Assembly (NCBI GenBank): GCA_964414345.1
Contig: CAYPWF010000005.1
Location: 6,974-70,973 of the forward strand
Length of the DNA stretch: 64,000 nucleotides
Direction of reading: 5' to 3'
Source of the DNA: an uncultured Desulfarculaceae bacterium
GTDB lineage: Bacteria > Desulfobacterota > Desulfocorpusculales > Desulfocorpusculum
Positions 1 through 64,000 of the stretch are shown in pieces. The notes under the pieces were generated by a model. The model searched no databases, was not told the origin of the DNA, and saw nothing but the letters and a program-made list of their open reading frames with translations. Within the stretch, counting starts at the first letter, position 1, and the number at the start of each line of letters is the position of its first letter. Made by a program: the position numbers and the translations under genes.

Positions 1-129
1 GTCTGTGGGATCCGGGAAGCTCTCCTCCTCATCGGTCATGTTGGTCATGGTTCGGGCCGCATCATTGAGCAAAGCCTCAAGCCTCTCGTTTAGCAACTTG
101 CGGAAAAATTCTAGCTTCTGGGCATCCAT
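1..129 (-). CDS. DksA/TraR-family RNA polymerase-binding protein, N-terminal part only (gene runs off the window edge)
   Basis: Reverse-strand translation from the ATG at 129..127 reads MDAQKLEFFRKLLNERLEALLNDAARTMTNMTDEEESFPDPTD, which matches the typical DksA N-terminus and coiled-coil start. Not in the ORF track because it is truncated. Confidence 0.45.
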   Translation of the reverse strand, partial: MDAQKLEFFRKLLNERLEALLNDAARTMTNMTDEEESFPDPTD

Positions 130-224
130 GGCAGTCTCCGAAGCACTGGGATCGGCTGTCCGAAGTATTGTATGATAACGCAGAGCTAACAGGCATGTAA
201 ACCCCTTATGGAGGTTCAATTGCC

Positions 225-425
225 TAGCCCGGGTTATGCGGGATGAGAGGATAATGTTGGCTATCTTAATGACATATTTTGAGAAACCGGTGCATACTCA
301 AAAACAGGGTGAGCTTTGGTCTTAGGTTTTGGGTGCGGTTGAGTCAAAATGTGTGGAAGTGTACCCGGGGCTTGGGGGCTTGAGCCCCCAAAGTCAGAGG
401 CTTTGGAGAATAATCCGGGCTGGAG
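225..425 (-). repeat. Copy D of a ~200-bp intergenic repeat family (inverted orientation). It includes a GGGGGCTTGAGCCCCC hairpin at 375-392.
   Basis: The reverse complement starts CCAGCCCGGATTATTCTCCAAAG and contains GACTCAACC, TTTTTGAGTATGCACCGGTTTCTCAAAATATGTCATTAAGATAGCC and a terminal CGCATAACCCGGGCTAGG. All of these align with copy B at 28335-28545. Confidence 0.6.
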
Positions 426-486
426 AAGTTGCTTTGGAAACCACAAATTAGTCTCCCCCCCACAATCAACAAGACCGCAGACACGC

Positions 487-1569
487 TCAGGAAGCCACCT
501 GTGAGACGTACCAGGCGTAAGTGGAAGCCAGGCCTTCCCTGAGCCGGATCTTGGGCCGCCAACCCAGGCTTTCCAAGCGTGACACATCCAAGAGCTTCCT
601 GGGGGTTCCTTCTGGTTTGGAAGGATCGAACCGGATCTGCACATGGCAACCAACCACCTCAGCCACCATTGCGGCCAACTGCTCTATGGTGCAGTCCATG
701 CCGGTGCCTATGTTCAGGAAGCAAGGGTTGGGGGGCTGAAAAAGATCAGAGAGCACCTGATCCGGAAGCTGCATCAAGAAAACGCAGGCGTCCGCCATGT
801 CATCCACATGCATGAACTCCCGGCGGGCCTTGCCTGTGCCCCATATCAGAACAGAAGGCCGGCTTAACTGGTGCTTCTTTTTGAAATTAAAACCATCTTG
901 AACAAGGGGAAGCCCCAGGGAGGAGCGCACATCCCGAGGGATGGGGCCAAAGCGGGACTCGTCCCGGGCTATACCCTCCAGATCTCCCATGGAGGCCAGT
1001 CTGGCCAGATGAAACTTGCGCATCAGGGCCGGGAGCACGTGGGAGCTTTGCAAGTCAAAGTTGTCGTTGGGACCGTAAAGATTGGTAGGCATGACCGAGA
1101 TGAACCTGGTGCCGTACTGCAAGTTATAGGAACGGCACATGAGGATCCCTGCGATCTTGGCCAGGGCATAAGGTTCATTGGTGGGCTCCAGAGGGCCGGC
1201 CAGAAGATACTCTTCTCTTATGGGCTGAGCACACTGCCTCGGATAAATGCATGAAGAGCCTAGAAACAGCAGCCTGTGCACCCCTGTTTTCCAGGCTGCG
1301 TGGATCACATTGGTCTGGATGGCCAGGTTCTCGTAAATAAACTCAGCCGGATACGTGCTGTTGGCCCAAATTCCACCCACCCTGGCTGCAGCCAGATAGA
1401 CTTGTCTTGGCTTCTCAGAAGAAAAGAACTCTTCCACCTGTTCTTGACGAGTCAGGTCCAGCTCCTGGTGCGTGCGCAAGATCAGATCTTCCTGACCCAA
1501 AGACTTGAGTTTTCTAACCAGCGCCGAGCCCACCAGACCTCTGTGACCCGCCACAAAGATCCCCGACAT
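487..1569 (-). CDS. fcl: GDP-L-fucose synthase (GDP-4-keto-6-deoxy-D-mannose 3,5-epimerase/4-reductase)
   Basis: N-terminal [21 protein letters not shown] Rossmann fold; motifs [24 protein letters not shown] and YALAKIAG are typical of Fcl; directly downstream of gmd. At 360 aa it is longer than the ~320-aa norm because of an internal insertion. Confidence 0.85.
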
Positions 1570-1692
1570 CTTTTCCGTCCCGCCCTGGGGGCAAAACCCT
1601 CTTACCCCGGATCATTTGCCAAAAGCCCTCGCCTTGGGGAACCACACCCCAAAACCTCTCAATCATTGTTCTCAACCAGAAGAAAACGGGGG

Positions 1693-2892
1693 CTATAAAC
1701 TCCCTTTCTGATGGGATGAGTGTACGGTATTGGTTCGCAAGGCCAGCTGGCGAACCAGGTCTTGACAATGCCTTAGCTGAAGCAGCTCCTCCATATCAGC
1801 CTTGACCATTATGCTCACCAACTCACGGAATCCCACCTTGGGCTCCCAGCCCAACTTTTTTTGCGCTTTGCTAAAATCCCCGCGCAAGACCTCCACCTCT
1901 GTAGGTCGGAAATACCGCGGGTCTATTCTAACCAGTACCGCGCCGGGCTTCAGCAAGTCATGCTTGAAAGGTATTTCCATGGAGCATGCTTCTGTGGATT
2001 CCAGGCAAGAAAACAATGTAGGCTTATTCTCCACAGAAGCCAAAATCCCCACCTCCTCGGTCCCGGAGCCCTGCCATCTAAGCTCCATGCCAGCCTCAAG
2101 GAAGGCCCTCTCACAGAATTCCCTCACACTGTGGCATTCTCCTGTGGCCACCACAAAGTCCTCAGGCTCATCCAGCTGGAGGATCCGCCACATGACTTCC
2201 ACGTAATCTGGAGCATATCCCCAATCCCTCTTTGCCTCCAGATTCCCCAGATACACGCACCTTTCCAAACCCAGGCGAATGCGTGCCACGGCCCTTGTTA
2301 TTTTTCTGGTCACAAAGGTCTCACCACGACGGGGAGATTCGTGATTGAAGAGAATCCCGTTGGAGGCAAAAAGCCCGTATGCTTCTCTGTAATTGCGAAC
2401 CATGTGGAAAGCGTATACTTTGGCCGCCGCGTAGGGACTCCTGGGCTGGAAAGGTGTCTCCTCGCTCTGGGGGGGAGGAGCCGCCCCAAACATCTCTGAA
2501 GAGGAAGCCTGATAGAAACGGGCCTTGAGCCCGCTTCTCCTCAAGGCTTCCAGCAACCTGGTGGTGCCAAGCCCCACCACGTCCCCTGTGTAGTCAGGCA
2601 TGTCAAAACTGACCCTCACATGACTCTGGGCAGCCAAATGGTAGACCTCATCGGGCATCACATTGTATACCAGGTGGGCAAGCTGACCCGAGTCCGACAA
2701 GTCTCCGTAATGCAGAAAAAGCCTGGCCCCGGGTTCATGAGGATCTGTATAGATGTGCTCTATGCGATCTGTGTTGAAGGTACTTGAGCGCCTGATCAGG
2801 CCGTGCACCCGGTAGCCCTTGGAAAGGAGCAACTCTGCCAGATAAGAGCCATCCTGCCCGGTGATCCCGGTAATAAGAGCCGTCTTGCTCAT
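1693..2892 (-). CDS. gmd: GDP-mannose 4,6-dehydratase
   Basis: [48 protein letters not shown] is a near-canonical Gmd N-terminus; the gene is SDR-extended length (399 aa). Confidence 0.9.
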
Positions 2893-3112
2893 TTGCCCTG
2901 AATCCCAGTTTGAATGAAAAATGTTTGAGCCTTTGCAACCGTATGCTAGCCAAGGAAAGCGGCGGCGTCAATTGAGGAGAAAAGGCAGAATCCAGGGCAA
3001 GCCAGAAGGGGGCAGGCGAACTCATAAAGAGCCCCCTTCGGCCAGGCAAGGTCCCAGGGGAAGGGCTTCAGGGGGAACGGACCTGCCATGGCCGAGAAGG
3101 GATTCTCTTGGA

Positions 3113-4213
3113 TCAAAAATCAGGCTCCAGCACTATCCTGCGGGTAATGTTACCAGAGTGAGCTTCCTCGAAAGCCTCCTTTATCTGGCTCATGGGCCTT
3201 GTCTGGAGGAAAGGCTCTATCTGGATCTTTCCTTTCTGAACCATCTCCAGCACCACCGGATAATACTTGGGCAGGCATCCCCATGTGCCTATTATCTCGG
3301 CGTCAAAGGCCATGAGTCTTGAGATGCTGTACTCGTTTTTGGCCATTCCGAAGCCTACCACCACCAGTTTCCCCACAAAGGACAGAAGGGTCAGGGCTAT
3401 GTCCTGGCCTGCCTTGGTGCCCGTTACCTCGAAGATCTTCCATCCCCAGTTGTGAGGGAGCTTGTTGGCTTTGCATGTTTCACGGAACTCGTTCTGAATC
3501 GTCTTTACGTCTTTGTCCTTGGAGTTGATTATGGCATCAGCCCCAAACTTCAAAGACCTCTCCAACTTCTCCTGGTTGCGCGCTATGGCCACCACATAGC
3601 GGGCACCCAAGGCCTTGACCATTTGAGTCATGTAAACCCCCACCCCGCCGGTTGCTCCTATCACAACAGCCAAATCTCCTTCTTTGAAACCGGCCCTCAT
3701 GGCCGCCTGGTAGGGGGTGGTTACAGCGTCGGCCACAACCGCGTAGTGGGAGAGGGGAATCCCTTTGGTATCCTCTATCACGCACAGATCCTGAGACGGC
3801 ACCGGGATATGACTGGAAAAACCCCCGTAAGGCCCCAGGCTGTTGCCTGGCATTTTCTGGGCCAGACACCTGTTACCCCGGCCGGCCGCGCAAATGGGGC
3901 AGTTATTGCAAGGCATGACGGCTGGGACTATCACCTTCTTTCCCAGAAGATCTCCAGCCACAACAGTGCCGCTGATCTCGTGGCCTAGGGTCAGGGGAGG
4001 CTTCTCCACTGTGGGCACCCCATCATAGAAATAACCCAAATCCGTGTGACAGACCCCGCATCCCGCCACCTCCACCAGGGACTCCCCCGGCTTCAGCTCG
4101 GGCACGTCCAGTTCAGCCCTTTCCAGTACCCCTTGCGTCACTTCGCCGGTCTCCCTGTTCTTGCTCCAGGGAGTCTTCATCTGCCATGTCTGGATCTTCT
4201 GGGGCGCTGCCAT
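3113..4213 (-). CDS. Zn-dependent medium-chain dehydrogenase. Candidate 6-hydroxycyclohex-1-ene-1-carbonyl-CoA dehydrogenase (Had/BamQ-like), judged from context.
   Basis: GVCHTDLGYFYDG with GHEISG zinc/catalytic motifs and a GATGGVG NAD-binding loop. It lies immediately downstream of bamI and is preceded by the same AGACCA leader motif as bamI. Confidence 0.55.
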   Translation of the reverse strand: MAAPQKIQTWQMKTPWSKNRETGEVTQGVLERAELDVPELKPGESLVEVAGCGVCHTDLGYFYDGVPTVEKPPLTLGHEISGTVVAGDLLGKKVIVPAVMPCNNCPICAAGRGNRCLAQKMPGNSLGPYGGFSSHIPVPSQDLCVIEDTKGIPLSHYAVVADAVTTPYQAAMRAGFKEGDLAVVIGATGGVGVYMTQMVKALGARYVVAIARNQEKLERSLKFGADAIINSKDKDVKTIQNEFRETCKANKLPHNWGWKIFEVTGTKAGQDIALTLLSFVGKLVVVGFGMAKNEYSISRLMAFDAEIIGTWGCLPKYYPVVLEMVQKGKIQIEPFLQTRPMSQIKEAFEEAHSGNITRRIVLEPDF

Positions 4214-4232
4214 GGGAACCTCCTTTCTCCTT

Positions 4233-4284
4233 CCTCTGGTCGGTCTCGCCTATCTGGTCTGTTCTGTCTGTCTGGTCTATTTCG
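4233..4284 (-). promoter_or_regulatory. AGACCA-repeat leader element immediately 5' of the RBS of the had candidate
   Basis: The mRNA strand reads CGAAATAGACCAGACAGACAGAACAGACCAGATAGGCGAGACCGACCAGAGG-AAGGAGAAAGGAGG-N5-ATG. It shares CGAAATAGAC, AACAGACCAGATAG and ACCAGAGG with the element at 5252-5285. Confidence 0.5.
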
Positions 4285-4350
4285 TGGGTTAGCAGCCTTG
4301 GGTTGGCTGAGTCAGGGAGACAGGGGGTCAAAGGCCCCCATCTTTGCGAC

Positions 4351-4575
4351 TCACCCCTCCCTTGCCGGCCTGGTATAGATGACCTTGAACCGCTCAAGGT
4401 TCGCTTCAAGACATGAGCGGCACTCCCCTTCCTCTGCAGGGGGGAGGGGCTCCAAACGCACCTCCAAACCTAGGGAGCGGTAGAGCTCCACAGCCTCGCT
4501 CAGCCTGGGCTCTGCTGCTACAAACTGCTTGGTCCAACCATCTTCCATGCTGATTTTCCCTATCGGAGCTGCCAA
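4351..4575 (-). CDS. Hypothetical small protein (74 aa) between bamI and the had candidate
   Basis: Intact ORF in the operon orientation that fills the bamI-had gap; no recognisable motif; coding status uncertain. Confidence 0.25.
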   Translation of the reverse strand: MAAPIGKISMEDGWTKQFVAAEPRLSEAVELYRSLGLEVRLEPLPPAEEGECRSCLEANLERFKVIYTRPAREG

Positions 4576-4627
4576 GTCCTACCCGGCCTGTTGCTCAAGG
4601 CTAAAAGCCTACAACTTCCCCCCATAT

Positions 4628-5242
4628 CTATTTCACCCTTTCCCCTCCCCCTCCGAGAGAGGGAGATGCCATGGCCTCGATCAAGACAAAGGCCGCCTGC
4701 AAGGCCGAAGTGGGGCAAAGCGGGAAACACTCCCTGCACTCCCAGCAGACCTTGGAAGCTATCTCAGGTATGAAACTGATCTCCCGCCTGGTCCCCCGGT
4801 CTATGAACCCCACGGCGTTCAACTTCTTTATCTCCGCACAGTACCTAACACAAAGCCCGCAAAGGATACAGAAAGAAGCCTCTTTTTCGAACCGATCGGG
4901 GTCGGCTCCATATTCCCGACCCAACTCCACCAGAACCGGTGAATGAGGTGCGTGGGCCAAAAGCAGCTCCAGGATACTTTTTCGAATCATGTCGATTTTG
5001 GGCGACCTTGTCTTAACCACCAAATCCTCTTCCACCTGATATAGACATGCCGCCACCAACCTTGACCTGCCTCGACTCTCCACCTCCACCGTGCAGATCC
5101 TACAGGCCCCGTAAGGCTCCAGTTTTTCATGATGGCAAAGGGTGGGGATACTTATCCCTTGCTTCTCAGATGCCTGAAGAATGGTCATCCCTTCTTTTGC
5201 CGCAACCTCCTTGCCGTCTATCTCCAGCCTTATGTCACTCAT
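4628..5242 (-). CDS. bamI: BamI-like: NuoG N-terminal-type 2Fe-2S plus 4Fe-4S ferredoxin subunit
   Basis: Start chosen at MSDIRLEIDGKEV, which has an RBS, rather than the ORF-track start. 2Fe-2S motif CHHEKLEPYGACRICTVEV plus cysteine clusters CILCGLCVRYC and CWECRECFPLCP. Last gene of the NuoE/F/G-like module. Confidence 0.75.
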   Translation of the reverse strand: MSDIRLEIDGKEVAAKEGMTILQASEKQGISIPTLCHHEKLEPYGACRICTVEVESRGRSRLVAACLYQVEEDLVVKTRSPKIDMIRKSILELLLAHAPHSPVLVELGREYGADPDRFEKEASFCILCGLCVRYCAEIKKLNAVGFIDRGTRREISFIPEIASKVCWECRECFPLCPTSALQAAFVLIEAMASPSLGGGGERVK

Positions 5243-5251
5243 CTCGGGGTT

Positions 5252-5285
5252 CCTCTGGTCTATCTGGTCTGTTCCGTCTATTTCG
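5252..5285 (-). promoter_or_regulatory. AGACCA-repeat leader element immediately 5' of the bamI RBS
   Basis: The mRNA strand reads CGAAATAGACGGAACAGACCAGATAGACCAGAGG-AACCCCGAG-ATG. It is a shorter version of the element at 4233-4284. Confidence 0.5.
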
Positions 5286-5345
5286 ACTGTTTGGCCCATG
5301 GGGCGCAACGGCCCTTGGAATCGTCTTCTTTCCGTGTCCGCGCCT

Positions 5346-7262
5346 TTATCCCTTAACCTCGGGTGCGGCCCCCTGCTGCACTCCGACGGGCACGGGCTGC
5401 CCGGAGATCTTCTTCACAGCATTGAAGCGGGACGGACACACCTCGAAACAGGTCCCACACTTGGTACATTTTTCCTGGTCGATGACGTGCACCACTTTTT
5501 TCCCACCGGTTACAGCCCCGGCTGGACATTTCCTAAGGCAATTCATGCAGGCCTTGCATTTCTCAGGGTCTATATAGTAGGAGATCAAATTCTTGCAGGA
5601 AAGGGCCGGGCATCTTTTCTCGCGCACATGGGCCTCGTACTCTTCCCTGAAGTATTGCAAAGTGCTGAGGAAAGGATTGGGGGCGGTCCTGCCCAGGGCG
5701 CAAAGGGAGGCCTCCTTGGCAACTACAGCCAATTCCTCCAGGAGCTGTATATCCCCTTCTTTGCCCTCCCCTCGGGTTATGCGGGTGAGCAGTTTCAACA
5801 TCTGTCTGACCCCCTCCCGACAGGGCACGCATTTCCCGCAGGACTCGTCTGTGAGGAATTCCAGGAAATACCTGGCCACATCAACCATGCAGGTATCCTC
5901 GTCCATGACGATCATCCCGCCTGAGCCCATCATGGATCCGGCCTGGGAAAGCTCGTCGAAACCCACTTGCATATCCAGCAGGCTCTCAGGAAGGCAGCCC
6001 CCTGAAGGGCCTCCGGTCTGCACTGCCTTGAAGGCCTTCCCGCCTGGGATACCGCCGCCGATGTTGTAAATGATCTGCCTCAGGGTGGTTCCCATGGGCA
6101 CTTCCACAAGGCCTGTGTTGGTTATCTTCCCCACCAGGGAAAAGATCTTAGTTCCTTTGCTGGTGTCCGTTCCAAATTCACAGAACCAATCAGCCCCTTT
6201 GTTTATGATGAGGGGCACATTGGCCCAGGTCTCCACATTGTTAAGGACGCTGGGCCGGTCCCATACCCCTTTTATGGCCGTATGAATATACTTGGGCCTG
6301 GGCTCCCCAACCTTCCCCTCCAGGGCGGTCATGAGGGCGCTGGATTCCCCGGACACAAAAGCCCCTGCCCCTCTGTGCACCTTTACCTCAAAATCAAAAC
6401 CCGAGCCCAATATGTTCTTGCCCAAAAGGCCTTTTTCCATAGCCGTTTCTATGGCATGGCCGACATTTTCCACAGCAAGAGGATACTCCTGCCTCACATA
6501 GATAAATCCCTGGTGGGCCCCCACTGCGTAGCCCCCTATGACCAGACCCTCCAGAACCGAGTGCGGATTCCCCTCGAGCAGGCTCCTGTCCATGTAGGCC
6601 CCGGGGTCTCCCTCGTCGGCATTCACAATCACATATTTGGTATCGCCTGGAGCCTTTCTGGATTCCTCCCATTTTCGGCCTGTAGGGAATCCCCCGCCCC
6701 CTCTTCCCCTTAAATTGGATCTCTTGACCTCTTCCACCACCTGTTCGGGGCTCATCTGAAAAAGCACCTTGGCAAGAGCAGAGTATCCCCCCAGGGCCAA
6801 ATAATCCTCCAGGCTCTTGGGATCAATGCTGCCGTTTGAGCCAAGCACAACTCGCTGTTGGTTCTTGTAAAAGGGGATATCTGATTCATGCACTATCTTC
6901 TGTCCGGTTCCGGGCTCCTCGTACAGAAGCCTCTCCAGGAGCTTGTTTTGCTTTACGGTCTCCGAGACTATTTCAGGCACATCTTCGGGCTGCACCTTCA
7001 GGTAGCATATGCCTTCAGGATGGATGACTATGATGGGACCTCTTTCGCAGAAGCCGTGACAGCCCGTCCTCCTAAGCTCAACATCCCCTTCCAGGCCTTG
7101 TTTCTTGAGCTCCTCCTGGATGGCCACAGCCACTTCCCTGCTTCTGGCAGCATGACAAGCCGATCCAGAACACAAGGAAATACAGCGTCTGTGAGGGTCT
7201 CTTCTGGAAAGAATCTCCTTCCTTAGCTCTTCCAGTTCAGCGGGTGAATTTATCCTGGGCAT
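5346..7262 (-). CDS. bamH: BamH-like: NuoF/HydB-type NAD(P)H-binding flavoprotein with N-terminal thioredoxin-like 2Fe-2S and C-terminal 2x[4Fe-4S] domains
   Basis: GGGFPTGRKWE (NuoF FMN/NADH motif), SCGKCVPCREG, and C-terminal CKACMNCLRKCP...CTKCGTCFEVCP; 638 aa (~69 kDa). Confidence 0.85.
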   Translation of the reverse strand: MPRINSPAELEELRKEILSRRDPHRRCISLCSGSACHAARSREVAVAIQEELKKQGLEGDVELRRTGCHGFCERGPIIVIHPEGICYLKVQPEDVPEIVSETVKQNKLLERLLYEEPGTGQKIVHESDIPFYKNQQRVVLGSNGSIDPKSLEDYLALGGYSALAKVLFQMSPEQVVEEVKRSNLRGRGGGGFPTGRKWEESRKAPGDTKYVIVNADEGDPGAYMDRSLLEGNPHSVLEGLVIGGYAVGAHQGFIYVRQEYPLAVENVGHAIETAMEKGLLGKNILGSGFDFEVKVHRGAGAFVSGESSALMTALEGKVGEPRPKYIHTAIKGVWDRPSVLNNVETWANVPLIINKGADWFCEFGTDTSKGTKIFSLVGKITNTGLVEVPMGTTLRQIIYNIGGGIPGGKAFKAVQTGGPSGGCLPESLLDMQVGFDELSQAGSMMGSGGMIVMDEDTCMVDVARYFLEFLTDESCGKCVPCREGVRQMLKLLTRITRGEGKEGDIQLLEELAVVAKEASLCALGRTAPNPFLSTLQYFREEYEAHVREKRCPALSCKNLISYYIDPEKCKACMNCLRKCPAGAVTGGKKVVHVIDQEKCTKCGTCFEVCPSRFNAVKKISGQPVPVGVQQGAAPEVKG

Positions 7263-7271
7263 TGTCCCGTC

Positions 7272-7739
7272 CTACTCGTATTGATTGAGCACTTCTGATG
7301 TTTTGGAGGGCGCCATGGCCCCGTAAGTTTTCCCGTCTATTTCCATGACCGGCCCCAGAGCGCAGCATCCCAGACAATTCACTGTTTCCAGGCTGAACTT
7401 AAGATTTGCATCGGTCTCTCCGGCCCTTATCCCGGTCAAACCCTCCACGGACTCCAGGACCCTCTGGGCCCCCCGCACATGACAAGCGGTACCCATGCAG
7501 ATATGGATCTCGTGACGGCCTTTGGGCACCAAACTGAAGGCCTTGTAAAAAGTGGCTATGTGCTGAATGCGGCTAAGGGGCACATCCAGCCTTTGGCTGA
7601 CCCTCTCCAAGGCCTCTTTGGGGAGCCAGTGGATTTCCCTTTGAATCTCCAGCAGCACCTGGATAAGAGAGCTGGCATCTCCGTCATACTTGTCTAGGAT
7701 TTCATCCAGTTTGCCCCTGTCCATGGCCTCCTCGTCCAT
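7272..7739 (-). CDS. bamG: BamG-like: NuoE/HoxE-type 2Fe-2S thioredoxin-like subunit
   Basis: CMGTACHVRGAQ...CLGCCALGPV, the canonical NuoE cysteine pattern; 155 aa. Confidence 0.85.
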   Translation of the reverse strand: MDEEAMDRGKLDEILDKYDGDASSLIQVLLEIQREIHWLPKEALERVSQRLDVPLSRIQHIATFYKAFSLVPKGRHEIHICMGTACHVRGAQRVLESVEGLTGIRAGETDANLKFSLETVNCLGCCALGPVMEIDGKTYGAMAPSKTSEVLNQYE

Positions 7740-7841
7740 ACGGTTTCTCTTTTAGTGATTTTTTTATCATCCAATCCGCATTGAATTTATGCCTGTCAGA
7801 CGGACCAAGCAATTTACCTCCCCGGTCCCCCAGGACTGCCT

Positions 7842-8606
7842 TCAAGCCAAGGCAAAGCTCTTGGCCTCTCCGTCATACCTTATAAGACCTTTTCTGGAAA
7901 GGCCTATGAGCTGCTTGGATACTTGAGAGCCGCTAAGCCCCAGTCGCTCGGCTATCTGCCCTGTGGAAAGAGGGGTTCTTGCAAGCAGAAGAGCTATCTC
8001 CTGTTTTTCCAATTCCTCCAGGATGGTCTGGCGAATCAGAGCCTTGCCCTCCTGGCTCCCGAAAAACCTCACATATTCTTGCTCAGACCTTGAAAGCTTG
8101 AGCCTTTCCGCCATGGCAAGCCTTATGTAGGGAACCAGCCTTGCAGCAGCCTCCAGGCCGATTCCAACTCTAGCCTGGTCGGCCCCCTCTCCTGTACCCA
8201 GGGGCCCGAGCTTGGTCAGCTTCTTGGCAAAGTCATTCATTACCTCGGCGAACCTAATCCCTTCGGAAGCGCTCACCCACTCCAATCTGAGCCTCTCAGG
8301 ACTCAGGCCTATGTGTTCCAGGATTGCTTTCCCCACATATACCATGCCCAAGGCGTCATAATTCCCCTCTGTAATGTAATGGCACTCTCCGGGCCAACAT
8401 CCGCCTATGAAGACCCCGTCCGCCCCACCTGTGAAGGCCTTCAGTACGAAAGAGATATCTACCCTGCCGGAGCACATTAAACGCACCAGCCTCACGTAAG
8501 GAGGGTACTGATAACGGGAAACCCCTGCCAAATCCGCCCCTGCGTAACAACACCAGTTGCAGGAAAACCCTATTATCCTGGGCTTGAATTGAAAACCAGC
8601 GCTCAT
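7842..8606 (-). CDS. bamF: BamF-like: MvhD (methyl-viologen-reducing hydrogenase delta)-type domain with a C-terminal winged-helix-like extension
   Basis: Start at MSAGFQFKP with a GGAGG RBS, 4 nt after the bamE stop. MvhD motifs FSCNWCCYAGADLAG, RLMCSGRVD and FIGGCWPGECHY. The C-terminal ~110 aa contains TGQIAERLGLSGSQVSKQLIGLSRKGLIRYDGE, which is wHTH-like. Confidence 0.8.
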   Translation of the reverse strand: MSAGFQFKPRIIGFSCNWCCYAGADLAGVSRYQYPPYVRLVRLMCSGRVDISFVLKAFTGGADGVFIGGCWPGECHYITEGNYDALGMVYVGKAILEHIGLSPERLRLEWVSASEGIRFAEVMNDFAKKLTKLGPLGTGEGADQARVGIGLEAAARLVPYIRLAMAERLKLSRSEQEYVRFFGSQEGKALIRQTILEELEKQEIALLLARTPLSTGQIAERLGLSGSQVSKQLIGLSRKGLIRYDGEAKSFALA

Positions 8607-8610
8607 GATC

Positions 8611-11600
8611 TTAACGTCCTCCGGTTCCCGTGGCCTTTTTTTCCTCTTCCAGGTTTTGCTCCAGATCAAAAAGCAGTCCTTCTATCTGTGCGTACACTTG
8701 CTCGTCCTTGTAATGCTTGAGGAAAATGGCCCCTGTGGGACACTTGGTGTTGCAAAGCCCGTCCCCTTTGCAAAGCACAGGATTCACGCTGGCCTTTCGG
8801 CCCTGGGGGGTGTCGCGGAACTCTATGGCCCCATAAGTACAGCAGGAGATACAGGCCCCACAGCCCACACACCTCTGCTCCTCCACATCACAGACGGATC
8901 CAGAGGCCACTATTCTGTCCTGGGAAAGCAGGGTTAGGACTCGGCCGGCAGCGCCATAGGCCTGGGAGACAGCCTCTGGAATATGCTTTGGATAGTGGGC
9001 AATGCCGCAAAGATAAACCCCGTCAGCTCCGAAATCCACAGGCCTGAGCTTTACATGAGCCTCCTGGAAAAATCCGTCCGGGTTTAGGTTCACCTTGAAC
9101 AACTGGGCCAACTCCCTGGTTTTGGCCGAGGGGATAACTGCCGCCGCCAAGGCCACTAGATCAACACTTAGTTCCAGTTTCTTGCCCAGCACATAGTCCG
9201 GACAGCTCACTTTAAGGACACTTCTGCCTTCCTCTGTGGCCGCCTCAACCTCGGGCATACTCTGGGGTTCATACCTTATGAATCTAACACCTTTTTCGGC
9301 CGCTTCTCTGTAAGAGTCCTCCCTGAAGCCATAGGTCCTCATGTCCCTGAAAAGAACGTAGACGTCCAAAGCGGGGTTCAGCTCCTTGAGCAGAAGGGCG
9401 TTTTTCACCGAATGGCTACAGCATATTCTGGAGCAGTAATTCCTCTCCTGATTCCTGCAGCCCACACACTGGATCATGGCAATGCTTTGGGCTCCCAGAA
9501 TCCTTTCATCCTTCTTGGCTATGAGCTCTTCCAGCTCTATGTTGGTAAGCACCCTGGGATCTTGCCCGTAGAGATATTCGGTGGGCTTGTACTCCTCTGC
9601 TCCTGTGGCTATCACAGCCGCCCCATGCCGGATCTCCTGCATTCTCCCCTGCGACCTGACACTCGTTGTGAAATTGCCCACATAGCCCTTGCAGCCCAGG
9701 ATGGAGGCCCCAAGGAGCACGTGTATCAGGGGATGCCGGTTGACCTTTTCAATGAGATGTCCCAAATAGTTCTGGACGTCTATTCCCTCCAGGGTGTAAT
9801 GGAGCCTTCGCGCTATCCCTCCCAGCTCATCCTCCTTCTCCAGCAGGTACACTTCATGGCCCTGCTCCGCTATGCTGAGGGCGCAGGTCATACCCGCAAT
9901 CCCACCTCCCACAACCAGGGCCCTCTTGTCCACAGGAAGGTAGAATTCTTCCAGAGGCTCCAGCATCGTGCTTCTGGCCACAGACATTCTGACTATGTCC
10001 TTGGCCTTCTCTGTGGCCTCCTCTTTCTCCCTGGAGTGGACCCAGGAACAATGCTCCCTGATGTTAGCCATGTCAAAGAAATACTGGTTGATGCCGGCCA
10101 TGCGCAGGGTGTCCCTAAACAAGGGCTCGTGTGTCCTTGGAGTGCATGCAGCCACTATCACTCTGTTGAGGCCCTTCTCCTGTATGGTGTCCGCTATGGC
10201 CTTGGCAGAATCGCTGGAGCAGGAGAAAAGCTGCTCCTGGGCATGGGCCACATGGGGTAGGCTTAGGGCGTAATCCACCACAGAGGGGACATCCACCACA
10301 CGTCCTATATTGGCCCCACAGTGGCAAACAAAAACTCCCACTCTGGGTTCCTCTTGGGATACATCTCTCTCAGCAGGGTAAACCCGCTCAGTGGCCAGCT
10401 TTCCTCGCCTTCGCCTCAAGAGCTCCCCGCATTTTGAGCCGGCTCCGCTTGCACTCACAACGCTCTCTGGTATGTCCACTGGCCCCTGGAAGGCGCCGCT
10501 TACATAGATGCCGGGACGGGTTGTCTCTATGGGATTGCCTGGGTTTGTTTTGCAGAAACCGTGCTCATTCAGCTCTATGCCGAATATCTTAGCCAGATCC
10601 TCTGCCCCCGCGGGCGGCCTCAGGCCCACGGACAAGACCACCATGTCAAACTCCTCTTCCTTGACCCCCTCCTCGAAGGTGGAATACCTTATTCTTACCC
10701 CTTTGGTCTCAGGGTTCTCCCCAACCACCGAGACGTAGCTTCTCACAAACCTGATACCCGGCAAGCGCTCTGTTCTTTGGTAAAACCTCTCGAAATCCTT
10801 CCCGTAGGATCGGATGTCGTTGTGGAATATGGTGCATTGGGCCTCGGCGTCATGATCCTTGGTAAGGATCACCTGTTTTTGGGTGTATGTGCAGCAGACC
10901 GCCGAACAGTAGCTGTTCCCCCCCGGCAAAACGGTCCTGGAGCCCACGCAATGGATCCAAGCCAGCTTCCTGGGATGTTTTAGATCCGAAGCCCTTCTTA
11001 TCTCCCCCTCATAGGGACCAGTGGAGCAAAGTATCCTCTCGTACTCCAGGCTGGTGACCACATTGTGGAAACGGCCGTAACCGTACCGCTCCAACATCTG
11101 CCGGTCCACTATTTTGTAGCCTGGAGACAGTATGACAGCCCCCACCTTCACTTCCACCCTCTCTGGTTTCTGGGTGAAATCTATGGCCTTGTTCTTACAT
11201 ACGGTCTGGCAGATCCTACATTTCTTTTCCTTGAGATAAAGGCAGTTCTCGTCGATGTATGTGACCAGGGGGATGGCCTGTGAAAAGTATATGTGGATGG
11301 CCTTGTTCTTGGATATGTCCTGGTTGAAGGGATCGGGGACTTTCACAGGGCAATATTCCACGCAGGTTGTACAGCCGGTGCACACATCCTCCAACACATA
11401 CCTGGGCTTTTTCACCAGGGTCACTCTAAAGTCCCCGGGTTCTCCCTCAAGCCTCTCCACCTCCGTATAGGTCATGATCTCTATGTTCTGGTGCCTGCTG
11501 CATTCGATGAACTTGGGAGACTCTATGCACATGGAGCAATCATTGGTGGGAAAGGTCTTGTCCAGAAGAGCCATGTGTCCGCCTATGGCCGGAGACTCCT

Positions 11601-11745
11601 CTACAAGAAAGACCTTGAAGCCTGCTGTGCCCAAATCCAGGCAAGCTTGGATGCCGCTTATCCCGGCCCCCACCACCATCACATCTGCACAATTGGCGGT
11701 GGAAAGTTTCTCCAGCAACTTCATCATCTCAGAACGGATTTCCAT
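8611..11745 (-). CDS. bamE: BamE-like: tandem double-FAD HdrA-like flavoprotein with multiple 4Fe-4S clusters (1044 aa)
   Basis: Two dinucleotide-binding motifs (VVGAGISGIQACLDLGTAGFKVFLVEE and VVGGGIAGMTCALSIAEQGHEVYLLEKE), the HdrA-type CSMCIESPKF, and a C-terminal ferredoxin CVGCGACISCC...CKGDGLCNTKCP. The size matches the ~110-kDa BamE. Confidence 0.85.
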   Translation of the reverse strand: MEIRSEMMKLLEKLSTANCADVMVVGAGISGIQACLDLGTAGFKVFLVEESPAIGGHMALLDKTFPTNDCSMCIESPKFIECSRHQNIEIMTYTEVERLEGEPGDFRVTLVKKPRYVLEDVCTGCTTCVEYCPVKVPDPFNQDISKNKAIHIYFSQAIPLVTYIDENCLYLKEKKCRICQTVCKNKAIDFTQKPERVEVKVGAVILSPGYKIVDRQMLERYGYGRFHNVVTSLEYERILCSTGPYEGEIRRASDLKHPRKLAWIHCVGSRTVLPGGNSYCSAVCCTYTQKQVILTKDHDAEAQCTIFHNDIRSYGKDFERFYQRTERLPGIRFVRSYVSVVGENPETKGVRIRYSTFEEGVKEEEFDMVVLSVGLRPPAGAEDLAKIFGIELNEHGFCKTNPGNPIETTRPGIYVSGAFQGPVDIPESVVSASGAGSKCGELLRRRRGKLATERVYPAERDVSQEEPRVGVFVCHCGANIGRVVDVPSVVDYALSLPHVAHAQEQLFSCSSDSAKAIADTIQEKGLNRVIVAACTPRTHEPLFRDTLRMAGINQYFFDMANIREHCSWVHSREKEEATEKAKDIVRMSVARSTMLEPLEEFYLPVDKRALVVGGGIAGMTCALSIAEQGHEVYLLEKEDELGGIARRLHYTLEGIDVQNYLGHLIEKVNRHPLIHVLLGASILGCKGYVGNFTTSVRSQGRMQEIRHGAAVIATGAEEYKPTEYLYGQDPRVLTNIELEELIAKKDERILGAQSIAMIQCVGCRNQERNYCSRICCSHSVKNALLLKELNPALDVYVLFRDMRTYGFREDSYREAAEKGVRFIRYEPQSMPEVEAATEEGRSVLKVSCPDYVLGKKLELSVDLVALAAAVIPSAKTRELAQLFKVNLNPDGFFQEAHVKLRPVDFGADGVYLCGIAHYPKHIPEAVSQAYGAAGRVLTLLSQDRIVASGSVCDVEEQRCVGCGACISCCTYGAIEFRDTPQGRKASVNPVLCKGDGLCNTKCPTGAIFLKHYKDEQVYAQIEGLLFDLEQNLEEEKKATGTGGR

Positions 11746-11968
11746 ATCTCATCCCCTCATGGTTGAAAACCTAGGCCAGAACCATCCAAACCATACCATA
11801 CGCCAAAGTCCCTCATCGGGGGTTAAACCCCAGGCCCTTGTAAGAGCTTCACATTTTCCGACTCAAGCCCAAGCAGAACCGGAAATAAAGCTACCTATGA
11901 GCATGGACCATTTTTCATCTTGCCGTGACCCCCAAGAAGGCCCAAATCAGGCTCCTGAGCAACACAAT

Positions 11969-13129
11969 CTAAACCACCTCAGCCAAAACTTCGCTGATCT
12001 CCTTGATCTCTATCACTTCGCTGTCAGGCCTGTTGAGCCTGCTGTCTTCGAAATTGGTTATGCAGTAAGGGCAGGAGGTGACCAAGACCCTGGCCCCTGT
12101 CTCCACAGCCTGCTGGAGCCTGAGGTCAGAGAACCTCTCGTTCCTGGGGGTTTCCATCCAGATGCGCCCGCCTCCTCCCCCGCAACACAGGCTGCTTTCC
12201 CGCTGGTCGGGCATTTCCAGGAGCTCCAGCCCTGGTATGCTCTTGAGGATCTGACGGGGCTCCTCGAATACGTTGTTGTGCCTGCCCAGGTAGCATGGGT
12301 CATGGTAGGTCACGGATTTAGGGAACTCCCCTTTTACCTCCAGCCTGCCCTCCTTTATAAGCTCCCAGAGGTACTGGGAAATGTGCACCACCTCCAGGTT
12401 CATGCCCAGAGCTGGGTATTCGTTCTTGAAGGTGTGGTAACAATGTGGGGAGGAAACCAGTATTTTTCTTACTCCATGGTCTACGAAACTCTTGATGTTT
12501 TCCCTGGCCAGCCGTTTGAAAAGCTGCTCGTCGCCTGTTTTTCGGATGCTCTCCCCGCAGCAGTTCTCCTTGGGGCCCAAAATCCCGAAGTCCACCCCGG
12601 CCTTGCTGAGGATAGTGGCGGTTGCCTTGGCCACCTTTTTCAGCCTGGCATCGTAGCTTGGGTAGCAGCAAGCAAAATAGAGGATTTCGGTGCCTTCCTC
12701 GTAGCTCTTGACCGGGAGCCCATCTGCCCAGCGGGCCCTGTTGGCCCTTTCCTCGTTTAGGGGATTGCCCTGTCCAACCAGGCTTGCGCTAACCGTACGA
12801 ATGGGTTTCACCGGATTAGGGAATATGCCGTAATCCGTGGCTATCTTGCGAAGCGCCACTCCTGCCTCTATCTGATTAACACCCCTGGGACAGCGCTGGG
12901 GACAGGTCCCACAGGTGGTACAGCGCCAGATCTCCTCCCCCTCTATTTCCGTGAGACCGAAGACCCCTTCGCGGATTATCCTTCGCATGCTGAAACTGGT
13001 GACCCGGTTCCAAGGGCATACGGCATCACAAAGACCGCATTGATAGCAAAGCCTGAAGGATTCCCCCCCGGATTGCTCTACCAGCTCTATGATCTCCTTG
13101 TAAGGCGCCACGGTCTCCACTTCACTCAT
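11969..13129 (-). CDS. bamD: BamD-like: HdrD/GlcF-type Fe-S protein with 2x[4Fe-4S] and two CCG cysteine-rich domains
   Basis: CYQCGLCDAVCP and CTTCGTCPQRCP ferredoxin motifs, followed by CCG-type motifs (CCYPSYDA..., CCGESIRK, CCGGGGG). Confidence 0.8.
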   Translation of the reverse strand: MSEVETVAPYKEIIELVEQSGGESFRLCYQCGLCDAVCPWNRVTSFSMRRIIREGVFGLTEIEGEEIWRCTTCGTCPQRCPRGVNQIEAGVALRKIATDYGIFPNPVKPIRTVSASLVGQGNPLNEERANRARWADGLPVKSYEEGTEILYFACCYPSYDARLKKVAKATATILSKAGVDFGILGPKENCCGESIRKTGDEQLFKRLARENIKSFVDHGVRKILVSSPHCYHTFKNEYPALGMNLEVVHISQYLWELIKEGRLEVKGEFPKSVTYHDPCYLGRHNNVFEEPRQILKSIPGLELLEMPDQRESSLCCGGGGGRIWMETPRNERFSDLRLQQAVETGARVLVTSCPYCITNFEDSRLNRPDSEVIEIKEISEVLAEVV

Positions 13130-13240
13130 CTCCTTCCAAGGCAGGCTTCTCGATCAAGAAGCACAGGGGCTCCAGGCCCAAAGAAGCCTTGGCCCTTGTT
13201 GCGTGCCCCTCCAGGGTTCAAGGTCACTTCCCAGCCACCC

Positions 13241-13789
13241 TCATTCTTTCTTGGAAACTTTCTCACCCGAAACTCTAGCTATGGTCTCTATGACCTTCTC
13301 CATACCATATTTTTCCAAGAGGGCTTCAACACCCATCTCCAGATCCTCGGGCTTGGCATCTTCTTGCCCTTCCTCTTCCCTCTCCTCGTAGGTCAAGGCA
13401 TCCACCAAACACCACTTCACGCACATGGGCTCTTTGAGCTCCGGGTCGTCCTCGCACATGTCGCACTTGAGGGGCAGTCCTGAGTCGGGCTCCTTGAAAA
13501 GATCCCTGGAAGAGCAGGAGGCGTTACAGAAGTTGCATTCCCCGTAGTCCCTTCCGTCTATCACATAAGAATGTCTTCCGGCGCACTCGGCCTCGGCATG
13601 ATACCCGGCCCTGATAGGCAGAAAAACATTGTCCAGTTCGTCCCTAATCACCCTTATCCTGGATCTGGAAGGGTTGTTGCTGGCGTACTTTGGCGAGGAA
13701 TGAAAGGCTGAGCAGGCAACCTCGCAAGCCCTGCAGCCGTTACACTTGTCCACATCAACCTTTATGGATTTTATCTTCTTTTTTTGCAC
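13241..13789 (-). CDS. bamC: BamC-like: small poly-ferredoxin (4Fe-4S) electron-transfer subunit
   Basis: CNGCRACEVAC, CNFCNASC and CDMCEDDP...CVKWC cluster-binding motifs; 182 aa (~20 kDa); directly downstream of the AOR-family gene. Confidence 0.75.
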   Translation of the reverse strand: MQKKKIKSIKVDVDKCNGCRACEVACSAFHSSPKYASNNPSRSRIRVIRDELDNVFLPIRAGYHAEAECAGRHSYVIDGRDYGECNFCNASCSSRDLFKEPDSGLPLKCDMCEDDPELKEPMCVKWCLVDALTYEEREEEGQEDAKPEDLEMGVEALLEKYGMEKVIETIARVSGEKVSKKE

Positions 13790-13925
13790 CGTCGACTCCT
13801 TTCCCGCGGCCCGAGTCTTCCTACAAGGCCCAAAACTAATCTAAGAGTCTTCCCAGACTTCAGAACCAAGACCCCCTCACGCTGCTTCCAAACTCCTTAG
13901 ACCCAGCTTCCAAGTCTCACCCCGC

Positions 13926-15890
13926 CTACCCCTCCAGAATGCCCCTTTCCACAAAGTCCTGGTAAACATAATCCAAGCCCAGGTTCTGCAAGGTCTCCTT
14001 GGTGGGTATACCCTGGCTGTTCCAGCCCTTGTATCTGTAATATTCCTCCAAGAGCTGGTTCTCATATTCCGGGAATCTCTTTTTCCAGTGATCATCCGGG
14101 GGGCGCTCGTCCTGCCTTCTCATGCCTTTCCTTATGTTTATGGATCTGACCATGTTCCTGACCCTGCTGGCTGCGCTCCAGAGGGAATCCTCGTCCATGT
14201 CCAGACCTGTGGCATAAGAGATTAAGGGCGCCAGGTTGTGGATGTGGTATGGAGGCTTTAGAGGGAAGGAAGAAAGCCCCGCGCAAATCCCTGTGGAATC
14301 ATCTATATAGTGCATTATCTCCTGCCAGTCCACCAGGTCGCAGATCACATCCACTGAGGGATAGAAGGGAAACACCTTGCCCTCCTCACCCCACTCCAGG
14401 ATAAACTCCTTGAATTTCTCCTCTTTCCCGCTGGGCACATGCACCCAATCCCTCACGAACTCCTCCCTCACGTCCTTGGGCAGAGGGGTCTGGGGTATCT
14501 GGCCTTCGATCTGGGTGATATTTATCTTTTCCCCCGTGGACCACATGAGGAAGTAAATGGGATTCAACATGCCCAGTTTGATGGGGATCTGTTCATGCTT
14601 TTTTATGGTGTTGTGGTCAAAGGCTTCGGCCCCTTTTCCTATGCGGCGGGCCGCCCAATAAACCCCGTCGGCCAGCACATCCCCTATACCCTCTCTTCTC
14701 ACGATCCTGTCCAGGAGCCAGTTGAACTTGCCTTCGGTGTCGGAGGGCATGCCTTCTAGGTCCTTGTCGGTCAAAATCCCCGCCTCGTGAAGCTCCAGGG
14801 CAAAGGCCATGACCTGCGGGGTGGAGAACCCGTCGACCCCGTACTCCTGGGCACGGCCCGCTATTCTGAGGCCGAAGTCCAGATCGTCAGCCATGGCTGC
14901 CATCACGTAGGTCAGCTTGGAGAAGCACTTCATGGTGTAAGTGGGATAGCCTGGTATGGAGATGATGCCAGCGCAGCGCACCGGACAGTTGTAACAGCTT
15001 ATGAGCCTCTTTCTGGCCGACTCCAGAGTCTCGGTCCATTTTTTCTCCACGTCCTTGTTCCAGAAGTCCTTCCTCCTGTGCCTGGCATTCCCCCAAGCAA
15101 AGGCTATGGTGTGCCACTCCTCGTCGTGCACGGCCATTTCCTGGGGAGAGCCTATCCTGGCCAGAATCGGAGGTACACCCTTCAAGGGATTGTTAGCCCG
15201 GTGCTGTATGTATTCCAGTATCTGGTTGCATATCTCCATAAACTCGGCGGACTTGGCGATGTTAAGATCCTTGGTGCCCCGCACAGCTATGGCCTTTAGG
15301 TTCTTGTCCCCCATGATGGCCCCAAGGCCCAACCTGCTGGCGCTTCCCCTATGACTCTCTATGGAGGAGAAGAAAACCCTGTTCTCCCCAGCCAGGCCTA
15401 TGGCCATGACCTGGGCTTTGGGCTCCTTGAGCTCCTCCCTGAGCAGCTCTGCGGTCTCGTAGGTGCTCTTCCCCCTGAGGTGACTAGCATCCCTTATCTC
15501 CACCTTGTCGTTGTTTATCCAGATGTACACCAGCTCAGGCGACTTGCCCCTGATGACAACCTTGTCATACCCGGCGTACTTCAGCTCTGGAGCCCAAAAT
15601 CCACCCATCATGGAGTAACCCATGAGCTGGGTCTGGGGTGAAATGGAGGAAATTATGGTCCGGTTGGCTCCAGGGGCCGGGGTGCCACAGAGGAGCCCTG
15701 AGCTGAATATGAGGAGGTTTTCGGGGGAGAAAGGCTCTACCTCCGGAGGTACCCTGTCCCACAACATCTTGGAATTGGTTCCAAGCCCACCCAGGTAAAG
15801 CGGAGTAAGCCTCGGGTCGGTCTCCACCCTCTCTATGCTTCCTCTGGACAGATCAATTTCCAGGTTGAACCCTGTCTCGGCATACCTCAT
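13926..15890 (-). CDS. bamB: BamB-like: aldehyde:ferredoxin oxidoreductase (AOR)-family tungsten/molybdenum-pterin enzyme. Candidate active-site subunit of class II benzoyl-CoA reductase.
   Basis: 654 aa; AOR-family N-terminal domain (MRYAETGFNLEIDLSRGSIERVETDP...LGGLG...) and an AOR-type C-terminal domain; sits at the head of the bamBCDEFGHI-ordered operon. Confidence 0.8.
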   Translation of the reverse strand: MRYAETGFNLEIDLSRGSIERVETDPRLTPLYLGGLGTNSKMLWDRVPPEVEPFSPENLLIFSSGLLCGTPAPGANRTIISSISPQTQLMGYSMMGGFWAPELKYAGYDKVVIRGKSPELVYIWINNDKVEIRDASHLRGKSTYETAELLREELKEPKAQVMAIGLAGENRVFFSSIESHRGSASRLGLGAIMGDKNLKAIAVRGTKDLNIAKSAEFMEICNQILEYIQHRANNPLKGVPPILARIGSPQEMAVHDEEWHTIAFAWGNARHRRKDFWNKDVEKKWTETLESARKRLISCYNCPVRCAGIISIPGYPTYTMKCFSKLTYVMAAMADDLDFGLRIAGRAQEYGVDGFSTPQVMAFALELHEAGILTDKDLEGMPSDTEGKFNWLLDRIVRREGIGDVLADGVYWAARRIGKGAEAFDHNTIKKHEQIPIKLGMLNPIYFLMWSTGEKINITQIEGQIPQTPLPKDVREEFVRDWVHVPSGKEEKFKEFILEWGEEGKVFPFYPSVDVICDLVDWQEIMHYIDDSTGICAGLSSFPLKPPYHIHNLAPLISYATGLDMDEDSLWSAASRVRNMVRSINIRKGMRRQDERPPDDHWKKRFPEYENQLLEEYYRYKGWNSQGIPTKETLQNLGLDYVYQDFVERGILEG

Positions 15891-16031
15891 TTCGTCCCCC
15901 CACTGTCGAGCTTAGCGCTTTTGCTTCTTGGAACCTAGGAGCCCCCCGAAAGCAGCTGTTTCAAGCTGTCTTGCGAACCCCTAGGCAGGGCCTCGAACCG
16001 GAAAGGCCTGAGACCTCATCACTAAATTCAT

Positions 16032-16052
16032 ACTAGTCTCTTTGCGACTAGT
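16032..16052. promoter_or_regulatory. Operator-like site ACTAGTCTCTTTGCGACTAGT (two ACTAGT palindromes, 15-bp centre spacing) upstream of bamB, with an adjacent ACCAGATAG motif at 16058-16068
   Basis: Near-identical to the site upstream of padR at 21506-21528. Located in the 220-bp gap between the activase-gene stop (16110) and the bamB start (15890). Confidence 0.55.
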
Positions 16053-16109
16053 ATCAATCTATCTGGTCCCTGAAAGCTTGTCAACACTTTTTTTGATTCC
16101 GGAGATGGT

Positions 16110-17006
16110 TCAGGAAGAAAGCTGGACCCCATGGGTCTTTTCAAACCTTGGGTTTTTTTCTAAGAGGGACTTGGCAAACACAGCAGCTCCAATGGCCCCG
16201 GCCAGCTGCGTGTCGTATCTGGGTTGAAGGCTCTTGAGTCCCAACTCCCTCTCCACCCGCGCCACAACCCCTGAGTTCTTGGCTATGCCCCCTGTGATGG
16301 CGAACTCCCTCTCTACCCCGATCCGTTCCAGCAGCAGAACCACCCTGCGAGCCATGGCCAAGCAGTAAGCTGCAGCGACCTTTTCCCTGGACCAACCAGA
16401 TCTAAGGAGCCTTGAGGCCTCGCTCTTGGCGAACACCACACAAGTGCTGCTCACAGCAGGAGGCTCCTGTTCCACCTTCAGGGAAAGCTCTCCCATCTCC
16501 TCAAGGGGAAGGCCCATTAATTCAGCCAGGACCTCGATCCCCCGGCCAGTGCCGGCGGCACACTTGTCGTTCATGATAAAAGACAGGACCTTTCCTTCCT
16601 GGTCACAACGGATTGCTTTACAGTCCTGCCCTCCCATGTCCAGAATCGTGCGCACCGAAGAGCCGTAAATGAAATTAGCTCCTTTGGCGTGACAGGCTAT
16701 TTCGGTTACCGTGCGATTCGCAAAGGGTATGTTGACCCTTCCGTATCCGGTCCCAACGATGTAATGAATCTCTCCTAGGGTTAGGCCTGTGTTCTCCAAG
16801 GCCCACTCCATGGCCCTTGTGGCGCTCTTGGCGCTTTGGGAGCCTGTATGGATGTTGGAGTAACAGTAGAGTTGCCCGTCAAGCATTACTACGGCTTGGG
16901 TGCTCACAGAGCCTACATCCACTCCGGCGGTTATTAGCTTGGCTTTTCTCCAGTCCAGATCAGGGGAGTTCCATCTGACCTCAGCCCATGTTGAAAACCC
17001 TGACAT
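16110..17006 (-). CDS. BadF/BadG/BcrA/BcrD-family ATPase (HgdC-type CoA-substrate-specific enzyme activase), copy 2
   Basis: ITAGVDVGSVSTQAVVML ASKHA-fold phosphate-1 motif; NDKCAAGTG cluster-bridging motif; 298 aa. Confidence 0.75.
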   Translation of the reverse strand: MSGFSTWAEVRWNSPDLDWRKAKLITAGVDVGSVSTQAVVMLDGQLYCYSNIHTGSQSAKSATRAMEWALENTGLTLGEIHYIVGTGYGRVNIPFANRTVTEIACHAKGANFIYGSSVRTILDMGGQDCKAIRCDQEGKVLSFIMNDKCAAGTGRGIEVLAELMGLPLEEMGELSLKVEQEPPAVSSTCVVFAKSEASRLLRSGWSREKVAAAYCLAMARRVVLLLERIGVEREFAITGGIAKNSGVVARVERELGLKSLQPRYDTQLAGAIGAAVFAKSLLEKNPRFEKTHGVQLSS

Positions 17007-17094
17007 GCCTCGCTCCTGCCTTATGCCTTGCAGCCTGTCTGAGAACCGGCCTTTCTCCCAAGCCGTAATTGGTCACCTGTGGGGATGGCTTACC

Positions 17095-17865
17095 TCAAAC
17101 CTTCTCAGCCCCGAGGAGCGCTGCCCCCAAGGCACCTACCAGCTCGGGCTGCTCGGGAACCTTCACCTCAACTCCCAAAAGCCTGCTTAGGGCCTGCACC
17201 ACCCCAATATTTCTTCCCACACCCCCCACCAGCAGCACCTCGGGTTCCACCCCGACCCGCCTCACCATGGAGGCTATCCGCTCGGCAATGGCGTCATGCA
17301 CGGCCCGAGCCATGTCGGGTTTGGGGGTGTTGGCGTGCACCAGAGAAATAACCTCGCTTTCTGCGAAAACAGTACACTGGGCATTGATGCAAACCTGCTT
17401 TGTGGCCTCCAAGGCCAAAGGGCCCATCTCTTCCAGCTTCACCTCCAGGGCCCTGGCCATGGTTTCCAAAAAAACTCCGGCTCCAGCAGCACATCTGTCG
17501 TTTATGACAAAATCAACCAGCCTCCCACGGCTGTCGGTCCTAAGAGCCCTGGCCTCCTCTGCCCCCACATCTATGACCGTTCTGGCATTGGGGGAAAAAT
17601 ACACGGCTCCTCTGGCATCCGCGCTCACCTCGGTTACGGTGTCGTGGTGAAAGCCCACCTGTTGCTTGCCGCATCCAGTGGCCACAACCCTTTGCACCTT
17701 TTCCTTTGGGACTCCGGCTACATCCAGGGCTTCCCCATAAGCCTTTTCCACTGCAGCAGCTGTATCCCCTCCGGCCACAACCAGACTCCAGCCAAGTATC
17801 CCAGACTCTCCCAGAATCACAACCTTCACAGTTTTGGCTCCGCAGTCCACCCCTGCTGTTATCAT
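17095..17865 (-). CDS. BadF/BadG/BcrA/BcrD-family ATPase (HgdC-type activase), copy 1
   Basis: Start at MITAGVDCGAKTVKVVILGESG; NDRCAAGAG motif; 257 aa. Confidence 0.75.
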   Translation of the reverse strand: MITAGVDCGAKTVKVVILGESGILGWSLVVAGGDTAAAVEKAYGEALDVAGVPKEKVQRVVATGCGKQQVGFHHDTVTEVSADARGAVYFSPNARTVIDVGAEEARALRTDSRGRLVDFVINDRCAAGAGVFLETMARALEVKLEEMGPLALEATKQVCINAQCTVFAESEVISLVHANTPKPDMARAVHDAIAERIASMVRRVGVEPEVLLVGGVGRNIGVVQALSRLLGVEVKVPEQPELVGALGAALLGAEKV

Positions 17866-18130
17866 CCCAGCGCTCCTGAATCCAAGCCTAACCCCCCCAA
17901 GCCCCATCCGCAAAGAAAGAGAAAAACCCGGTCATCCCAAAAAGAAATTATCACCGGCCCAGGTTCCTGCACAAGCTAAGAGGTCACATTTTTTCACCTA
18001 CAGATAATCAGGCTCCATTCTCCTGGGGAGGCACGGCCCCCATTTCAGGGGGCTTGAGCGACCTGTATCTTTTTTTCCGAAAAGAAAACCTGTCAAGGGA
18101 ATCGGCCGGGCCTAAGAACACAGGTACCCA

Positions 18131-18622
18131 CTAGTCCAGATCCACCTGAGTCTTGCACTTGTTGCACCTCATGGCCCCACGGAAAAGCTTCTGGCCGCAT
18201 TGGGGGCAAAGGTACCTGGCTTCCTCATCCTGGACCCACTTCTCGGTTCCTACTTCCCGCCAATAAGGAATGGCCCTCAAGATCACCCTCTTGCCCACGC
18301 TCATGGGGAAATTCTCTATGTGCGTGCAGGGGAACTCATCACATTGGTGGCAGCCCTGGTAACCTTTCTTCTGGGTGCAGGACCTGATCTCACACTTTTT
18401 GCAGTATATGAACTGATCCTGGGAAAGGCACCCCTGGCATCTGATCTCATCTGGGGTTAGCCTCTCGCTGTTGGGGAGGGTGCCCTTTCCAGGGGAGTTA
18501 CCCTTGTAAAGCTCAACCAGTTTCTCTTTGAGCTTCTGGTTATTGTCCCTATGTGCAATGTAGATGGCACAGACCCCACAGTAGAGCCCGCACGGAGCCA
18601 GAAAATTCGGGTTCACTTCCAT
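18131..18622 (-). CDS. DUF3795-like cysteine-rich protein (putative metal/Fe-S-binding)
   Basis: Start at MEVNPNFLAPCGLYCGVCAIY. CxxC pairs: CGLYCGVC, CQGC, CKKCEIRSC, CHQCDEFPC, CPQC and CNKC. Confidence 0.55.
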   Translation of the reverse strand: MEVNPNFLAPCGLYCGVCAIYIAHRDNNQKLKEKLVELYKGNSPGKGTLPNSERLTPDEIRCQGCLSQDQFIYCKKCEIRSCTQKKGYQGCHQCDEFPCTHIENFPMSVGKRVILRAIPYWREVGTEKWVQDEEARYLCPQCGQKLFRGAMRCNKCKTQVDLD

Positions 18623-18743
18623 GGCATGCCCCCCTTGCTGTTCCTTTTTCTGGAACTGACTGGGTCCTTTTGGCACTGGGCTGCGAGCCGAAGGCCTGAG
18701 GCCCGAGGGCTGAATCAGATGCTCCCCATTGCCTCGGCCTATC

Positions 18744-19514
18744 TCAGCTCTCTTTCCAGACAGGCTCCCGCTTATCCAAAAAAGCCTGGAGCCCTTCGCG
18801 GGCATCCTGGGTACTCATGAGCTCCTTGAGATAGATCTCCTCGATACGGCCGAGTCCCTTTTCCCCCTGGGTGTCCCAGCCCTCTACCATTGCCTTTCGG
18901 GCCAGTCTGAGCACGACCCCGCTTAGCTTCCCGAAGCGGGAAACCCAAGCCTGGGCCTCTGCCTGGAGTTGATCCTGTGGGACTACCTTGTTCACAAGCC
19001 CTATCTGAAGGGCCTCCTGGGCTGTGACCGTCTCCCCTGATAAAACAAGCTCCATGGCCTTTTTCCTGCCGATGATCCTGGGGAAGGCCAGCGCAGCTAT
19101 GGGGGGGAAGACACCGACTTGGATCTCTGGCTGGCCGAAACGCGCCTTGTCGCTGGCCAGCACCATGTCGCAATAAGTGGCCAGCTCGCATCCTCCACCC
19201 AGGGCCGCCCCTTGCACCACGGCCAGGCTGGGCACCCCCAGGGAGTCCAGACGGCGAAAGATCCCGTGGAAGACACGAATCATGTGCTCGGCCTTGTCCC
19301 CCAGATGGTCCGCCACTTCCACACCCACAGAGAAGGCCTTCCCCTCGGCTTGGAAAACCAGCAGATTGGGGGGAGAACTCACGAGGCTATCCAAGGCTCG
19401 GATTATCTCCTCCATCATCTGGATGTTCATCCAGTTAAGAGGGGGCCTCTTCAAGGTAATCCAGGCCGCCTTTTCCTTAAGCTCCACTCCGATGAACTCG
19501 AACCCCTCCTTCAC
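18744..19514 (-). CDS. Enoyl-CoA hydratase/isomerase (crotonase) family. Candidate cyclohexa-1,5-diene-1-carbonyl-CoA hydratase (Dch/BamR-like).
   Basis: 256 aa crotonase fold with an AALGGGCELA oxyanion-hole motif; located between the oah candidate and bamB. Confidence 0.6.
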   Translation of the reverse strand: MKEGFEFIGVELKEKAAWITLKRPPLNWMNIQMMEEIIRALDSLVSSPPNLLVFQAEGKAFSVGVEVADHLGDKAEHMIRVFHGIFRRLDSLGVPSLAVVQGAALGGGCELATYCDMVLASDKARFGQPEIQVGVFPPIAALAFPRIIGRKKAMELVLSGETVTAQEALQIGLVNKVVPQDQLQAEAQAWVSRFGKLSGVVLRLARKAMVEGWDTQGEKGLGRIEEIYLKELMSTQDAREGLQAFLDKREPVWKES

Positions 19515-19597
19515 CCTTGCACCTCCTGTCCCTGAAGAGAAACCAGCACCGGAAAACCAAGGCGGGACCCAAGAGGCCCCGCCCGATTTGAATTCTC

Positions 19598-20728
19598 CTA
19601 GGCCTGCGGCTTGCCCAGAACCGCCTCTTTTAGTTCCTCGTCAAAGGGATGGGCTTGGGCCAGAAGCTGCCTGTACTTGATGAAGTCTATCAGGTCCTTG
19701 CCTGTGATCTTCTTGGTGTTGAAGGCGTGAAAGCCTAGGAAAGCCTCTGTCATCATGTTCACAGAGAGCCAGTGGCGGTTGGCCAGCTTGGTCATGTCCC
19801 AGAAGAACTTTTTCTTCATGCGGATACCGTCTATGGACTTGATAAGACAGCCTGGGAAAAGATTGGTGAAGGTCCATAGAATCTCTCCCACACACTGGTC
19901 CAGGAGGGCTAGATCCTTCTTGGCCTCCTTGACGTAAGCCCTGGCCTTGGCCAGCTCCTCCCCTTTCTTGAACTCCCCGTAGACGATCTCCCCATCCTCC
20001 ACGTACTTGTCTGTTATGACCTGGGGGTTGCGTACCCACTTGTCCCCGTCCTTGATGACCGGAACCACCTTTGAGATGAGCCCCAGTCGCTTCATCTTAT
20101 AAGCACTCCACATCTCGCAGGAGACGCAGTTCCACATGGCATCCTCCATGCTGAGGAACCATGGGAGGAAATCCGTGGAGCCCCCATCCGGCGCAGAGCC
20201 GTGGCGGGGACCGGCCTGCCCGAAAATTGCTAGGTCAGAGGCCACAGTCAGATCACAGGCCATTCCTATCTCCTGTCCGCCTGCCACCCGCATGCCGTTT
20301 ACCCTGCAAATGACGGGTTTCTTGCAATTCAAAATGGCATCCACCATGCCGTTGAACAAATCCATGTACAGGCCGTATTCCTGGGGATTGCCCCCGTAGT
20401 ACTCTGCATACTCCTTGGTGTTGCCCCCGGTGCAGAAGGCATCTGTTCCCACAGCAGTAAAAACAACGGCCACCACGCTTCTGTCCATGGAAGCCTTGTG
20501 AAACCCGGAGATGACCCCCTTTACCATCTCAGTGGTGTAGGAGTTGTATTGCCTCGGGTTGTTCAATATGACCCAGGCCGAATAAAGCCCCTCCACGGGC
20601 CGGCCTTTGGGGTCCAAAATGGGCCTTTTCTCGTAAATGGTGCAGGGGGCTTCTTTCCCAAAATGCTCATCCCCCCAAAGGTCGTGGTCTTTCATGCCTT
20701 TCTCTTTGGGCAGCCAATCCAGGGACAT
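19598..20728 (-). CDS. bamA: Crotonase-family ring-cleaving hydrolase. Candidate 6-oxocyclohex-1-ene-1-carbonyl-CoA hydrolase (Oah/BamA-like).
   Basis: 376 aa, unusually long for a crotonase (the Oah size class), with FCTGGNTKEY and MRVAGGQEIGMACD motifs; sits next to dch and the bam operon. Confidence 0.65.
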   Translation of the reverse strand: MSLDWLPKEKGMKDHDLWGDEHFGKEAPCTIYEKRPILDPKGRPVEGLYSAWVILNNPRQYNSYTTEMVKGVISGFHKASMDRSVVAVVFTAVGTDAFCTGGNTKEYAEYYGGNPQEYGLYMDLFNGMVDAILNCKKPVICRVNGMRVAGGQEIGMACDLTVASDLAIFGQAGPRHGSAPDGGSTDFLPWFLSMEDAMWNCVSCEMWSAYKMKRLGLISKVVPVIKDGDKWVRNPQVITDKYVEDGEIVYGEFKKGEELAKARAYVKEAKKDLALLDQCVGEILWTFTNLFPGCLIKSIDGIRMKKKFFWDMTKLANRHWLSVNMMTEAFLGFHAFNTKKITGKDLIDFIKYRQLLAQAHPFDEELKEAVLGKPQA

Positions 20729-20838
20729 CGCAACCTCCTTATTCTCTTGTTTCGTTATTTGCTGACTTGGATTTCTGATATCAACCAGCCGGCACCTGCT
20801 CGCAGCTTCTTATCTAAGCCCTTTCCTGTCCCCCTCCA

Positions 20839-21444
20839 TCACCCCCTCTCGGCTATCTTTCTTTGTCCCCCGAAGGCCTTCTCCCCGCCTTCCAAAAAAG
20901 CCACCTGGGACCACTCCTGACAACGCTCCACCCTATCCAACATGACGTTGAGATGGTGCAGCTCGCTTCTGAATCTATCATGATCCTTTTCCAGCACCAG
21001 GAAGCGGTTAACAGGGGTCTTCCCCCTGTACTCCTCCATCCTCTTCCTTAGGCTTCGAATGGTCTTTTCCAGCAGCACCTTTTTCTGCTTGAGGCAATCC
21101 AGAGCTTTTTCTTTATCCAAGGCGAAAATAAAAAAATATCCCAGATTGGAAAGGTCATAGGTGATGTTCTTGTCCAGGAGGGACTTCTCAACAAGCCTGG
21201 CCAGACGTTCCCGGCCCTTGGAGGTAAGGCTGTAAACACGCCTCTCTGGCATGAGCCCTTCCCTCTCCCTGCGGGAACTCACCATCCCTTGATCTTCAAG
21301 GGACCCCAGGGTCTTGTAAATCATGGGAGGGCTTATCTTGGCCCAGGAGTCCATGCGGTGGACCTTGACCAGCTGGTTGATCTGGTAGCCGTGCATGGGC
21401 TCATCCAGGAGAAAACCCATTACCACCAGCTCATACTTGGACAT
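20839..21444 (-). CDS. PadR-family transcriptional regulator with a C-terminal coiled-coil extension
   Basis: MSKYELVVMGFLLDEPMHGYQINQLVKV...YKTLGSLEDQGMV...RRVYSLTSKGRERL is a canonical PadR wHTH. Confidence 0.8.
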   Translation of the reverse strand: MSKYELVVMGFLLDEPMHGYQINQLVKVHRMDSWAKISPPMIYKTLGSLEDQGMVSSRREREGLMPERRVYSLTSKGRERLARLVEKSLLDKNITYDLSNLGYFFIFALDKEKALDCLKQKKVLLEKTIRSLRKRMEEYRGKTPVNRFLVLEKDHDRFRSELHHLNVMLDRVERCQEWSQVAFLEGGEKAFGGQRKIAERG

Positions 21445-21505
21445 CCCGGGCCTCCTCTAACGGGGCCTCCGAAATCTGCCGGAAGCCGTAAGCTAATCTA
21501 CTTCT

Positions 21506-21528
21506 GACTAGTCTCTTTGAAACTAGTC
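21506..21528. promoter_or_regulatory. Operator-like site GACTAGTCTCTTTGAAACTAGTC about 60 bp upstream of the padR start
   Basis: Same ACTAGT-N9-ACTAGT architecture and TCTCTTTG spacer as 16032-16052. Confidence 0.55.
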
Positions 21529-21694
21529 TTAGTTACCCTACATGGAATGGGATGTCAAGAGAATTTTTAGGTCTGTTTGGCACCAATGGGGGCAGGCAGC
21601 CGGGCGAATGGTATTTGATCCCAAACATCGGACTCCTCAAACCAAGCTCTCCGGCCTGGAGGCTTGACTTTGAACCCTGAACTCTCCCGGCCTC

Positions 21695-22477
21695 TTACTC
21701 CTTGCCCGGAGCAGACCAAAGAAGCCCTCCTGCCTCGTCCAGAAGCAGGATGGAGGAAACAGGGGTGAAGAGCTTCTCCCCAGGGGCTTCTCCCTTAAGC
21801 CTTATTGAGCCAAGTGTGAGCCTGAGATTCCCTCGGGCGTCTCCCATCTGCAGGGTTGGCTCCCCCTGCTCCAGCACTCCGAGACCTGCCCTGGGCTCTC
21901 CTGTTTGGTCATAGAAATTGAGGAGCACATCCTCCTCCTCGCTGAAGCCCATATGTGCCCTGACTGTCTGCCGCCCATCCATAAGAAGAAGGGACGGGTC
22001 CCCCTGCAAACCTACCTTGGCAGCCAGTCTTGTGTGCCCTGTCTTGTCTCGAAGCTCTAGGCCAGGATCATTCCCTTGCCCCAGGCGCAGGCTGGCCCTG
22101 CCCTCTGCCGAGTCGTCCAAGAGGGTTACCTGCGGTGTACCTTCCATCCAGGTTCCCAGGATCACCCTGAATTCTCCCTGGCTGTCATGCAGGGAAAGAA
22201 AAGACTCCCCTAAGGGATCCAACCCGGCCATGAGTCTCACCCGGCCTGCCCGATCGTACAGCACGAGTCTGGCACCGCCTTCTCGATGCGCCCCAATCCT
22301 CCCCATGACTCTGCCCGAAGCGTCTATCACCCTGAACTCCTCTGCGGCTACAACCTTTTCCTTTAACACGGCCCTCTGAGCCGATACCCCCTGGACCTCC
22401 AGAAGGGTCCCACCTATCATGCCACCCAGCACACCCCCACCCAGGATACCCAGCAACTGAATCCACGATGCCTTCAC
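21695..22477 (-). CDS. Membrane-anchored hypothetical protein with ~35-aa internal repeats
   Basis: N-terminal hydrophobic segment WIQLLGILGGGVLGGMIGG. Repeated G-x-R/L-R-L...D...G units, for example GRVRLMAGLDPLGESFLSLHDSQGEFRVIL, GHTRLAAKVGLQGDPSLLLMDGRQTVRAHM and GNLRLTLGSIRLKGE. Confidence 0.4.
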   Translation of the reverse strand: MKASWIQLLGILGGGVLGGMIGGTLLEVQGVSAQRAVLKEKVVAAEEFRVIDASGRVMGRIGAHREGGARLVLYDRAGRVRLMAGLDPLGESFLSLHDSQGEFRVILGTWMEGTPQVTLLDDSAEGRASLRLGQGNDPGLELRDKTGHTRLAAKVGLQGDPSLLLMDGRQTVRAHMGFSEEEDVLLNFYDQTGEPRAGLGVLEQGEPTLQMGDARGNLRLTLGSIRLKGEAPGEKLFTPVSSILLLDEAGGLLWSAPGKE

Positions 22478-22562
22478 TTACATGACCTCCTGTCAAGTTA
22501 AGTTTTCTCCATTCCCGGGGGACGGGATCGGGAAAAGGGTCTGCACCCTTAGTACTTGAAAA

Positions 22563-22856
22563 TCAAACCTCATGGTATTGCGGATTCCCCCAATCGGAAA
22601 AACTAAAGTTCTGTAGCACGCTGTGCCCGTTGAAGTCCAGCACGCGGCAGTCGTCGGTCTGCTTCAGATCCTCCAAGACCAGTCGGTAATGCTCCCCATA
22701 CCGTTGCATCACCTTTTCCAGGGGAAGCTCGTAGGCTACGAACTTTCGTATCCCTTTGGAGGCAAGTTTCTCCACCAATTTTGGATCAGTGAGGGACTCA
22801 AAGTTTGTAAGTATCACTATGGGCCCTGTTCCTGTGAGGAAGATCCCGGCTTTCAT
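22563..22856 (-). CDS. Hypothetical protein (97 aa)
   Basis: Intact ORF with plausible codon usage; no recognised motif. Confidence 0.3.
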   Translation of the reverse strand: MKAGIFLTGTGPIVILTNFESLTDPKLVEKLASKGIRKFVAYELPLEKVMQRYGEHYRLVLEDLKQTDDCRVLDFNGHSVLQNFSFSDWGNPQYHEV

Positions 22857-23183
22857 GCGGCACCTCCTCCATCGGGTCTCCGATCCGCCATCCCCCTTAA
22901 GAAAGATTCTAACACAAAAGTTTGATACAGGCCTCCAAGGATGGACCTAAACCCACGCCAAACAGATATCTTCTTTAAGCGTTTTCTAAAAAGATTTTCA
23001 TGGGGTTGTAAACCTCCAGGCATGCAAAGTTCGTCAAATTTAGCGAAACCTGAGCTGGAAACGAGGGGGGCAATGGATACAATCTTGGCTCTGGCAGATC
23101 CCTCTGTTGTGGGTGCGCAACTCCTGTGCTATAAGGATCAAGAAGCTTCATGGATCAAGACACAGGAGCAACCTGCGCTTCAT

Positions 23184-23771
23184 ATGGACCTCAGTGATGA
23201 AGAGCTCGTGGAGTTGGCCAAAGGTGGAGATCGAAGGGCCTTCGAGGAGCTGGTGGTGCGCCACCAGGAGCGAGCTTATTCCCTGGCTTTGCACATGTGC
23301 CTGGGGGATACCCTGGAAGCCCAGGATCTCACTCAGGAAGCCTTTCTGCGGGCATTTCGAAATATCGGAAATTTCAGAGGGGACTCAGCGTTCTATACCT
23401 GGCTTTTCAGGATCGTGGTAAATACCTGCCTGGATGGAAGACGAAGAAAACTGCGCTGGGAAAACCTGTTTTCTTTTTGGAGATCCAGGTCCGAGGAGCA
23501 GGAGGAAAGCGACGAGCTGGAGGCGCAAGCAGATCCCAAGCCCGGTTCCGACCCTTTGGCCATGTTAAGCAACAAGGAGCTTTCCAGACAGGTGCGAAAA
23601 GCCCTTGAGGGACTTCCTCCAAGGCAAAGGATGGCCCTTCAGCTGAAAGTCATCCACGGTATGAGCCTCAAGGAGATCTCCGAACTAATGGGAGCTGCCG
23701 AGGGGACTGTGAAGAGCCATCTTTTCAGGGCCACCCACAGGCTTCAGCAGGAGCTGAAGGACTGGCTGTGA
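23184..23771 (+). CDS. ECF-subfamily RNA polymerase sigma-70 factor
   Basis: Start placed at MDLSDEELVELAKGGDRRAFEELV. Region 2 (FLRAFRNIGNFRGDSAFYTWLFRIVVNTCLDGRRRK) and region 4 (LPPRQRMALQLKVIHGMSLKEISELMG...VKSHLFRATHRLQ). Confidence 0.85.
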   Translation: MDLSDEELVELAKGGDRRAFEELVVRHQERAYSLALHMCLGDTLEAQDLTQEAFLRAFRNIGNFRGDSAFYTWLFRIVVNTCLDGRRRKLRWENLFSFWRSRSEEQEESDELEAQADPKPGSDPLAMLSNKELSRQVRKALEGLPPRQRMALQLKVIHGMSLKEISELMGAAEGTVKSHLFRATHRLQQELKDWL

Positions 23772-23790
23772 AGTTAGGGAGGAAAGAACC

Positions 23791-24282
23791 ATGAAAGAAT
23801 GCTCCCGTTTCAAAGAACATCTCCTACTGGATGTGCACCAAGAGCAGCTTCCCGAGCATGATAAGTGGCTGGAACATCTGGCAACATGCTCTGAGTGCCG
23901 GCAGGAGAGGGAGAAACTAGAGGCCATGCTCCTCAAAGTGGAGCAGGCTTGGCGTGTTCCCCAGCCAACTTCCTTTGAGTCGGCCAGGCTTAAGAAATCA
24001 ATTCTCCAAGAATTGGAAAAAAGGCCGAGCAGTATGAGAAACTGGGCCTGGCCGGTTAGGTTGCCGGTTCCTGCTTTAGCCGGGGCAGTGATGATAATGG
24101 TGGCGGGATGGTTGGGCTGGCAGCATTTTGCACCCCACAGGATGGAGAGCAACAATCCTGAGAGCGAAGAGAGGCTTTTGGTTCAGGAAAAGGATCTCTT
24201 GGAGGACATGGAGCTTTTGGAAGACATGGACGTAATCCAGAGACTGGTTCAAATCCTGGACAAGAAGGAGGCCGTGCTCTGA
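23791..24282 (+). CDS. Anti-sigma factor (zf-HC2 type) with a single transmembrane helix
   Basis: HLATCSECRQE zinc-finger-like motif; TM segment LPVPALAGAVMIMVAGWLGW; immediately downstream of the ECF sigma gene. Confidence 0.7.
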   Translation: MKECSRFKEHLLLDVHQEQLPEHDKWLEHLATCSECRQEREKLEAMLLKVEQAWRVPQPTSFESARLKKSILQELEKRPSSMRNWAWPVRLPVPALAGAVMIMVAGWLGWQHFAPHRMESNNPESEERLLVQEKDLLEDMELLEDMDVIQRLVQILDKKEAVL

Positions 24283-24314
24283 GCAAAAGCGCGGTTTGAG
24301 GCAAGCCTGGGGAA

Positions 24315-24839
24315 GTGATGAAAAAGACTAGCCTATTGGACATCTCCTGGATTAGGTCTTTGAGCTTGGGGTGGGGTATCATATTTCGGCTGGGGCTAGG
24401 TTCCTTATTTTGGGCTGCTGTTGGGCTGGCTGGGCCAGGCATATCAGTTGCTTTAGATACCGCCTACGATCAGGACCCGATTCAGAGACTCAAACCACCC
24501 CCTTCAGTGGAACGGAGGCTTCCACCTCCCCCCACTGAGAAGCGAAGAGCTCCTTCTGAAGCCCCAAGCAGACTTACACCAGAGGAAAGGGGGAGACTGC
24601 ACCAAAGACTCCAGCAGTTCCGTTCCCTCCCCCCTGAGAAGCGTGAGAACCTGCGGGAGAGATGGCAGAGGTGGAAGAGCCTCCCCCCTCAGGATCAAGA
24701 CCTGTATCGCAAAAGGTTCGAGCAGTGGAGAAGCCTTCCTCCGGATGAACAGTTGCGCTACCGCCAGAAACTCAGAAATCCGGAAAAGCTGAGCCCTCAA
24801 GAACGAGACGAAATCCGCCAAAGGTTCTTGGGACGCTGA
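24315..24839 (+). CDS. DUF3106-like repeat protein (signal/TM anchor plus RxxxxxWxxLPPxx repeats)
   Basis: Repeats RERWQRWKSLPPQDQ, RKRFEQWRSLPPDEQ and RLQQFRSLPPEKREN; third gene of the sigma/anti-sigma module. Confidence 0.55.
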   Translation: MMKKTSLLDISWIRSLSLGWGIIFRLGLGSLFWAAVGLAGPGISVALDTAYDQDPIQRLKPPPSVERRLPPPPTEKRRAPSEAPSRLTPEERGRLHQRLQQFRSLPPEKRENLRERWQRWKSLPPQDQDLYRKRFEQWRSLPPDEQLRYRQKLRNPEKLSPQERDEIRQRFLGR

Positions 24840-24889
24840 GCATCAGGGCCCAGACTCTGGCACAAGCCGAGCAGCATCTTTCACCAACA

Positions 24890-25095
24890 GCACTAACCCG
24901 GATTATACTGCAAGGCCTGTGACTTTGGGGGCCACGCCCCCCCAAGCCCCAGGCACTCTCTAGCATATCCCGACTCTGACCAGGGCCGAATCTGAAACCG
25001 AGGATCAGGGTGTCTTTGAGCATGGCCCGGTTTGTCCGAACAATCCATTGAGATAACCCGCATTATTTACTTATGGTGAATGATGTGGGCCGCGT
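24890..25095 (+). repeat. Copy A of the ~200-bp intergenic repeat family
   Basis: Starts CTAACCCGGATTATACTGC; contains CCAGGGCCGAATCTGAAACCGAGGATCAGG and TTTGAGCATGGCCCGGTTTGTCCGAAC. Its terminal TAACCCGCATTATTTAC is in direct rather than inverted orientation. Confidence 0.6.
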
Positions 25096-25263
25096 GCGGG
25101 TTGGCTTTTCCATGTGATAGGCCGAGTTGAACCATACTCGAGAACATGCTGATTTCAGGTTCTGGGGGGTATGTGAGAAAATGTGGAAATTTGGCTGGGG
25201 CTTGAGGGTTTCCCTTAGGTCCAAATCCTGCAAAATCAAAGCCCATCCGCCCTGCAATGCGGG

Positions 25264-25923
25264 CTAGTTTGTCTCTAGAATCCCGAACAAGAGCTTTCTG
25301 AACCGACGGATATCCAGCTCTGAGACCCTTGAGCCTATTCGGGCTAAGAACACATTTTCCTCTCTTATGGCTACGTTGGGCTCGTTGGTTGGGTACTCCT
25401 TGAAACCATATGGTTTCATCAAGTTGATCATCATCTGGCGATACTGGGCCAGGGTAAAGCCGGTCCCCTCCAAATCCCAATGCCAGGAAAATCCGTTCAT
25501 ATAAGCTATCTTCTCCTCATAGAAGTCCCTGTCCATGGCCATGTGTACCAGTTTTTGGGCGATCCCCAGGTTTCTCCAGTTCCGGCTTACCTCGATGGCT
25601 CCCATTTCATACATGAGTTTTCCCAAGGCAGCCCACCTTTCCCCTGGGGAGGGGTAATAGCAGCAGGCATATCCCACCACCATATTTCCATCTGCCAGTG
25701 CCAAGATCACATTCCCATCCTCCCCGGAAGCTATTCGTTGGAACAGCTCCAGCTTCTGTATCATGGAGGAGTAATGAGCGAATCTTCCCAACCCCGGGTC
25801 CAATTTAAGTCCGAGAAAGGACTCTGGTGGGCAAAGTGCCCTGAAAAGCAGCTCCCCCCTGGGGGTCTCAACCCTTTGCTCATTGATCTGACCGGGCTTG
25901 GGGCACATCAGAAGTCGCTCCAA
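25264..25923 (-). CDS. GNAT-fold acetyltransferase-like protein (AcuA-like)
   Basis: 219 aa with a GNAT-like core (RNLGIAQKLVHMAM); tandem with a second GNAT gene. Confidence 0.45.
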   Translation of the reverse strand: MERLLMCPKPGQINEQRVETPRGELLFRALCPPESFLGLKLDPGLGRFAHYSSMIQKLELFQRIASGEDGNVILALADGNMVVGYACCYYPSPGERWAALGKLMYEMGAIEVSRNWRNLGIAQKLVHMAMDRDFYEEKIAYMNGFSWHWDLEGTGFTLAQYRQMMINLMKPYGFKEYPTNEPNVAIREENVFLARIGSRVSELDIRRFRKLLFGILETN

Positions 25924-26495
25924 TCCCGATGAAGATTCTTCACCATAATTACCAGGTCGTGGTAACCTCCCTGGGGATCCTTCACATAGTCTTCAAGAAC
26001 AGCCGCCTTGAAGAAGTCCAGCTTCTGGACCCCTCTCATGGCCGCATCCTCCACCCCTGCTACGAACTCCGCCACAAGCTTCTCTACCCCCATTCCCATG
26101 GCCAATTTAACCAAATCCAGAAGCATCCAGGTGCCAAGTCTTTGGCCCCTGTAAACCGGATCAACCATTATACGGATATGTCCCACATGGCTAAGGCAGC
26201 CCCAAGATCTCCTGTGGAGGCTCAAGTTAGCCACTATCAAACCATCGGACTCCCTGACAGCAACCATGGGGAGGACCCTTTGGTAATCCATCTGCTGGAA
26301 CCAACTTCTTATAACCTGAGGATCTGAAACGTTTTCTCGTCTGAACCATCTTTCCCTCTCAGGAATACGAGAAAAGAAATGGTTCAGCCCCTCCTCGTCT
26401 TCCAACACCATGGGGCGAAGTAACACGGGAGTCCCATCCTTGAGCACCACCAGCTTGGGGTAAGCATCGAACATGCCGCATCTCTCCTTTCCCAT
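25908..26495 (-). CDS. GNAT-family N-acetyltransferase
   Basis: Motif A IRIMVDPVYRGQRLGTWML (R/Q-x-x-G-x-G/A). Confidence 0.7.
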   Translation of the reverse strand: MGKERCGMFDAYPKLVVLKDGTPVLLRPMVLEDEEGLNHFFSRIPERERWFRRENVSDPQVIRSWFQQMDYQRVLPMVAVRESDGLIVANLSLHRRSWGCLSHVGHIRIMVDPVYRGQRLGTWMLLDLVKLAMGMGVEKLVAEFVAGVEDAAMRGVQKLDFFKAAVLEDYVKDPQGGYHDLVIMVKNLHRDWSDF

Positions 26496-26541
26496 AGCCT
26501 CAATGACTCCTACCGCCTCAACTGCAGCTGCCTCCCAATTT

Positions 26542-27246
26542 TCATCGAGGCCCCCTGATTTTTCGAATGTGTTCCATTATCCTGGAAGCCACCTTTGAGG
26601 AGTCCAACCCGAGCACCTTTGCTATTTGGGTTAAGAAACCTTTCACGTAAACATCCGGAGGCAAGAAGTCATACGAATCCTCTTCAATAGACCGAAGATG
26701 GCCTCGTCCTATCTTGGTTCTTTGGGCTATTTCCTCCAGGCTTACAGAGCGGATCTCTCGCACCTGACGAAGCAATGCCCCGGTCCATTCTCCCCTTTGC
26801 TCTGCTGCTGCGAGGAGTTCCCTAACACGCTGTTCCATTTCTTCTCGCAGCTTTGGATCTTGCACAGAATGCGTTTCCAAACCTCTTGGCTTGGGCGGTA
26901 TGGGAAGCACTGGGTCAGCAGCCGCAAGCCTCAAGTGCTGCTCTGCCTCAAGGGGATAAAATCCCTTTTGCCTCAGAATCTCATCCCAATGGCCCCTCCG
27001 CTCCGGATCCATCAGGACGTTATAAGCCTCATGCACCTTGTTTAGGATTTCCTCACGTTGCTCCTCTGTGAAAAGTCCTGCTGTAGCCATGTGGCCGGGC
27101 CCGTAAGTCTTGAGAGCTATCTGAAAAGCCCTCTTGATCTCTGCCACCGTAGCCCTTGGATCCACATCTAGGACCTCGTAAGGATTCAGGGTTCCTAGCT
27201 CTATCATGGAATCTCCCAGCCTCTTATCAGAAGAAGTCAAAGGCAA
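26542..27246 (-). CDS. J-domain protein fused to a RodZ/XRE-type HTH domain
   Basis: N-terminal J-domain-like YEVLDVDPRATVAEIKRAFQIALKTYGP. The HPD tripeptide is not obvious (GPGH is present). C-terminal HTH_25-like LRQVREIRSVSLEEIAQRTKIGRGHLRSIEEDSYDFLPPDVYVKGFLTQIAKVLGLD. Confidence 0.5.
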   Translation of the reverse strand: MPLTSSDKRLGDSMIELGTLNPYEVLDVDPRATVAEIKRAFQIALKTYGPGHMATAGLFTEEQREEILNKVHEAYNVLMDPERRGHWDEILRQKGFYPLEAEQHLRLAAADPVLPIPPKPRGLETHSVQDPKLREEMEQRVRELLAAAEQRGEWTGALLRQVREIRSVSLEEIAQRTKIGRGHLRSIEEDSYDFLPPDVYVKGFLTQIAKVLGLDSSKVASRIMEHIRKIRGPR

Positions 27247-28162
27247 GCTGCCCTTGGCTCAGTAGCCTTTGGGTCAGGTTCTCTATACACTTGGCAGCAT
27301 TTGATTCAGGATAGCTCTGCAAGAGGGACTGACGGGAACGAACACATTGGATCACCCTCTCGTCAAAGTTTATATACCCGCTGTAATCAACCTTTAGTCC
27401 GAAATACTTGTGCACAGCGCTCCTGACTGAGAAGCCCACCTCCACATCCTCGTAGCGCCGCACCTGGTTCAGGACCAGCCTCACCTGAAAACTCTCCAGA
27501 TTTGACCTAAGAATCCGGCTCACCAATGGCTCTGTGCGCCCCAGATGTTTCAACAGCTCAGGCACGGGCTGAAAATCCTCTATTTTCCCAACATGAAATG
27601 CCCTATTCAGCGCGCTCTTCACGGAGCGTTTCCTGGTGCTTTTCACCAAGGTCCAGTAAATGGCCTCTTTGAGAAATCTGTATGTGTTCTCTATGGAGGT
27701 GGGCTCAGGCACTATCACATAGACCCCAAGAGTGGCCATCAAGAAAAGCTCCATAGTGGTCTGAGCACTTCCTGAGCCTATATCCAGTATTACGTAATCC
27801 ACCTGGGCGCGCCTCAAGGCATTGCGCAGCCTGTTCATGTCCCTGACTTTGGGGCCCCTCACAGGGTAATCCAGGGTGCCGCTCACAAGGAGCAGATTCG
27901 CCACCCCGGTTTCCTCCATATAATCGTTTAGATCGCCGTGATTTCCCTGAAAAAAAGCCCCTAAAGTATACTTGGGCCTTTCTATACCTAAGCAAGTGTG
28001 CAGATTTGCCCCTCCCACATCCGCATCCACCAAAAGAACTTTGTGACCCCTTTTGGCGAGACATATGGCCATGTTGCTGGCAATGAGGGTCTTGCCGGTG
28101 CCCCCCTTACCACCTCCCACTGCCCACACGGCCCTCGGACCCCTTCGAGACTCGCCCATCAC
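27227..28162 (-). CDS. MinD/ParA-family P-loop ATPase
   Basis: Deviant Walker A VGGGKGGTGKT; Walker B VILDIGSG; 311 aa. Confidence 0.8.
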   Translation of the reverse strand: MMGESRRGPRAVWAVGGGKGGTGKTLIASNMAICLAKRGHKVLLVDADVGGANLHTCLGIERPKYTLGAFFQGNHGDLNDYMEETGVANLLLVSGTLDYPVRGPKVRDMNRLRNALRRAQVDYVILDIGSGSAQTTMELFLMATLGVYVIVPEPTSIENTYRFLKEAIYWTLVKSTRKRSVKSALNRAFHVGKIEDFQPVPELLKHLGRTEPLVSRILRSNLESFQVRLVLNQVRRYEDVEVGFSVRSAVHKYFGLKVDYSGYINFDERVIQCVRSRQSLLQSYPESNAAKCIENLTQRLLSQGQLAFDFF

Positions 28163-28334
28163 ACCTCCAAATGCTGTTCCAATCCAGATACCTTTTCATT
28201 CAGCTCAAATTCCAAAGCAAAATAGCATGTTAGAGGCTGTAGCGCAACCCGCGCCCCCAAAAGGGAGAAGGTGGCTTCTTAAGCAATGTTTAAGCGCAGG
28301 ATTTCCTTTTCAGAAGGGGGCAAAGCTGCTTGCG

Positions 28335-28545
28335 AGTTAGCCCGGATTATTCTCAAAAGACCTTGGGCTTTAGGGCTATGCCCCCAAACCCCCAACTAAG
28401 CCTAAGCCTGGTTCGACTCAAACCAGGGCCAAACCTGAAACCGGGAATCAAGCTTTTTTTGAGCATGGACAAGTTTATCCAAATATGTCAATAAGATAGC
28501 CTGTATTGTTCACTCATCGTGAATAATGCGGGTTAGGTCTCCTTA
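28335..28545 (+). repeat. Copy B of the ~200-bp intergenic repeat family, with imperfect terminal inverted repeats
   Basis: 5' TTAGCCCGGATTATTCTC ... 3' GTGAATAATGCGGGTTAGG, whose reverse complement is CCTAACCCGCATTATTCAC (13/15 match to the 5' end). Interior shares CCAGGGCCAAACCTGAAACCGGGAATCAAG, TTTTTGAGCATGGACAAGTTTATCCAAATATGTCAATAAGATAGCC with copies A and D. Confidence 0.65.
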
Positions 28546-28555
28546 GCTTTTCCCC

Positions 28556-29326
28556 TCAGAGCACCCTGGCAAAAGTGATCACGTGCACCTGCTTTGCGCC
28601 TTTTCTGAGCAACTCCCGGGAGGCTTCCTTAAGGGTGGCCCCTGTTGTGTAAACATCATCCACGAGCAAGATGGTTCTTCTTTTCAAGAGGCTCGGCTCC
28701 CTCACGCAGAAGGCTCCCTTTACATTGTCTCGCCGCTGAGGCTTGCTGAGGCCTACTTGCGGAGGAGTTGCCTTGGGTCGCTCCAAGAGCCCAAGCTGGA
28801 GGGGAACACCTAGACCCTTTGCCACTGCCTTTCCCATTATTGCCGCCTGGTTGAACCCTCTGTGTCTTAGTCTTGAGACATGCAGTGGAATCGGTACCAC
28901 AAGATCCAAACCCAAGGCTTCAAGTTCTTTCCCAAGCTTAGAGAGAAGAAGCTCGCCCATAAAACGGGCCAGGGAAGCATTAGGTCCGTACTTCATCTTG
29001 TGTAAAAGCGGAAAGACCTCTTGATCGTAAACCACCAGGGCCCGGGCCGAGCGAAAAGGAGGCGGATTTTCCATACACTCCCCGCAAATATGGGAGGACA
29101 CCACAGCGGAGTGGATAGGCAAGGCGCAGGAGGGACAAAAAGGGGGTACCAACCATGATATCTCCTTGGCACACCGGCTGCAGATACCATGACCCCGCCA
29201 AACCAATAGAGCTTGGGGATCCTCAGGGCAGGTTTTCAACTCCCCTTCACAAAGCGCGCACACCCTTGGGAAGACCAGATCAACTATGGAGTTGAGTAAA
29301 TCAACCGAACGCTGGATCAGGGCCAT
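28556..29326 (-). CDS. comF: ComF-family protein (phosphoribosyltransferase domain with N-terminal zinc ribbons)
   Basis: PRTase motif LLVDDVYTTGATLKEA; N-terminal CxxC pairs (CALCEG...CSRC, CPSC...CGEC). Confidence 0.75.
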   Translation of the reverse strand: MALIQRSVDLLNSIVDLVFPRVCALCEGELKTCPEDPQALLVWRGHGICSRCAKEISWLVPPFCPSCALPIHSAVVSSHICGECMENPPPFRSARALVVYDQEVFPLLHKMKYGPNASLARFMGELLLSKLGKELEALGLDLVVPIPLHVSRLRHRGFNQAAIMGKAVAKGLGVPLQLGLLERPKATPPQVGLSKPQRRDNVKGAFCVREPSLLKRRTILLVDDVYTTGATLKEASRELLRKGAKQVHVITFARVL

Positions 29327-29408
29327 GTCCTGGTGTCGTTGGAATGGGAATTTCCCCCCAGGCTATGAACTAGACTCATGCCCCATCCTGCGGGGAGCTG
29401 ATGAGGCG

Positions 29409-29831
29409 CTATGATTCCTGTTCTGTTTCGGCCTGCGCGGGTTGCTCTGCTTGAGACAGCTCCAGCCTGGGTGCATCCGACCATAGCCCTTCCAAGTCGT
29501 AGAATTCCCTGATTTGCTTTTGAAATATGTGTGCGACCACATCACCGAAATCCATGAGAACCCAGCGGGCAGCAGCCATTCCCTCCACCGAGGTGGGTCT
29601 CCACTTCAAAGCCTTTAACTCCCTTTCAAGGTGTTCTGCTATGGCTTGCACCTGCCTGTCAGACCTGCCCGTACATATGACGAAATAGTCCGTGAAAGAG
29701 GCCACCTTCCTCAAGTCCAAGATCAAGACATCCTGGGCTTTTTTGTCCTGCATGAGATGGGCAATCAACAAGGATTTCTCCTGGGAAACCCTCTTGCTTT
29801 GCACAACATCTCGGCTTTCATCAAGAGCCAT
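29409..29831 (-). CDS. rsfS: Ribosomal silencing factor RsfS (Iojap)
   Basis: DVLILDLRKVASFTDYFVICTGRSDRQVQAIAEHL; 140 aa. Confidence 0.85.
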   Translation of the reverse strand: MALDESRDVVQSKRVSQEKSLLIAHLMQDKKAQDVLILDLRKVASFTDYFVICTGRSDRQVQAIAEHLERELKALKWRPTSVEGMAAARWVLMDFGDVVAHIFQKQIREFYDLEGLWSDAPRLELSQAEQPAQAETEQES

Positions 29832-30504
29832 GTGCTCTCTCCACCGGCCTGGACTCGCCTTTTGCCCCGTAAAGGCCGTGCAGGTTTATGTAATCTGCCA
29901 CTTCCTCGGGTAGGAGGTACTTTACTGATCGGCCGTTTTCCAGGAGATTTCTTATCTCTGTGCCGGAAATCTCCAGTGAGCGGAAACCCCTGAAAAAGAC
30001 CCTGTGCCCGCTTGGGTGAACCCAGGCCCGTTCATTGGGATCATAGTGGAAAACATTGCTCATTTTGGCGGGCAAAGCTCTTTTTCCAGAAGGTCTGAAT
30101 CCGGCTCTTCCCAACACGATCCAGTTGCTGATGGCAAAGAGCTCCCGGTAAGCCTTCCAGGTGTGGATAAAAAGAAAGGCATCCAAGCCCACCAAAAAGA
30201 AAAGCTCCGCCTCCGGAGCCTGCCTCTCCCGTAAAAGGCACAAGCTCTCCAAAGAGTAAGAAGGCCCCGGACGGCTGCATTCCAGGTCAGACACCTGGAA
30301 TGCCGGGTTTCCTGCCACAGCCCTTTTTACCATCTCCAACCTGTGCGCTGCAGGGGCTACCCGCTTTTTTCTCTTGTGAGGGGGCACACAAGCCGGCAGG
30401 AAAATCACCAGCTCCAAGCCAAAACTTTCCCTGGCCTCCTCTGCCAGCCTAAGATGGCCGTAGTGAATGGGATCAAAGGTCCCGCCGAAAACCCCAATGC
30501 GCAC
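29821..30504 (-). CDS. nadD: Nicotinate-nucleotide adenylyltransferase
   Basis: MRIGVFGGTFDPIHYGHL (HxGH nucleotidyltransferase motif). Confidence 0.85.
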   Translation of the reverse strand: MRIGVFGGTFDPIHYGHLRLAEEARESFGLELVIFLPACVPPHKRKKRVAPAAHRLEMVKRAVAGNPAFQVSDLECSRPGPSYSLESLCLLRERQAPEAELFFLVGLDAFLFIHTWKAYRELFAISNWIVLGRAGFRPSGKRALPAKMSNVFHYDPNERAWVHPSGHRVFFRGFRSLEISGTEIRNLLENGRSVKYLLPEEVADYINLHGLYGAKGESRPVERAHGS

Positions 30505-30505
30505 C

Positions 30506-31750
30506 TTATTCCCTTACCTGTCCGTCACCGTAGACCACAAACTTGGTGGTGGTCAACTCTTCCACACCCATGGGCCCGTATGCATGGAGCTTGGTGGTAC
30601 TGATTCCTATCTCAGCCCCCAAACCCAGCTGGTAACCGTCGCTGAAGCGGGTGGAGGCATTGACCAGCACCACCGAGGATTGCACCTCCTGGAGAAAGCG
30701 TTGGGCATTCTTGTAATCCCGTGTCACAATGGATTCCGTGTGGTCAGAGCCGTACCTGGCGATGTGGTCCATGGCCTCCTGGAGCCCTTCCACAACACGC
30801 ACAGCCAGGATAAGGTCATTGTACTCTGCGTACCAGTCCTGCTCTGTAGCTTCCTTGAGATCCGGCAGAATCTCCCTTGTGAGAGTGCAACCGCGAAGCT
30901 CCACTCCCCGCTCCTTGAGCTTGGAGCCTATCCTAGGCAAAAAGGCGGGGGCTATGTTTCGATGCACCAGAAGCGTTTCCATGGCATTACATACTGCCGG
31001 CCTTTGCAGCTTGGCATTCATACAGATCCTCTCGGCCATATCCAAATCCGCCGACTCATCCACAAACACGTGACAGACCCCTTTGTAGTGCTTTATCACC
31101 GGGATCTTGGATTCTGCCACAACCGCCCTGATCAGCTCTTCTCCACCCCTGGGGATGATGACATCAATTATGCCCTCCAACTGAAGCATCTCCCTGACCG
31201 CCTCCCGGTCAGTGGTTGGAATCATGCTCACAGCCCCTTGGGGCAAGCCTTCTGTCTTAAGAGCCTCCCGCAGGATCTCCACTATGGCCTGATTGGAGCG
31301 GAAAGCCTCCGAGCCCCCCCTAAGAACAACTCCGTTCCCTGACTTAATGCAAAGGGCAGCGGCATCGGCTGTCACATTTGGCCTTGCCTCATAAATGATG
31401 CCCACCACACCCAAAGGGATTCTCATACGCCCCACCATAAGCCCGTTGGGGCGCTTCCACATGCGCACAACCTGCCCCACAGGATCCGGCAATGCCGCCA
31501 CCTCCCTGATACCTCGAGCCATCTCCGAGATGATCCGCTCCGTGAGGGTAAGTCTATCCAGCATGGGCCGAGAAAGCCCGGCCTTTTGGGCCAAATCCAG
31601 GTCAAGCCTGTTCTCCTGTAGAAGCTTGGGGGCCTCCTTCTCCAGCGCCGAGGCCATGGCGTGAAGGGCCCTTTCCTTGCGATCCGAAGAGATCCTGGCC
31701 AACTCCCTGGCCGCCTGTTTGGCCTCCAAAGCCACCTCCCGCACACTCAT
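30506..31750 (-). CDS. proA: Gamma-glutamyl phosphate reductase
   Basis: 414 aa aldehyde-dehydrogenase fold with a typical ProA N-terminus; follows proB. Confidence 0.85.
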
Positions 31751-31808
31751 AATTCTTCCTCCTCCCCCAGCTATCCTACAGTCTGTTCTCTCCCTTTATT
31801 CCCTTATC

Positions 31809-32948
31809 TCAAAGGATCACCACCAAATCGTCCCTGTGGATCACCTCGTCGAAGTACCTGTAGCCCAGTATGGACTCTATCTCAGAAGTCCTGCGCCCCT
31901 GGATCCTACGCAGCTCTTCAGAGCTATAGTTCACAAGACCCCGGGCAAATTCAACCCCGTTCTCCCCCACACAGCTCACTGAGTCGCCTGCGCCGAAATT
32001 CCCTCTTACCTCCTTGAGTCCAGAGGGAAGCAGGCTCTTGCCCCTCTCCACCACAGCCTTGCGCGCCCCCTGATCCACCACCAGGGCCCCGCAAACGGTC
32101 CTGGAATAAGCTATCCAGTGTTTCCAGCTATTTATGCGGTTTTCCTTGGGAAGCACCAGGGTCCCCAATTCCTCACCCCCCAGGACTCTCTCTAGAACCC
32201 TCTCCCTGCCGCCGCTGGTAATCACTGTGGGAACTCCGTACACAGAAGCTGTGCGGGAAGCTTGCAGCTTGGAGATCATTCCGCCGGTTCCTACTTGGCT
32301 GGTTGTGAGTTCCACCATGGAGAATATTCTCTCGTCCACATCCTGCACCACTGCTATGCGCCGGGCCTCGGGATGAGCCTTGGGATCCTTGTCGAAAAGT
32401 CCGTCAGTATCCGTGAGGATAAGTAGCAGCTCAGCCTGGACCAGGTTTGTCACCAAGGCGGAGAGGCAGTCATTGTCCCCGAACTGGATCTCCTCTGTGA
32501 CCACCGTGTCATTCTCGTTGATGATGGGTAGGATCCCCCAACGTATCAATGTGAAAAGGGTGTTGCGGGCATTGAGGAATCTTCTGCGCTCGGCTAGGTC
32601 CTCCCTGGTAAGCAGGATCTGGGCCACCTTACGGCCTGTCCTACCGAAGCACCTCTCGTACATCCACATGAGCCTGGCCTGGCCCACTGCAGCAGCAGCC
32701 TGTTTCTCCGGAATACTCTTGGGCTTCCTTCGAAGTCCAATCTTGCGCGTGCCCGCGGCGATGGCCCCCGAGCTGACAAGAACCACCTCGTAGCCTTTCC
32801 CCATAGCTCTTGATATGTCGTCACACATGCTCTGGATGCGTTGTTCATCCAACCCCCCATGGCCGGAGGTAAGCACTGCGCTGCCCACCTTCACAACCAC
32901 CCGCCTGACCTGGCCCAACATATCGGCCCGGTTCACCTGGCCGCTCAC
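31809..32948 (-). CDS. proB: Glutamate 5-kinase (with PUA domain)
   Basis: VVVKVGSAVLTSGHGGLDEQRIQSM...VVLVSSGAIAAG. Confidence 0.85.
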   Translation of the reverse strand: MSGQVNRADMLGQVRRVVVKVGSAVLTSGHGGLDEQRIQSMCDDISRAMGKGYEVVLVSSGAIAAGTRKIGLRRKPKSIPEKQAAAAVGQARLMWMYERCFGRTGRKVAQILLTREDLAERRRFLNARNTLFTLIRWGILPIINENDTVVTEEIQFGDNDCLSALVTNLVQAELLLILTDTDGLFDKDPKAHPEARRIAVVQDVDERIFSMVELTTSQVGTGGMISKLQASRTASVYGVPTVITSGGRERVLERVLGGEELGTLVLPKENRINSWKHWIAYSRTVCGALVVDQGARKAVVERGKSLLPSGLKEVRGNFGAGDSVSCVGENGVEFARGLVNYSSEELRRIQGRRTSEIESILGYRYFDEVIHRDDLVVIL

Positions 32949-33988
32949 CCCCCTAAACCTCCTTCTCTTTCCTCTCCCTTTTCCACAGGCATATTTTTGA
33001 GTCTCATAAAGATCTCCCCAAGGAGTTCCTCGACTCCTTGGCCTGTAAGGGCGCTTATCTGGTAGCAGCTTATGGATTCTTTGCTCAGTAACTTGTGGAT
33101 CTCCCGCTCACGAAGACTGGCCCCCGGTAGATCTACCTTGTTTAGAGCCACCAGGCAAGGCCTCTGTAAAAGGCTGGGTTGGTACATTTGCACTTCGTGA
33201 CGAAGGATCTGAAATTCCTCCACCGGCCCCCTTTCCCGATTGGGATCCAGGTCAAGGACATAAAGAAGAAGCCTTGTACGTTCAACATGCCTGAGGAATC
33301 GAAGACCCAGCCCCACTCCCTTATGCGCCCCCTCCACCAGGCCTGGCAGATCGGCCATCACCATACGCTCTTCATCGCTTAACTCCACAACCCCCAAATG
33401 AGGGTTTAGGGTGGTGAAAGGATAGGAGGCTATCTTGGGGCGGGCAGAAGAGACCCTGGCCAAAAGCGAGGACTTTCCAACATTGGGCAGTCCCACCAGG
33501 CCCACATCGGCCATGAGCTTTAGCTCCAGGAGTACCCACCGCTCCTCACCGGTTCCAGGAGGTGTGGAAAACCTGGGGGCCTGACGCGTGGGGGTGGCAA
33601 ACCTGGCATTACCCTTTCCCCCATGCCCTCCCTTTGCAACCACCACCCGCTGCCCGGCATGGGTTAGGTCTGCCAAGACCTCACCGCTTTGAGCATCCCG
33701 CACAAGGGTACCCACCGGCACCCTCAGCACCAAATCCTCCCCGTCCGCTCCGTGACGGTCGTTTCCCTCCCCGTGCTTACCGGAACCGGCCTGGAAATGC
33801 TTTTTGTAAGAGTAATCCAGCAGACTTTGGACCTGGGAAGAGGCCTCTATCACCACATCTCCGCCGCGGCCGCCGTCTCCGCCGTCAGGTCCGCCCTTGG
33901 GACGGAACTTCTCTCTCCGGAAACTGATACAGCCCCGCCCGCCCGCTCCCGAGCGGACGTGAATCTTGGCCTCATCCAGAAAAGGCAT
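32945..33988 (-). CDS. obg: GTPase Obg/CgtA
   Basis: Start at MPFLDEAKIHVRSGAGGRGCISFRREKF; G-motifs GLPNVGKSS and DLPGL. Confidence 0.85.
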   Translation of the reverse strand: MPFLDEAKIHVRSGAGGRGCISFRREKFRPKGGPDGGDGGRGGDVVIEASSQVQSLLDYSYKKHFQAGSGKHGEGNDRHGADGEDLVLRVPVGTLVRDAQSGEVLADLTHAGQRVVVAKGGHGGKGNARFATPTRQAPRFSTPPGTGEERWVLLELKLMADVGLVGLPNVGKSSLLARVSSARPKIASYPFTTLNPHLGVVELSDEERMVMADLPGLVEGAHKGVGLGLRFLRHVERTRLLLYVLDLDPNRERGPVEEFQILRHEVQMYQPSLLQRPCLVALNKVDLPGASLREREIHKLLSKESISCYQISALTGQGVEELLGEIFMRLKNMPVEKGEEREGGLGG

Positions 33989-34077
33989 GCATCCTGGCTT
34001 TGCCCCCCGGGCCACGGCCCTGGAAGGCCGTTGGTTGGAACCTCCCCGAAAAAGGTTTGGACACCGCCTGGCACACC

Positions 34078-34332
34078 TCAAACTGAGTAAACACTCACCA
34101 CCCTGCGGCGTTGACCCTTTGTTTCAAAGCGCACCACACCGTCTATCTTGGCAAAGAGCGTGAAGTCCCTTCCCATGCCCACATTCAGGCCGGGGTGAAA
34201 TTTGCTCCCCACCTGCCTCACCAAGATATTACCGGCTTTAACGCGCTCCCCGCCGAAGCGCTTCACGCCCCGGCGCTGGCCCTGACTGTCCCTACCGTTT
34301 CTCGAACTCCCCACGGCTTTCTTATGAGCCAC
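34078..34332 (-). CDS. rpmA: 50S ribosomal protein L27
   Basis: [29 protein letters not shown]. Confidence 0.9.
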
Positions 34333-34345
34333 GGCAAAACCTCCC

Positions 34346-34660
34346 TTACTGCAAATGGATCTCTTCTATGCGAAGGCCTGTGAAATCCTGCCTGTGCCCT
34401 TGGGTCTTGCGAAAACGCTTGCGCCTTCTCATCCTGAAGACCCTGATCTTGGGGGATCTGCCCTGCTGCTCTATTTTAGCCACAACGCTGGCCTCCACAA
34501 CATAAGGCTGCCCGACTCTTATTTTTTCCCCCTCCTGCACCAAGAGCACCTGCTCCAGCTTAAGCCTATCACCTACTTCTCCCTCGATGCGCTCCACCCT
34601 CACCAGATCCCCTTGCTTGACCCGGTATTGCTTACCGCCTGACTCGATGATAGCGTACAT
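34346..34660 (-). CDS. rplU: 50S ribosomal protein L21
   Basis: [23 protein letters not shown]. Confidence 0.9.
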
Positions 34661-34885
34661 TTTTCCCTCCTGCCGGCACCCCCCTGGGTTGGAGCCTCTT
34701 GCCCTCGGGGCACTCAGACCCTCTATAATATCCGGCTCGTGGCTTTTCAGTCAAGCTGCTTTGCAGCTAAGCACTGGCGAACTCAGCAGAGGTTTCTTGG
34801 GGTATGCTTTCAGGACAAGCCCTTGTGCCTGCACTCAGGGCATGGTACAAAAAAACTCATTTTCCGGTATGAAAGGAGCAAGGCA

Positions 34886-36955
34886 GTGGCGGATCTGCTT
34901 TTGGAGGTGGGCACAGAGGAGATTCCGGCCTCATATATTCATCCGGCCTTGGAATCCCTGGCCCAATCAGCCCAAACAAGCTTGAAGAACTTGAGGCTTT
35001 CTCACAAGAGAGTTCACACATGGGGAACCCCCAGGAGGCTTGCCCTCATGGTGGAGGAAGTCTCCGATTCACAGCCTGATTTGGATCAGGAGGTGCTAGG
35101 CCCCCCGGAAAGAGTGGCTTTGGACTCTCATGGTAAACCCACCAAGGCTGCTTTAGGCTTTGCCCGAAGCCAGGGAGTCTCAGTGGAGGAGTTGAAGGTT
35201 GTAGAAACCCCCAGGGGCAGGTATGTGGCTGTCAGGAAAAGACAAAGAGGCGGGCTAGCCAAAGATCTCCTGACCCAGGAACTCCCCCGCTGGATAACTC
35301 AGATTCCCTTTCCCAAGTCCATGCGATGGGGAGAGTCCTCCTTGCGCTTTGCCAGACCAATTCATTGGATACTAGCCCTTCTGGACCGGGAAGTTATCCC
35401 ATTTAGGCTGGAATCCTTACAAAGCGGCTGTACCACCCGTGGGCACAGGTTTATGAGCCCGGGGCAGGCAACAGTAAATCACCCTCGGGAATATCTGGAT
35501 GTTTGTCGAAGTCTCCATGTGATTGCGGATCCCAGGGAACGAGCCGAGATGATCCAACAGGAAGCCTCCCAGGCGGCTTCTTCTTTGGGAGGAAGGCTTC
35601 TGGAAGATCAGCAGCTGCTCAAAACCGTGGCCAACCTGGTGGAATATCCGGTGGTGGTGGCAGGAGCTTTCCAGGAGGAATTCCTGCAGCTTCCCCGAGA
35701 AGTCCTCATAACAGCAATGCGTGAGCACCAGAAGTTCTTTTCAGTTCAAGATGGTAGTGGGAACCTGCTTCCCTTTTTTTTGAATATTGCCAACCTGCGT
35801 CCTTCCTCCTTGGAGACGATCCGAAAGGGGAACGAAAGGGTCTTGAGGGCTAGGCTTTCGGATGCAAGATTCTTTTTCCAGGAAGACGCAAAGCGCTCTC
35901 TCCAAGAACGGATTGAGAAGCTCTCGGGGATCATTTTTCACGCAAAGCTCGGAACAGTGATGGAAAAGGTGGAAAGGATAAGGACCCTGGCAGTTGGGTT
36001 AGCTTTGGAACTGGAGCCCGGCTGTGTGCCTCAAGTGGAAAGGGCCGCCTTGCTCTGCAAGGCTGATCTTACCACCGAGATGGTGGGGGAGTTCCCGGCC
36101 CTACAGGGCATAATGGGCATGTACTACGCGCTTCTGCAGGGAGAGGCCAAGGAGGTTGCCGAGGCCATCAGAGAGCACTATCTTCCAGCCTTTGCAGGAG
36201 ACCGAATACCTTCGGGCCCCGTGGGAGCCATGGTGGCCCTGGCAGACAAGCTGGACACGGTGGTGGGCTGCTTTGCGGCAGGCGAGCCCCCCAGCGGGGC
36301 TGGAGATCCTTTAGGGGTCAGAAGGGCCGCCTTGGGGGTGCTGCGAATCCTTCTGGAGCGCAGCTATGCACTGGACCTAGGCTCTGTGGTGGATCGAGCC
36401 TTGGGACTGCTCAGAGCCCAGATGGGGAAAATAAGAGAGGGAACTTCAGAAGAGATCTTGGATTTTTTTAAAGTCAGGCTTGAGAACCTTTGGGTCTCCC
36501 AGGGGCACGACATGGCAGCCATACAGGCTGTGCTTGGAGCCGGGCTCAAAAATCTCCCTGCCACCCTCAAGCGGCTGGAGGCCCTTGAGGAATTCATGGG
36601 GGAGGACGGCTTCTCTGACCTGGCTCTCAGCTTCAAGAGGGTGCTAAACATAGTGGGTGACCACTCACCGGGTGAGGTGGACCCATCCTTGTTCCGCCAA
36701 GACGAAGAGAAGGATCTTCTGGAGCTGGTGAGCTGGCTGGAGACGCGAATTCCCCAACAGACAACCGAGGCTAAGCACTTGGAAGCGCTCCACGAGCTGG
36801 CAGCTCAAAGAAGGAGGCTGGATCTGTTCTTCGATGCCGTCTTGGTAAATGACCCGGACCCGGCCGTGAGGGCGAACCGCTTGAGCATGCTGGCGCGGCT
36901 GGCGCGAGTCTTTCTCAAGCTTGCGGACTTCTCCAAATTGAGCGGGAAGGCCTGA
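34886..36955 (+). CDS. glyS: Glycine--tRNA ligase beta subunit
   Basis: Start assigned to the GTG at 34886, which sits 7 nt after an AAGGAG RBS, giving MADLLLEVGTEEIPASYIHPAL (canonical GlyS N-terminus). The ORF-track N-terminal extension is rejected. Confidence 0.8.
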   Translation: MADLLLEVGTEEIPASYIHPALESLAQSAQTSLKNLRLSHKRVHTWGTPRRLALMVEEVSDSQPDLDQEVLGPPERVALDSHGKPTKAALGFARSQGVSVEELKVVETPRGRYVAVRKRQRGGLAKDLLTQELPRWITQIPFPKSMRWGESSLRFARPIHWILALLDREVIPFRLESLQSGCTTRGHRFMSPGQATVNHPREYLDVCRSLHVIADPRERAEMIQQEASQAASSLGGRLLEDQQLLKTVANLVEYPVVVAGAFQEEFLQLPREVLITAMREHQKFFSVQDGSGNLLPFFLNIANLRPSSLETIRKGNERVLRARLSDARFFFQEDAKRSLQERIEKLSGIIFHAKLGTVMEKVERIRTLAVGLALELEPGCVPQVERAALLCKADLTTEMVGEFPALQGIMGMYYALLQGEAKEVAEAIREHYLPAFAGDRIPSGPVGAMVALADKLDTVVGCFAAGEPPSGAGDPLGVRRAALGVLRILLERSYALDLGSVVDRALGLLRAQMGKIREGTSEEILDFFKVRLENLWVSQGHDMAAIQAVLGAGLKNLPATLKRLEALEEFMGEDGFSDLALSFKRVLNIVGDHSPGEVDPSLFRQDEEKDLLELVSWLETRIPQQTTEAKHLEALHELAAQRRRLDLFFDAVLVNDPDPAVRANRLSMLARLARVFLKLADFSKLSGKA

Positions 36956-37060
36956 GGGGATTGGGGATGCCGCAATAGGAGGCGGATCCACACCGGCTGT
37001 GCGGTCCCACAGAGCCAGCCCTCAGGGGAGGATCCGGCCTGGGTCAAGCCCCAGGGATGC

Positions 37061-37678
37061 TCATGTGGGGGAGTCTTTTATGGCCTTGCTCTGCAAGCGC
37101 ATCTGCTTGATCAAGTAATCGAAGGACTGGGATAATATCACCTGCCTGAACTTGGTCTGGTAGTTCCTTACAATGCTCACCCCGTCTATGATCACGTCCA
37201 CCATGAACCACCCGTTATCCTTCCTCAACAGGGTGTAGTCCACAGGGATGTGCTCGTTGGTGCGAAGGATCTTGGTACGCACCCTCATCCTACCATTTTC
37301 CAGAGCCTCACCCAGATAGTCCACGGTCTCCCTTCTCAGGAAGTTGAGGACCATGCGCGTGTAGGAGTCCTGGAAGAGGTCCGCAAAAAGCTCGCGGAAC
37401 TCCTCTTTCTGCTCTGATTTCAGGCTTTCCCACCGATCCCCCAGGGACTCCTGGGCCATCTCCCTGCTCAGGAAGTTCTCCGAGATGAGCTGGCGGATCA
37501 GCTTGGCCCTCTGTGGCCTGCCGGCCTCCCCCTGCAAATCGGGCCTGCTTTGAATATCCATGGCCTGCTCCAGCACAGAGCGAACCCTCTCGGTAGGGAC
37601 TTCCTGTGGACCTCCCCAGGCCCTACCCAAGAGAAACATCACAAGGAAAACCAAGGCTACAACCCGGCCCTCTCCCAT
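37061..37678 (-). CDS. MlaC/Ttg2D-family periplasmic lipid-binding protein (HpnM-like)
   Basis: Start at MGEGRVVALVFLVMFLLG (signal peptide); 205 aa with toluene-tolerance Ttg2D-like features; stop is 6 nt upstream of the MMPL gene. Confidence 0.55.
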   Translation of the reverse strand: MGEGRVVALVFLVMFLLGRAWGGPQEVPTERVRSVLEQAMDIQSRPDLQGEAGRPQRAKLIRQLISENFLSREMAQESLGDRWESLKSEQKEEFRELFADLFQDSYTRMVLNFLRRETVDYLGEALENGRMRVRTKILRTNEHIPVDYTLLRKDNGWFMVDVIIDGVSIVRNYQTKFRQVILSQSFDYLIKQMRLQSKAIKDSPT

Positions 37679-37683
37679 CTCCT

Positions 37684-40398
37684 TTAATCCTCCCCATGTG
37701 TAATTGGCGGCCGCCTCATGAAGGCCATCACTGCGGGGGGTGTGACCACCGCAGCCAGGAGCACCAGCATGCTCCCCACGAAGGACAGCACCCCGAGGCT
37801 GAAGATCCCCTGGTGACGGCAGATCATGAGGGTACCGAAACCTAGATTTGTGGTCAAGGAGGCGCAGATCACCCCCTTGCCCGTGCTCATGGGTAAATGG
37901 CCCGGGGCCATGCGACCCTCTTTCCAGCGGTGCACTATTATGATGCCGTATTCCACCCCGGCCCCCACGATAAGGGGCAAGAACACGCTGTTGGCAAGAT
38001 TGAACTGGACCCCCAGAGGACCCATTAGCCCCACTGTCCAGAGGGTCCCTGCCAAAAGCGGTAGAAAGGCCACGATGAAAATGGGCCGCCCCCTGAACTC
38101 CAGAATCAGAAGCAGGCATATTCCCAAAAGTGCGTATATGGAAGCCTCAACACAAGCCCTCTGATAAGCCTTGCTGTACACGTGCAAGGTGACCGCATCA
38201 CCCACTGCCTCTGGATCCACGGATCGGATATCGGCCACAAACCTCTCCCTTGGCCCTGGCTCCCATATGCTCTCCAGGGGAAATATCCTGATCAAGTAGT
38301 GGCCCCGTCCTGCAAACCTGTCCCAGAGCACACTTGGGATATCCTCCAGTTCCATGGGCCTGAGGCCCTTTCCTGACTCGAGCATCCGAAAAGCATCCAC
38401 CAGGTCCTCCTGGAATCTGCCCTGATATGCCGCAAGGGGGCGCCAGGAGTCCCCAGAGGACTTGAGCCGCTCCAGGATCTCGCCGCTTAGAAAACGCACA
38501 GCCCCGATCTGCTCCACAACCGGTCTCCTGGCGCCCCAACTCTCGGCCTGGGAGTCGTCCATCTTGAAACGGATCCGCTCCAGTAGATCCACAAGGGCCG
38601 AGACTTCAGGGGGCTTCCCATCCATTGCCTGGGAGTTCAACGGGGGGACGCTTCCCGAGATGCTCCTGACCACCGGGATCTTCTCCGGCTGGTTCTCTGG
38701 GAGCAGGCTCAGCACGCTTTGCACTTTCCATACAGTGGGGAGGGCCTCCAGGCGGCTTGTCTTTTCCCGTAACTCCTCCAAAGAGGCCGCAGTGGATGTG
38801 GCAAAGAGCACCGATCGTTTGCTGTTCTCACGAAGTCTCTCCTCCCAGACCACGGACTCGGTGCCCTTGGCTTGCAGCCTCAAGGGATTGAGATCAAAGC
38901 CCACCTGACTGGCCCCTAGAAGACTCATGGCAGACACAGCACACACACCCACCAGGACCCAACCGGCCTTTCTCCGATTGAGGGCTATGAGATCCCTTCC
39001 CCCTTGAACTTCCTGGGTCTTGATCCTGGGGATCTTTCCGTAAAGGCTGAGCACCGGGAGCACCGCAAAGTCCACCAATACTTGGAGCAGGATCCCCATC
39101 CCGGAGATGAGCCCCAGCTCCACCAGTCCCTTGAAACCTGTGAGCACCAGGGGAAGAAATGAGAGGGCACCGCTCATGCCCGCTGTTAGGATGGCCGGCC
39201 CAGAGCGCTCTGTCACCCTCAGGATGGCCTCCTTCCTGGATACGCCCGCCACCCGCTCCTCCTCCTCCTCCATCCTGGCGAACCAGTGTACGGCATAGTC
39301 ATCCCCCAGGCCCACCAGCATGGGGGCGAAGACCATGGAGATAATGTTCAAATGCCCCACAAAGAGAGTAAGGCAGCCAAAGGTCCAGCACATGCCCATG
39401 GACAAGACCGCCATGCGCATGAAGGTGCGGCCGTGGCTGCGGAAGAAGAGCACATTCAGGATCCACACCCCCGCAAGGGAGATCCAGGTGGCCCAGGACA
39501 TGTCCTTGAGGGCAACGCTCATCTCGTCTGTCTTGAGAGCCTCCTGGCCAGTGACGCCCACCTCTACATCCGGGAATCCAGTCTTCACCTCCTCCACAAG
39601 AGCTCGAAGATACTCCAGAGAGACCCTGGCCTTGTTGAAGGTCTCCTTCTCCCTTCTGGGGGTCACGAAGAAAAGCAGGAAGCGCTTATCAGCCACCCAG
39701 AAGTAGCCCTCCAGTTCTTTGTCCCAGGAATCCTCCTTGAAGAATGACGACCAGGGGGATAGATACTCGTTTCCCCCTTGCAGGTAACTCAAGATGCCCC
39801 TCAAGGTATGGATCAGGAACCCTAGGTCCATGGGCTCCTGTTTCCCGCCTCCCTCTGTCTCGGGGGTCTTGAGAAAGTCAGTGAAGAGGGCCTGTACCAT
39901 TCTGGAGGCCATCTCGGAGTTGACCACCTCCAGAAAATTCGTCAGATCAGGCTTCTGCGCCAAGCCCTGGATAAGGACAGGGTATTGGGCCATGCGATCC
40001 TTTATGCGATCCAGATCCTTCTCCCCCAGATACAACAGAGCCCAGGGTCTGAGCAGTTCCGGATCAACCCTGAAAAACGCATCCTTGAAGTGGGAGGGAT
40101 CCTTCTCTATGCGTTCAGCCAGGGCCTGGAGGAACTGTACGGCCCTCCTGGGGGTAGGGGCCTGGATGACTCCGGTGAATGTGTCCTTGTTCTGGAAGGG
40201 CTTGACCTGCTCGGTGAGGCGGATCAAGGGGTCGTTGGGGGAGATGAGATCCAGCTGCCCGGTCTGAAAATCCAGCTCGCTCACTGTGTACAGGACACTG
40301 ACCACGCACAAGGCCAGGGCGGTCCCCAAAACGAGATATGGCCTGGGCAGTGCCCAGGCCACCCATGCGACCAGAAAACGAGCTCTAAGTCCATTCAA
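37684..40398 (-). CDS. MMPL/RND-superfamily exporter (HpnN-like) with two 6-TM bundles and large periplasmic loops
   Basis: 904 aa with two hydrophobic blocks (for example FMRMAVLSMGMCWTFGCLTLFVGHLNIISMVFAPMLVGLGDDYAVHWF; C-terminal LGICLLLILEF...LIVGAGVEYGIIIV). Confidence 0.65.
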   Translation of the reverse strand: MNGLRARFLVAWVAWALPRPYLVLGTALALCVVSVLYTVSELDFQTGQLDLISPNDPLIRLTEQVKPFQNKDTFTGVIQAPTPRRAVQFLQALAERIEKDPSHFKDAFFRVDPELLRPWALLYLGEKDLDRIKDRMAQYPVLIQGLAQKPDLTNFLEVVNSEMASRMVQALFTDFLKTPETEGGGKQEPMDLGFLIHTLRGILSYLQGGNEYLSPWSSFFKEDSWDKELEGYFWVADKRFLLFFVTPRREKETFNKARVSLEYLRALVEEVKTGFPDVEVGVTGQEALKTDEMSVALKDMSWATWISLAGVWILNVLFFRSHGRTFMRMAVLSMGMCWTFGCLTLFVGHLNIISMVFAPMLVGLGDDYAVHWFARMEEEEERVAGVSRKEAILRVTERSGPAILTAGMSGALSFLPLVLTGFKGLVELGLISGMGILLQVLVDFAVLPVLSLYGKIPRIKTQEVQGGRDLIALNRRKAGWVLVGVCAVSAMSLLGASQVGFDLNPLRLQAKGTESVVWEERLRENSKRSVLFATSTAASLEELREKTSRLEALPTVWKVQSVLSLLPENQPEKIPVVRSISGSVPPLNSQAMDGKPPEVSALVDLLERIRFKMDDSQAESWGARRPVVEQIGAVRFLSGEILERLKSSGDSWRPLAAYQGRFQEDLVDAFRMLESGKGLRPMELEDIPSVLWDRFAGRGHYLIRIFPLESIWEPGPRERFVADIRSVDPEAVGDAVTLHVYSKAYQRACVEASIYALLGICLLLILEFRGRPIFIVAFLPLLAGTLWTVGLMGPLGVQFNLANSVFLPLIVGAGVEYGIIIVHRWKEGRMAPGHLPMSTGKGVICASLTTNLGFGTLMICRHQGIFSLGVLSFVGSMLVLLAAVVTPPAVMAFMRRPPITHGED

Positions 40399-40449
40399 AA
40401 CACAGATCCCGGTTCTTCGTTCGCTTTTTCCAGGAGCTCCACTCCCAGG

Positions 40450-41871
40450 CTAGCGGACCCCTCCCCTATACTCGGCCACCGCGTTGCTCAGCCTTGCCAA
40501 GGCCAAGTGGTAGTTCAGCAGGGAAAGCAGAAAATCCCCCTGGTTTTTCCCGTAGCGCTCAACCGCGAAGAAGATATCCCGGGCCTGGCCCACCCCCATG
40601 TCGAAATTGGCGAAGGCCACCACCACCCACTTGCGGGAGGCAGAAGCGGCCTGCTCGGAGGCCTGGAAAGCGTGGAGGTGTTCCAGCGCATCTTGGTAAT
40701 GCTTGGCCACCTCCAGGGGGATGTTTCTCATGGCGTATTCCCGGGTGTGGAGCAGCTTCTCGTACTCGGCCCTCGCCTTGCTCACCTTGGCCTGCTGGAT
40801 CCCGAGGTCGAAGTGCCACTTGGCCCCCAAGACCACTCCGCCGTTGGCATGATTGAAATCGTCCCCAATGTATGAGACATCCATGTGCTCCCGATTGGGT
40901 GCTCCGGCCAGGGAGGCCACTCCGGCAAGGAAAATGGAGGGGTACATGTCTGCCTTGGCGGCCTCAACCAGGCTCTTTCGGGCTTCCAGGCCATTGTCTA
41001 TCTGTTCCAGCTCCGGCCTCTGCCTGAGGGCTTGCTGGATGTAATCCCTCTGATCTCCCAGGGCCCTTGTGTCCTTGGGAAGCTCCTTCACGTCCAGGTC
41101 GAAGTCCTTCTCGGCCGGGAATCCTATGGCCTGTTTTAAGGCCAAATAGGCCAACTTGGAGCCTGAATCGGCCTTGGCCTTAAATCGCTTGGCCTCAGCG
41201 GCATAGGCCTCCAGGCGGTAAAGGTCGCTCTCATCCACGGATGTGGATCCCAGAGATATGAGTTTCTGGATCCGCTTCCTGGCATCATCCACAAAGGACT
41301 CAACGTCGGCGGCAGCCTCCTTGCCCTGCTGTGCCAGAAGCATCGCAAAGTAAAGCTCCTTCACCCTCAGGATTACATCACCCCTGTTTTTCTCCATTGC
41401 GGCCTTCTGCACGTTGACTCCCCGCAAGGCAGCATCGATCCTGTGGGAGATCTTCCCGAAGGTGTAAAGGGGCTGCACCACTGTGATCTCCAATTTGCCG
41501 AATGGGCCAGGGTCCCCAGGGTCCCAATCAGGATTCTCGATCCTACCCCTCAGGTACCTGTCCCCCGGACCTGGTCTGGGAGAAACCACCACTATGGGCC
41601 TGTCCGCTGCATCCACCACACCCCCGATGGCCAGGGCATCCAGCTGAGGCCAACGGGCCGCCTTGGCCTGTTCAAGATCGCTTTCAGCCATGACCAGGTC
41701 TTGTTGCGCTTGGCCCAGTTCAGGGCTCTTCTCCAAGGCCATCTGGATGAGCTGATCCAAGTTGAGGGTGACCCTTTCCTGGGAACCGGCTCTGTCCAAC
41801 GGTATAAGAAGGAGACCAAAGGCAGCCAGGAGTGTCAAAATACCTTGGAGCCATCCATTTTCTCTCGTCAT
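40450..41871 (-). CDS. TolC-family outer-membrane efflux protein
   Basis: Start at MTRENGWLQ; signal peptide; ~470 aa with two repeat halves rich in coiled-coil character; upstream of the MMPL gene. Confidence 0.6.
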   Translation of the reverse strand: MTRENGWLQGILTLLAAFGLLLIPLDRAGSQERVTLNLDQLIQMALEKSPELGQAQQDLVMAESDLEQAKAARWPQLDALAIGGVVDAADRPIVVVSPRPGPGDRYLRGRIENPDWDPGDPGPFGKLEITVVQPLYTFGKISHRIDAALRGVNVQKAAMEKNRGDVILRVKELYFAMLLAQQGKEAAADVESFVDDARKRIQKLISLGSTSVDESDLYRLEAYAAEAKRFKAKADSGSKLAYLALKQAIGFPAEKDFDLDVKELPKDTRALGDQRDYIQQALRQRPELEQIDNGLEARKSLVEAAKADMYPSIFLAGVASLAGAPNREHMDVSYIGDDFNHANGGVVLGAKWHFDLGIQQAKVSKARAEYEKLLHTREYAMRNIPLEVAKHYQDALEHLHAFQASEQAASASRKWVVVAFANFDMGVGQARDIFFAVERYGKNQGDFLLSLLNYHLALARLSNAVAEYRGGVR

Positions 41872-42004
41872 CCCCTCACCTCCCTCACGAGGATAGAACC
41901 CATAAGTTCCAGCAAGCATAGCGTACTTGTAACAGTATGCAAAGACGGAAATCCTTCTCCCAAAGAATTGGAAGGCAAAACCTCGGCCTTTCAGCCCGCA
42001 TCAC

Positions 42005-42046
42005 TGACGATGATTGAATAATCGGGTTAGATCCCAGCATGCCCGC
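42005..42046 (-). repeat. Partial copy (terminal motif only) of the intergenic repeat family
   Basis: The reverse complement, TCTAACCCGATTATTCAATCATCG, matches the TAACCCGCATTATTCACGATGAGTG end of copy B. Confidence 0.4.
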
Positions 42047-43021
42047 TCAAGAGCTCTTTTGCCCTCTTAGGAGCAGGAAATAACAACCCAATCCCACCAA
42101 GGCCCAGAACCCTTTTGTGCCCCTGAGCACAAGCCCCAACGCCAGTCCTGAGACTCCGCTCATGCCCAGCAGGTCGAATATTAGAGCCCTGGAACCCTCC
42201 TGAACCCCCAGGCCGGCCGGAACCAGGAAACCCACCAGATCCATCCACGCCCCAAGGAACCAAATCACCGCCCCGGTCCCCAAAACCCCCTCTTGAGAGG
42301 CCGAAGCCAGGAATATCCAAACCTGAAGGATCCCGCAGGAAAAACCGGCCACATGCCAAAGCATGGCTTTGAGAAGATCCCCGGGCCTCTCCCGGTGAAA
42401 GCTCTCCAGGTGCCCATCCACCACGCTAAGCCATCGGGCTGCCTTCCTAACCGGAGTTCCTCCCAGGCCCCTTCTTTCCAGAACCCTGGCCACCCCTCCC
42501 AGCTTTCCCCTTTTCTGGAGCCAGAAGAAGACACCTATACCAAGAAAAAACATTGCTGTGCTGAGAGCCCACGCCAGCATCACGGCCGGAGGGATGGGAA
42601 CACTCCAAAGGGCTAAAACTGAGCCTGTGGAGACAAAAAGAAGCTGGGACAGAACCAAGGCCAGCTTACCCACTATGACGCTGGCAGCTGCACTAACGCC
42701 ATCTCCCAGACTCCCCAATAGCATTCCTTTTATCACCTCTCCCCCCATGTGGGCGGTGGGGGTCAGGTAATTGAAAGCCATCCCAGCCTGCCTTACCATG
42801 CCCACGTGTATCCAGCTCAAACCCTTGTGCCCACGGGCCAGGCACTTGCTCCAAGCAGTTGTGTGCAGGGCCTCGCCGATCCCTTCCAAAAGAATGAGGG
42901 GCCCCCAAAGCCATCCCAAGAGCCTCAGCTGTTCCAAGACCGCCCCTGGCCCCAGCCTAAAAATCAAGGCCAGAAGCAGCGCAGCCCCTGCCCCCAACAT
43001 CAACCTGTTCAGCCATCTCAT
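42047..43021 (-). CDS. Flippase-like domain membrane protein (UPF0104, lysyl-PG-synthase TM-region family)
   Basis: 324 aa, polytopic; MRWLNRLMLGAGAALLLALIFRLGPGAVLEQL is a typical start for this family. Confidence 0.55.
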   Translation of the reverse strand: MRWLNRLMLGAGAALLLALIFRLGPGAVLEQLRLLGWLWGPLILLEGIGEALHTTAWSKCLARGHKGLSWIHVGMVRQAGMAFNYLTPTAHMGGEVIKGMLLGSLGDGVSAAASVIVGKLALVLSQLLFVSTGSVLALWSVPIPPAVMLAWALSTAMFFLGIGVFFWLQKRGKLGGVARVLERRGLGGTPVRKAARWLSVVDGHLESFHRERPGDLLKAMLWHVAGFSCGILQVWIFLASASQEGVLGTGAVIWFLGAWMDLVGFLVPAGLGVQEGSRALIFDLLGMSGVSGLALGLVLRGTKGFWALVGLGCYFLLLRGQKSS

Positions 43022-43125
43022 GGGAAGAGCCCCTCAGAAAAGCTGCAAGGCATTTTAGGCAGGCCGGCCTGACCCTGTAAAGAAGCCCCTCCCTGTGTCA
43101 AATCCCTCAAGGCCTTAGCCTTGAG

Positions 43126-44241
43126 ATGGCAACTTGCCAGGGCGTCTATCGGATAGTAGACTTCAGGGGTTGCAGGCCACTGAGCCAGGATCGGGCCGCA
43201 ATAAAAACTCAAGCACAAAAGTACGGGAGGCTTATCTTAGTGGGAGACCTGATAGAAGATCTCTTGAACCCTGAGGCCCTTCCTCACCCCACAGCCAATG
43301 TGCAGCTTGTACAGACCCACATTTCCCTTGTGTTTGTGGGTGATGAATTCGTATACAAGATAAAAAAACCTGTGGATTTCGGCTTTCTTAATTTCACCAC
43401 CCCGGAGCTTCGACTCCACTTTTGTCAGGAGGAGGTAAGGCTTAACCGACGGCTCTCTCCTGACATGTACCTGGGTGTGCTGAGCGTTGTTTTTGATGGA
43501 AAGAGCCACACTCTGAGGGAGACTCCAGGGGGCAAGGTGGTGGATTATGCCGTTTGGATGAAAAGAATCCCACAGGACAGGCTCATGAAGTCCTTGCTGG
43601 CCAGGGGGGAGCTTGGGGAAGCACATCTTAGGGAGCTGGCCTTCTTGCTGGCCCGTTTTGCTGCAGAAGCGGAGACTTCTCCAGAAATAGCCAAATTCGG
43701 CGAACCGGACCGATTCAGGGTTAACACTGAGGAGAATTTCGCACAGACAGAACCTTACATAGGCCGCACCATAGAGCCAGGAGAACATCTGGCCCTCAAG
43801 AGATGGACCCATGAGTTCTATGAGCAGAGAGAGGGACTCTTCATGGAGCGTATCCGCCAGGGACGCATAAGGGACTGCCATGGAGACCTCCACATGGAGC
43901 ACATTTGCTTTGCCGAGCAGCTCTGCATTTTCGACTGCATAGAATTCAACGACAGGTTTCGTTATTCAGACACTCTATCAGACATAGCCTTCCTGCTCAT
44001 GGACTTGGAGTTCCACGGAGCCTGGGATATGGCTGCCCGGTTGTGGGATCTTTATGGGGAAATGGCAGGAGAAAGAAATGTGCAGGAGCTGCTGAAGTTC
44101 TACAAGGTATATCGGGCTTTTGTGAGGGGCAAGGTCAACGGCTTCAGGCTGGAGGATCCCCATATCCCAGAGCAACAGAAGGCTGAAGCAGCCCAGGAGG
44201 CCAGAAGATATTTCAAGCTGGCCATGTCCTACATAGGGTAG
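43126..44241 (+). CDS. Aminoglycoside/choline-kinase-like phosphotransferase (APH fold)
   Basis: Catalytic-loop-like DCHGDLHMEHICF (the HGDLHxxN motif of APH/ChoK) and a downstream DxIEF. Confidence 0.55.
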   Translation: MATCQGVYRIVDFRGCRPLSQDRAAIKTQAQKYGRLILVGDLIEDLLNPEALPHPTANVQLVQTHISLVFVGDEFVYKIKKPVDFGFLNFTTPELRLHFCQEEVRLNRRLSPDMYLGVLSVVFDGKSHTLRETPGGKVVDYAVWMKRIPQDRLMKSLLARGELGEAHLRELAFLLARFAAEAETSPEIAKFGEPDRFRVNTEENFAQTEPYIGRTIEPGEHLALKRWTHEFYEQREGLFMERIRQGRIRDCHGDLHMEHICFAEQLCIFDCIEFNDRFRYSDTLSDIAFLLMDLEFHGAWDMAARLWDLYGEMAGERNVQELLKFYKVYRAFVRGKVNGFRLEDPHIPEQQKAEAAQEARRYFKLAMSYIG

Positions 44242-44360
44242 TAACCGGCTGTGGGAAACGATGTTAAGGGCCTTTTTGACACATCCAAGCTGCTTCTAGT
44301 ATGCTGAGTGCTGAGGGTCGAATTCTATAAGGATTTTCTGAAAAGGCGGGAGGTCAACAG

Positions 44361-44963
44361 ATGCGTGAGCCTTTTGTTGAGTTTGTGAAAAGAGAACTGG
44401 GGCCCCGTACTCTTCTAATAGCCTGCGGCTTGCCGGCCTCCTGGAAGTCAGAAACCACGGAGGTCATAGAACAGCTAAAGGGCTACAAGAGACTTCGCAC
44501 GGACATGATCCGCCTAGAGGTACTCAAGGGTGAAGATGTATTTGACGAAAAAGTGGCCTCCAATATGGACAAAAGAAAGATGGTCTACGACACCATGTTT
44601 CGCATGGCTGAGGAGCTGGCCTCCAAAGGGGAAAGTGTGATATTGGATGCCACCTTTGTGACCCAGGCATTGCGCAAGAGGGCGGCCCAGGTGGCAGACC
44701 GGCACAACATGAGCTTTGTGATCCAGCAGACTCAGTGCCCCCAGGAAGTCTCCTTACGGAGAATCGCCAGGCGCACAAAAGAGAACTATGAATCGAACGC
44801 TATAACCGAGCAGGCCTACTTCAACAACGTGAAGAAATTCGAACCAGTGGATCTAGAGGACATCAAGGCAAGTTACCCGAATTTACGCGTAGTCCACCTG
44901 CTGGTGGACACTACTGAAGATCCGCCAGAGGCCTGGTACGTCATCGGAAAGACAGTTAGGTAA
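44361..44963 (+). CDS. P-loop kinase-like ATP-binding protein (AAA_33/zeta-toxin-like)
   Basis: 200 aa with a deviant P-loop ACGLPASWKSE; commonly paired or fused with APH-like phosphotransferases. Confidence 0.45.
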   Translation: MREPFVEFVKRELGPRTLLIACGLPASWKSETTEVIEQLKGYKRLRTDMIRLEVLKGEDVFDEKVASNMDKRKMVYDTMFRMAEELASKGESVILDATFVTQALRKRAAQVADRHNMSFVIQQTQCPQEVSLRRIARRTKENYESNAITEQAYFNNVKKFEPVDLEDIKASYPNLRVVHLLVDTTEDPPEAWYVIGKTVR

Positions 44964-44977
44964 GGGTTTTGCTGCTC

Positions 44978-45310
44978 CTAGCCCTGGGCCGTTATCCCGA
45001 GCCGATCCTCACAGACTCTCATGCGGGCCTTGAGGTCCCCCATCTCATTGGCCAAGACCAGGTAATCCCGGTCGAACCTGGCCACAATGGCCCTGATGTT
45101 CTCCTTGATTTCGGTAAGTTCCGTCTCCATTCGCCCCAGACGCTCCTCCATGCGAGCAAATCTTTGGTCCATCTGGGCAAATCTTTGGTCCATCTGGGCA
45201 AATCTTTGGTCCATCTGGGCGAACCTCTGGTCCATCTCCCTTCTGAGGCCTTTGATCTCTTCCCGAATGTCTATGAGCACTTGCAAGGTGATGTCTTTGA
45301 TCTCATCCAT
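44978..45310 (-). CDS. Small coiled-coil protein containing a perfect tandem heptad repeat (MDQRFAQ)x4
   Basis: Translation ...REMDQRFAQMDQRFAQMDQRFAQMDQRFARMEERL...; encoded by 21-bp tandem repeats. Confidence 0.5.
   Translation of the reverse strand: MDEIKDITLQVLIDIREEIKGLRREMDQRFAQMDQRFAQMDQRFAQMDQRFARMEERLGRMETELTEIKENIRAIVARFDRDYLVLANEMGDLKARMRVCEDRLGITAQG
45155..45238. repeat. 21-bp tandem repeat (GCAAATCTTTGGTCCATCTGG) in four copies (three perfect, one diverged) inside a CDS
   Basis: Directly visible at 45155-45175, 45176-45196, 45197-45217 and 45218-45238. Confidence 0.9.
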
Positions 45311-45623
45311 TGAAACCCGCCTCCTTGCCTTTTGGGCACAGAGCGCAGCTGGGCCAAGGGCTTCTTGAGGACCATTCTAACATGGAAACTGCTAGACCGC
45401 ATTATTCAAGATGAGTTGACAACACAGCCCATCTTCATGATAGATCAGGACACACCCCTCCATGCTCAAAAACACCCTGATCTTCTTTTTCATATTTGGA
45501 ACAGGTTCCAGTCGGCATATCTCAAAGCGCACCGGGGCTTCTTTGCGCAGCCCCAAAAGTCAAAGGTCTTGGAGTATGATCTGGGCCAGCTTTTCTCTTT
45601 GCGCTCCAGCCAAGGCAGACCCT

Positions 45624-46655
45624 TCATTGCCCTGCCACTTTCCAGCAGCGCACCAGGTGCCCTTTCATAGGGTAGAATCTGATCTCACCCTGCCTGCAAC
45701 GCTCCTCCACCAGCCAGCAGCGGGCTTGGAACCTGCAGCCAGGCGGAGGATCCAAAGCGGTTCCCACCTCTCCTTTTAGCAAAGGTGGTTCTTTGCGCAT
45801 CTCAGGATCGGGCGCCGGCAGTGCTGCCCAAAGCCCCTTTGAGTAGGGATGAAAGACGCGGCTTTCCAGTGCCTCTGCAGGGGCGTACTCCATTATTTGC
45901 CCCCCATACATTATGGCAACTCGGTGGCTCACATACCTTACCAGATGCAGGTCATGGCTGATGAAGAGATAACTGAGGCCCATGTCTCTTTGCAGTTCCA
46001 GGAGCAAATTGATGATCTGAGCCTGCACTGAGACATCCAGAGCAGAAACCGGCTCATCGCACACCAACAAAGAGGGCTCCACTGTGAGAGCCCTTGCAAT
46101 ACATATTCTCTGACGCTGGCCCCCTGAGAACTCATGAGGGTATTTTGCCGCTGCCCCCCTGGGAAGCCCAACCCTCTCCAGGAGCTCTCCCACCCTCTTC
46201 CTCCTTTCCCATCGGCTTTTGAGTCCCCTTTGCATGAATCCCTCTTCCAGCATCTGGCCCACGGTCATCCTAGGATTCAAAGAGCCGTAAGGATCCTGGA
46301 AAACTATCTGCACTTTGCTTCTAAAAACCTTGAGAGCTTGGCCTTCAAGTGAGGCCACATCCTGCCCCTCGAACCTGATGACACCTTTGTCCAGCTCCAA
46401 GAGCCGCAAGACCAGCCTTCCCAATGTTGACTTTCCGCAGCCCGACTCTCCCACAAGCCCTAAAATCCCGCTCCTTGGCACATCCAGATCTATCCCGTCC
46501 ACAGCATGAACCCAGGCAACGGGTCTCTGGAAAAAACCCCGTCGTATTGGGAACCACTTGTAAAGATCACGCACCTGAAGGATGGAGCCTCCCTGCTGGG
46601 AAAAGTCCTCTTTTGCCTGATCCAGAAGTTCCATTGCCCAAGCCCTGCCTACCAT
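45624..46655 (-). CDS. Peptide/nickel ABC transporter ATP-binding protein (DppF/OppF-like)
   Basis: Walker A GESGCGKST; signature LSGGQRQRICIARAL; C-terminal oligopeptide-transporter extension. Confidence 0.8.
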   Translation of the reverse strand: MVGRAWAMELLDQAKEDFSQQGGSILQVRDLYKWFPIRRGFFQRPVAWVHAVDGIDLDVPRSGILGLVGESGCGKSTLGRLVLRLLELDKGVIRFEGQDVASLEGQALKVFRSKVQIVFQDPYGSLNPRMTVGQMLEEGFMQRGLKSRWERRKRVGELLERVGLPRGAAAKYPHEFSGGQRQRICIARALTVEPSLLVCDEPVSALDVSVQAQIINLLLELQRDMGLSYLFISHDLHLVRYVSHRVAIMYGGQIMEYAPAEALESRVFHPYSKGLWAALPAPDPEMRKEPPLLKGEVGTALDPPPGCRFQARCWLVEERCRQGEIRFYPMKGHLVRCWKVAGQ

Positions 46656-46661
46656 GTTGCC

Positions 46662-47720
46662 TTACCAGCTTCCATGAACCACAGGACATCTGGCTTTATG
46701 GTTTTGCGCGAAGTGGCACATCTCTGGAAGCTCCTCCCTGCAACGTTTGATGGCCAAGGCACACCTGGGGTGGAAAGGGCATCCTCGGGGCCTCTTTGCC
46801 GGATCCGGCACACTGCCGGGGATTGCCGGCAGAAGCTCACCCTTCTTGGCCCTGGCTGGGAGCGATGCCATGAGGCCCCGTGTATAGGGATGGGCCGGCG
46901 CCTTGAAGATCTCACCTACGCTTGATTCCTCCAGCACCATTCCCGAATACATCACCACGGCCCTGTGAGCTATCTGGGCCACCACGGCCAAATCGTGGGT
47001 GATGTATAACAAGGCCATGGAGCGCGTCTCCAGAAGCTCCTTGAAAAGCCTCAGGATCTGAGCCTGGATGGTCACATCCAGGGCTGTTGTAGGCTCATCG
47101 GCTATGAGCAGCTTTGGCTGACAAGCCAGAGCCATGGCTATCACGACCCTTTGCCTCTGGCCTCCGCTCAATTGATGGGGATAGTCCTGAGCCCTCCTGT
47201 CCGGATCCGGCATTCCCACGGCCCTCAGAAGCTCCATAACTCTCTGGGCCGCTTTCTGGCCCGAAATCCCCTCGTGCACAGCCAGCACCTCTTGGATCTG
47301 GTGACCCACCGTAAAGACCGGGTTGAGGGAAGTCATGGGTTCCTGAAATATCATGGATATTTCTTTGCCCCTTATGCGCTGGAGCTCCCGCTCCCCCAGT
47401 TCCAAGAGCTCCTGACCCATGAATCGTATGCTGCCGCCCTCCACCTTGGCCGGCGGCGAGGGCAAAAGCCCCATCACACTCAAAGCGGTGAGGGTCTTGC
47501 CGCAACCTGACTCCCCTACCAGGGAGACAACCTCCCCGTTTCCGAGCCGGAGGTCCACCCCGGCTAGAGCCAGCACAGGCTCCTCACCATCTTCCCCCTG
47601 GAAAGAGACCTTGAGATCTCTGATTTCCAGAAGAGGCTGCTTTGAATCTGAGAATTCCCCCGGTTCACCCATGGAGTCTCCCGCCCAAGCCGAGCCAGCC
47701 TTTGGGGACCGATCAGCCAT
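46662..47720 (-). CDS. Peptide/nickel ABC transporter ATP-binding protein (DppD/OppD-like)
   Basis: Walker A GESGCGKT; signature LSGGQRQRVVIAMAL. Confidence 0.8.
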   Translation of the reverse strand: MADRSPKAGSAWAGDSMGEPGEFSDSKQPLLEIRDLKVSFQGEDGEEPVLALAGVDLRLGNGEVVSLVGESGCGKTLTALSVMGLLPSPPAKVEGGSIRFMGQELLELGERELQRIRGKEISMIFQEPMTSLNPVFTVGHQIQEVLAVHEGISGQKAAQRVMELLRAVGMPDPDRRAQDYPHQLSGGQRQRVVIAMALACQPKLLIADEPTTALDVTIQAQILRLFKELLETRSMALLYITHDLAVVAQIAHRAVVMYSGMVLEESSVGEIFKAPAHPYTRGLMASLPARAKKGELLPAIPGSVPDPAKRPRGCPFHPRCALAIKRCREELPEMCHFAQNHKARCPVVHGSW

Positions 47721-47723
47721 TTG

Positions 47724-48854
47724 TTAGGCCTTTCTCTGCCTCAACCTGGGATTCAAGGCTTCTCTCAGTCCCTCTCCGAAGAGGTTGAAGGCCAGCACCA
47801 CCAGGAGCACTGCACATCCAGGAATAAGGGTCAGCCACGGGGCGTCGAACAGGAACCTTTTCCCGTCCGAAAGGATGTTCCCCCAGGTGGCATGGGGGGG
47901 CGGCACCCCAAAGCCCAAAAAACTCAAACCCGCCTCGGTTAAGATCGCCCCTGCTATGCCCAGGGTTGCCGAAACCAGCACAGGAGCTATTCCATTGGGC
48001 ACCAGATGGCGGAAGATGATCCTTGCGTCCGATAGGCCTAAGGCCTTTGCTGCGGCCACAAAGTCCTGCTCCCTCAAAGCCAGGAATTCAGCCCTCACGA
48101 ACCTGGCCGTGCCCATCCAGCTTGTAAGACCTATTACCGCCATGATGTTGTAGATGCTGGCCGGCAACAGGGCCACCACGGTCAGGATCAAAAAAAAGCT
48201 GGGAAAGCAAAGCATCACGTCCACAAGCCTCATTATGAGTGTGTCTACGGAAATGCAAGGCAGTGTCAGAGCACGGGCCAAGACTCCCTTTTTCCCTCCC
48301 GCCAGCCTGGCCCCCCAAAACAGCAAAACTGATGTAAGACCAAACGCCAGGCCCAGTCCATAGGCCCCTTTCCAGAGGGCCCCAAAAGCCCCAGCAAACC
48401 CCAGGCATCCCCCTAGAGAGCTCAAACCCAAGGCCTTTGGTCCGTAGTAACCGGCCAGACCTCCCAAGAAAATTCCGATTCCCACGGCTATTCCCACGGC
48501 CACAAATCCCACTGTCAGTGAAACCCATGCCCCCTGCATCATTCGCGAGAACACATCCCTGCCCAGGTCATCCGTGCCTAGAATATAGATTCCCAAAGGG
48601 GGAAGCTCGTGAGGTTTGAGAAGCTCCACCCTGGCCTTGGAAAGAGGAGGACGCAGCTTCTCGGGCAGCCGCACCAGGGAGGGGTCAAGCACGGGTCGCT
48701 CCCCAGTGGTGAGGCCTACCCCCAAGACAGCCACGCCTAAAAAAAGCAGGAATACCAAAAGACCGGCAACGGCCATCTTACGCCTTCGAAACTGCTTCCA
48801 GAAATCACTCCACAGGGATTCTGCCTGCTCCTTCTCCTGTTCCCCTACGTCCAC
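47724..48854 (-). CDS. ABC transporter permease (DppC/OppC-like) with a long N-terminal extension
   Basis: Polytopic, with a BPD-transporter EAA-like region (AAKALGLSDARIIFRHLVPN). Confidence 0.75.
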   Translation of the reverse strand: MDVGEQEKEQAESLWSDFWKQFRRRKMAVAGLLVFLLFLGVAVLGVGLTTGERPVLDPSLVRLPEKLRPPLSKARVELLKPHELPPLGIYILGTDDLGRDVFSRMMQGAWVSLTVGFVAVGIAVGIGIFLGGLAGYYGPKALGLSSLGGCLGFAGAFGALWKGAYGLGLAFGLTSVLLFWGARLAGGKKGVLARALTLPCISVDTLIMRLVDVMLCFPSFFLILTVVALLPASIYNIMAVIGLTSWMGTARFVRAEFLALREQDFVAAAKALGLSDARIIFRHLVPNGIAPVLVSATLGIAGAILTEAGLSFLGFGVPPPHATWGNILSDGKRFLFDAPWLTLIPGCAVLLVVLAFNLFGEGLREALNPRLRQRKA

Positions 48855-48882
48855 AGCCAGTCCCTCATGATTTTGTAGTCTT

Positions 48883-49842
48883 TCACAGCCTTATCCTAGG
48901 ATCCACCAACATGTACAGGACGTCCGAAACCAAGGTACCCAACAAAACAAGCACTGCCGAGATAAAGTTGAGAGTAAGTATCACGGGGTAATCCCTGGCC
49001 AAAATGGCCTCGTAGGCCATTCTACCCATGCCGGGCCAGGAGAAAATGGACTCTATGATGACCGAACCCCCTATAAGGCCTGGGATCATAAGCCCGAACA
49101 TGGTCACAAAGGGCAAAAGTGCGTTTCTTAAAGCATGCTTGTAATGCACCATGTCTGAGGGAAGTCCCTTGGCTTTGGCTGTGCGCACATAATCTTGGGA
49201 CTCCACCTCCAGCATCTGGCCTCTCACATACCTGGAAAGCTCTGCAATCCCCACAGTGGCCCCCAGCACCGAGGGTATGACCAGGTGCCAAAGCCGGTCC
49301 ATCCATCTGGCCAGGCCCTTTGTCTCTCCCAATCCGAAGGTTTCCATACCTATGACAGGAACCTGCAAAAGACTCACCACCCCGATGATAAGCAGGTAAG
49401 CGAAGAAAAAACCCGGGATGGAAATCAGGAAATAGGCCACGAAAGTCATCGTCCTGTCGAACCGCCCTCCCCTTCTCACAGCAGCAGTTATTCCCAAGGG
49501 AAAGGAGATGGTCCAGGTCAAAAGAGAGCCCACCAGAAAAAGAGGCAGGCTGTTGAGGAATCTCTCCCAGATCTTTCCCAGCACAGGTTGGTGATCTTTC
49601 CAAGATACCGTGTTTCCTCCCAGGAGATCCTGATAAAAAAGAAGGTATTGCACATGGAGGGGCTGGTCCAGGTGGAAGGCTTTGCGGAACCTCTCTACCA
49701 TCTCGGGTGTAAACTTGGGGTTTAGGGGATCCACCTGACTTGGCTCACCAGGAGCCATGTGCACCACTGCAAAGGAAATCACCGAGACGAAAAAGAGAGT
49801 CACTATCTTCTGTAGAAAGCTCCTAGCAAGAAACGAGATCAT
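48883..49842 (-). CDS. ABC transporter permease (DppB/OppB-like)
   Basis: 319 aa, polytopic; typical DppB N-terminus MISFLARSFLQKIVTLFFVSVISF; EAA-like YVRTAKAKGL. Confidence 0.8.
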   Translation of the reverse strand: MISFLARSFLQKIVTLFFVSVISFAVVHMAPGEPSQVDPLNPKFTPEMVERFRKAFHLDQPLHVQYLLFYQDLLGGNTVSWKDHQPVLGKIWERFLNSLPLFLVGSLLTWTISFPLGITAAVRRGGRFDRTMTFVAYFLISIPGFFFAYLLIIGVVSLLQVPVIGMETFGLGETKGLARWMDRLWHLVIPSVLGATVGIAELSRYVRGQMLEVESQDYVRTAKAKGLPSDMVHYKHALRNALLPFVTMFGLMIPGLIGGSVIIESIFSWPGMGRMAYEAILARDYPVILTLNFISAVLVLLGTLVSDVLYMLVDPRIRL

Positions 49843-49860
49843 GGGCCTATCCTGCCTCCC

Positions 49861-50062
49861 TCATCCTTCCTCCCCTTCTCCCTGCCCTTTCACCCTTCAC
49901 CCTTCACTCTTCATTCTTCACTCTTAATTCTTCATTCTTCACTCTTAATTCTTCATTCTTCACTCTCACTCTTCACTCTTCATTCTTCATTCTTCATTTC
50001 TCCCCCTCTCCCCTTCCCCGCGTCTCCGCCTCTCCGAGTCTCCCCCTCCCCCTCCTTCTCAT
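49861..50062. repeat. Pyrimidine-rich (plus strand) / purine-rich (mRNA strand) microsatellite made of CTTCA(C/T)T- and TTCATTC-type units, followed by a (CTCCC)n-like tract
   Basis: ...cacccttcacccttcactcttcattcttcactcttaattcttcattcttcactcttaattc...ctccccctctccccttccccgcgtctccgcctctccgag... Lies in the intergenic space between the SBP stop and the permease start. Confidence 0.85.
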
Positions 50063-52143
50063 TCCTTATCAAACACCGGGGCCTGCGGGAGTTTCACCCA
50101 TTTGTTGAAGTGAAAAGCGTAATTGCCTGTCCGGGTGGGCGTAATCCTCTTGTAAACAGGATTCCCTTCAGGGTCCTTATCCATTATGACTATTCTCCTG
50201 TCCAGAACCGCCGTCCAACGGGTAACGTACAGGAAGGTGTAGGGCTGCTGTGCTGCTATGATCTCGTGAAGGCGTCTGCAGAGCCTTACCTGTTCTTCAT
50301 GCCTGTATTCCTGTCTTATCCTCACTATGAGCTCATCCGCCTCTGGGTCCTGAAAGCCCACAAAGTTCAGCTGGTGGGGACCAGTCTGGCTGGAATGCCA
50401 TATCTGGTAAAGGTCCGGATCAATTCCCATGGACCAGCCCAACACAACCGCATCAAAATCCCTCTTGTTTATGCGCTCGTTGATGAAAACAGCCCACTCC
50501 ACCATGTCGGTGCGCACCTCTATACCCAACTGCCGCCAGGAGTCTTGGGCTATGGCCAGGATGGCTTTGCGAAGCTCATTCCCGCTATTGGTGATGAGGG
50601 TAAAGCGCATGGGCTGACCGTTTTTGGAAAGCCGGCCTGAGCCGTCCTTGCGCCAGCCCGCTTCTTCCAAGAGCCGCAGTGCCCCCTCTGGGTCATAAGC
50701 AAGAGCTGGAATCCCGGGGTCGTAGTAATCGGTTTGTTTTGGAAAGGGGCCAGTGATCCTCTCTGCCTGGCCGTGAAGCACGTAATCCAGGATCTTTTCC
50801 ACGTCTATTGCCATGCCCAGGGCTTTCCTGACCCGCACATCGTTGAAGGGCTCTCTTCTTAGGTTGTAGCCGATGTAGGTGTACCCGAAGGAGATGCCCG
50901 AGAAGGCCTGGAACCTGGGGTCATGCTGTAGCCTCTCCACCTGGTGAGGCTGCACCGCATAGGAGTCCAAGGTGCCTGCATAGAACTCCATTTCCTGGGT
51001 GACAAGGTCAGGCACAACCCTGAATATGTATTCCTGGTAATTGGGGGGACCCTCCCAGTAATGCTCGAAGCGGGCAAGGCTTACAAACTGGTCGGTCTTC
51101 CATTCTTTGAACTTGAACGGCCCGCAGCCTACCGGATTTCTGTTGAAATTGCTTTGTCTTATTCCGAAGTTGGATGGATCCATGGATCTTTTTTGAGCCT
51201 CTTTTCTCAAAGCCTCCTTGTTAAGAAGGTGCTGGGGCAGGATCCCCATGCTCCATGTACCTAAGGCCGGGGAGTAAAGCCTTTTATACACGACCCTCAC
51301 GGTTCTCTCGTCCGGGGTCTCCACTCTCAGGACCGGTTCGAAGTCAGAGATCCTAGGTGAGAGGTTGGCTGGATCCATTATGGCCTGATAAGTAAATTGC
51401 ACATCCTTGGAAGTTACAGGCACTCCATCATGAAAGAGCACCCCTTCTCTCATGTGGAAAACTATCACTGGGTTGTGCTCCACAGCTGGAAGAATCTCCC
51501 TGGCTATGTGAACCTGCGCCCCCGGATCCACCTCTTGCGGGAAAAGGCAATAATTCTCTGGCTTGAAGGAGTCGAAGTAGCCTTCCCCCAGAAGGGGCTC
51601 CAGCTTTAGAAAAAAATCCTGGTCCACCTCCTTGAGAGTGATCTTCACGAGGGGAGGCGCCTGGACCTGCACCTGTGCGGCCCGCGATTCCGGCTGGCCC
51701 GGCACCTTCACAGAGAGAAAGCGGGGTGGCTCTGCAATTAGCTCCACCCCGCTCACCTGAGGCCATCGGCCGAGCTCCTGCCTCAGCCAAGCCAGGATTT
51801 CTTCCTCTGAACCGCCTTGCATCCCAAGGGGAGGCTTGTAAAGCCTGAAGTAGGCTTCTTCGCTGATTTCCCAGTGGCTTGCCACACGTCCCCTGAATCT
51901 CAAATCCTCGTCCCTGTCCAAAAGCCCCTCAAAGATCAGGCCGGCCAGTTCCACGCTGGAGCTGTCTGCTGCCAGAATCGGATTCAGGAGGCTTGCATCC
52001 CCTATGGAGCCCGTGATGTACTGGGTAAGTCTTCTGGGATTCCCCCTTGTCTGCTCCTCGTAAGTGGGCACCCATAGCAGGGACTGAAGCAGCATCCCCA
52101 CAACCAGCAAAGGTGTCACCATCAGGATTTTTTTTACAAGCAT
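50059..52143 (-). CDS. ABC transporter substrate-binding protein, family 5 (DppA/OppA-like), unusually long at 694 aa
   Basis: Signal peptide MLVKKILMVTPLLVVGMLL; SBP_bac_5-like core; first gene of the Dpp/Opp operon. Confidence 0.7.
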   Translation of the reverse strand: MLVKKILMVTPLLVVGMLLQSLLWVPTYEEQTRGNPRRLTQYITGSIGDASLLNPILAADSSSVELAGLIFEGLLDRDEDLRFRGRVASHWEISEEAYFRLYKPPLGMQGGSEEEILAWLRQELGRWPQVSGVELIAEPPRFLSVKVPGQPESRAAQVQVQAPPLVKITLKEVDQDFFLKLEPLLGEGYFDSFKPENYCLFPQEVDPGAQVHIAREILPAVEHNPVIVFHMREGVLFHDGVPVTSKDVQFTYQAIMDPANLSPRISDFEPVLRVETPDERTVRVVYKRLYSPALGTWSMGILPQHLLNKEALRKEAQKRSMDPSNFGIRQSNFNRNPVGCGPFKFKEWKTDQFVSLARFEHYWEGPPNYQEYIFRVVPDLVTQEMEFYAGTLDSYAVQPHQVERLQHDPRFQAFSGISFGYTYIGYNLRREPFNDVRVRKALGMAIDVEKILDYVLHGQAERITGPFPKQTDYYDPGIPALAYDPEGALRLLEEAGWRKDGSGRLSKNGQPMRFTLITNSGNELRKAILAIAQDSWRQLGIEVRTDMVEWAVFINERINKRDFDAVVLGWSMGIDPDLYQIWHSSQTGPHQLNFVGFQDPEADELIVRIRQEYRHEEQVRLCRRLHEIIAAQQPYTFLYVTRWTAVLDRRIVIMDKDPEGNPVYKRITPTRTGNYAFHFNKWVKLPQAPVFDKE

Positions 52144-52145
52144 CG

Positions 52146-52350
52146 CTTAGCCCGGATTATTCTCGAGGACCGGGGGTATTTGGGGCTGAGCCCAAATCCC
52201 ACGTTGCTGTTTGCTCTGTTCAGGTTTCAATCAGGGCCGGACCCGCAACAAAGAAATGCGGTGTTCTTGACCGTGATTCAGTTCACATCTAGACATAATG
52301 GTGTCAGCCAGCATTATCCACCCCTGGGTGAAAAACGCGAGGCAAGTGAT
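52146..52350 (+). repeat. Copy C (diverged) of the ~200-bp intergenic repeat family
   Basis: Starts TTAGCCCGGATTATTCTCGAGGACC; contains the TTTGGGGCTGAGCCCAAAT hairpin and a CAGGGCCGGACCCGCAAC segment. Confidence 0.5.
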
Positions 52351-52355
52351 GAGTT

Positions 52356-53645
52356 TCACATAAGGCTCCTGGCCACCCCTACCGTGAGTTCTCCCAACAT
52401 GTGAGTATAAGAACCCAGTTCATTGTCATACCAGCCGTACACCACCACCTGGGTGATGGGGACCTCAAGAATCCCCTCTCGAATCCCTTTGAGAGAGTCT
52501 TGAGCCACAGCACAAAGCCTTGCCAGATTCACCCGGAGATTGGCCGTGCGGGTGTGAGTTTCCTTTCCCTCTATGATGGCCGCCGCAGCCGTGCCTATGA
52601 CATCCGCCGAGACGTTCTGTTTCTCCGTGTATGAAAGGTAGGGGCTCAGGTAGCCTTCCGCAGCCTTTTTGTAAATGGAGTTGATCAAGTCCCTCCTGAT
52701 GGGGGTTGAGGGATCCTCCTCTTGGATGTTTAAGACCAAAATCACCAAGGAGCCTGTGCTGGTGGGGATGCGCACCGACTCTGCCATGAAGCCCACTTCC
52801 CTCATCTCCGGGATAACCAATCTCAAAGCCTCTGCCGCCCCTGTTGTAGTAAGTATGATGTTGTTGAAGGTGCTCCTGTTTTTGCGCAGATCCTTGGCTT
52901 TGGGGTCAGGCAGCCTGTCCAGCACTTCCTGGCTGCCGGTTGCTGCATGCACCGTCACCATGGAGGCGGTCAAAAGAGGTCCTTGTCCAAAATGATCCAA
53001 GATGGGCCTCATCATGAAAGCCAGGCAGGTGGTAGTGCACGAGGCTGCAGAGATGATCCGGTGGCGGCCGGGTAGGTAATCATGCTCATTTATACCCTGT
53101 ATGGCGGTCACTGCATCCTCGGGCATAGAAGCGGACTTGTCCTTGATTTTGAAAGGTGCGGAAAGAATAACCTTCTGTGCTCCTGCCTCCAGATGTGCCC
53201 TCAAGCTTCCTTTGGGGGCATCCCCAGGGGCCGTTGGGTCGGTGAAGGCCCCTGTACAGTCCACCACCAACGAAACGTTCTGTTCCCTCCAAGGGATCTC
53301 CCTGGGATTGCGGCTCTGGCGAAGCACCTTCACCTTGACACCATTCACCTTCATGCTGGATCGGTCCTCATCCAGTTCCTCTATGACGCGCCCCCCCTTG
53401 TATCCAAACAAGAACCTATCCAGGCTTCCATACGTGCTGTCTCTGAGCACATAATCGGCTATGTCCTCCAGCCCCTTCCCCACATCCCTACCTACGTTCA
53501 CCACCAGCTCCTGGAAGGAGCGCCTGGCAACATGATGCCATAAGGTGAGCTTCCCTATCCTGCCCAGCCCGTTTATGCCTAGAGGCATGGGCAGCGTCGA
53601 CTCCTCCGAGCACAGAAAAGGATGATCCTTTGCTGTGAGACTCAT
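52356..53645 (-). CDS. Divergent glyceraldehyde-3-phosphate-dehydrogenase-family paralog (429 aa)
   Basis: N-terminal LGINGLGRIGK (compare INGFGRIGR) and active-site-like SAASCTTTCLAF (compare [12 protein letters not shown]); about 95 aa longer than canonical GAPDH; immediately downstream of the 1422-aa gene. Confidence 0.6.
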   Translation of the reverse strand: MSLTAKDHPFLCSEESTLPMPLGINGLGRIGKLTLWHHVARRSFQELVVNVGRDVGKGLEDIADYVLRDSTYGSLDRFLFGYKGGRVIEELDEDRSSMKVNGVKVKVLRQSRNPREIPWREQNVSLVVDCTGAFTDPTAPGDAPKGSLRAHLEAGAQKVILSAPFKIKDKSASMPEDAVTAIQGINEHDYLPGRHRIISAASCTTTCLAFMMRPILDHFGQGPLLTASMVTVHAATGSQEVLDRLPDPKAKDLRKNRSTFNNIILTTTGAAEALRLVIPEMREVGFMAESVRIPTSTGSLVILVLNIQEEDPSTPIRRDLINSIYKKAAEGYLSPYLSYTEKQNVSADVIGTAAAAIIEGKETHTRTANLRVNLARLCAVAQDSLKGIREGILEVPITQVVVYGWYDNELGSYTHMLGELTVGVARSLM

Positions 53646-53649
53646 GTTC

Positions 53650-56600
53650 TCACCTCCCCATGTGCATTACTTCCCCTGCCGCCCTCAGGGTCTTGTGCTC
53701 CACAGGATGGCGTCCCAAGTAGATGGAGCCGCCCCTGCCGTCCATGCTCAGAAAGTCCCCCTCTCGAATCACCACATCATGGATCCGACAAGGACCTCTT
53801 TCGCTCAGCAAGCGCAGCCCTCCGGTGCCCACAACACAGGTCTTCCCAAGCCTCAGAGCCACTATGGCAGCATGGGAGGTCTGGCCCCCCTTGGCGGTGA
53901 GAAGCCCGTCGCTGAGCGATATCTCCTTGATGTCGTCCGGCACAGTATCCGAACGTATAAGAATCAAAGGTGTCTCAGGCTCCTTCTCCCTCCATCTCTG
54001 GATCTCCTCCAGGGTGAAGACCGCCCTTCCCGACAAAGCGCCGCCGCTCACCCCAGTCCCTTTTCCCAGGTAATGCTCATGAAGATCGCTAGAGGCCACG
54101 AAGACCGGCATTGTCTCCGTGCGCCTCATGGTGACCATGTCCCTTGTCTGCAAAACATAAAGACTGTCCGGATCAGGTCCTTCGAAAGTAAACTCTATTT
54201 CCTGGGGGTTCCATCCCTTGTCGTAAACCAGCATCTTGCAGACCCCCTCCAGAGCCCTGTAAACCCCTGGGAACTCCTCTTCCAGGGTAGGCTCCCCATG
54301 ACGGCCAGACTCCTCCCTCTGCTCCCTGGAGATGGGGTAGGTTGTCACTAGGCCGGCCACTATGTCCTCGCCCTGGTTCATGGCCGTGTAGTCCCCCCAA
54401 AGCACCACACGACGCATGCGCTTGGCTGGATTTGCAGTAAATAGGACTCCGCTTCCAGAGTTGGGACCAATATTTCCAAAGACCATTGCCTGCACGATCA
54501 CGGCAGTGCCCCAGTCATCGGAGATCCCCATTATTTCCCTGTAATCCCTTGCCTTGCTTGAGTCCCAGGAGTAGATGACTCTATGAATCGCTGTCTCCAA
54601 CTGTTCCCAAGGATCCTCCTCGATCCTGATGTGGCGTTCCTCCAGGGCTCTCTTATAGGCCAGGGCCATTTCCCGCATCTGCTCTCCGGTGAACTGGCGC
54701 TTCTTTTCAACAGCGTGTCTGGCCTTCCATTCCCTCATGATCTCGTTGAAGGCCTCTCTCTCCATTCCGAAAGACATTCCCCAAGATTGCAGGAAGCGCC
54801 GGTAGTTGTCCCATGCAAACCAGGGGTTCCCAGAGGAGGCGGCCAAGCCCTGGGCCACCTCTTCATTGATGCCCACATTGAGCAGGGTGTCCATCATTCC
54901 GGGCATGGATATGGTGGCCCCGCTTCGCACGGACACCAGAAGAGGCCTATGGGGATCCCCGAAACGGTTCCCTGTGGCCTCCTCCATTTCCCTAATCTCC
55001 GAGCTTATCTGATCCAGAAAGTCCTCGTGGGCCTGCGGAAACCTCAGCACTATGTGGTGGCAGCGGGAAACTTCCGTGGTAATTATGAAGCCTGGTGGGA
55101 CCTTCACACCCGCCTCTGCCAAGACCACCAGATTGTATCCTTTGGAACCCAGGTGGATGGAGTCCCGGGTGAGCTCTTTGGCCTGGTGGATGGGGGAGAC
55201 CACCTTGTCCGGATCGTAGGTCATGAGCAGATCCAGATCCTCCTCCGATAGGGTCTCTTTCTGAAGGGCTAGGGTCTGATGTATCTTGGTCAGAAAATTG
55301 TCCAGATATTGGAGTCCAAAGGTGCTGGAGACCAGGTCCCTCAGGAAGCGCTCCGAGATGCGGTGCACGAAGGCCTCATCGTCCTGGTCCGCGGCGTATC
55401 CCACGTAAGTGGGAAGGATGTGTTTTCGGCCCAAAGAGCTTATGACCATTGTCAGGTTGTCTTTGTGCACGTCCGCATAGTAAACATTGAGGATGTCTTT
55501 TACGCCTTCAGAAAGGCCCCTCAGGATGTCCAAGTACTGGGTGTAAGTGAATCTTCTGATCTCCAGCGACTTCTCCAAGAGTTTGAACTGGGCGTCCAGG
55601 CGCTGGGAGGATATGCCGTCTATCTGCATGGCCCGGATAAAAAGCCTGATGCAACGCACGATTCTGAAGAAAACGGCACGGGTTATGAGGGAGAGGTTTA
55701 CGGAGCCTATGAGCCGTTCAAAATAGAGATTTGCCAGGTTCTCCAGCCTGAAAGAAAGCCCCAAGGCATCGAACTTTCTCTCGTGGTAGCGCCCGTACAT
55801 GGAAGGAATGTCTGCAGCTATGTGCCTCTTATGGTAAATGTCTTCGGTGACCTCATAGGTCTCAGGGGAGAGAATGACCTCTTTTAGCTTCTCCAGATAA
55901 CTTAGAAGCACATCCAGACATTCTTCGGGATCATCACGATCCAGGACTGCCTGTAGCTTCTCCAGACCCGTAAATCCGTGTGCAGCCGCCTGGGAGAGGT
56001 GATACCTGATTTCCTGGAAACCAAGGTAGTATTTTTGGTAAACCAGCCTGTACATTCTGACCAGGAGACGCACTCTTTCCCGCTCAATATCGCTGACCCC
56101 CTGAACTTTGGAAACCGCCCGGCTGAGTTCTTCCTCGGGGAGATCCAGCAGATCCTTCACTCCTTTGAGGTTGTAATCCCGAAAAACTTGGCTCATCACC
56201 TTGTGGGGTTCCAAAACCAGTGGGCTTTCAGGATCCAACTGTTGGAAGACTTCCTCGGGGAGAAAATGGGAAAGCCCTGACTTGTCCAAGCTGATCCAAA
56301 ATCGGAAAATCTCCTCCACGAATTCCACGATTAGGTTGCTGCTCTCCACATGACTTTGCTTTCTGAGAAAGTGGATCAGGGGATCGCGCCTTCTGTGGAT
56401 TTCGTCCATGTCAGTGGAGACGTCCCTTAACAGGCCCTCTGCACCTATCTCGTTGAAGAAAGCCGGGATCAACTTGGTGAGCTGTTTGACCAAGTTGTAA
56501 AGGGGAGCTATGTCGCTATTCAGCAGCTTGCTTATGTCCTTCTGGAAGAGGTCCGTGTCTCTTATGCAGGTGCCTGCCAGTTTCAGATTTATGATAAGGG

Positions 56601-57918
56601 CCGAGAGCAAAGTGGTGCACCACTTAGGCTGAATACAAATCAGGTCCAGCCAGATGCGGATGTTCAGTAGGTGGTTGGGGTTGCAAAGCCATTGCCATTC
56701 TGTGTCAACCCCTGTCACCTCCGGAGGCTGGAACCCGAAGCGCACCACCTGCTCCAAAAATACCTCCACCAGCCTGGACTGCCCCTTCTTAAAGACCTCC
56801 TGACCTATGGCGTTAATGCACTGAAGGGCAGTACGGGGATAGTGCACCACATTTTCTTTTAGCAAAGAAAAGGTCCTGAGCAGGAAGGACTCCAGCCTCT
56901 GGGGTAGCTCGCTCCTGATCATCTCTGTTAGAGAGCGCTGGATGTCCCTCAAGGTCTCCTCGTAGATCTCAGAGAGCCTAGAGGTGTTCATTATCTTAAA
57001 GAGGAGCAGAATCTTTCCGTCCCTGAGCAGATCCTCACCTGCCCCTTTGGAGGTAAGATTCAGGGCTGACATGCGCTCTGGGAGTTCACGGTACATCCGA
57101 ACCAGTTCCAGATGGCCGGGCATCTGCAAGAGCTTTTTTGCTGTCTCCACCGGGGTGAAGCCTCCATCCAAGCCCTCCAGGAACTTGAGGTGGCCCTTCA
57201 ACCTGTGGTGGGAAAGTTCCGCAAGCAGATCGCTCAACGGGCCGGAAGGGGGCTCCTGTGCGAACTCCTTTCTAAACCAGGCCACAGGATCTTCCTCTTG
57301 CAGCCATTCCAGATAAGTTATGTGCAACAGCTCCTTTAGGAGCTCATTGAGAGGGACCAAGCCTGCTCCGTCGGACTCCATGGAGAGAAGATTCAAACCC
57401 ATTCTCTTAAGGGGATGGTAGCTCCTGGCCAATAGCTCTTTTTGAGGCTGGGGAAGCCCTTTTAGCCGCTCCAGAGCCTCCCCCAGGACTTCAATATAGG
57501 GCTTTGGATCCTCTGAGAGGCATGTTTGAACCACCTTCTCCATGTAACTCAGGGCACACTCCAAGGCCTGGGACTGGATCTCCTTGCGCTTGGCAAGGCT
57601 CATGGCCTCCAGGAAGACCTCCAAGATAAGGCCCACCGCCTCATGCCCCTTGGGGTGGCGCCTGTAAGAGTCCAGGTTCTTGAGGGCAAAACCTCTCAAC
57701 TCCGAAAGTATCAGCTTCCAGTTGCGGAATGGGTGATGAAGCTCGAAGAGCAAGGAGTCCACGGTCTTGCGAAGACCTCTGTATTCAGAGACCACCTCCT
57801 GGAGCACCCTGAACCTGGGATGGATGTGCACGCTGGAGACCGCCGTCTCCTCAAGGTTACGGCGAAGCGCCTCTGATTCTTCCAGGAGTGCCCTTGAATC
57901 CATACCATCCGAGCTCAT
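53650..57918 (-). CDS. Large multidomain phosphotransferase-like protein: novel ~880-aa N-terminal region, then a PEP-synthase/PPDK-type nucleotide-binding domain, then a PEP-utilizer phosphohistidine swivel domain
   Basis: PPDK_N-like HLGSKGYNLVVLAEAGVKVPPGFIITTE around aa 900; C-terminal mobile domain KGGQTSHAAIVALRLGKTCVVGTGG. No PEP/pyruvate-binding TIM barrel follows. Confidence 0.6.
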   Translation of the reverse strand: MSSDGMDSRALLEESEALRRNLEETAVSSVHIHPRFRVLQEVVSEYRGLRKTVDSLLFELHHPFRNWKLILSELRGFALKNLDSYRRHPKGHEAVGLILEVFLEAMSLAKRKEIQSQALECALSYMEKVVQTCLSEDPKPYIEVLGEALERLKGLPQPQKELLARSYHPLKRMGLNLLSMESDGAGLVPLNELLKELLHITYLEWLQEEDPVAWFRKEFAQEPPSGPLSDLLAELSHHRLKGHLKFLEGLDGGFTPVETAKKLLQMPGHLELVRMYRELPERMSALNLTSKGAGEDLLRDGKILLLFKIMNTSRLSEIYEETLRDIQRSLTEMIRSELPQRLESFLLRTFSLLKENVVHYPRTALQCINAIGQEVFKKGQSRLVEVFLEQVVRFGFQPPEVTGVDTEWQWLCNPNHLLNIRIWLDLICIQPKWCTTLLSALIINLKLAGTCIRDTDLFQKDISKLLNSDIAPLYNLVKQLTKLIPAFFNEIGAEGLLRDVSTDMDEIHRRRDPLIHFLRKQSHVESSNLIVEFVEEIFRFWISLDKSGLSHFLPEEVFQQLDPESPLVLEPHKVMSQVFRDYNLKGVKDLLDLPEEELSRAVSKVQGVSDIERERVRLLVRMYRLVYQKYYLGFQEIRYHLSQAAAHGFTGLEKLQAVLDRDDPEECLDVLLSYLEKLKEVILSPETYEVTEDIYHKRHIAADIPSMYGRYHERKFDALGLSFRLENLANLYFERLIGSVNLSLITRAVFFRIVRCIRLFIRAMQIDGISSQRLDAQFKLLEKSLEIRRFTYTQYLDILRGLSEGVKDILNVYYADVHKDNLTMVISSLGRKHILPTYVGYAADQDDEAFVHRISERFLRDLVSSTFGLQYLDNFLTKIHQTLALQKETLSEEDLDLLMTYDPDKVVSPIHQAKELTRDSIHLGSKGYNLVVLAEAGVKVPPGFIITTEVSRCHHIVLRFPQAHEDFLDQISSEIREMEEATGNRFGDPHRPLLVSVRSGATISMPGMMDTLLNVGINEEVAQGLAASSGNPWFAWDNYRRFLQSWGMSFGMEREAFNEIMREWKARHAVEKKRQFTGEQMREMALAYKRALEERHIRIEEDPWEQLETAIHRVIYSWDSSKARDYREIMGISDDWGTAVIVQAMVFGNIGPNSGSGVLFTANPAKRMRRVVLWGDYTAMNQGEDIVAGLVTTYPISREQREESGRHGEPTLEEEFPGVYRALEGVCKMLVYDKGWNPQEIEFTFEGPDPDSLYVLQTRDMVTMRRTETMPVFVASSDLHEHYLGKGTGVSGGALSGRAVFTLEEIQRWREKEPETPLILIRSDTVPDDIKEISLSDGLLTAKGGQTSHAAIVALRLGKTCVVGTGGLRLLSERGPCRIHDVVIREGDFLSMDGRGGSIYLGRHPVEHKTLRAAGEVMHMGR

Positions 57919-57972
57919 GACATGCTCATCCCCTTGTTGAGGCCTTCAAAAAATGTCCCGCTGACTCCAGGA

Positions 57973-59019
<1,047 letters not shown>

Positions 59020-59254
59020 TTAAGTGCTCGGGCTCCAGCGGTTCAAGCTCTGATAGCCGAATGGAAATCCGTTTCCCCTAAGTTTGAGCAGCACCATGCT
59101 CTGATATCAACCGATTCAGGCTCAATATAGCATCAGGGTCGGAGGGCTGCAACAAGGCCTCTGTTGATTCAATGAGAATGGCTTGACGGGTTGGGGAACA
59201 ACTCATAGCATCTTGAGGGGTTGACCAATCCTTTGGCGGGAGGAGGTATGAGTC

Positions 59255-60463
59255 ATGAGATTCCGAAGCATCGACCAGATGGAACTTCGGGGAAAACGCG
59301 TGCTTGTCCGGGTGGACTTCAATGTGCCTTTGGACTCAGAGGGTAAAATAACCGATGACACCCGCATCAAGAGCGCCCTTCCCACCCTCCAACATGCCTT
59401 AAGAAAAGGGGCCAGGGTGATTTTGGCCTCTCATCTGGGGAGGCCCAAAGGGAAGCCCGACCCCAAATATTCCATGGCTCCCTGTGCCAAACGCTTGGCC
59501 GAGCTCCTTAATCGAAGGGTGGATCTGGCTCCTAACTGTGTGGGTCCTCAGGTGGAAGAAATGGTGGCAAAAATGGCCGAAGGGGATCTACTGATGTTGG
59601 AAAACCTGCGATTCCACCCCGAAGAGGAGGCCAATGATGAGGGCTTCGCAAAGGCTTTGGCAAGACTGGCCGATGTGTTCATAAACGACGGGTTTGCAGT
59701 AGCGCACAGGGCCAACGCCTCGGTGGAGGCCATCACCCGCTTCTGCCCGGAATGTGGCGCAGGGCTTCTCATGAAAAAGGAGTTGGAGTCCTTCTCGAGG
59801 GCCTTGGAAAACCCGGCCAGACCCTTGGTGGCCATATTGGGGGGCGGGAAGGTGGCCGACAAGCTGGGGGCTGTGCGCAGGCTCCTAACTGTGGCGGACA
59901 AGGTCATCATCGGGGGGGCTCTGGCTTACACTTTTCTGAAGGCCGGCGGCCTGGACACTGGGGCTTCTTTGGTGGAGACAGATCTGCTCTCCCATGCCGG
60001 CCAGCTCATGAGAAGAGCCAGAAAAAAGGGGCTCAAACTCTATCTACCTGTGGACTGCGTAATGGCCCAGGAACGCTCTGCCCAGGCCAAGCTCCTCATT
60101 AGGCCTGTTCAGGAAATGCCGGCAGGTTGGATGGGGCTTGATATAGGACCTGCATCAGTGGCTCTTTTTAAAGAGGTCTTGGAGGATGCCAAGACCATAA
60201 TCTGGAACGGTCCCATGGGGGTTTACGAGTTGGAACCCTTCAGCAAAGGCACCAGAGAGCTGGTCAAGGCAGTGGCAAGAAGCAATGCCTTCAGTATCCT
60301 GGGCGGAGGAGACCTGGACGCGGCTGTGCACCAATCCGGCCAGACCAAGGGTATCTCTTACATATCCACGGGAGGTGGGGCCTTTGTGGAGCTTGTGGAG
60401 GGGAGAAAACTCCCAGGCGTGGAAGCTCTCATCCGCTGCTCCAAAACTAAAAGGAGGCGTTGA
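59255..60463 (+). CDS. pgk: Phosphoglycerate kinase
   Basis: LRGKRVLVRVDFNVPL; GGGAFVELVEGRKLPGVEAL; 402 aa. Confidence 0.9.
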   Translation: MRFRSIDQMELRGKRVLVRVDFNVPLDSEGKITDDTRIKSALPTLQHALRKGARVILASHLGRPKGKPDPKYSMAPCAKRLAELLNRRVDLAPNCVGPQVEEMVAKMAEGDLLMLENLRFHPEEEANDEGFAKALARLADVFINDGFAVAHRANASVEAITRFCPECGAGLLMKKELESFSRALENPARPLVAILGGGKVADKLGAVRRLLTVADKVIIGGALAYTFLKAGGLDTGASLVETDLLSHAGQLMRRARKKGLKLYLPVDCVMAQERSAQAKLLIRPVQEMPAGWMGLDIGPASVALFKEVLEDAKTIIWNGPMGVYELEPFSKGTRELVKAVARSNAFSILGGGDLDAAVHQSGQTKGISYISTGGGAFVELVEGRKLPGVEALIRCSKTKRRR

Positions 60464-60466
60464 TCC

Positions 60467-61228
60467 ATGCGAAAAGCGCTTGTGGCCGGTAACTGGAAGA
60501 TGTACATGACCCGCATCCAGGCAATAGAACTGCTCAAGGGGCTCAGGCAGGAGCTGGGAGGCAAGACTTACCAAACCCAGGTGGTCTTGGCTCCTCCTTT
60601 CACAGCCTTGGAAACGGTGGCAAGGGAGATTCAAGGCTCCGGATGGGGCCTGGCTGCACAAAACGGGTTCTGGGAAAAGGAGGGGGCTTTCACAGGGGAG
60701 ATCTCCTTCCCCATGTTGGCCGAGCTTGGATGTTCCATGGTCATCTTGGGACATTCGGAGAGGAGACATTTCTTCGGGGAGAAAGATGAGTGGGTGCGCA
60801 GGAAGCTGGAGGCAGCCTTGGCCTTCGGTCTAACCCCCATACTCTGTGTAGGGGAGACCCTGGAACAAAGGGATCAGGCACAGACCCTTGAGGTTGTAAG
60901 AAGGCAGCTCCAAGAGGCCTTGGGGGGGCTGCAGGAGGAGGGGGCCAAGGAGTTCGTGGTGGCTTATGAGCCTGTTTGGGCCATAGGCACGGGTAGGACG
61001 GCTACTCCTTCCCAAGCCCAGGAAGTGCATGCCATGATAAGGCAATGGCTAGGGGAACGCTTCTCCTTAGCGCGGGCCGATGCAACCAGGATCCTCTACG
61101 GGGGGAGCGTAAAACCCGAGAACATAGCTGACCTCATGGCATGCCCCGACATAGACGGCGCGCTGGTGGGAGGTGCGAGTCTCAAGGCGGATTCCTTTGC
61201 AGCAATAGTCAGGCTTGGGAAAGACTGA
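60467..61228 (+). CDS. tpiA: Triosephosphate isomerase
   Basis: LVAGNWKM; AYEPVWAIGTGRTAT; IVLGHSERR. Confidence 0.9.
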   Translation: MRKALVAGNWKMYMTRIQAIELLKGLRQELGGKTYQTQVVLAPPFTALETVAREIQGSGWGLAAQNGFWEKEGAFTGEISFPMLAELGCSMVILGHSERRHFFGEKDEWVRRKLEAALAFGLTPILCVGETLEQRDQAQTLEVVRRQLQEALGGLQEEGAKEFVVAYEPVWAIGTGRTATPSQAQEVHAMIRQWLGERFSLARADATRILYGGSVKPENIADLMACPDIDGALVGGASLKADSFAAIVRLGKD

Positions 61229-61483
61229 GTCTTTCCTCTCGGGATAGAACAGGGTTCACTCCCTGGGCAAATTCCCAAGAGACTTGAAGGCAGATCTCAA
61301 AGGCCTCCAATACTATCTGGCGCGGTTGGACGCATGGGTGTAAAATTCATAGGAGTGTGCGCTCAAGGCCTTGATATTTGTGTTGCGGGAAGCCGCAATT
61401 AGAAAAGAGGCCGGCCGGAGAGGCCGGATTTCAACCCCTTAAAACCAGTAGGCCTGGAAAAGCCAAAGGGCCGGGGAGGATAG

Positions 61484-61822
61484 ATGTTCACCGCTGTAGC
61501 CATCATCCATGTCCTTGTGTGTGTTTTTCTTATCTTGGTCGTGCTCCTGCAGACCGGTAAGGGATCCGACATCGGGGCTGTCTTTGGGGGCGGGGGGTCC
61601 CAGGCCCTTTTTGGAAGCGCAGGCCCTGGCACCTTTTTGGGAAAGCTCACGGCTGTCATGGCTGGTATCTTCATGCTGACTTCAGTCCTTATAGCAGGGA
61701 ATTTCTTTGCCCGGCCTTCCAAGTCAGTGATAGAAGAGCCGCCTCCTGCGGCCCAGGCGCCTGCCCAGGAAACTCAGGAGAACAGAGCACCGGCCGTACC
61801 TGAGAAAGCTCCAGAAAAATAA
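61484..61822 (+). CDS. secG: Preprotein translocase subunit SecG
   Basis: VLLQTGKGSDIGAVFGGGGSQALFGSAG is the canonical SecG core. Confidence 0.8.
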   Translation: MFTAVAIIHVLVCVFLILVVLLQTGKGSDIGAVFGGGGSQALFGSAGPGTFLGKLTAVMAGIFMLTSVLIAGNFFARPSKSVIEEPPPAAQAPAQETQENRAPAVPEKAPEK

Positions 61823-61923
61823 TGAGGGACTGCTTTGCCTGGGCTGAGGCTCTGAAAAGCCAGCAAGTGGGTCTCGTGAACTTGAAGTTAGGGGCCGTCC
61901 TTTGATATGATTAGGAGCGAGTT

Positions 61924-62010
61924 GCCGAAGTGGTGGAAACTGGTAGACACGCCATCTTGAGGGGGTGGTGGGCTACGCCCGTAGGGGTTCGAGTCCCCTC
62001 TTCGGCACCA
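61924..62010 (+). tRNA. tRNA-Leu (anticodon GAG), long variable arm, CCA encoded
   Basis: GCCGAAG/CTTCGGC acceptor stem; anticodon arm CCATC-TTGAGGG-GGTGG; T-arm GGGGTTCGAGTCCCC; aligns with bacterial tRNA-Leu architecture. Confidence 0.85.
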
Positions 62011-62021
62011 GATGAAGCACA

Positions 62022-62050
62022 CGCCCGGAGCAAGAGACCCGGGCGTTTTT
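62022..62050 (+). terminator. Rho-independent terminator downstream of tRNA-Leu
   Basis: CGCCCGG-agcaagagac-CCGGGCG stem-loop followed by TTTTT. Confidence 0.7.
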
Positions 62051-62080
62051 GATTTGATCCCATACTCAAAGGAAGGCTCA

Positions 62081-62947
62081 ATGGGTTCAGAGCTAAGGGA
62101 GGGGGAGCACGTTCTGTTGATCGACCAGAAGCGCCGAGAGTTTTTGGTGCGCCTGGCCAGAGGGACACGGTTCCACTCTCACCATGGATTTGTGGAACAC
62201 GACCATATAATAGGCCTTGAAGAGGGCTCCAGGGTTCGATCCTCAAGAGGGAGCCCCCTTTTGGTTTTGAGACCCACCCTGGCCCAGATTATCATGAACA
62301 TGCCCAGAAAAGCCCAAGTGATATACCCAAAGGACATAGGACTCATACTCATGTGGGCTGATCTTTTCCCCGGGGCCAGGGTCGTGGAGGTGGGCACGGG
62401 GTACGGGGCCTTGACAATGGCGTTGCTGAGGGCAGTGGGGCCCACAGGGCAGCTAGTCTCTTATGAGATCCGGGAGGATTTTTGTCTGGCCGCTCGCAGA
62501 AGCGTGGAGACGTACCTGGGGCCATGTCCTCAGTGGACCATAAAGTTAGCAGATGCCTTGGAGGGGATCCAGGAAAGGGAAGTGGACAGAATGACCATGG
62601 ACGTACCTGAGCCCTGGTTGTTTCTTTCTTCGGCCAAGGAGGCCCTCAGGCCCGGGGGGATCCTGCTGTGCTTTACGGCCAACGCAATACAAGTAAAGAG
62701 CCTTTACGACGGTTTCCTGGAGGTGGGGGGCTTCGCACACATGGAGACCATGGAGAACCTGCTCAGGCCCTGGTATGTGAAGGGTTTGAGCGTAAGACCC
62801 GTGCATCGCATGACGGCCCACACCGGGTTCATAACAGTGGCCAGGAGAGTACTGGAGGATTGCCAGCAAGAGGCCGGGGGCTCCTCCTGCCTGGAGTCAC
62901 ATCAAGACGCCCCCCCTGAAGCCCCAGATCCCAAAGAGGATCATTGA
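62081..62947 (+). CDS. trmI: tRNA (adenine-N1)-methyltransferase (TrmI/Gcd14-like, SAM-dependent)
   Basis: Start at MGSELREGEHVLLID with an RBS; SAM motif VVEVGTGYGALTMAL. Confidence 0.7.
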   Translation: MGSELREGEHVLLIDQKRREFLVRLARGTRFHSHHGFVEHDHIIGLEEGSRVRSSRGSPLLVLRPTLAQIIMNMPRKAQVIYPKDIGLILMWADLFPGARVVEVGTGYGALTMALLRAVGPTGQLVSYEIREDFCLAARRSVETYLGPCPQWTIKLADALEGIQEREVDRMTMDVPEPWLFLSSAKEALRPGGILLCFTANAIQVKSLYDGFLEVGGFAHMETMENLLRPWYVKGLSVRPVHRMTAHTGFITVARRVLEDCQQEAGGSSCLESHQDAPPEAPDPKEDH

Positions 62948-62951
62948 AGTC

Positions 62952-63932
62952 ATGGAGCCCGCAAGGGAAAGCACGGAGTTGGGTTTTCCACAGGTGCTGG
63001 AGGCTGCAAGTCGCATAGCCCCCTATGTCCATCGCACCCCGGTTCTCACCTGCAAGAGTCTGGACCGCATGTATGGAGCCAGGCTCTTTTTTAAGTGCGA
63101 GAATCTTCAAAAGGTTGGGGCCTTCAAGATACGGGGGGCCACAAACGCTGTCTTCTCTCTGGAGGACAACAAAGCATCACGAGGGGTGGCCACCCATTCC
63201 TCTGGGAACCACGCGGCAGCGCTTGCCCAGGCAGCTGCATGGAGAGGGATTCCCTGTGAGGTGGTCATGCCGCGCAACGCCCCTGAGGTAAAAAAGAGGG
63301 CAGTGGCCGGATACAGAGCCCGTATAACCTTCTGCGAGCCCACACTAGAGGCTCGCGAAAGGGTCCTGGAGGAGTTGGTTAGGGCCAGTGGCGCCACCTT
63401 CATCCACCCGTATAACGATCCCAGGGTCATTGCGGGCCAGGGCACGGCAGCCTTGGAGCTCTTGGAAGAGGTGCCTGAGCTGGAGGCGGTTATGGTCCCG
63501 GTTGGGGGAGGGGGGCTTTTGAGCGGCACAGCCCTGGCGGTGTCAGCCAGGAGCCCGAGAACCATGGTCCTGGCAGGTGAGCCTGAAAGGGCGGATGATG
63601 CCATCCGCTCCTTGAGAGAAGGCCGCATCCTGCCCCCTCAAAACCTCGACACCGTGGCCGACGGGCTTCGCACCTGCTTGGGAACCCTTACCTTCCCCAT
63701 AATCCAGAAGCTGGTGCACGCCATATTCCCGGTGAGCGAAGAGGCCATACTGGAGGCCATGAGGGACATATGGGAAAGGATGAAGCTGGTGGTGGAACCC
63801 TCAGGGGCGGTCCCCCTGGCGGCGGTGAAGGTCTCGGGGAGGCTCTTGGAGGGGAAAAGGGTCGGCATAATCTTATCGGGTGGGAACGTGGATCTGGACA
63901 GGCTCCCCTTCAGGCCGGCCGCCACCTGGTAA
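62952..63932 (+). CDS. PLP-dependent threonine/serine dehydratase family enzyme (threonine ammonia-lyase-like, no regulatory ACT domain)
   Basis: FKCENLQKVGAFKIRGATNAV (PLP lysine motif), SSGNHAAALA and GGGGLLSG. Confidence 0.75.
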   Translation: MEPARESTELGFPQVLEAASRIAPYVHRTPVLTCKSLDRMYGARLFFKCENLQKVGAFKIRGATNAVFSLEDNKASRGVATHSSGNHAAALAQAAAWRGIPCEVVMPRNAPEVKKRAVAGYRARITFCEPTLEARERVLEELVRASGATFIHPYNDPRVIAGQGTAALELLEEVPELEAVMVPVGGGGLLSGTALAVSARSPRTMVLAGEPERADDAIRSLREGRILPPQNLDTVADGLRTCLGTLTFPIIQKLVHAIFPVSEEAILEAMRDIWERMKLVVEPSGAVPLAAVKVSGRLLEGKRVGIILSGGNVDLDRLPFRPAATW

Positions 63933-64000
63933 GGCTCAGAGACGCACGGAAAGGGCCACCAGCATGCCTGTCTCGGTAATCTCCCCCAGGGCGCCTGCCA

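What the first reader, a model, noticed from the sequence alone, without database searches (positions are those of the whole stretch)
3113..20728. Complete ATP-independent class II benzoyl-CoA reductase locus (bamB-I) with its downstream ring-processing genes (dch-like, had-like, oah-like) in one co-oriented block
Eight consecutive minus-strand genes reproduce the order and product sizes of the Geobacter metallireducens bamBCDEFGHI cluster. These are an AOR-family enzyme (654 aa), a ferredoxin (182 aa), an HdrD-like protein (386 aa), a double-FAD HdrA-like protein (1044 aa), an MvhD-like protein (255 aa), and NuoE-like (155 aa), NuoF-like (638 aa) and NuoG-N-terminal-like (205 aa) modules. Immediately upstream lie a 376-aa crotonase (Oah size class) and a 256-aa crotonase (Dch size class); immediately downstream lies a Zn-ADH-family dehydrogenase (Had-like). 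This marks the host as an obligate-anaerobe-type aromatic degrader using a presumed electron-bifurcating W/Mo enzyme. The system is known, but intact syntenic copies are uncommon and good for comparative work.
Basis: partly seen in the sequence, partly recalled or inferred. Interest (0 to 1): 0.55.

Follow-up and report, generated by a model that had tools for sequence, protein, structure and literature searches.

The report
Tungsten benzoyl-CoA reductase operon, selenium-free variant
This is a genuine, complete gene cluster for the ATP-independent tungsten enzyme that strict anaerobes use to break the benzene ring; the system is well known and common, but this copy lacks selenocysteine and carries two unexplained ATPase genes from the rival ATP-dependent enzyme class.

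Summary
The eight minus-strand genes are a real Geobacter-type class II benzoyl-CoA reductase operon, bamBCDEFGHI (4628-15890). BamB is 67% identical to the crystallised G. metallireducens BamB. It keeps the BamB-specific tungsten ligand Cys322 and the Glu251/His255/Glu257/His260 proton relay. BamC to BamI match the cofactor-binding features described for the cryo-EM complex. Oah (19598-20728) and Had (3113-4213) pass NCBI equivalog cut-offs. The 256-aa crotonase does not pass the Dch cut-off.

They are a DUF3795 protein and an intact BzdP/BzdQ-type ATPase pair, the electron-activating half of a class I reductase. No bzdN or bzdO occurs anywhere in the 64-kb window. This orphan pair is monophyletic, is under purifying selection, and keeps its position in ten independent loci. 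Three of those loci have no bam genes in the cluster, so its partner is unknown.

BamF has Cys19 where 50 of 57 species-level relatives have selenocysteine. A 21-bp operator shared by the bamB and padR promoters is conserved in this clade only.

bam clusters themselves are common: at least 522 relatives among species-representative genomes. Only the all-in-one layout is rare.

Verdict: a known system, with a new variant worth a modest follow-up.

The parts
21507..21527 (-). Operator-like site ACTAGTTTCAAAGAGACTAGT upstream of padR, just downstream of a TTGACA hexamer
   Evidence: 2 matches in the window against 0 in 100 shuffles. Conserved at the same place in L087, L166, L120 and L168.
20839..21444 (-). 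PadR-family transcription regulator (201 aa), the probable regulator of the block
   Evidence: PF03551, E=1.8e-14. It is the first gene of the conserved string in all ten loci of the clade.
19598..20728 (-). [quoted passage not shown]
   Evidence: TIGR03200 equivalog, 581.6 bits against a cut-off of 464.45.
19560..19584 (-). Terminator-like hairpin (11 pairs, 8 of them G-C) directly after oah
   Evidence: It is a consensus match only; the total number of such sites in the region is not above chance.
18744..19514 (-). Crotonase-family enoyl-CoA hydratase (256 aa); candidate dienoyl-CoA hydratase by context only
   Evidence: PF00378, E=9e-52. TIGR03189 (Dch) scores 158.2 bits, below the 292.5 cut-off. 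Orthologues are 77-88% identical at the same position in the clade, and 47-57% identical copies lie near bzd-type operons.
18131..18622 (-). DUF3795 protein (163 aa, rich in CxxC motifs), function unknown
   Evidence: PF12675, E=9e-20. It holds the same position in 9 of 10 clade loci. The family is very widespread and conserved, and elsewhere it sits in varied neighbourhoods.
17095..17865 (-). BzdP-type (delta) ATPase subunit of a class I benzoyl-CoA reductase electron-activating module, orphan (256 aa)
   Evidence: PF01869, E=1.6e-50; TIGR00241, 231 bits. Both cluster-ligand Cys motifs (NDRCAAG, AQCTVFA) and the BzdP-typical DVGAEE motif are conserved. dN/dS is 0.058 against L087.
16110..17006 (-). 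BzdQ-type (alpha) ATPase subunit, orphan (298 aa)
   Evidence: TIGR03192 equivalog, 387 bits against a cut-off of 380.2. The best solved relative is MbdQ, 9gai_D. The motifs DMGGQD, NDKCAAG and STCVVFA are conserved. dN/dS is 0.079. No bzdN or bzdO occurs in the window.
16030..16084 (-). bamB promoter-like site (TTGACA-17-TAGATT, 10 of 12 matches) followed by the operator ACTAGTCGCAAAGAGACTAGT (16032-16052)
   Evidence: The operator is conserved upstream of bamB in L087, L088, L166 and L167.
13926..15890 (-). BamB, catalytic tungsten-bis-metallopterin subunit (654 aa)
   Evidence: Collinear over 653 residues with 4z3w_A and 67% identical, 1041 bits. Cys322, Glu251, His255, Glu257 and His260 are conserved.
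13241..13789 (-). BamC, 3x[4Fe-4S] ferredoxin subunit (182 aa)
   Evidence: Matches 4z3w_E at E=2e-68. All 12 Cys align with Cys in the Geobacter chain.
11969..13129 (-). BamD, HdrD/HdrBC-like subunit (386 aa), high-potential output
   Evidence: Two CCG domains plus a 2x[4Fe-4S] domain. His229, Trp324 and Tyr355 correspond to G. metallireducens His230, Trp325 and Tyr356. One CCG motif lacks its last Cys (CYHT).
8611..11745 (-). BamE, fused double-HdrA flavoprotein (1044 aa), bifurcating FAD
   Evidence: Three permuted matches to HdrA structures. Two FAD/TrxR-like modules, an inserted ferredoxin domain and a C-terminal ferredoxin domain. The CxxC at Cys70/Cys73 and Lys290 are conserved.
7842..8606 (-). 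BamF, extended MvhD-like adaptor with a winged helix (254 aa); Cys19-Cys20 in place of Sec19
   Evidence: FlpD, E=1.8e-48, plus C-terminal HTH hits. Position 19 is a TGA codon in 50 of 57 species-level loci and Cys here.
7272..7739 (-). BamG, NuoE/HydC-like [2Fe-2S] subunit (155 aa)
   Evidence: PF01257, E=1.6e-49.
5346..7262 (-). BamH, NuoF/HydB-like FMN/NADH confurcating subunit (638 aa)
   Evidence: Contains an N-terminal Trx-like [2Fe-2S] domain, the 51K FMN domain, SLBB, NADH_4Fe-4S and a C-terminal 2x[4Fe-4S] domain. Asp219 lies in DEGD219PG, as described.
4628..5242 (-). BamI, NuoG-N-terminal-like subunit (204 aa), one [2Fe-2S] and two [4Fe-4S] clusters
   Evidence: Fer2_4 plus Fer4_7 domains.
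4351..4575 (-). Conserved small ORF (74 aa, CxxC), function unknown, always just upstream of had
   Evidence: 68-69% identical in L167 and L168. A small ORF of 78-85 aa is called at the same position in L167, L168, L173 and L174.
3113..4213 (-). [quoted passage not shown]
   Evidence: TIGR03201 equivalog, 464.5 bits against a cut-off of 338.65.

Best explanation
The block from 3113 to 21527 is a benzoyl-CoA catabolic regulon of a strictly anaerobic bacterium. The source is JGI metagenome contig Ga0587145_00009. The nearest BamB relatives, at 80% identity, are Syntrophaceae/Deltaproteobacteria MAGs.

Its core is a complete Geobacter-type class II benzoyl-CoA reductase. By homology with the G. 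metallireducens enzyme, the proposed electron path is as follows. BamGH takes electrons from NADH and reduced ferredoxin at an FMN (confurcation). BamI and the extended MvhD-like BamF pass them to the fused double-HdrA BamE. There one FAD bifurcates them. The high-potential electron leaves through BamD, to an ETF that is not encoded in this window. The low-potential electron runs through BamC to the tungsten-metallopterin of BamB. BamB reduces benzoyl-CoA to cyclohexa-1,5-diene-1-carbonyl-CoA.

A hydratase then acts, probably the divergent crotonase at 18744-19514. Had and Oah follow and open the ring to 3-hydroxypimelyl-CoA.

A PadR-type repressor probably controls both its own promoter and the bamB promoter through a shared 21-bp operator.

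The copy has two variant features. BamF uses Cys-Cys instead of selenocysteine. An intact BzdP/BzdQ-type ATPase pair plus a DUF3795 protein sit between the crotonase and bamB.

Shown here: gene content, homology, conserved residues, synteny and purifying selection. Inferred: the electron path, the substrate, the regulation and any role for the ATPase pair.
For: - BamB: 1041 bits and 67% identity to 4z3w_A, against 219 bits for the next AOR-family structure. Cys322 and the Glu251/His255/Glu257/His260 site are all present, and the literature defines these as BamB features.
- BamC: E=2e-68 to 4z3w_E, with 12 conserved Cys.
- BamD to BamI: the domain architectures match the cryo-EM description. 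BamH Asp219, BamE CxxC and Lys, and BamD His/Trp/Tyr are in place. BamE matches HdrA in three permuted segments, as expected for a fused dimer.
- Gene order: bamB-C-D-E-F is the same in all 80 species-level loci, as far as each contig reaches.
- Ring-processing genes: Oah and Had exceed their equivalog cut-offs.
- Operator: 2 exact sites in 64 kb against 0 in shuffles. It is conserved at the same two promoters only in this clade.
- Recurrence: the same block recurs in independent samples.
Against: - No biochemical or expression data exist for this organism.
- The crotonase fails the Dch equivalog cut-off, so the hydratase step is assigned by position only.
- ETF, benzoate-CoA ligase and the downstream beta-oxidation genes are not in the window.
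Residue matches for these subunits therefore rest on published numbering, with offsets of -1 (BamD) and +10/11 (BamE).
- BamB paralogues that act on other aryl-CoA esters cannot be excluded by sequence.
- The presence of class-I-type ATPase genes shows that the block is not a pure copy of the Geobacter arrangement.
Confidence: 0.85

Rival explanations
1. The BzdP'/BzdQ' pair is the electron-activating half of a split class I (Bzd-type, ATP-dependent) benzoyl-CoA reductase. Its catalytic BzdN/BzdO subunits are encoded elsewhere in the genome. The organism would then own both reductase classes, and the pair would have nothing to do with BamB.
For: - The pair is orthologous to BzdP/BzdQ of 47 genuine bzdN-bzdO-bzdP-bzdQ operons at 50-71% identity, with all ATPase and cluster motifs conserved.
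- BzdQ' passes the TIGR03192 equivalog cut-off.
- There is no long stem branch in the P+Q tree, so no sign of a change in constraint.
- BzdPQ and BzdNO are thought to form only a transient complex.
- Many anaerobe MAGs carry both bzdQ and bamB.
- Locus L101 has a bzd operon directly in front of bamBCDE.
- Three clade loci have the pair but no bam genes.
Against: - No bzdN or bzdO lies within 10 kb in any of ten clade loci, or anywhere in the 64-kb window.
- In every other lineage sampled with enough flanking sequence, N and O sit directly upstream of P and Q, or the operon is visibly decaying.
- A stable separation maintained across a whole clade would be unprecedented in this sample.
Confidence: 0.35
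2. The BzdP'/BzdQ' pair, possibly with DUF3795, has been recruited as an ATP-driven low-potential electron injector or reductive re-activator for the tungsten enzyme BamBC. That would make a hybrid of class I and class II chemistry.
For: - The pair lies directly upstream of bamB in seven loci of the clade, including diverged ones where BamB is only 71-73% identical.
- An independent lineage (L131) also has P-Q directly in front of two BamB-type genes, without bzdN/O.
- The genes are under purifying selection.
- Related ATPases act as catalytic activators of 2-hydroxyacyl-CoA dehydratases (PDB relatives).
- After turnover the W cofactor must be re-reduced at very low potential.
Against: - Three clade loci keep padR-oah-ech-DUF3795-P'-Q'-had with no bam genes between. 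The pair is therefore tied to the lower-pathway genes, not to bamB.
- bamB has its own promoter-like site and operator.
- All known partners of this ATPase family belong to the HgdAB/BcrBC/double-cubane superfamily, to which BamB and BamC do not belong.
- The G. metallireducens enzyme needs no such factor.
Confidence: 0.1
3. BamB here is a paralogue that reduces a different aromatic CoA ester, such as a substituted benzoyl-CoA, rather than benzoyl-CoA itself.
For: - Many anaerobes carry several BamB paralogues. L131 has two AOR/BamB-type genes in tandem.
- Identity to the characterised enzyme is 67%, not higher.
Against: - All residues named as contacting or protonating the ring are conserved.
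- The cluster sits between Oah and Had equivalogs, which are specific for the unsubstituted benzoyl-CoA pathway.
Confidence: 0.08
4. The Hdr/Mvh/Nuo-like genes belong to an unrelated Hdr-Flox or Mvh-Hdr type complex that merely lies next to an aldehyde oxidoreductase.
For: NCBIfam's best names for these proteins are HdrA2, VhuD, NuoE and NuoF. All score below the cut-offs.
Against: - The fixed order bamB-C-D-E-F is present in 80 of 80 loci.
- The fused double-HdrA of 1044 aa, the MvhD homologue extended by about 100 residues with a winged helix, and the BamD His/Trp/Tyr plug of the heterodisulfide site are BamE/F/D hallmarks.
- BamB is not an aldehyde oxidoreductase.
Confidence: 0.02

Closest known systems
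Class II benzoyl-CoA reductase Bam[(BC)2DEFGHI]2 of Geobacter metallireducens (Gmet_2080-2087; PDB 4Z3W-4Z40 for BamBC; cryo-EM preprint 10.64898/2026.04.10.717634)
   Same: It has the same eight genes in the same order. BamB is 67% identical, with the W-ligand Cys322 and the Zn/proton-relay residues. BamC has 12 Cys. BamD has a plugged heterodisulfide site and one disrupted CCG motif. BamE is a fused double HdrA with the CxxC and the Lys next to the bifurcating FAD. BamF is long and has a winged helix. BamH has Asp219 and all its domains. BamI carries one [2Fe-2S] and two [4Fe-4S] clusters.
   Different: BamF has Cys19-Cys20 instead of Sec19. In Geobacter, oah (Gmet_2088) is next to bamB, but dch and had (Gmet_2150/2151) and the ETF genes lie in a second cluster. 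Here oah, a divergent crotonase and had flank the operon, and no ETF gene is nearby. Two class-I-type ATPase genes and a DUF3795 gene lie directly upstream of bamB. The regulator is PadR-type, with its own operator.
Class I Bzd-type benzoyl-CoA reductase BzdNOPQ (Aromatoleum/Azoarcus) and 3-methylbenzoyl-CoA reductase MbdONQP (PDB 9GAI)
   Same: The 298-aa and 256-aa proteins are BzdQ/BzdP orthologues: ASKHA-fold ATPases, each with two Cys for a bridging [4Fe-4S] cluster. They lie in the order P then Q, as in bzd operons. In sister loci (L167, L168, L174) a small ferredoxin follows. By my recollection, not checked here, this resembles bzdM following bzdQ in the Azoarcus operon.
   Different: The catalytic BzdN/BzdO genes and the 831-aa NuoG/GltD-like flavoprotein that follows bzdQ in 46 environmental operons are absent. 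The pair forms its own clade, embedded in a padR-oah-ech-DUF3795-...-had cluster.
Activators of 2-hydroxyacyl-CoA dehydratases (HgdC, HadI; PDB 1HUX, 4EHT)
   Same: Same family and fold. The 256-aa protein's best solved match is HadI (203 bits). These proteins inject a single electron at the cost of ATP.
   Different: The activators are homodimers encoded next to HgdAB/HadBC dehydratase genes. No such genes are here. The two proteins here are a diverged alpha/delta pair, as in benzoyl-CoA reductases.
Dch/Had/Oah of Thauera aromatica and BamR/BamQ/BamA of G. metallireducens
   Same: Had and Oah are equivalog-level members, and the pathway logic is the same.
   Different: The crotonase is not an equivalog-level Dch. 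Thauera and Geobacter Dch are 73% identical to each other (PMC1924859), whereas this protein scores no better against the Dch model than against generic enoyl-CoA hydratase models.

Membership tests
Class II BCR, catalytic subunit BamB | AOR/WOR-family protein whose closest characterised relative is BamB rather than an aldehyde or formaldehyde oxidoreductase | tested here: met
   4z3w_A scores 1041 bits over residues 1-653 and is 67% identical. The next hit, 1aor, scores 219 bits.
Class II BCR, catalytic subunit BamB | Cys322 as the protein ligand of tungsten (present only in BamB and YdhV) | tested here: met
   C322 is invariant in the pairwise alignment. The feature is defined in PMC12096430.
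Class II BCR, catalytic subunit BamB | Zn-site and proton-relay residues Glu251, His255, Glu257 and His260 | tested here: met
   All four are invariant at the same numbering.
Class II BCR, catalytic subunit BamB | Tungsten content and benzoyl-CoA/dienoyl-CoA oxidoreductase activity | not testable with these tools
   Requires protein purification, metal analysis and an enzyme assay.
Class II BCR, BamC | Small subunit with three [4Fe-4S] clusters (12 Cys), homologous to 4z3w_E | tested here: met
   E=2e-68. All 12 Cys align with Cys in the Geobacter chain.
Class II BCR, BamD | HdrD/HdrBC-like: 2x[4Fe-4S] plus two CCG domains; heterodisulfide site filled by His230, Trp325 and Tyr356; distal non-cubane cluster motif disrupted | tested here: met
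   Two CCG domains, E=5e-37. His229, Trp324 and Tyr355 sit at a constant offset of -1. The first CCG motif ends CYHT instead of CxxC. No Geobacter sequence was available for a direct alignment.
Class II BCR, BamE | Fused, domain-permuted HdrA dimer with two FAD sites, an inserted ferredoxin domain and a C-terminal ferredoxin domain; Lys next to the bifurcating FAD; redox-active CxxC | tested here: met
   1044 aa. Three permuted HdrA matches. Two FAD modules and two Fer4 regions. DC70SMC73 and K290 in CCTYTQK. The residue equivalent to Gln768 at the second FAD was not determined.
Class II BCR, BamF | MvhD homologue extended by about 100 residues, with a winged helix-turn-helix | tested here: met
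   254 aa. The FlpD domain spans residues 11-134 (254-aa numbering) and several HTH models hit residues about 203-249 (254-aa numbering). Solved MvhD chains are 129-141 aa.
Class II BCR, BamF | Selenocysteine at position 19 (the 'W/Se-containing' enzyme) | tested here: not met
   The sequence reads NWC19C20Y with a Cys codon. 50 of 57 species-level loci have TGA at this position. This is a Cys variant rather than a disqualifier: 7 other species-level loci share it.
Class II BCR, BamGHI | HydBC/NuoEF-like confurcating module: BamG [2Fe-2S]; BamH with a Trx-like [2Fe-2S] domain, an FMN/NADH core with Asp219, [4Fe-4S] and a C-terminal 2x[4Fe-4S] domain; BamI with one [2Fe-2S] and two [4Fe-4S] clusters | tested here: met
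   Pfam architecture. D219 lies in DEGD219PG.
Class II BCR operon | Gene order bamB-C-D-E-F-G-H-I on one strand | tested here: met
   The same order is found in 17 of 49 species-level loci long enough to show it. The B-C-D-E-F order holds in all loci, as far as each contig reaches.
Oah / BamA (TIGR03200) | Score above the equivalog cut-off | tested here: met
   581.6 bits against 464.45.
Had / BamQ (TIGR03201) | Score above the equivalog cut-off | tested here: met
   464.5 bits against 338.65.
Dch / BamR (TIGR03189) | Score above the equivalog cut-off | tested here: not met
   158.2 bits against 292.5. A generic enoyl-CoA hydratase model scores higher, at 167 bits. Crotonases next to oah/had/bam/bzd genes in five other MAG loci also stay below the cut-off. 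Function as a dienoyl-CoA hydratase therefore remains possible but untested.
Class I Bzd-type BCR (BzdNOPQ) | BzdQ (alpha) equivalog | tested here: met
   TIGR03192 scores 387.0 bits against 380.2, only just above the cut-off.
Class I Bzd-type BCR (BzdNOPQ) | Second ATPase subunit (BzdP, delta) with its own two cluster-ligand Cys | tested here: met
   49-62% identical to the P subunits of genuine bzdNOPQ operons. The motifs DVGAEE, NDRCAAG and AQCTVFA are shared with them. No BzdP-specific NCBIfam model matched. TIGR02261 (BcrD) scores 135.7 bits, below its 312.85 cut-off.
Class I Bzd-type BCR (BzdNOPQ) | Catalytic subunits BzdN and BzdO encoded with P and Q | tested here: not met
   tblastn with BzdN/BzdO representatives that meet TIGR03190/03191 finds nothing in the 64-kb window or in clade loci L087, L088, L120 and L166-L168. 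In L172-L174 no HGD-D-type gene is among the called genes. No remnants were found in the intergenic spacers. The rest of the genome could not be searched.

The most novel reading that the evidence does not exclude
In this clade a BzdP/BzdQ-type ATPase pair has been uncoupled from the class I catalytic subunits. It now serves a non-canonical partner as an ATP-driven low-potential electron injector or reductive re-activator. The most interesting candidate partner is the tungsten enzyme BamBC. This would blur the textbook split between ATP-dependent (class I) and ATP-independent (class II) aromatic ring reduction.
Probability: 0.12. Interest if true: 0.85.

Novelty: new variant of a known kind. 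Interest (0 to 1): 0.45.

Why it matters
Class II benzoyl-CoA reductase carries out one of the most reducing reactions known in biology. Its full architecture was described only in a 2026 preprint, and for a single organism.

This locus is a complete GHI-type operon that needs no selenocysteine insertion. That makes it a practical candidate for heterologous production and for testing what Sec19 of BamF contributes.

The conserved, selected, orphan BzdP/BzdQ pair sits in the same regulon-like block. It raises a concrete, testable question: do some strict anaerobes combine ATP-driven electron activation with the bifurcating tungsten enzyme, or do they simply split a class I enzyme across the genome?

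The PadR operator gives a handle on the regulation of anaerobic aromatic degradation in uncultured Syntrophales-like bacteria.

The survey also corrects the impression that bam operons are rare. It shows that most of them lack the BamGHI input module.

Tried and rejected
1. Looked for the G. metallireducens holo-complex in the PDB copy, to align BamD to BamI directly. Only BamBC (4Z3W-4Z40) is deposited. Residue checks for D, E, F and H therefore use the published numbering.
2. Looked for bzdN/bzdO, or decayed remnants of them, in the window and its intergenic spacers. None were found; only noise-level hits appeared. 'Dead relic of a class I operon' was rejected for the ATPase genes. Their ORFs are intact, all motifs are conserved, and dN/dS is 0.06-0.08, like bamD and bamF. 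Decaying operons do exist elsewhere, in L114, L126 and L130.
3. Considered DUF3795 as a dedicated Bam or ATPase partner. Close orthologues occur inside three other bam clusters and never in bzdNOPQ loci. However, the family has more than 2300 close homologues, and its neighbourhoods are unrelated in Desulfosarcina variabilis and two other genomes. The association is therefore weak, and structure prediction was not pursued.
4. Tested whether crotonases next to oah/had in other bam loci are canonical Dch. None reach the cut-off, so this did not resolve the Dch question.
5. The Rfam scan of the window found nothing. Composition shows no island signature around the block.
6. The promoter and terminator scan gives counts no higher than shuffled sequence. 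Only the positions of the best promoter site and the shared operator are used.
7. The rest of the window contains housekeeping genes only: obg, proB/proA, nadD, glyS, glycolysis genes, an Opp transporter and Mla/MMPL. There is no ETF, benzoate-CoA ligase or glutaryl-CoA dehydrogenase.
8. dS values are saturated (above 1) for all comparisons, so the dN/dS figures are only rough.

Full report
**Observation**

The ORF list for 1-26 kb shows an uninterrupted run of minus-strand genes from 21444 down to 3113. The exceptions are off-by-one counts for BamF (254 aa from the ATG at 8606) and BamI (204 aa from the ATG at 5242, as gene callers place it). Pfam confirms every domain assignment:
- AFOR_N and AFOR_C for the 654-aa protein.
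- A poly-ferredoxin.
- A 2x[4Fe-4S] domain plus two CCG domains.
- A 1044-aa protein with two FAD modules and two ferredoxin regions.
- FlpD (MvhD) plus a C-terminal helix-turn-helix.
- NuoE-like, NuoF-like and NuoG-N-terminal-like proteins.
- A Zn-dependent alcohol dehydrogenase.

One search confirms the two crotonases. Two are BcrAD_BadFG ATPases (16110-17006 and 17095-17865). The third is a DUF3795 protein (18131-18622). A conserved 74-aa ORF (4351-4575) also separates bamI from had. 'Immediately upstream' and 'immediately downstream' are not accurate.

**Is it a class II benzoyl-CoA reductase?**

BamB is collinear with the crystallised G. metallireducens BamB over 653 residues. It scores 1041 bits and is 67% identical. 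The next best solved relative, Pyrococcus aldehyde ferredoxin oxidoreductase, reaches 219 bits.

A review of tungsten enzymes states that Cys322 ligates tungsten only in BamB and YdhV. It also states that Glu251, His255, Glu257 and His260 form the Zn site that becomes the proton conduit to the ring. All five residues are conserved at identical numbering. BamC matches the crystallised BamC at E=2e-68, with all twelve cluster cysteines.

The PDB copy holds no Geobacter structure for BamD to BamI. I therefore used the feature list of the 2026 cryo-EM preprint:
- BamH has the Trx-like [2Fe-2S] domain, the FMN/NADH core, the [4Fe-4S] helix bundle and the C-terminal 2x[4Fe-4S] domain. Asp219 sits at exactly that number.
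- BamE is a fused, domain-permuted HdrA dimer. HdrA structures match it in three rearranged segments. It has the DCSMC redox-active pair and the Lys of CCTYTQK next to the bifurcating FAD.
- BamF is about 115 residues longer than solved MvhD chains and ends in a winged helix.
- BamD has His229, Trp324 and Tyr355 at a constant offset of -1 from the residues that plug the heterodisulfide site in Geobacter. One CCG motif lacks its last cysteine, as the preprint reports for most BamD homologues.

I scanned one genome per species with conserved BamB peptides. The best 80 were fetched with 10-kb flanks. In all of them bamB is followed by bamC, D, E and F in the same order, as far as the contig reaches.

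**The flanking pathway genes**

Oah scores 581.6 bits against TIGR03200 (cut-off 464.45). Had scores 464.5 bits against TIGR03201 (cut-off 338.65). Both are equivalog-level members.

The 256-aa crotonase scores only 158.2 bits against the Dch model TIGR03189 (cut-off 292.5), slightly below a generic enoyl-CoA hydratase model. Canonical Dch proteins are highly conserved: Thauera and Geobacter Dch are 73% identical (PMC1924859). This protein is therefore a divergent crotonase.

Its orthologues keep the same position in the clade at 77-88% identity. Relatives at 47-57% identity lie near bzd-type operons. Crotonases next to oah/had in five other loci also miss the cut-off. A role as dienoyl-CoA hydratase is plausible from context but not shown.

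The rest of the window holds housekeeping genes only. There is no ETF, benzoate-CoA ligase or glutaryl-CoA dehydrogenase.

**How common is this?**

bam operons are not rare, with at least 522 species-level hits. Of the 49 loci long enough to judge, 17 have bamG, bamH and bamI. The other 32 lack bamG and bamI. In one sequenced example (L167), BamF instead carries a fused 2x[4Fe-4S] domain. Only 4 of 80 loci have oah and had within 10 kb. The Geobacter-type GHI operon is thus a minority form, and the all-in-one layout is uncommon.

The closest BamB in any species representative is 80% identical (Syntrophaceae/Deltaproteobacteria MAGs). The window itself is part of JGI metagenome 3300059600, contig Ga0587145_00009, 668,733 bp.

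**Selenium-free BamF**

The preprint places a selenocysteine, Sec19, next to the [2Fe-2S] cluster of BamF. I translated the BamF N-termini of all fetched loci. Position 19 is an in-frame TGA in 50 of 57 species-level loci ([HN]W-U-[AG]-Y). The window and its relatives L087, L088, L120, L166 and L167 read NWCCY with a Cys codon, as do seven other species-level loci. This operon therefore encodes a Cys-Cys variant of the site.

**The class-I-type ATPase pair**

The 298-aa protein passes the BzdQ equivalog model, though narrowly: TIGR03192 scores 387 bits against a cut-off of 380.2. Its best solved relative is MbdQ of 3-methylbenzoyl-CoA reductase. The 256-aa protein is closest to HadI and MbdQ.

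A metagenome scan with the 298-aa protein returned 80 loci. In all of them the two genes are adjacent, in the order P then Q. Clustering the neighbours gave the following:
- 47 loci have a 437-aa protein directly upstream.
- 36 loci have a 375-aa protein directly upstream.
- 46 loci have an 831-aa NuoG/GltD-like flavoprotein downstream.

The two upstream proteins are BzdO (TIGR03191, 631 bits) and BzdN (TIGR03190, 502 bits). The window's pair is therefore orthologous to BzdP/BzdQ, the electron-activating module of class I reductases. Both proteins keep the nucleotide-binding motifs and the two cysteines each for the bridging [4Fe-4S] cluster. The DVGAEE motif of the smaller protein is the norm for BzdP.

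Yet BzdN/BzdO are absent from the 64-kb window and from relatives L087, L088, L120 and L166-L168 by tblastn. L172-L174 show no such gene among those called. The spacers hold no remnants.

In a neighbour-joining tree of concatenated P+Q, these orphan pairs form one clade, separate from all bzdNO-linked pairs. dN/dS against L087 is 0.058 for P' and 0.079 for Q', like bamD (0.062) and bamF (0.055). dS is saturated, so these are rough values. They do rule out pseudogenes. By contrast, L114, L126 and L130 show decayed bzdO and flavoprotein fragments with stop codons next to intact P-Q.

**The conserved core of the clade**

Ten independent loci share the string padR-oah-crotonase-DUF3795-P'-Q'-[small ferredoxin]-[bam cassette]-small ORF-had. 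L120 lacks DUF3795. They fall into three layouts:
- bamBCDEFGHI present: the window, L087, L166, L172 and L120.
- A ferredoxin plus bamBCDEF with a ferredoxin-fused BamF: L088 and L167.
- No bam genes at all between Q' and had: L168, L173 and L174.

L168 is 88-94% identical to the window in padR, oah and had, but only 62-73% identical in P' and Q'. The cluster is therefore mosaic, and the bam genes behave as a cassette.

This weakens the attractive idea that the ATPase pair serves BamB, because the pair is tied first of all to the lower-pathway genes. Two other loci point to where the arrangement may have come from. L101 has bzd(N)OPQ and the flavoprotein directly in front of bamBCDE. L131 has P-Q directly in front of two BamB-type genes without bzdNO.

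The literature notes that BzdPQ and BzdNO probably form only a transient complex. It also notes that many anaerobe MAGs carry both bzdQ and bamB. I found no paper describing an orphan BzdPQ pair in a bam cluster. The library searched is limited to open-access papers and preprints.

My ranking for the pair:
- A split class I enzyme with N/O elsewhere: about 0.35.
- A recruited activator or injector for BamBC: about 0.1.
- Some other or unknown partner: the remainder.

**DUF3795**

Close orthologues (71-75% identical) occur inside three other bam clusters at different positions (L001, L004, L028) and in none of the bzdNOPQ loci. This looked like a specific link. However, the family has more than 2300 homologues. 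The best 120 are at least 69% identical, and most are exactly 163 aa. In Desulfosarcina variabilis and two other genomes the neighbours are unrelated. I therefore treat its role as unknown.

**Regulation**

The 219-bp spacer before bamB contains the best promoter-like match of the region, TTGACA-17-TAGATT. It is followed by ACTAGTCGCAAAGAGACTAGT. The padR upstream region has a TTGACA and then ACTAGTTTCAAAGAGACTAGT. The 21-bp pattern occurs twice in 64 kb and never in 100 shuffles.

ACTAGT-N9-ACTAGT is found in the same two positions in L087 and L166, before bamB in L088 and L167, and before padR in L120 and L168. Among the 165 loci held when the scan was run, it occurs in no locus outside this clade. 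A PadR-type repressor that controls itself and the bam cassette is the simplest reading. This is inference.

A terminator-like hairpin follows oah.

**Mechanism**

By homology with the Geobacter enzyme:
- NADH and reduced ferredoxin are confurcated at the BamH FMN.
- Electrons pass through BamI and BamF to BamE.
- The first FAD of BamE bifurcates them to BamD (high potential, to ETF, which is not encoded here) and through BamC to the W-metallopterin of BamB.
- BamB transfers a hydrogen atom from its aqua ligand to C4 of benzoyl-CoA, then an electron together with a proton from His260.
- Hydration, dehydrogenation by Had and hydrolytic ring opening by Oah follow.

All of this is inferred from conserved parts. 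None of it is measured for this organism.

**Verdict**

This is a genuine, complete, known system. The copy is a new variant in three respects: Sec-free BamF, a clade-specific PadR operator, and a conserved orphan class-I ATPase pair with DUF3795. Interest is moderate. It would be high only if the ATPase pair proves to work with a non-canonical partner.

Noticed in passing
window 16032-16052 and 21507-21527: A shared 21-bp site, ACTAGT-NN-CAAAGAG-ACTAGT, lies in front of bamB and in front of padR. In each case it is just downstream of a TTGACA hexamer. It is conserved at the same places in L087, L088, L120 and L166-L168 and in no locus outside this clade. It is probably a PadR operator.
   Followed up: yes
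window 4351-4575 (-): A conserved 74-aa ORF with a CxxC motif lies between bamI and had. It is 68-69% identical in L167 and L168 and always sits just upstream of had. No known family matches it.
   Followed up: partly
L001-L080 (species-level BamB loci): 32 of 49 sufficiently long bam loci lack bamG and bamI. In L167, BamF is a fusion of FlpD with a 2x[4Fe-4S] domain. The NADH/ferredoxin confurcating input module described for Geobacter is therefore the minority solution.
   Followed up: partly
L101 1-11948; L131 6366-13603: In L101, a class I bzd(N)OPQ operon and its 831-aa flavoprotein are followed directly by bamBCDE. In L131, a P-Q pair without bzdN/O is followed by a second AOR/BamB-type gene (8655-10610) and then bamB.
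   Followed up: partly
L114 6809-6919; L126 4021-4148 and 6236-6493; L130 681-844: Decayed fragments of bzdO and of the 831-aa flavoprotein, with in-frame stops, lie next to intact bzdP-bzdQ genes. Class I operons appear to be eroding in some lineages.
   Followed up: no
L156 9169-15443: A bzdP-bzdQ pair without bzdN/O lies directly upstream of xanthine-dehydrogenase-family genes (FAD_binding_5, MoCoBD). These resemble 4-hydroxybenzoyl-CoA reductase genes.
   Followed up: no
window 18131-18622 (-); L169-L171: The DUF3795 protein belongs to a strikingly conserved family. It has more than 2300 homologues, and the best 120 are at least 69% identical and nearly all 163 aa. Members occur in Desulfobacterota, in Bathyarchaeia and elsewhere, in varied neighbourhoods. 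JGI labels some as 'predicted RNA-binding Zn-ribbon protein'.
   Followed up: partly
window 53650-57918 (-), with 52356-53645 and 57973-58977: A 1422-aa protein matches only PPDK_N and PEP-utilizer domains in its C-terminal third. It is flanked by two glyceraldehyde-3-phosphate dehydrogenase paralogues. The first roughly 950 residues have no Pfam match.
   Followed up: no
window 37061-38119 and 37684-40398 (-): The two longest ORFs overlap by about 435 bp: an MlaC-domain protein and an MMPL-family transporter. Start codons probably need revising. An outer-membrane efflux protein gene is next to them.
   Followed up: no
window 8611-11745 (-), residue 781: In the second, non-bifurcating FAD module of BamE, the motif-equivalent position (CCSHSVK781) is Lys. 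The Geobacter enzyme is reported to have Gln768 at that FAD. Without the Geobacter sequence, the equivalence could not be verified.
   Followed up: no

What the first reader, a model, noticed from the sequence alone, without database searches (positions are those of the whole stretch)
4233..5285. Shared AGACCA-repeat leader element immediately 5' of the RBS of bamI and of the had-like dehydrogenase
Both genes are preceded, within 10-25 nt of the start codon, by CGAAATAGAC...AACAGACCAGATAG...ACCAGAGG. The mRNA strand is built from tandem AGACCA/AGACAG units, and the longer copy (4233-4284) differs only by two internal duplications. A related ACCAGATAG also occurs 5' of bamB (16058-16068). Because the element is inside a co-oriented operon and at the RBS, it may be a translational or RNA-level control element, for example a binding site for an RNA-binding protein or processing site. 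It could instead be internal promoters with direct-repeat response-regulator sites. This would give differential expression of the electron-input module end and of had.
Basis: seen in the sequence. Interest (0 to 1): 0.6.

Follow-up and report, generated by a model that had tools for sequence, protein, structure and literature searches.

The report
Dispersed 9-base tandem repeat in leaders
The two look-alike sequences in front of bamI and had are real. They are local copies of a 9-base tandem repeat scattered through many unrelated intergenic regions of this bacterial group, not a control element special to the benzoyl-CoA reductase operon.

Summary
On the mRNA (minus) strand, 4236-4280 and 5255-5299 are each five head-to-tail 9-nt units (consensus A-Y-A-G-A-C-S-R-R). 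Each array ends directly at the Shine-Dalgarno sequence, of had and of bamI respectively. The copies differ by two 9-nt units.

The genes next to them are unrelated (LpxC, CoA ligase, antitoxins, hibernation factor). One array lies on the same contig as the bam operon of a 95.5%-identical relative.

Arrays are mostly intergenic. They vary in unit number between close relatives and favour the sense strand just upstream of start codons (28 versus 5). As RNA they are A-rich, U-poor and almost structure-free. In most other lineages the bamH stop overlaps the bamI start, so the spacer is lineage-specific.

Most likely they are co-transcribed generic repeat spacers that keep the ribosome-binding site exposed. 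A global binding factor is not excluded. The 'ACCAGATAG' at bamB is a single 9-mer inside a sigma-70-like promoter match.

The parts
4236..4280 (-). Array A: five 9-nt units (ATAGACCAG ACAGACAGA ACAGACCAG ATAGGCGAG ACCGACCAG) in the leader of the had-like gene. A degenerate unit ACCCACGAA lies at 4281-4289.
   Evidence: Sequence read. Tandem Repeats Finder gives period 9 with 4.9 copies. AGAC-N5-AGAC phasing is shown.
4214..4235 (-). Purine-rich continuation AGGAAGGAGAAAGGAGGTTCCC, with the Shine-Dalgarno sequence AAGGAGG (4219-4225) of had. The start codon is at 4213-4211.
   Evidence: AAAGGAGGTT..CATG is invariant in all seven relatives aligned.
5255..5299 (-). Array B: five 9-nt units in the bamH-bamI spacer (ATGGGCCAA ACAGTCGAA ATAGACGGA ACAGACCAG ATAGACCAG). 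The two 5' units are degenerate.
   Evidence: The orthologous arrays in L183, L009, L007 and L003 hold 5 to about 9 units.
5243..5254 (-). AGGAACCCCGAG: together with the last G of the array it forms the Shine-Dalgarno-like GAGG (5252-5255) of bamI. The start codon is at 5242-5240.
   Evidence: CAGAGGAA is kept 8-9 nt before the ATG in WIN, L183, L009, L007, L003 and L004.
5300..5345 (-). Non-repeat part of the lineage-specific bamH-bamI spacer.
   Evidence: It is conserved among the close relatives. It has no counterpart at other array loci. It is absent in most other lineages, where the bamH stop overlaps the bamI start.
16056..16084 (-). Sigma-70-like promoter match TTGACA-17-TAGATT upstream of bamB. 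It contains the isolated ACCAGATAG (16059-16067) and is not part of the repeat family.

Best explanation
Shown:
- The two elements are local members of a dispersed family of short tandem repeats with 9-nt units (consensus A-Y-A-G-A-C-[C/G/T]-R-R). The family occurs at many unrelated, mostly intergenic sites in genomes of Thermodesulfobacteriota, including the window's own Desulfarculaceae lineage.
- In this lineage an array-bearing spacer separates bamH from bamI, and a second array precedes had. In most other lineages the bamH stop overlaps the bamI start.
- Unit number changes in 9-nt steps between close relatives.

Inferred:
- The arrays lie inside a co-oriented operon with no promoter-like or terminator-like site next to them, so they are probably transcribed as part of the bam mRNA.
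- The sense-strand RNA is A-rich, U-poor and nearly unable to fold. The most likely effect is therefore passive and in cis. A structure-free spacer directly 5' of the Shine-Dalgarno sequence would replace translational coupling by independent initiation, acting like a standby site or accessible leader. Array length would be a drifting tuning parameter.

This is not a regulator specific to the bam genes. I put the identification as a generic dispersed repeat at about 0.9, and the passive-leader mechanism at about 0.45.
For: Dispersal:
- 105 of the 120 loci hold phased arrays of 3-23 units, 228 arrays in all.
- Carrier contigs span roughly 36-65% G+C.
- Carriers with a taxonomic name include Syntrophorhabdaceae and other Thermodesulfobacteriota and Desulfarculaceae.

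Same genome:
- L183 is 95.5% identical to the window over 8.4 kb.
- Its contig carries another array next to an integron integrase.

Unrelated neighbours: DUF3786, CoA ligase, MBL-fold protein, DUF433 and UPF0150 antitoxins, Y1 transposase, acyl-CoA dehydrogenase, LpxC, DegT and a hibernation factor.

Only the array is shared. The non-repeat flanks of the window copies match nothing at other array loci.

Position and turnover:
- Only 18 of 233 arrays lie inside long ORFs.
- Window and L183 arrays differ by 18-nt and 9-nt indels.
- Other relatives hold 2 to about 9 units or have lost the array.

Lineage-specific spacer: in 58 of 71 other bam loci the bamH stop overlaps the bamI start by 4 or 8 nt.

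Orientation relative to genes:
- An ATG-started ORF with a coding signal begins 0-30 nt downstream of 28 arrays in sense, against 5 in antisense.
- Within 150 nt the counts are 66 against 25, out of 172.
- With a Shine-Dalgarno requirement the counts are 45 against 9, out of 189.

RNA properties:
- Sense arrays fold at -0.048 kcal/mol per nt, against -0.254 for random same-length segments.
- Composition is A 45% and U 7.6%.
- The two window leaders show no significant structure (z = -0.25 and -0.60).

A parallel case in the same window: a purine-only heptamer repeat fills the spacer between two ABC-transporter cistrons (49843-50058).
Against: - No expression data exist. Transcription through the arrays and any effect on translation are inferred.
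- A purely passive spacer does not explain why six of nine unit positions are nearly invariant (92-99%) across carriers of very different G+C content. It also does not explain the strict 9-nt phasing.
- All 19 inverted array pairs share one geometry. These regularities suggest a trans-acting factor or a common mobile origin.
- The unit statistics are partly biased. Detection required AGAC, and the loci were retrieved with one specific 20-mer.
- Gene calls for the orientation statistics were home-made (ORF length plus a GC3 signal), not a trained gene finder.
Confidence: 0.5

Rival explanations
1. The arrays are a multivalent binding platform for an unidentified global factor that recognises AYAGAC at 9-nt phasing. 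One version is an oligomeric RNA-binding protein acting at the ribosome-binding site, working like TRAP, HutP or Hfq/Crc. The other is a DNA-binding, nucleoid-associated or ribbon-helix-helix-type protein, as was proposed for the tandem repeats of Geobacter metallireducens. bamI and had would then belong to a large regulon.
For: - Positions 1-6 of the unit are 92-99% invariant, while positions 7-9 vary in a two-state manner over 1171 units from carriers of roughly 36-65% G+C.
- Phasing is strict.
- Arrays favour the sense strand next to start codons.
- All 19 inverted pairs share one geometry.
- There is a precedent hypothesis for paired tandem 7-9-nt repeats in G. metallireducens (PMC2700814).
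Against: - No candidate protein was found. A Y1-transposase-HTH gene is flanked by arrays at only one locus.
- Unit number varies freely between 95%-identical genomes, and arrays can be lost, as in the L004 bamI and L007 had leaders. That is unusual for a tuned operator.
- Units at the 5' edge decay, as in ordinary minisatellites.
- A 9-bp phasing is off the DNA helical repeat.
- The unit does not match the triplet spacing of TRAP or HutP sites.
Confidence: 0.25
2. The arrays are neutral or selfish DNA with no effect on expression. They would be remnants of insertions of a repeat-carrying mobile element, since maintained and resized by replication slippage. Their position next to start codons would only reflect where insertions are tolerated.
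For: - In a GC-rich subfamily the array sits inside an element of about 350 bp bounded by terminal inverted repeats: GTAAGTGATCACAGGGTGGCGGC ... GCCGCCACCCCCCGTGACCAGTTGC.
- Arrays are dense in a cassette-like island of toxin-antitoxin genes.
- Copy number is hypervariable and edge units are degenerate.
- The window's genome holds other small repeat families.
Against: - The arrays have persisted at both bam sites across relatives whose BamI is only 84-92% identical.
- The unit consensus is kept across distant carriers.
- The sense bias next to start codons is 28 against 5, which tolerance alone should not produce.
- The window copies have no terminal inverted repeats and no shared flanks.
Confidence: 0.2
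3. One reading: the element is a control element specific to bamI and had. It would be a processing site, an RNA-binding-protein site, or an internal promoter with response-regulator direct repeats, and would set differential expression of the end of the electron-input module and of had.
For: - Within the 64-kb window the arrays occur only at these two genes.
- Both abut the ribosome-binding site.
- They are retained at both sites in several relatives.
Against: - The family occurs at more than 100 unrelated loci, including in the same species-level genome.
- Bam clusters of about 70 other lineages lack it.
- There is no promoter-like site, and no room for one.
- The L004 bamI and L007 had leaders have lost the array although the genes are intact.
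Confidence: 0.03
4. Array B is coding. It would be an N-terminal extension of BamI, or an upstream ORF, translated from the ATG at 5299-5297. JGI and ENA gene callers annotated it this way (223-aa and 221-aa products).
For: - The array is in frame with bamI and open in WIN, L183 and L007.
- P0001 and P0007 begin MGQTAEIDGTDQIDQRNPE-MSDIR... and MDQTGEIHGIDQIDGTDQRNPE-MSDIR....
- A 9-nt unit preserves the reading frame.
Against: - No Shine-Dalgarno sequence precedes the upstream ATG.
- L009 has AGG in place of the ATG.
- In L003 the frame ends in a TGA overlapping the bamI ATG.
- Most of the 120 listed homologues are about 199-206 aa long, and the three sequences fetched without such an extension begin at MSEI/MTEI.
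- A conserved GAGG lies 8-9 nt before the downstream ATG.
- 12% of family units carry T at position 7, which gives TGA or TAG in that frame.
- Array A has no such frame.
Confidence: 0.02

Closest known systems
Multicopy tandem hepta-, octa- and nona-nucleotide repeats of Geobacter metallireducens ('putative global regulator binding sites', classes 1-3; Aklujkar et al. 2009, PMC2700814)
   Same: - Both are short units of 7-9 nt in tandem sets, present at dozens of intergenic places, including between genes of one operon (proB-proA).
- Both are often paired on opposite strands at variable distance.
- Both are lineage-specific, associated with mobile elements, and of untested function.
- The class 2 consensus TCTCCGTS[Y] shares CCGTCT-like letters with the antisense of the present unit (YYSGTCTRT).
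   Different: - The unit sequence and host differ.
- The Geobacter sets have a fixed small number of units (3-5). Here there are 3-23 units, hypervariable in number.
- The two window copies are unpaired.
- The sense-strand bias next to start codons was not reported for Geobacter.
STRR (short tandemly repeated repetitive) heptamer sequences of heterocystous cyanobacteria
   Same: Both are dispersed tandem arrays of a short unit in intergenic and intra-operon spacers. Both are co-transcribed, lineage-restricted and still without a proven function (own knowledge; mentioned in papers listed).
   Different: STRR units are 7 nt, not 9. The sequences and the phylum differ, and no homology is implied.
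Modular small mobile repeats with a variable internal module, such as pneumococcal BOX elements (boxA-(boxB)n-boxC) and MITEs
   Same: In the GC-rich subfamily the 9-mer array is the variable internal module of an element of about 350 bp with terminal inverted repeats. Insertion is intergenic and close to gene starts.
   Different: The window copies have neither terminal inverted repeats nor the conserved flanks. BOX modules are 45-59 nt long and fold into stable hairpins, whereas these arrays do not fold.
Unstructured standby sites and A/CA-rich translational enhancer leaders (own knowledge of E. coli work)
   Same: Both are structure-free, A-rich sequence directly 5' of the Shine-Dalgarno sequence or start codon. 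Some family members abut start codons that have no Shine-Dalgarno sequence at all.
   Different: Those are defined functionally in model organisms and are not repeat families. No functional test exists here.
Multi-site RNA platforms of oligomeric regulators: TRAP (G/U)AG repeats, HutP UAG repeats, Hfq (ARN)n and Crc CA motifs
   Same: Both are a regularly phased short motif on the mRNA, next to or overlapping the ribosome-binding site.
   Different: The period here is 9 nt, not 5-7 or 3. Only two of three triplets per unit fit A-R-N. No cognate protein is known in these organisms.

Membership tests
Dispersed AYAGACSRR 9-nt tandem-repeat family (defined here) | At least three head-to-tail units with AGAC phased every 9 nt and A-Y-A before it | tested here: met
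   Array A has 3 exact-AGAC units of 5. Array B has 3 of 5.
Dispersed AYAGACSRR 9-nt tandem-repeat family (defined here) | The same unit occurs at many unrelated loci | tested here: met
   At least 120 stretches matched, and 105 of them carry arrays. Neighbouring genes are diverse.
G. metallireducens class 2 tandem repeats (TCTCCGTS[Y]) | Unit consensus TCTCCGTS[Y], three units per site | tested here: not met
   The antisense unit here is YYSGTCTRT, and there are 5 units per site.
G. metallireducens class 2 tandem repeats (TCTCCGTS[Y]) | Sites paired on opposite strands | tested here: not met
   The window holds no inverted partner: AGAC-N5-AGAC does not occur on the plus strand anywhere in the window. 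Nineteen pairs do exist elsewhere in the family.
Cyanobacterial STRR | Heptanucleotide unit in heterocystous cyanobacteria | tested here: not met
   The period is 9. The carriers are Thermodesulfobacteriota.
MITE or BOX-like modular element | Terminal inverted repeats and conserved flanking modules around the array | tested here: not met
   No terminal-repeat match lies near either array, and the flanks have no homologues. The feature is met only in the GC-rich subfamily.
REP/BIME palindromic repeats | A self-complementary unit forming a stable hairpin | tested here: not met
   Sense arrays fold at -0.048 kcal/mol per nt against -0.254 for controls.
Response-regulator direct repeats at an internal promoter | A promoter (-35/-10) downstream of or overlapping the repeats, with 10-11-bp phasing | tested here: not met
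   No sigma-70-like site was found at 3900-5700 apart from one inside had. The array-to-ATG distance is 12-25 nt and the period is 9.
TRAP- or HutP-type RNA operator | 9-11 (G/U)AG triplets separated by 2-3 nt (TRAP), or UAG every 7 nt (HutP) | tested here: not met
   By inspection of the sequence there is one YAG per 9-nt unit, plus variable CAG or GAG.
Known RNA families (Rfam 15) | A match to a covariance model | tested here: not met
   No relevant match was found in window 3000-17500 at E<=1. Only tRNAs were found in 13 array loci.
Translated repeat (N-terminal extension of BamI) | A conserved start codon, a ribosome-binding site and an open frame in the relatives | tested here: not met
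   The ATG is missing in L009. The frame is broken in L003. Most of the 120 listed homologues are about 199-206 aa.
Hfq/CsrA-type binding site | Protein binding to (ARN)n or GGA motifs | not testable with these tools
   Each unit offers only AAYAGA, which is two ARN triplets. About 20% of units carry GGA. A binding assay is needed.

The most novel reading that the evidence does not exclude
The AYAGACSRR arrays are the cis-element of an undescribed post-transcriptional or nucleoid-level system found across several lineages of the phylum. An oligomeric protein would read the invariant AYAGAC core at 9-nt phasing on the sense strand next to start codons. It would thereby control accessory genes (toxin-antitoxin cassettes, mobile DNA) together with some catabolic operons such as bam. 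Array length would act as a fast-evolving gain control.
Probability: 0.2. Interest if true: 0.7.

Novelty: new member of a known kind. Interest (0 to 1): 0.35.

Why it matters
- For the bam operon: there is no dedicated regulatory element at bamI and had. This lineage has replaced the widespread bamH/bamI stop-start overlap by a repeat-filled spacer with its own ribosome-binding site. Gene callers mis-annotate that spacer as an N-terminal extension of BamI.
- More generally: I found no prior description of this 9-nt repeat family in the searches run, and it is widespread in Thermodesulfobacteriota. Its core is strongly constrained, it favours the sense strand at gene starts, and its copy number is hypervariable.
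- If a factor reads it, that would be a new global control layer. If not, it is a useful case of how slippage-prone repeats colonise intercistronic leaders, and a practical strain-typing (VNTR) marker.

Tried and rejected
- Rfam searches of the window region and of 13 array loci found nothing relevant.
- Sigma-70 promoter and terminator scans around both arrays, and in three spacers of divergent array pairs, found nothing.
- Folding of both leaders gave z-scores near zero.
- The coding or uORF reading of array B was rejected: the ATG is missing in L009, the frame is broken in L003, and P0001 and P0007 merely show that gene callers read the array as an extension.
- The bamB ACCAGATAG is not a third copy. 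It is a single 9-mer inside a promoter-like site.
- Phage and viral contigs gave only two chance hits without arrays. Plasmids gave no match.
- A Y1-transposase-HTH protein flanked by arrays was considered as the general trans-factor. It is present at one locus only.
- The window copies are not remnants of the element bounded by terminal inverted repeats. They have no such repeats and no shared flanks.
- Literature searches by unit sequence and by '9-bp or nonamer tandem repeat' found no description of this family. Only analogues turned up.
- From memory, AGACCA is a half-site of GntR/HutC operators (TGGTCTAGACCA), AGAC is half a MetJ box, and CAGACGG resembles the Neisseria uptake sequence. 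None was pursued, because the units are direct repeats with 9-nt phasing and the hosts differ.
Full report
**Observation.** All genes of interest lie on the minus strand.
- Pfam assigns 13926-15890 to an AOR-type BamB, 7842-8669 to an MvhD-like BamF, 7272-7739 to BamG, 5346-7262 to a NuoF-like BamH, 4628-5242 to a 2Fe-2S/4Fe-4S BamI, and 3113-4213 to a Zn-dependent dehydrogenase (had-like). Unrelated GDP-mannose dehydratase and epimerase genes follow.
Both bamI and had are preceded by CGAAATAGAC / GAACAGACCAGATAG / ACCAGAGG.
- The 15-mer and the 10-mer each occur exactly twice in the 64-kb window, only here, and above every shuffle.
- The element is best described as a tandem array of 9-nt units. 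Tandem Repeats Finder gives period 9 with 4.9 copies.
- Array A (4236-4280) reads ATAGACCAG ACAGACAGA ACAGACCAG ATAGGCGAG ACCGACCAG. It is followed by AGGAAGGAGAAAGGAGG and then the had ATG.
- Array B (5255-5299) reads ATGGGCCAA ACAGTCGAA ATAGACGGA ACAGACCAG ATAGACCAG. It is followed by AGGAACCCCGAG and then the bamI ATG.
- The 'two internal duplications' are two extra units.

**Relatives of the locus.** The identical locus was assembled independently in several public runs, so the arrays are not assembly artefacts.
- Contigs encoding BamI proteins 84-92% identical keep the synteny bamH - bamI - small ORF - had.
- They carry the same kind of units at the same two places, but in different numbers. 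The bamI leader has about 9 units in L003, 6 in L007 and 5 in L009. The had leader has 2 units in L003 and L004.
- The array is lost or degenerate in the L004 bamI leader and the L007 had leader.
- A metagenome contig 95.5% identical to the window over 8.4 kb (L183) differs from it by an 18-nt indel in array B and a 9-nt indel in array A. The arrays therefore behave as variable-number tandem repeats.
- The 3'-most unit fused to the Shine-Dalgarno sequence (…AGACCAGAGGAA; …AAAGGAGGTT) is conserved.
- In a scan of one genome per species, the only close relative was a Desulfarculaceae MAG (L009, 91%), and only it had arrays.
- In 58 of 71 other lineages the bamH stop overlaps the bamI ATG by 4 or 8 nt, and there is no spacer.
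- The roughly 100-nt spacer with its array is thus a derived feature of this lineage.

**Is it specific to bam? No.** I built a 20-mer that matches all five then-known instances (ACRGAAYAGACCAGATAGRC; roughly 10-20 chance hits expected by my own rough estimate).
- A few are chance hits inside genes, but 105 of the 120 loci contain phased arrays of 3-23 units, 228 arrays in all.
- One of them (L152) lies on the same 92-kb contig as the bam operon of the 95.5%-identical relative, about 70 kb away, beside an integron integrase (TIGR02249, 396 bits).
- Genes directly downstream of arrays are unrelated to aromatic metabolism. They include a DUF3786 protein, an acyl-CoA ligase, an MBL-fold protein, DUF433 and UPF0150 antitoxins, a Y1 transposase, an acyl-CoA dehydrogenase, LpxC, a DegT aminotransferase and a ribosome hibernation factor.
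- Carrier contigs range from roughly 36 to 65% G+C.
- Where cluster members carry names, they are Syntrophorhabdaceae and other Thermodesulfobacteriota.
- The non-repeat flanks of the window's two copies have no counterpart at other array loci. Only the array is shared.

**Properties of the family.**
- Over 1171 units from 190 distinct arrays the consensus is A(.92) Y(.96) A(.97) G A C [C .48 / G .36 / T .12] R(.96) R(.96). The AGAC core was imposed by my detector; the other positions were not.
- Only 18 of 233 arrays lie within long ORFs.
- An ATG-started ORF of at least 70 aa with a GC3 coding signal begins 0-30 nt downstream of 28 arrays in the sense orientation, against 5 in antisense. Within 150 nt the counts are 66 against 25, out of 172.
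- When a Shine-Dalgarno sequence is also required, the counts are 45 against 9, out of 189.
- A cruder flanking-gene count showed no bias, so the bias concerns arrays close to starts.
- Several arrays abut start codons that have no Shine-Dalgarno sequence.
- As RNA the sense strand is A 45% and U 7.6%. It folds at -0.048 kcal/mol per nt, against -0.254 for random segments of the same loci.
- The two window leaders have no significant structure.
- No Rfam family matches, and no sigma-70-like promoter lies near the arrays.

**Contexts elsewhere.**
- In a GC-rich subfamily the array is the variable inner module of an element of about 350 bp. That element has terminal inverted repeats (GTAAGTGATCACAGGGTGGCGGC … GCCGCCACCCCCCGTGACCAGTTGC) and a conserved body with inverted-repeat (hairpin-like) segments, so it is MITE-like.
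- On a 370-kb contig from the same sample as L183, a run of small co-oriented genes, including two matching antitoxin-type families (DUF433, UPF0150), is punctuated by arrays immediately 5' of their ribosome-binding sites.
- All 19 inverted array pairs have the geometry antisense - 26-53 bp - sense. Three of their spacers hold no promoter-like site. This remains unexplained.
- The window's genome also has other small repeats. A MITE-like element of about 190 nt occurs in four copies.
- In addition, a purine-only heptamer repeat fills the spacer between two ABC-transporter cistrons (49843-50058). The same heptamer adjoins a 9-mer array in L117.

**Mechanism.**
- Shown: these are generic, dispersed, hypervariable tandem repeats inserted into two intercistronic leaders of the bam operon in one lineage.
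- Inferred: they are co-transcribed, because the operon is co-oriented and no promoter or terminator lies nearby. Because they cannot fold and are U-poor, they act as a structure-free spacer that exposes the downstream ribosome-binding site. Independent initiation would then replace the ancestral stop-start coupling of bamH and bamI.
- I rate this passive-leader role at about 0.45, a factor-binding platform at about 0.25, and no effect at about 0.2.
- The near-invariant core across distant carriers and the fixed pair geometry keep the factor hypothesis alive.
- The free variation in unit number, the loss of arrays in some relatives and the decay of edge units argue against a tuned operator.
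- The coding reading of array B, adopted by JGI and ENA gene callers (223-aa and 221-aa products), is rejected. The ATG is absent in L009. The frame is broken in L003. Most listed homologues are about 199-206 aa. A conserved GAGG sits 8-9 nt before the true ATG.

**Comparison with what is known.**
- Full-text searches by unit sequence and by '9-bp or nonamer tandem repeat' found no description of this family.
- The closest precedent is the set of multicopy tandem 7-9-nt repeats of Geobacter metallireducens. They are intergenic, occur also within operons, are often paired on opposite strands, lie near insertion sequences, and were proposed but never shown to bind global regulators (PMC2700814).
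- Cyanobacterial STRR heptamers and modular BOX or MITE elements are further analogues.
- The present family shares the kind but not the sequence, unit length or fixed copy number of any of them. I therefore file it as a new member of a known kind.

**Verdict.**
- The bam-specific interpretation is not supported, and the generic RNA-leader idea remains plausible.
- Interest is modest for the bam operon itself. It is somewhat higher for the repeat family as a whole.

Noticed in passing
window 49843-50058 (minus strand): The spacer of about 215 nt between a 694-aa gene (50059-52143) and a 319-aa gene whose N-terminus looks like an ABC-transporter permease (48883-49842; assigned by eye, not searched) consists almost entirely of purine-only tandem repeats on the mRNA strand. 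They are GAAGA[AG]T heptamers (about 15 copies) plus GGGGA-type units. This is a second repeat-filled intercistronic leader. The same heptamer adjoins a 9-mer array in L117.
   Followed up: partly
window 230-420, 24890-25090, 28337-28532, 52147-52340: Four copies of a MITE-like repeat of about 190 nt with inverted ends (…CCGGATTATTCTC … GAGAATAATCCGGG…). It is also present in L124 and L183. A Logan contig ends at the first copy.
   Followed up: partly
window 4351-4548 (minus strand): A small ORF of 65 aa between bamI and had is conserved in all relatives (69-92% identity; invariant W5, two Cys, and VIYTRP). It has no Pfam match and is an uncharacterised small protein of this bam cluster.
   Followed up: partly
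window 7842-8669 (minus strand): The BamF-like MvhD/FlpD protein carries a C-terminal winged-helix DNA-binding-like domain (IclR/MarR/ArsR-type matches at residues 218-267).
   Followed up: no
window 16030-16084 (minus strand): Two overlapping sigma-70-like promoter matches (TTGACA-17-TAGATT and TTGATA-16-TAGTAT) lie about 170 nt upstream of bamB. They are followed by a palindrome, ACTAGTCGCAAAGAGACTAGT.
   Followed up: no
L095, L105, L126, L145, L151, L159 and others (e.g. L151 about 480-900): An element of about 350 bp is bounded by terminal inverted repeats in GC-rich Thermodesulfobacteriota contigs. It has a conserved body with inverted-repeat (hairpin-like) segments, an internal 9-mer array of 4-14 units, and optional insertions of about 27 to about 50 nt, at least one of them hairpin-like. 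No Rfam match was found.
   Followed up: partly
L124 5700-12800 and L133 (contig Ga0209381_1000047): A dense island of small co-oriented genes (DUF433 and UPF0150 antitoxin-type families, and an ORF whose N-terminus resembles a four-helix-bundle protein). Each gene is preceded by a 9-mer array plus further repeat modules (TTTACCCAA…TTGGGTAAA palindromes and GGGGAGGGGTTTATCCCCTCCC hairpins). The layout resembles a cassette array. An integron integrase lies on another contig of the same sample (L152 3838-5073).
   Followed up: partly
L133 1524-2441: A 305-aa protein with an IS200-type Y1 transposase domain plus a Fis-type HTH is flanked on both sides by 9-mer arrays, a layout reminiscent of REP-associated transposases. 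It was found at this locus only.
   Followed up: partly
window 45156-45237: A 21-nt tandem repeat (GCAAATCTTTGGTCCATCTGG, 3.9 copies, 95% matches). It was not examined.
   Followed up: no
window 5243-5299; proteins P0001, P0007: Public gene calls (JGI, ENA) extend BamI by 17-19 residues through the repeat array. This is probably a mis-annotated start.
   Followed up: yes

What the first reader, a model, noticed from the sequence alone, without database searches (positions are those of the whole stretch)
16032..16068. Paired ACTAGT-N9-ACTAGT operator-like sites upstream of both padR and bamB suggest that a PadR-family regulator controls the bam operon
The sequences ACTAGTCTCTTTGCGACTAGT (16032-16052, 5' of bamB) and GACTAGTCTCTTTGAAACTAGTC (21506-21528, 5' of padR) share two palindromic ACTAGT hexamers with identical 15-bp spacing and an identical TCTCTTTG spacer. 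This is the classic autoregulation-plus-target arrangement. Known benzoyl-CoA pathway regulators are BzdR/BoxR (XRE-shikimate-kinase-like), BgeR (TetR) or two-component systems. A PadR-type regulator for a bam cluster would be new.
Basis: seen in the sequence. Interest (0 to 1): 0.7.

Follow-up and report, generated by a model that had tools for sequence, protein, structure and literature searches.

The report
PadR repressor operators in benzoyl-CoA cluster
Two copies of a 21-base palindromic site sit on the transcription start regions of a PadR-type regulator gene and of the benzoyl-CoA reductase (bamB) operon. They recur at the same places in related uncultured sulfate-reducer genomes, which points to a previously undescribed PadR-family repressor of anaerobic aromatic-ring breakdown.

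Summary
ACTAGT-N9-ACTAGT occurs exactly twice in the 64 kb window, at 16032-16052 and 21507-21527, and in 0 of 100 shuffles. All the genes here are on the minus strand. On that strand both sites read ACTAGTnnCAAAGAGACTAGT and begin 2-3 nt after a sigma70-type promoter (A-tract, TTGACA, N17, -10). They therefore lie across the expected transcription start of padR-bamA-dch-DUF3795-2 ATPases and of bamBCDEFGHI.

A tight PadR clade (about 56-100% identity) almost always heads a bamA-dch cluster. The same motif lies at the same promoter position upstream of padR in every member whose DNA I could read (GC 43-68%). A second copy appears wherever bamB has its own promoter. In 269 kb of related loci, all 19 near-perfect matches are at these two positions.

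The protein is a two-domain subfamily-1 PadR with the family's DNA-binding signature residues. The site resembles the Bacillus subtilis PadR operator (CATGT-N8-ACATG).

The most likely mechanism is an effector-released, autoregulated repressor. Binding and the effector are untested. No paper I could search links PadR to benzoyl-CoA genes. I classify it as a new member of a known kind, of moderate interest.

The parts
16032..16052 (-). Operator O-bamB. Gene strand reads ACTAGTCGCAAAGAGACTAGT, with the palindrome extended to TACTAGTC..GACTAGTA.
   Evidence: The same 21-mer, differing only at the two variable spacer positions, lies upstream of bamB in L001, L003, L010, L016, L017 and L019; L031 carries a variant with four substitutions.
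21507..21527 (-). Operator O-padR. Gene strand reads ACTAGTTTCAAAGAGACTAGT.
   Evidence: An equivalent site lies upstream of padR in L001, L002, L003, L010, L011, L015, L023/L024, L025, L026, L030, L031 and L032.
16056..16094 (-). Putative sigma70 promoter P-bamB: A-tract 16088-16094, -35 TTGACA 16079-16084, 17-nt spacer, -10 TAGATT 16056-16061. The operator starts 3 nt after the -10.
   Evidence: The consensus scan scores it 10 of 12. The A-tract/CTTGACA block is invariant in the 11-promoter alignment. The distance from -35 to the site is 26 nt.
21530..21568 (-). Putative promoter P-padR: A-tract 21564-21568, -35 TTGACA 21553-21558, 17-nt spacer, weak -10 TAACTA 21530-21535. The operator starts 2 nt after the -10.
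   Evidence: Read from the sequence. It aligns with P-bamB and with orthologous promoters. The -10 is too weak to pass the consensus scan.
20839..21444 (-). padR: 201-aa PadR-family, subfamily-1 (two-domain) regulator and the proposed repressor.
   Evidence: PF03551 scores 53.9 bits against a cutoff of 27. A profile built on this protein and its clade hits Bacillus subtilis PadR 5x11 over profile positions 7-173. The AF2 model has pLDDT 86, and its Foldseek top hits are 5x11, 8ioi, 8jxk and VanR. Y20, Y43 and R68 are invariant.
16110..20728 (-). Genes transcribed behind padR: bamA/oah 19598-20728, dch-like enoyl-CoA hydratase 18744-19514, DUF3795 protein 18131-18805, and two BcrAD/BzdQ-type ATPases at 17095-17913 and 16110-17006.
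   Evidence: TIGR03200 scores 582 bits for bamA and TIGR03192 scores 387 bits for the BzdQ-like gene. Synteny is conserved in L001, L003, L004 and L010.
4628..15890 (-). Class II benzoyl-CoA reductase operon behind O-bamB: bamB 13926-15890, bamC 13241-13789, bamD 11969-13129, bamE 8611-11745, bamF (MvhD/FlpD) 7842-8669, bamG 7272-7739, bamH 5346-7262, bamI 4628-5308.
   Evidence: BamB scores 1041 bits against 4Z3W_A and BamC scores 233 bits against 4Z3W_E. Subunit names are assigned by analogy with the Geobacter metallireducens BamBCDEFGHI cluster (established knowledge).

Best explanation
The two 21-bp sites are operators of the PadR-family protein encoded at 20839-21444. A PadR dimer binds the inverted ACTAGT half-sites. 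These are 14-15 bp centre to centre, separated by an A-rich spacer that the wings probably contact in the minor groove. Each operator starts 2-3 nt after the -10 hexamer, so it covers roughly -3 to +18 of a sigma70-type promoter.

Bound repressor would therefore block open-complex formation or promoter escape at two promoters. P-padR drives padR-bamA-dch-DUF3795-2 ATPases, which makes the system negatively autoregulated. P-bamB drives bamBCDEFGHI. An aromatic pathway metabolite is inferred to bind the interdomain or C-terminal pocket and release the repressor. By analogy this would be benzoyl-CoA or benzoate.

What is shown: the sites, their promoter position, their conservation and their strict co-occurrence with this PadR clade, the PadR fold, and the DNA-binding signature residues. 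What is inferred: physical binding, the direction of regulation (repression), and the identity of the effector.
For: (1) Chance is excluded. There are 2 matches against 0.01 expected. Across 269 kb of window plus loci there are 19 hits with at most 1 mismatch against about 0.6 expected, and all 19 lie upstream of padR or bamB.

(2) Promoter geometry is constant. An A-tract and CTTGACA precede the site, with 23-27 nt from the end of the -35 to the site in 15 of 16 promoters. P-bamB scores 10 of 12 in the promoter scan.

(3) Footprinting. In an alignment of 11 promoters from contigs of 43-68% GC, the invariant columns fall only in the -35 block and the operator, and mean column identity is 36%.

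(4) The regulator and the site travel together. The PadR clade (about 56-100% identity) heads bamA-dch clusters followed either by class II bamB or by class I bzd-type reductase genes. Single-operon versions carry one site. Versions in which bamB has a separate promoter carry a second site. The nearest other PadRs (37-41% identity) precede RND efflux genes and lack the motif; two of them share a different palindrome just upstream of their padR.

(5) The site looks like a PadR operator. The Bacillus subtilis PadR operator is CATGT-N8-ACATG with an A/T-rich spacer, bound by one dimer (PMC5728393). Here the equivalent is CTAGT-N9-ACTAG.

(6) The protein has Y20, Y43 and R68, which correspond to BsPadR Tyr20, Tyr42 and Lys67, the family's DNA-binding signature. 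It also has the two-domain subfamily-1 fold.

(7) padR is the only regulator gene inside the bam island.

(8) In L025 the asymmetric spacer is inverted relative to the gene, as a symmetric DNA-binding dimer would tolerate.
Against: There is no experimental binding or expression data, so everything rests on comparative genomics of uncultured organisms.

The asymmetric spacer CAAAGAG is more conserved, and more consistently oriented, than a symmetric dimer needs. Some of the conservation could therefore serve promoter or initial-transcript function, or another factor.

The half-site spacing is 1 bp longer than in the solved B. subtilis PadR complex.

Many of the loci are close relatives and are not independent. 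There are only about 8-9 clearly divergent lineages.

One clade member (P0026) sits in a different context, next to an aldehyde dehydrogenase and a molybdenum hydroxylase, and its DNA could not be read.

The -10 of P-padR is weak (TAACTA), and no transcription start has been mapped.
Confidence: 0.75

Rival explanations
1. The motif is a transcribed RNA element: a 5'-terminal stem-loop with an ACUAGU/ACUAGU stem and a conserved CAAAGAG loop. It would stabilise the mRNA or bind an RNA-binding factor, rather than act as a DNA operator.
For: The site lies at or just after the predicted start, so most of it would be transcribed. In the window the hairpins are strong: -14.8 and -12.7 kcal/mol, with z-scores of -8 and -4. 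The loop sequence and its orientation relative to the gene are conserved in 15 of 16 sites.
Against: In the more divergent loci the hairpin is weak or no better than shuffles: L026 -3.3, L032 -1.7 and L031 -4.6 kcal/mol, with z-scores from -0.4 to -1.8. All substitutions in the hexamers are one-sided. C2 changes to T or G and G20 changes to A, and no compensatory pair is seen; two of the three change types break the pair. In L025 the spacer is inverted. No Rfam family matches the region.
Confidence: 0.08
2. The site is a genuine operator, but for a regulator encoded elsewhere, for example a global or TetR/BgeR-type aromatic regulator. PadR would then be merely a co-regulated passenger with its own unrelated targets.
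For: Only about 10-20 kb around each padR could be inspected, so a distant regulator cannot be excluded. The spacer asymmetry is unexplained by a symmetric PadR dimer.
Against: The motif tracks the padR clade across different cluster architectures (class I and class II reductases) and across genomes of 43-68% GC. It is always in front of padR itself, and it is absent from the sister PadR clade. No other regulator gene is consistently nearby. The half-site type and spacing fit the PadR family.
Confidence: 0.1
3. PadR binds the sites but acts as an activator or dual regulator, as the subfamily-1 member AphA does, rather than as a repressor.
For: The -10 elements are poor (TAACTA, TAAAAA-like), which is often a mark of activator-dependent promoters. 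AphA is named a 'gene activator' in its PDB entry 1yg2, and Park et al. list it among subfamily-1 members (PMC5728393).
Against: The site begins 2-3 nt downstream of the -10 and covers the expected start. That is a position typical of repressors and incompatible with class I or class II activation. The -35 is a perfect TTGACA with an upstream A-tract, so the promoter should be strong on its own.
Confidence: 0.07

Closest known systems
Bacillus subtilis PadR and its padC operator (PadR subfamily-1; PDB 5X11; Park et al. 2017, PMC5728393)
   Same: It is a two-domain protein of about 180-200 aa, with an N-terminal winged HTH and a C-terminal helical dimerisation domain. The Tyr/Tyr/Lys(Arg) DNA-binding signature is conserved. 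One dimer binds one palindrome with an A/T-rich spacer, CATGT-N8-ACATG, against CTAGT-N9-ACTAG here. It is a repressor released by an aromatic acid effector.
   Different: Sequence identity is only about 20%. The base-contacting residues His38, Ser39 and Gln40 are replaced by Pro39, Pro40 and Met41. The spacer is 1 bp longer. The target is the anaerobic benzoyl-CoA pathway rather than a phenolic acid decarboxylase. The effector is unknown, and there are two promoters, one of them its own.
VanR of Corynebacterium glutamicum (PadR subfamily-1; PDB 5Z7B and 6LG2)
   Same: It is a subfamily-1 PadR whose crystal structures were solved with the aromatic acid vanillate bound (entry titles). It is a structural hit for the model here.
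   Different: It is only a remote relative of this protein. That it regulates aerobic vanillate catabolism is my recollection and was not checked here, as is its binding-site layout, which I did not examine.
MbdR (TetR family) of Azoarcus sp. CIB (PMC4424350)
   Same: It has the same regulatory logic for an anaerobic central aromatic pathway. A cluster-encoded repressor binds palindromic operators (ATAC-N10-GTAT) that span the start site and -10 of several sigma70 promoters, including promoters for the reductase genes and its own gene. It is released by the first CoA-thioester intermediate.
   Different: It belongs to a different protein family (TetR rather than PadR), recognises a different operator, and comes from a facultative anaerobe with a class I reductase.
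BzdR/BoxR, BadR/BadM, BamVW and BgeR: the described regulators of benzoyl-CoA pathway genes (PMC6678401, PMC4424350)
   Same: They control the same pathway. BamVW and BgeR act in obligate anaerobes (Geobacter) that carry bam genes, and BgeR represses bamA.
   Different: BadR is MarR-type and BamVW is a two-component system, as the titles cited in those papers state. None of the papers I could read describes any of these regulators as PadR-family. BgeR's family could not be checked because the paper is not held.

Membership tests
PadR family (Pfam PF03551) | Winged-HTH domain matching the PadR profile above the curated threshold | tested here: met
   PF03551 scores 53.9 bits against a gathering cutoff of 27, over residues 9-82. 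PDB profile hits are all PadR-family proteins.
PadR family (Pfam PF03551) | Conserved DNA-binding signature Tyr20 / Tyr42 / Lys67 (B. subtilis numbering; Park et al. 2017) | tested here: met
   Y20, Y43 and R68 are invariant in 21 clade members. They align to Tyr20, Tyr42 and Lys67 of 5x11. The signature is defined in PMC5728393.
PadR subfamily-1 (two-domain) | Protein of about 19-22 kDa with a separate C-terminal helical dimerisation domain (long helices alpha6 and alpha7) | tested here: met
   The protein is 201 aa. The AF2 model (pLDDT 86) has long helices at 111-139 and 145-174. Foldseek top hits are subfamily-1 structures: 5x11, 8ioi (TM 0.64-0.68), 8jxk and 5z7b. The HMM alignment to 5x11 spans residues 7-173.
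PadR subfamily-1 (two-domain) | Dimer binds a palindromic operator in or near its target promoter | tested here: inconclusive
   A conserved palindrome of PadR-like half-site and spacing sits on both promoters. Physical binding cannot be tested with these tools.
PadR subfamily-1 (two-domain) | Small-molecule effector binds the interdomain pocket and releases the DNA | not testable with these tools
   The C-terminal domain is strongly conserved (DLSNLGYFFIFAL, NRFxVxEKDxDRFxSE). No ligand information is available.
BzdR/BoxR-type benzoyl-CoA regulators | XRE-type HTH fused to a shikimate-kinase-like effector domain | tested here: not met
   The only Pfam hits on the regulator are winged-helix families (PadR, plus F-93_WHD and HxlR below their cutoffs). 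No XRE or shikimate-kinase (SKI) domain was found.
TetR-family pathway repressors (MbdR type) | TetR_N HTH domain and an all-helical two-domain TetR fold | tested here: not met
   There is no TetR_N hit, and every structural neighbour listed is a PadR-family protein.
Class II benzoyl-CoA reductase cluster (BamB-I) as the regulated target | BamB/BamC orthologues followed by HdrA/HdrBC/MvhD/NuoEFG-like subunits, with BamA (oah) nearby | tested here: met
   BamB scores 1041 bits against 4Z3W_A, compared with 219 bits against a generic AOR. BamC scores 233 bits against 4Z3W_E. TIGR03200 scores 582 bits for BamA.

The most novel reading that the evidence does not exclude
This PadR clade is the dedicated, effector-responsive master repressor of the central benzoyl-CoA pathway in Desulfarculaceae and related uncultured Thermodesulfobacteriota. 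It would be the first PadR-family regulator of anaerobic aromatic degradation. It would be used interchangeably with ATP-dependent (class I) and ATP-independent (class II) reductase clusters, and it would sense benzoyl-CoA or a dearomatised CoA-thioester, a ligand class new to the PadR family. A further twist is not excluded. Degenerate extra hexamers at 15-bp phasing, and the three good hexamers in L025, could mean that two dimers bind on opposite DNA faces rather than one canonical dimer.
Probability: 0.5. Interest if true: 0.55.

Novelty: new member of a known kind. Interest (0 to 1): 0.45.

Why it matters
Few regulators of the anaerobic benzoyl-CoA pathway have been described. For obligate anaerobes that use the tungsten-containing class II reductase, the papers read here name only the Geobacter regulators BamVW and BgeR.

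This finding is a well-supported, directly testable prediction. It comprises a regulator, its 21-bp operator, two promoters, and a clear regulon logic that holds across class I and class II clusters. That would add a new regulator family to the pathway. It would also give a marker for benzoyl-CoA gene clusters in metagenomes of sulfate-reducing and subsurface communities. And it could supply a compact repressor/operator pair for benzoate or benzoyl-CoA biosensors.

It is not conceptually surprising. Cluster-encoded, autoregulated repressors with palindromic operators are the norm for catabolic pathways.

Tried and rejected
(1) Dispersed repeat or mobile element. Rejected. There are only two copies in 64 kb. 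There are one or two exact copies per 92-213 kb metagenome contig, always at the same promoters.

(2) The seven other exact metagenome hits (L008, L009, L012, L018, L020, L021, L022). None has a padR or bam homologue. Their contexts are unrelated: 15-bp tandem repeats, a hairpin directly after what looks like the 3' end of a tRNA gene (by eye), and one repeated AT-rich element shared by three contigs. I treat them as chance.

(3) RNA hairpin or known RNA family. The hairpin is not conserved in divergent loci, there are no compensatory changes, and there is no Rfam hit.

(4) ECF sigma factor (22941-23771) as the controller. Unlikely, because the promoters carry a perfect sigma70 -35 (TTGACA). 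This is an inference and was not tested further.

(5) Looking for the motif in front of the sister-clade PadRs (L027-L029). It is absent. A different palindrome, TTATTCTAA-N-TTAGAATAA, is shared by L027 and L029.

(6) Literature. Searches for PadR with benzoyl-CoA, bam or Geobacter found no relevant paper. The BgeR paper (Ueki 2011) is not held, so BgeR's family is unverified. Two searches were swamped by unrelated meanings of 'BamA' and 'BGER', and one returned nothing.

(7) Third-hexamer idea. Degenerate hexamers at 15-bp phasing occur next to several sites, but I did not establish their significance.

(8) The whole genome of the source organism could not be scanned for more regulon members.

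Full report
**Observation.** The + strand carries ACTAGTCTCTTTGCGACTAGT at 16032-16052 and ACTAGTCTCTTTGAAACTAGT at 21507-21527.
- These are the only ACTAGT-N5..15-ACTAGT matches in the 64 kb window. The expected count is 0.01, and 0 of 100 dinucleotide-preserving shuffles reach two.
- No other spacing from 4 to 15 gives a hit, even with one mismatch.
- ACTAGT alone is at its chance frequency, 5 against 5.0. The signal is therefore the paired arrangement plus the shared spacer, with 7 of 9 bases identical.
- A search allowing 3 mismatches finds no third copy.

**Context.** All genes here are on the minus strand. Read in the direction of transcription, the order is:
- a 260-aa ORF of unknown function (21695-22477);
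- site 2;
- padR (20839-21444; PF03551);
- bamA/oah (19598-20728; TIGR03200, 582 bits);
- a dienoyl-CoA-hydratase-like ECH (18744-19514);
- a DUF3795 protein (18131-18805);
- two BcrAD/BzdQ-type ATPases (17095-17913 and 16110-17006);
- site 1;
- bamB (13926-15890; 1041 bits to the Geobacter metallireducens BamB structure 4Z3W_A, against 219 bits to a generic AOR);
- bamC (233 bits to 4Z3W_E);
- HdrBC-like bamD, HdrA-like bamE, MvhD-like bamF, NuoE/F/G-like bamG, bamH and bamI, and then a Zn-dependent alcohol dehydrogenase (ADH) gene at 3113-4213.

Everything else I annotated in the window (ORFs of 150 aa or more) looks unrelated to aromatic catabolism: proline biosynthesis, Obg, GlyS, an oligopeptide ABC transporter, glycolysis, an ECF sigma factor, and others. 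The bam island is thus compact, about 18 kb, and padR is the only regulator gene found inside it. An ECF sigma-factor gene and an HTH-domain ORF lie outside it.

**Promoter anatomy.** On the gene strand both sites read ACTAGTnnCAAAGAGACTAGT, in the same orientation.
- Upstream of site 1 the sequence is AAAAAAA-GTG-TTGACA-N17-TAGATT-GAT-[site]. The consensus scan scores this promoter 10 of 12.
- Upstream of site 2 it is AAAAA-TTCTC-TTGACA-N17-TAACTA-AG-[site].
- The operator therefore begins 2-3 nt after the -10 hexamer and should span about -3 to +18. That is the classical position of a repressor that blocks open-complex formation or promoter escape. This is an inference; no transcription start has been mapped.

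**Related loci.**
- The PadR protein has close relatives in Desulfarculaceae MAGs: L001-L004, at 75-93% identity.
- A search of 5.8 billion proteins finds a tight clade. Members are 60-100% identical to the window protein in the single-sequence search, and three more at 50-58% appear with the profile.
- The next proteins after the clade are at 37-41% identity.
- Wherever DNA could be read, clade members head a padR-bamA-dch cluster. What follows differs:
  - class II bamB genes in the window, L001, L003, L010, L023, L030 and L031;
  - class I bzd-type genes in L026 (two HGD-D plus two BcrAD) and L032 (one HGD-D before the contig ends);
  - two ATPases plus a ferredoxin and an ADH in L025.
- There is one exception, P0026, which lies next to an aldehyde dehydrogenase.
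- The 37-41% relatives precede RND efflux pumps.

**Footprinting.**
- Upstream of padR, the 21-mer or a variant with at most 4 substitutions is present in all 11 distinct readable loci: L001, L002 (which the metagenome loci L007, L013 and L014 duplicate), L003, L010, L011, L015, L023 (with its duplicate L024), L025, L026, L030, L031 and L032.
- A second copy lies upstream of bamB wherever bamB has its own promoter: L001, L003, L010, L016, L017, L019 and L031.
- Single-operon clusters have one site only. These are L023, L026, L030 and, as far as its contig reaches, L032.
- The -35 block (A-tract plus CTTGACA) precedes the site by 23-27 nt in 15 of 16 promoters.
- In an 11-promoter alignment, invariant columns occur only in the -35 block and the operator, against a mean column identity of 36%.
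- The host contigs range from 43% to 68% GC, so an AT-rich 21-mer is being maintained in a 68% GC genome.
- Across 269 kb of window and loci there are 19 matches with at most 1 mismatch in the 12 hexamer positions. About 0.6 would be expected, and all 19 are at these two promoter types.
- An exact-pattern scan of the metagenome collection returned 16 loci. Nine are padR or bamB promoters, on contigs of up to 213 kb that carry only one or two copies each.
- The other seven have no padR or bam homologue and lie in unrelated contexts. Seven is roughly the number I would expect by chance for a 19-base pattern in a collection of that size (my own estimate, not a tool result).

**Site logo (15 sites).**
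- Positions 1, 3-6, 16-19 and 21 are invariant.
- Positions 2 and 20, the C and its symmetric G, are the variable hexamer positions.
- The spacer is A-rich, with positions 10-12 and 14 almost invariant (nnCAAAgAg).
- Hexamers are more conserved than the spacer as divergence increases (CAAAGAG to CAAAAAT, TAAAGAT and CATTAAT). This is what one expects if the hexamers are base-specific contacts and the spacer mainly provides shape, or serves the initial transcribed region.
- In L025 the spacer is inverted relative to the gene, and a third hexamer is present (ATTAGT-N9-ACTAGT-N9-ACTAAT).

**The protein.**
- It is 201 aa, and PF03551 scores 53.9 bits.
- The clade profile aligns to B. subtilis PadR (5x11) over profile positions 7-173.
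- The AF2 model (pLDDT 86.4) has a winged HTH followed by long C-terminal helices. Its best Foldseek matches are all subfamily-1 PadRs: 5x11, Rv1176c (8ioi, TM 0.64-0.68), Rv0047c (8jxk) and VanR.
- Park et al. (PMC5728393) define Tyr20, Tyr42 and Lys67 as the family's DNA-binding signature. They also show one dimer on the palindrome CATGT-N8-ACATG, taken from the crystallised duplex 5'-CGGAACATGTAAATAGTTACATGATTAC-3', which has an A/T-rich spacer.
- Here Y20, Y43 and R68 are invariant and align to those residues.
- The base-reading residues His38, Ser39 and Gln40 are replaced by Pro39, Pro40 and Met41. This is consistent with a related but distinct half-site, CTAGT-N9-ACTAG.
- The C-terminal domain is very strongly conserved within the clade (DLSNLGYFFIFAL, NRFxVxEKDxDRFxSE, H164). 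This suggests a conserved ligand or dimer interface.

**Mechanism proposed.** The protein is an autoregulated repressor. The PadR dimer occupies O-padR and O-bamB and shuts both promoters. An aromatic pathway metabolite then releases it.
- Benzoyl-CoA is a candidate by analogy with MbdR and BzdR. Benzoate is a candidate by analogy with the aromatic-acid effectors of PadR and VanR.
- Confidence that the sites are operators of this PadR is about 0.75.
- Confidence that it represses is about 0.7.
- The effector identity is a guess.

**Rivals.**
- RNA hairpin. It is strong in the window (-14.8 and -12.7 kcal/mol) but not conserved in divergent loci. There are no compensatory changes and no Rfam hit.
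- A regulator encoded elsewhere. This cannot be excluded, but it is disfavoured by the strict co-occurrence of the site with the padR clade and by the PadR-like architecture of the site.
- Activator mode. The poor -10 elements favour it slightly, but the operator position argues against it.

**Comparison with the literature.** The described regulators of benzoyl-CoA pathway genes are BzdR/BoxR, BadR/BadM, BamVW, BgeR and, for the 3-methylbenzoyl-CoA pathway, MbdR (PMC6678401 and PMC4424350).
- Full-text searches for PadR together with benzoyl-CoA, bam or Geobacter returned nothing relevant. The hits were author names, the unrelated Aromatoleum 'padR' of the phenylacetate cluster, or LmrR used as a biosensor part.
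- The BgeR paper could not be opened, so its family assignment remains unverified.

**Verdict.** It is a new member of a known kind: a subfamily-1 PadR repressor with a palindromic operator and negative autoregulation, attached to a pathway for which this family has not been reported. Interest is moderate at 0.45. It is a clean prediction, ready for experiment, that is useful to the anaerobic-aromatics field and for annotating metagenomes. It is not mechanistically surprising.

Noticed in passing
window 16110-17913 and 18131-18805 (minus strand); also L001, L003, L004, L010, L025, L031: Two BcrAD/BzdQ-type ATPase genes sit inside the padR-bamA operon of a class II (BamB-I) cluster, in most of these loci with a Cys-rich DUF3795 protein. 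One of the ATPases passes the bzd-type subunit Q equivalog. These are the electron-activating module of ATP-dependent class I reductases or dehydratase activases. Among the ORFs of 150 aa or more that I annotated across the 64 kb, none is a BzdN/O (HGD-D) catalytic subunit. Their role next to an ATP-independent reductase is unexplained.
   Followed up: partly
window 16062-16067 and 21492-21497; L025 5429-5464; L023 883-918; L030 3238-3273: Degenerate extra hexamers lie exactly 15 bp out from the operator. They are ACCAGA upstream of O-bamB and ATTAGC downstream of O-padR. L025 has three good hexamers, ATTAGT-N9-ACTAGT-N9-ACTAAT. This could indicate binding of a second dimer, or it could be chance.
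   Followed up: partly
L027 5947-6001; L029 1589-1619: The nearest non-bam PadR relatives (37-41% identity) sit in front of RND efflux operons. Two of them share a different palindrome, TTATTCTAA-N-TTAGAATAA, immediately upstream of their own gene. This looks like a sister regulator/operator pair.
   Followed up: partly
window 22941-24839 (+ strand); L031 4997-6792: An ECF sigma factor and a DUF3106 protein, with a small ORF between them in both loci, lie just upstream of the padR cluster in the window and again in L031. No link to the bam genes was established.
   Followed up: no
window 21695-22477 (minus strand): A 260-aa ORF with no Pfam hit lies directly upstream of padR on the same strand. 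It is conserved at 76-96% identity at the same position in L001, L010 and L015.
   Followed up: no
window 15891-16031; L003 13494-13515: The bamB leader is 141 nt in the window, GC-rich and with hairpin potential by eye, and a leader of similar length (134-137 nt) is present in the close relatives L001 and L010. In L003 it is only 22 nt. No Rfam match was found.
   Followed up: partly
window 18744-18805: The mechanical DUF3795 ORF overlaps the end of the ECH gene by 62 nt. In most related loci the homology starts only at residues 48-61, although near-identical L017 matches from residue 1, so the real start codon may lie further downstream.
   Followed up: no
P0026 locus (no DNA available): One member of the bam-associated PadR clade (68% identity) lies between a molybdenum hydroxylase and an aldehyde dehydrogenase, with a divergently oriented AOR/BamB-like gene nearby. 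It may be a variant regulon.
   Followed up: no
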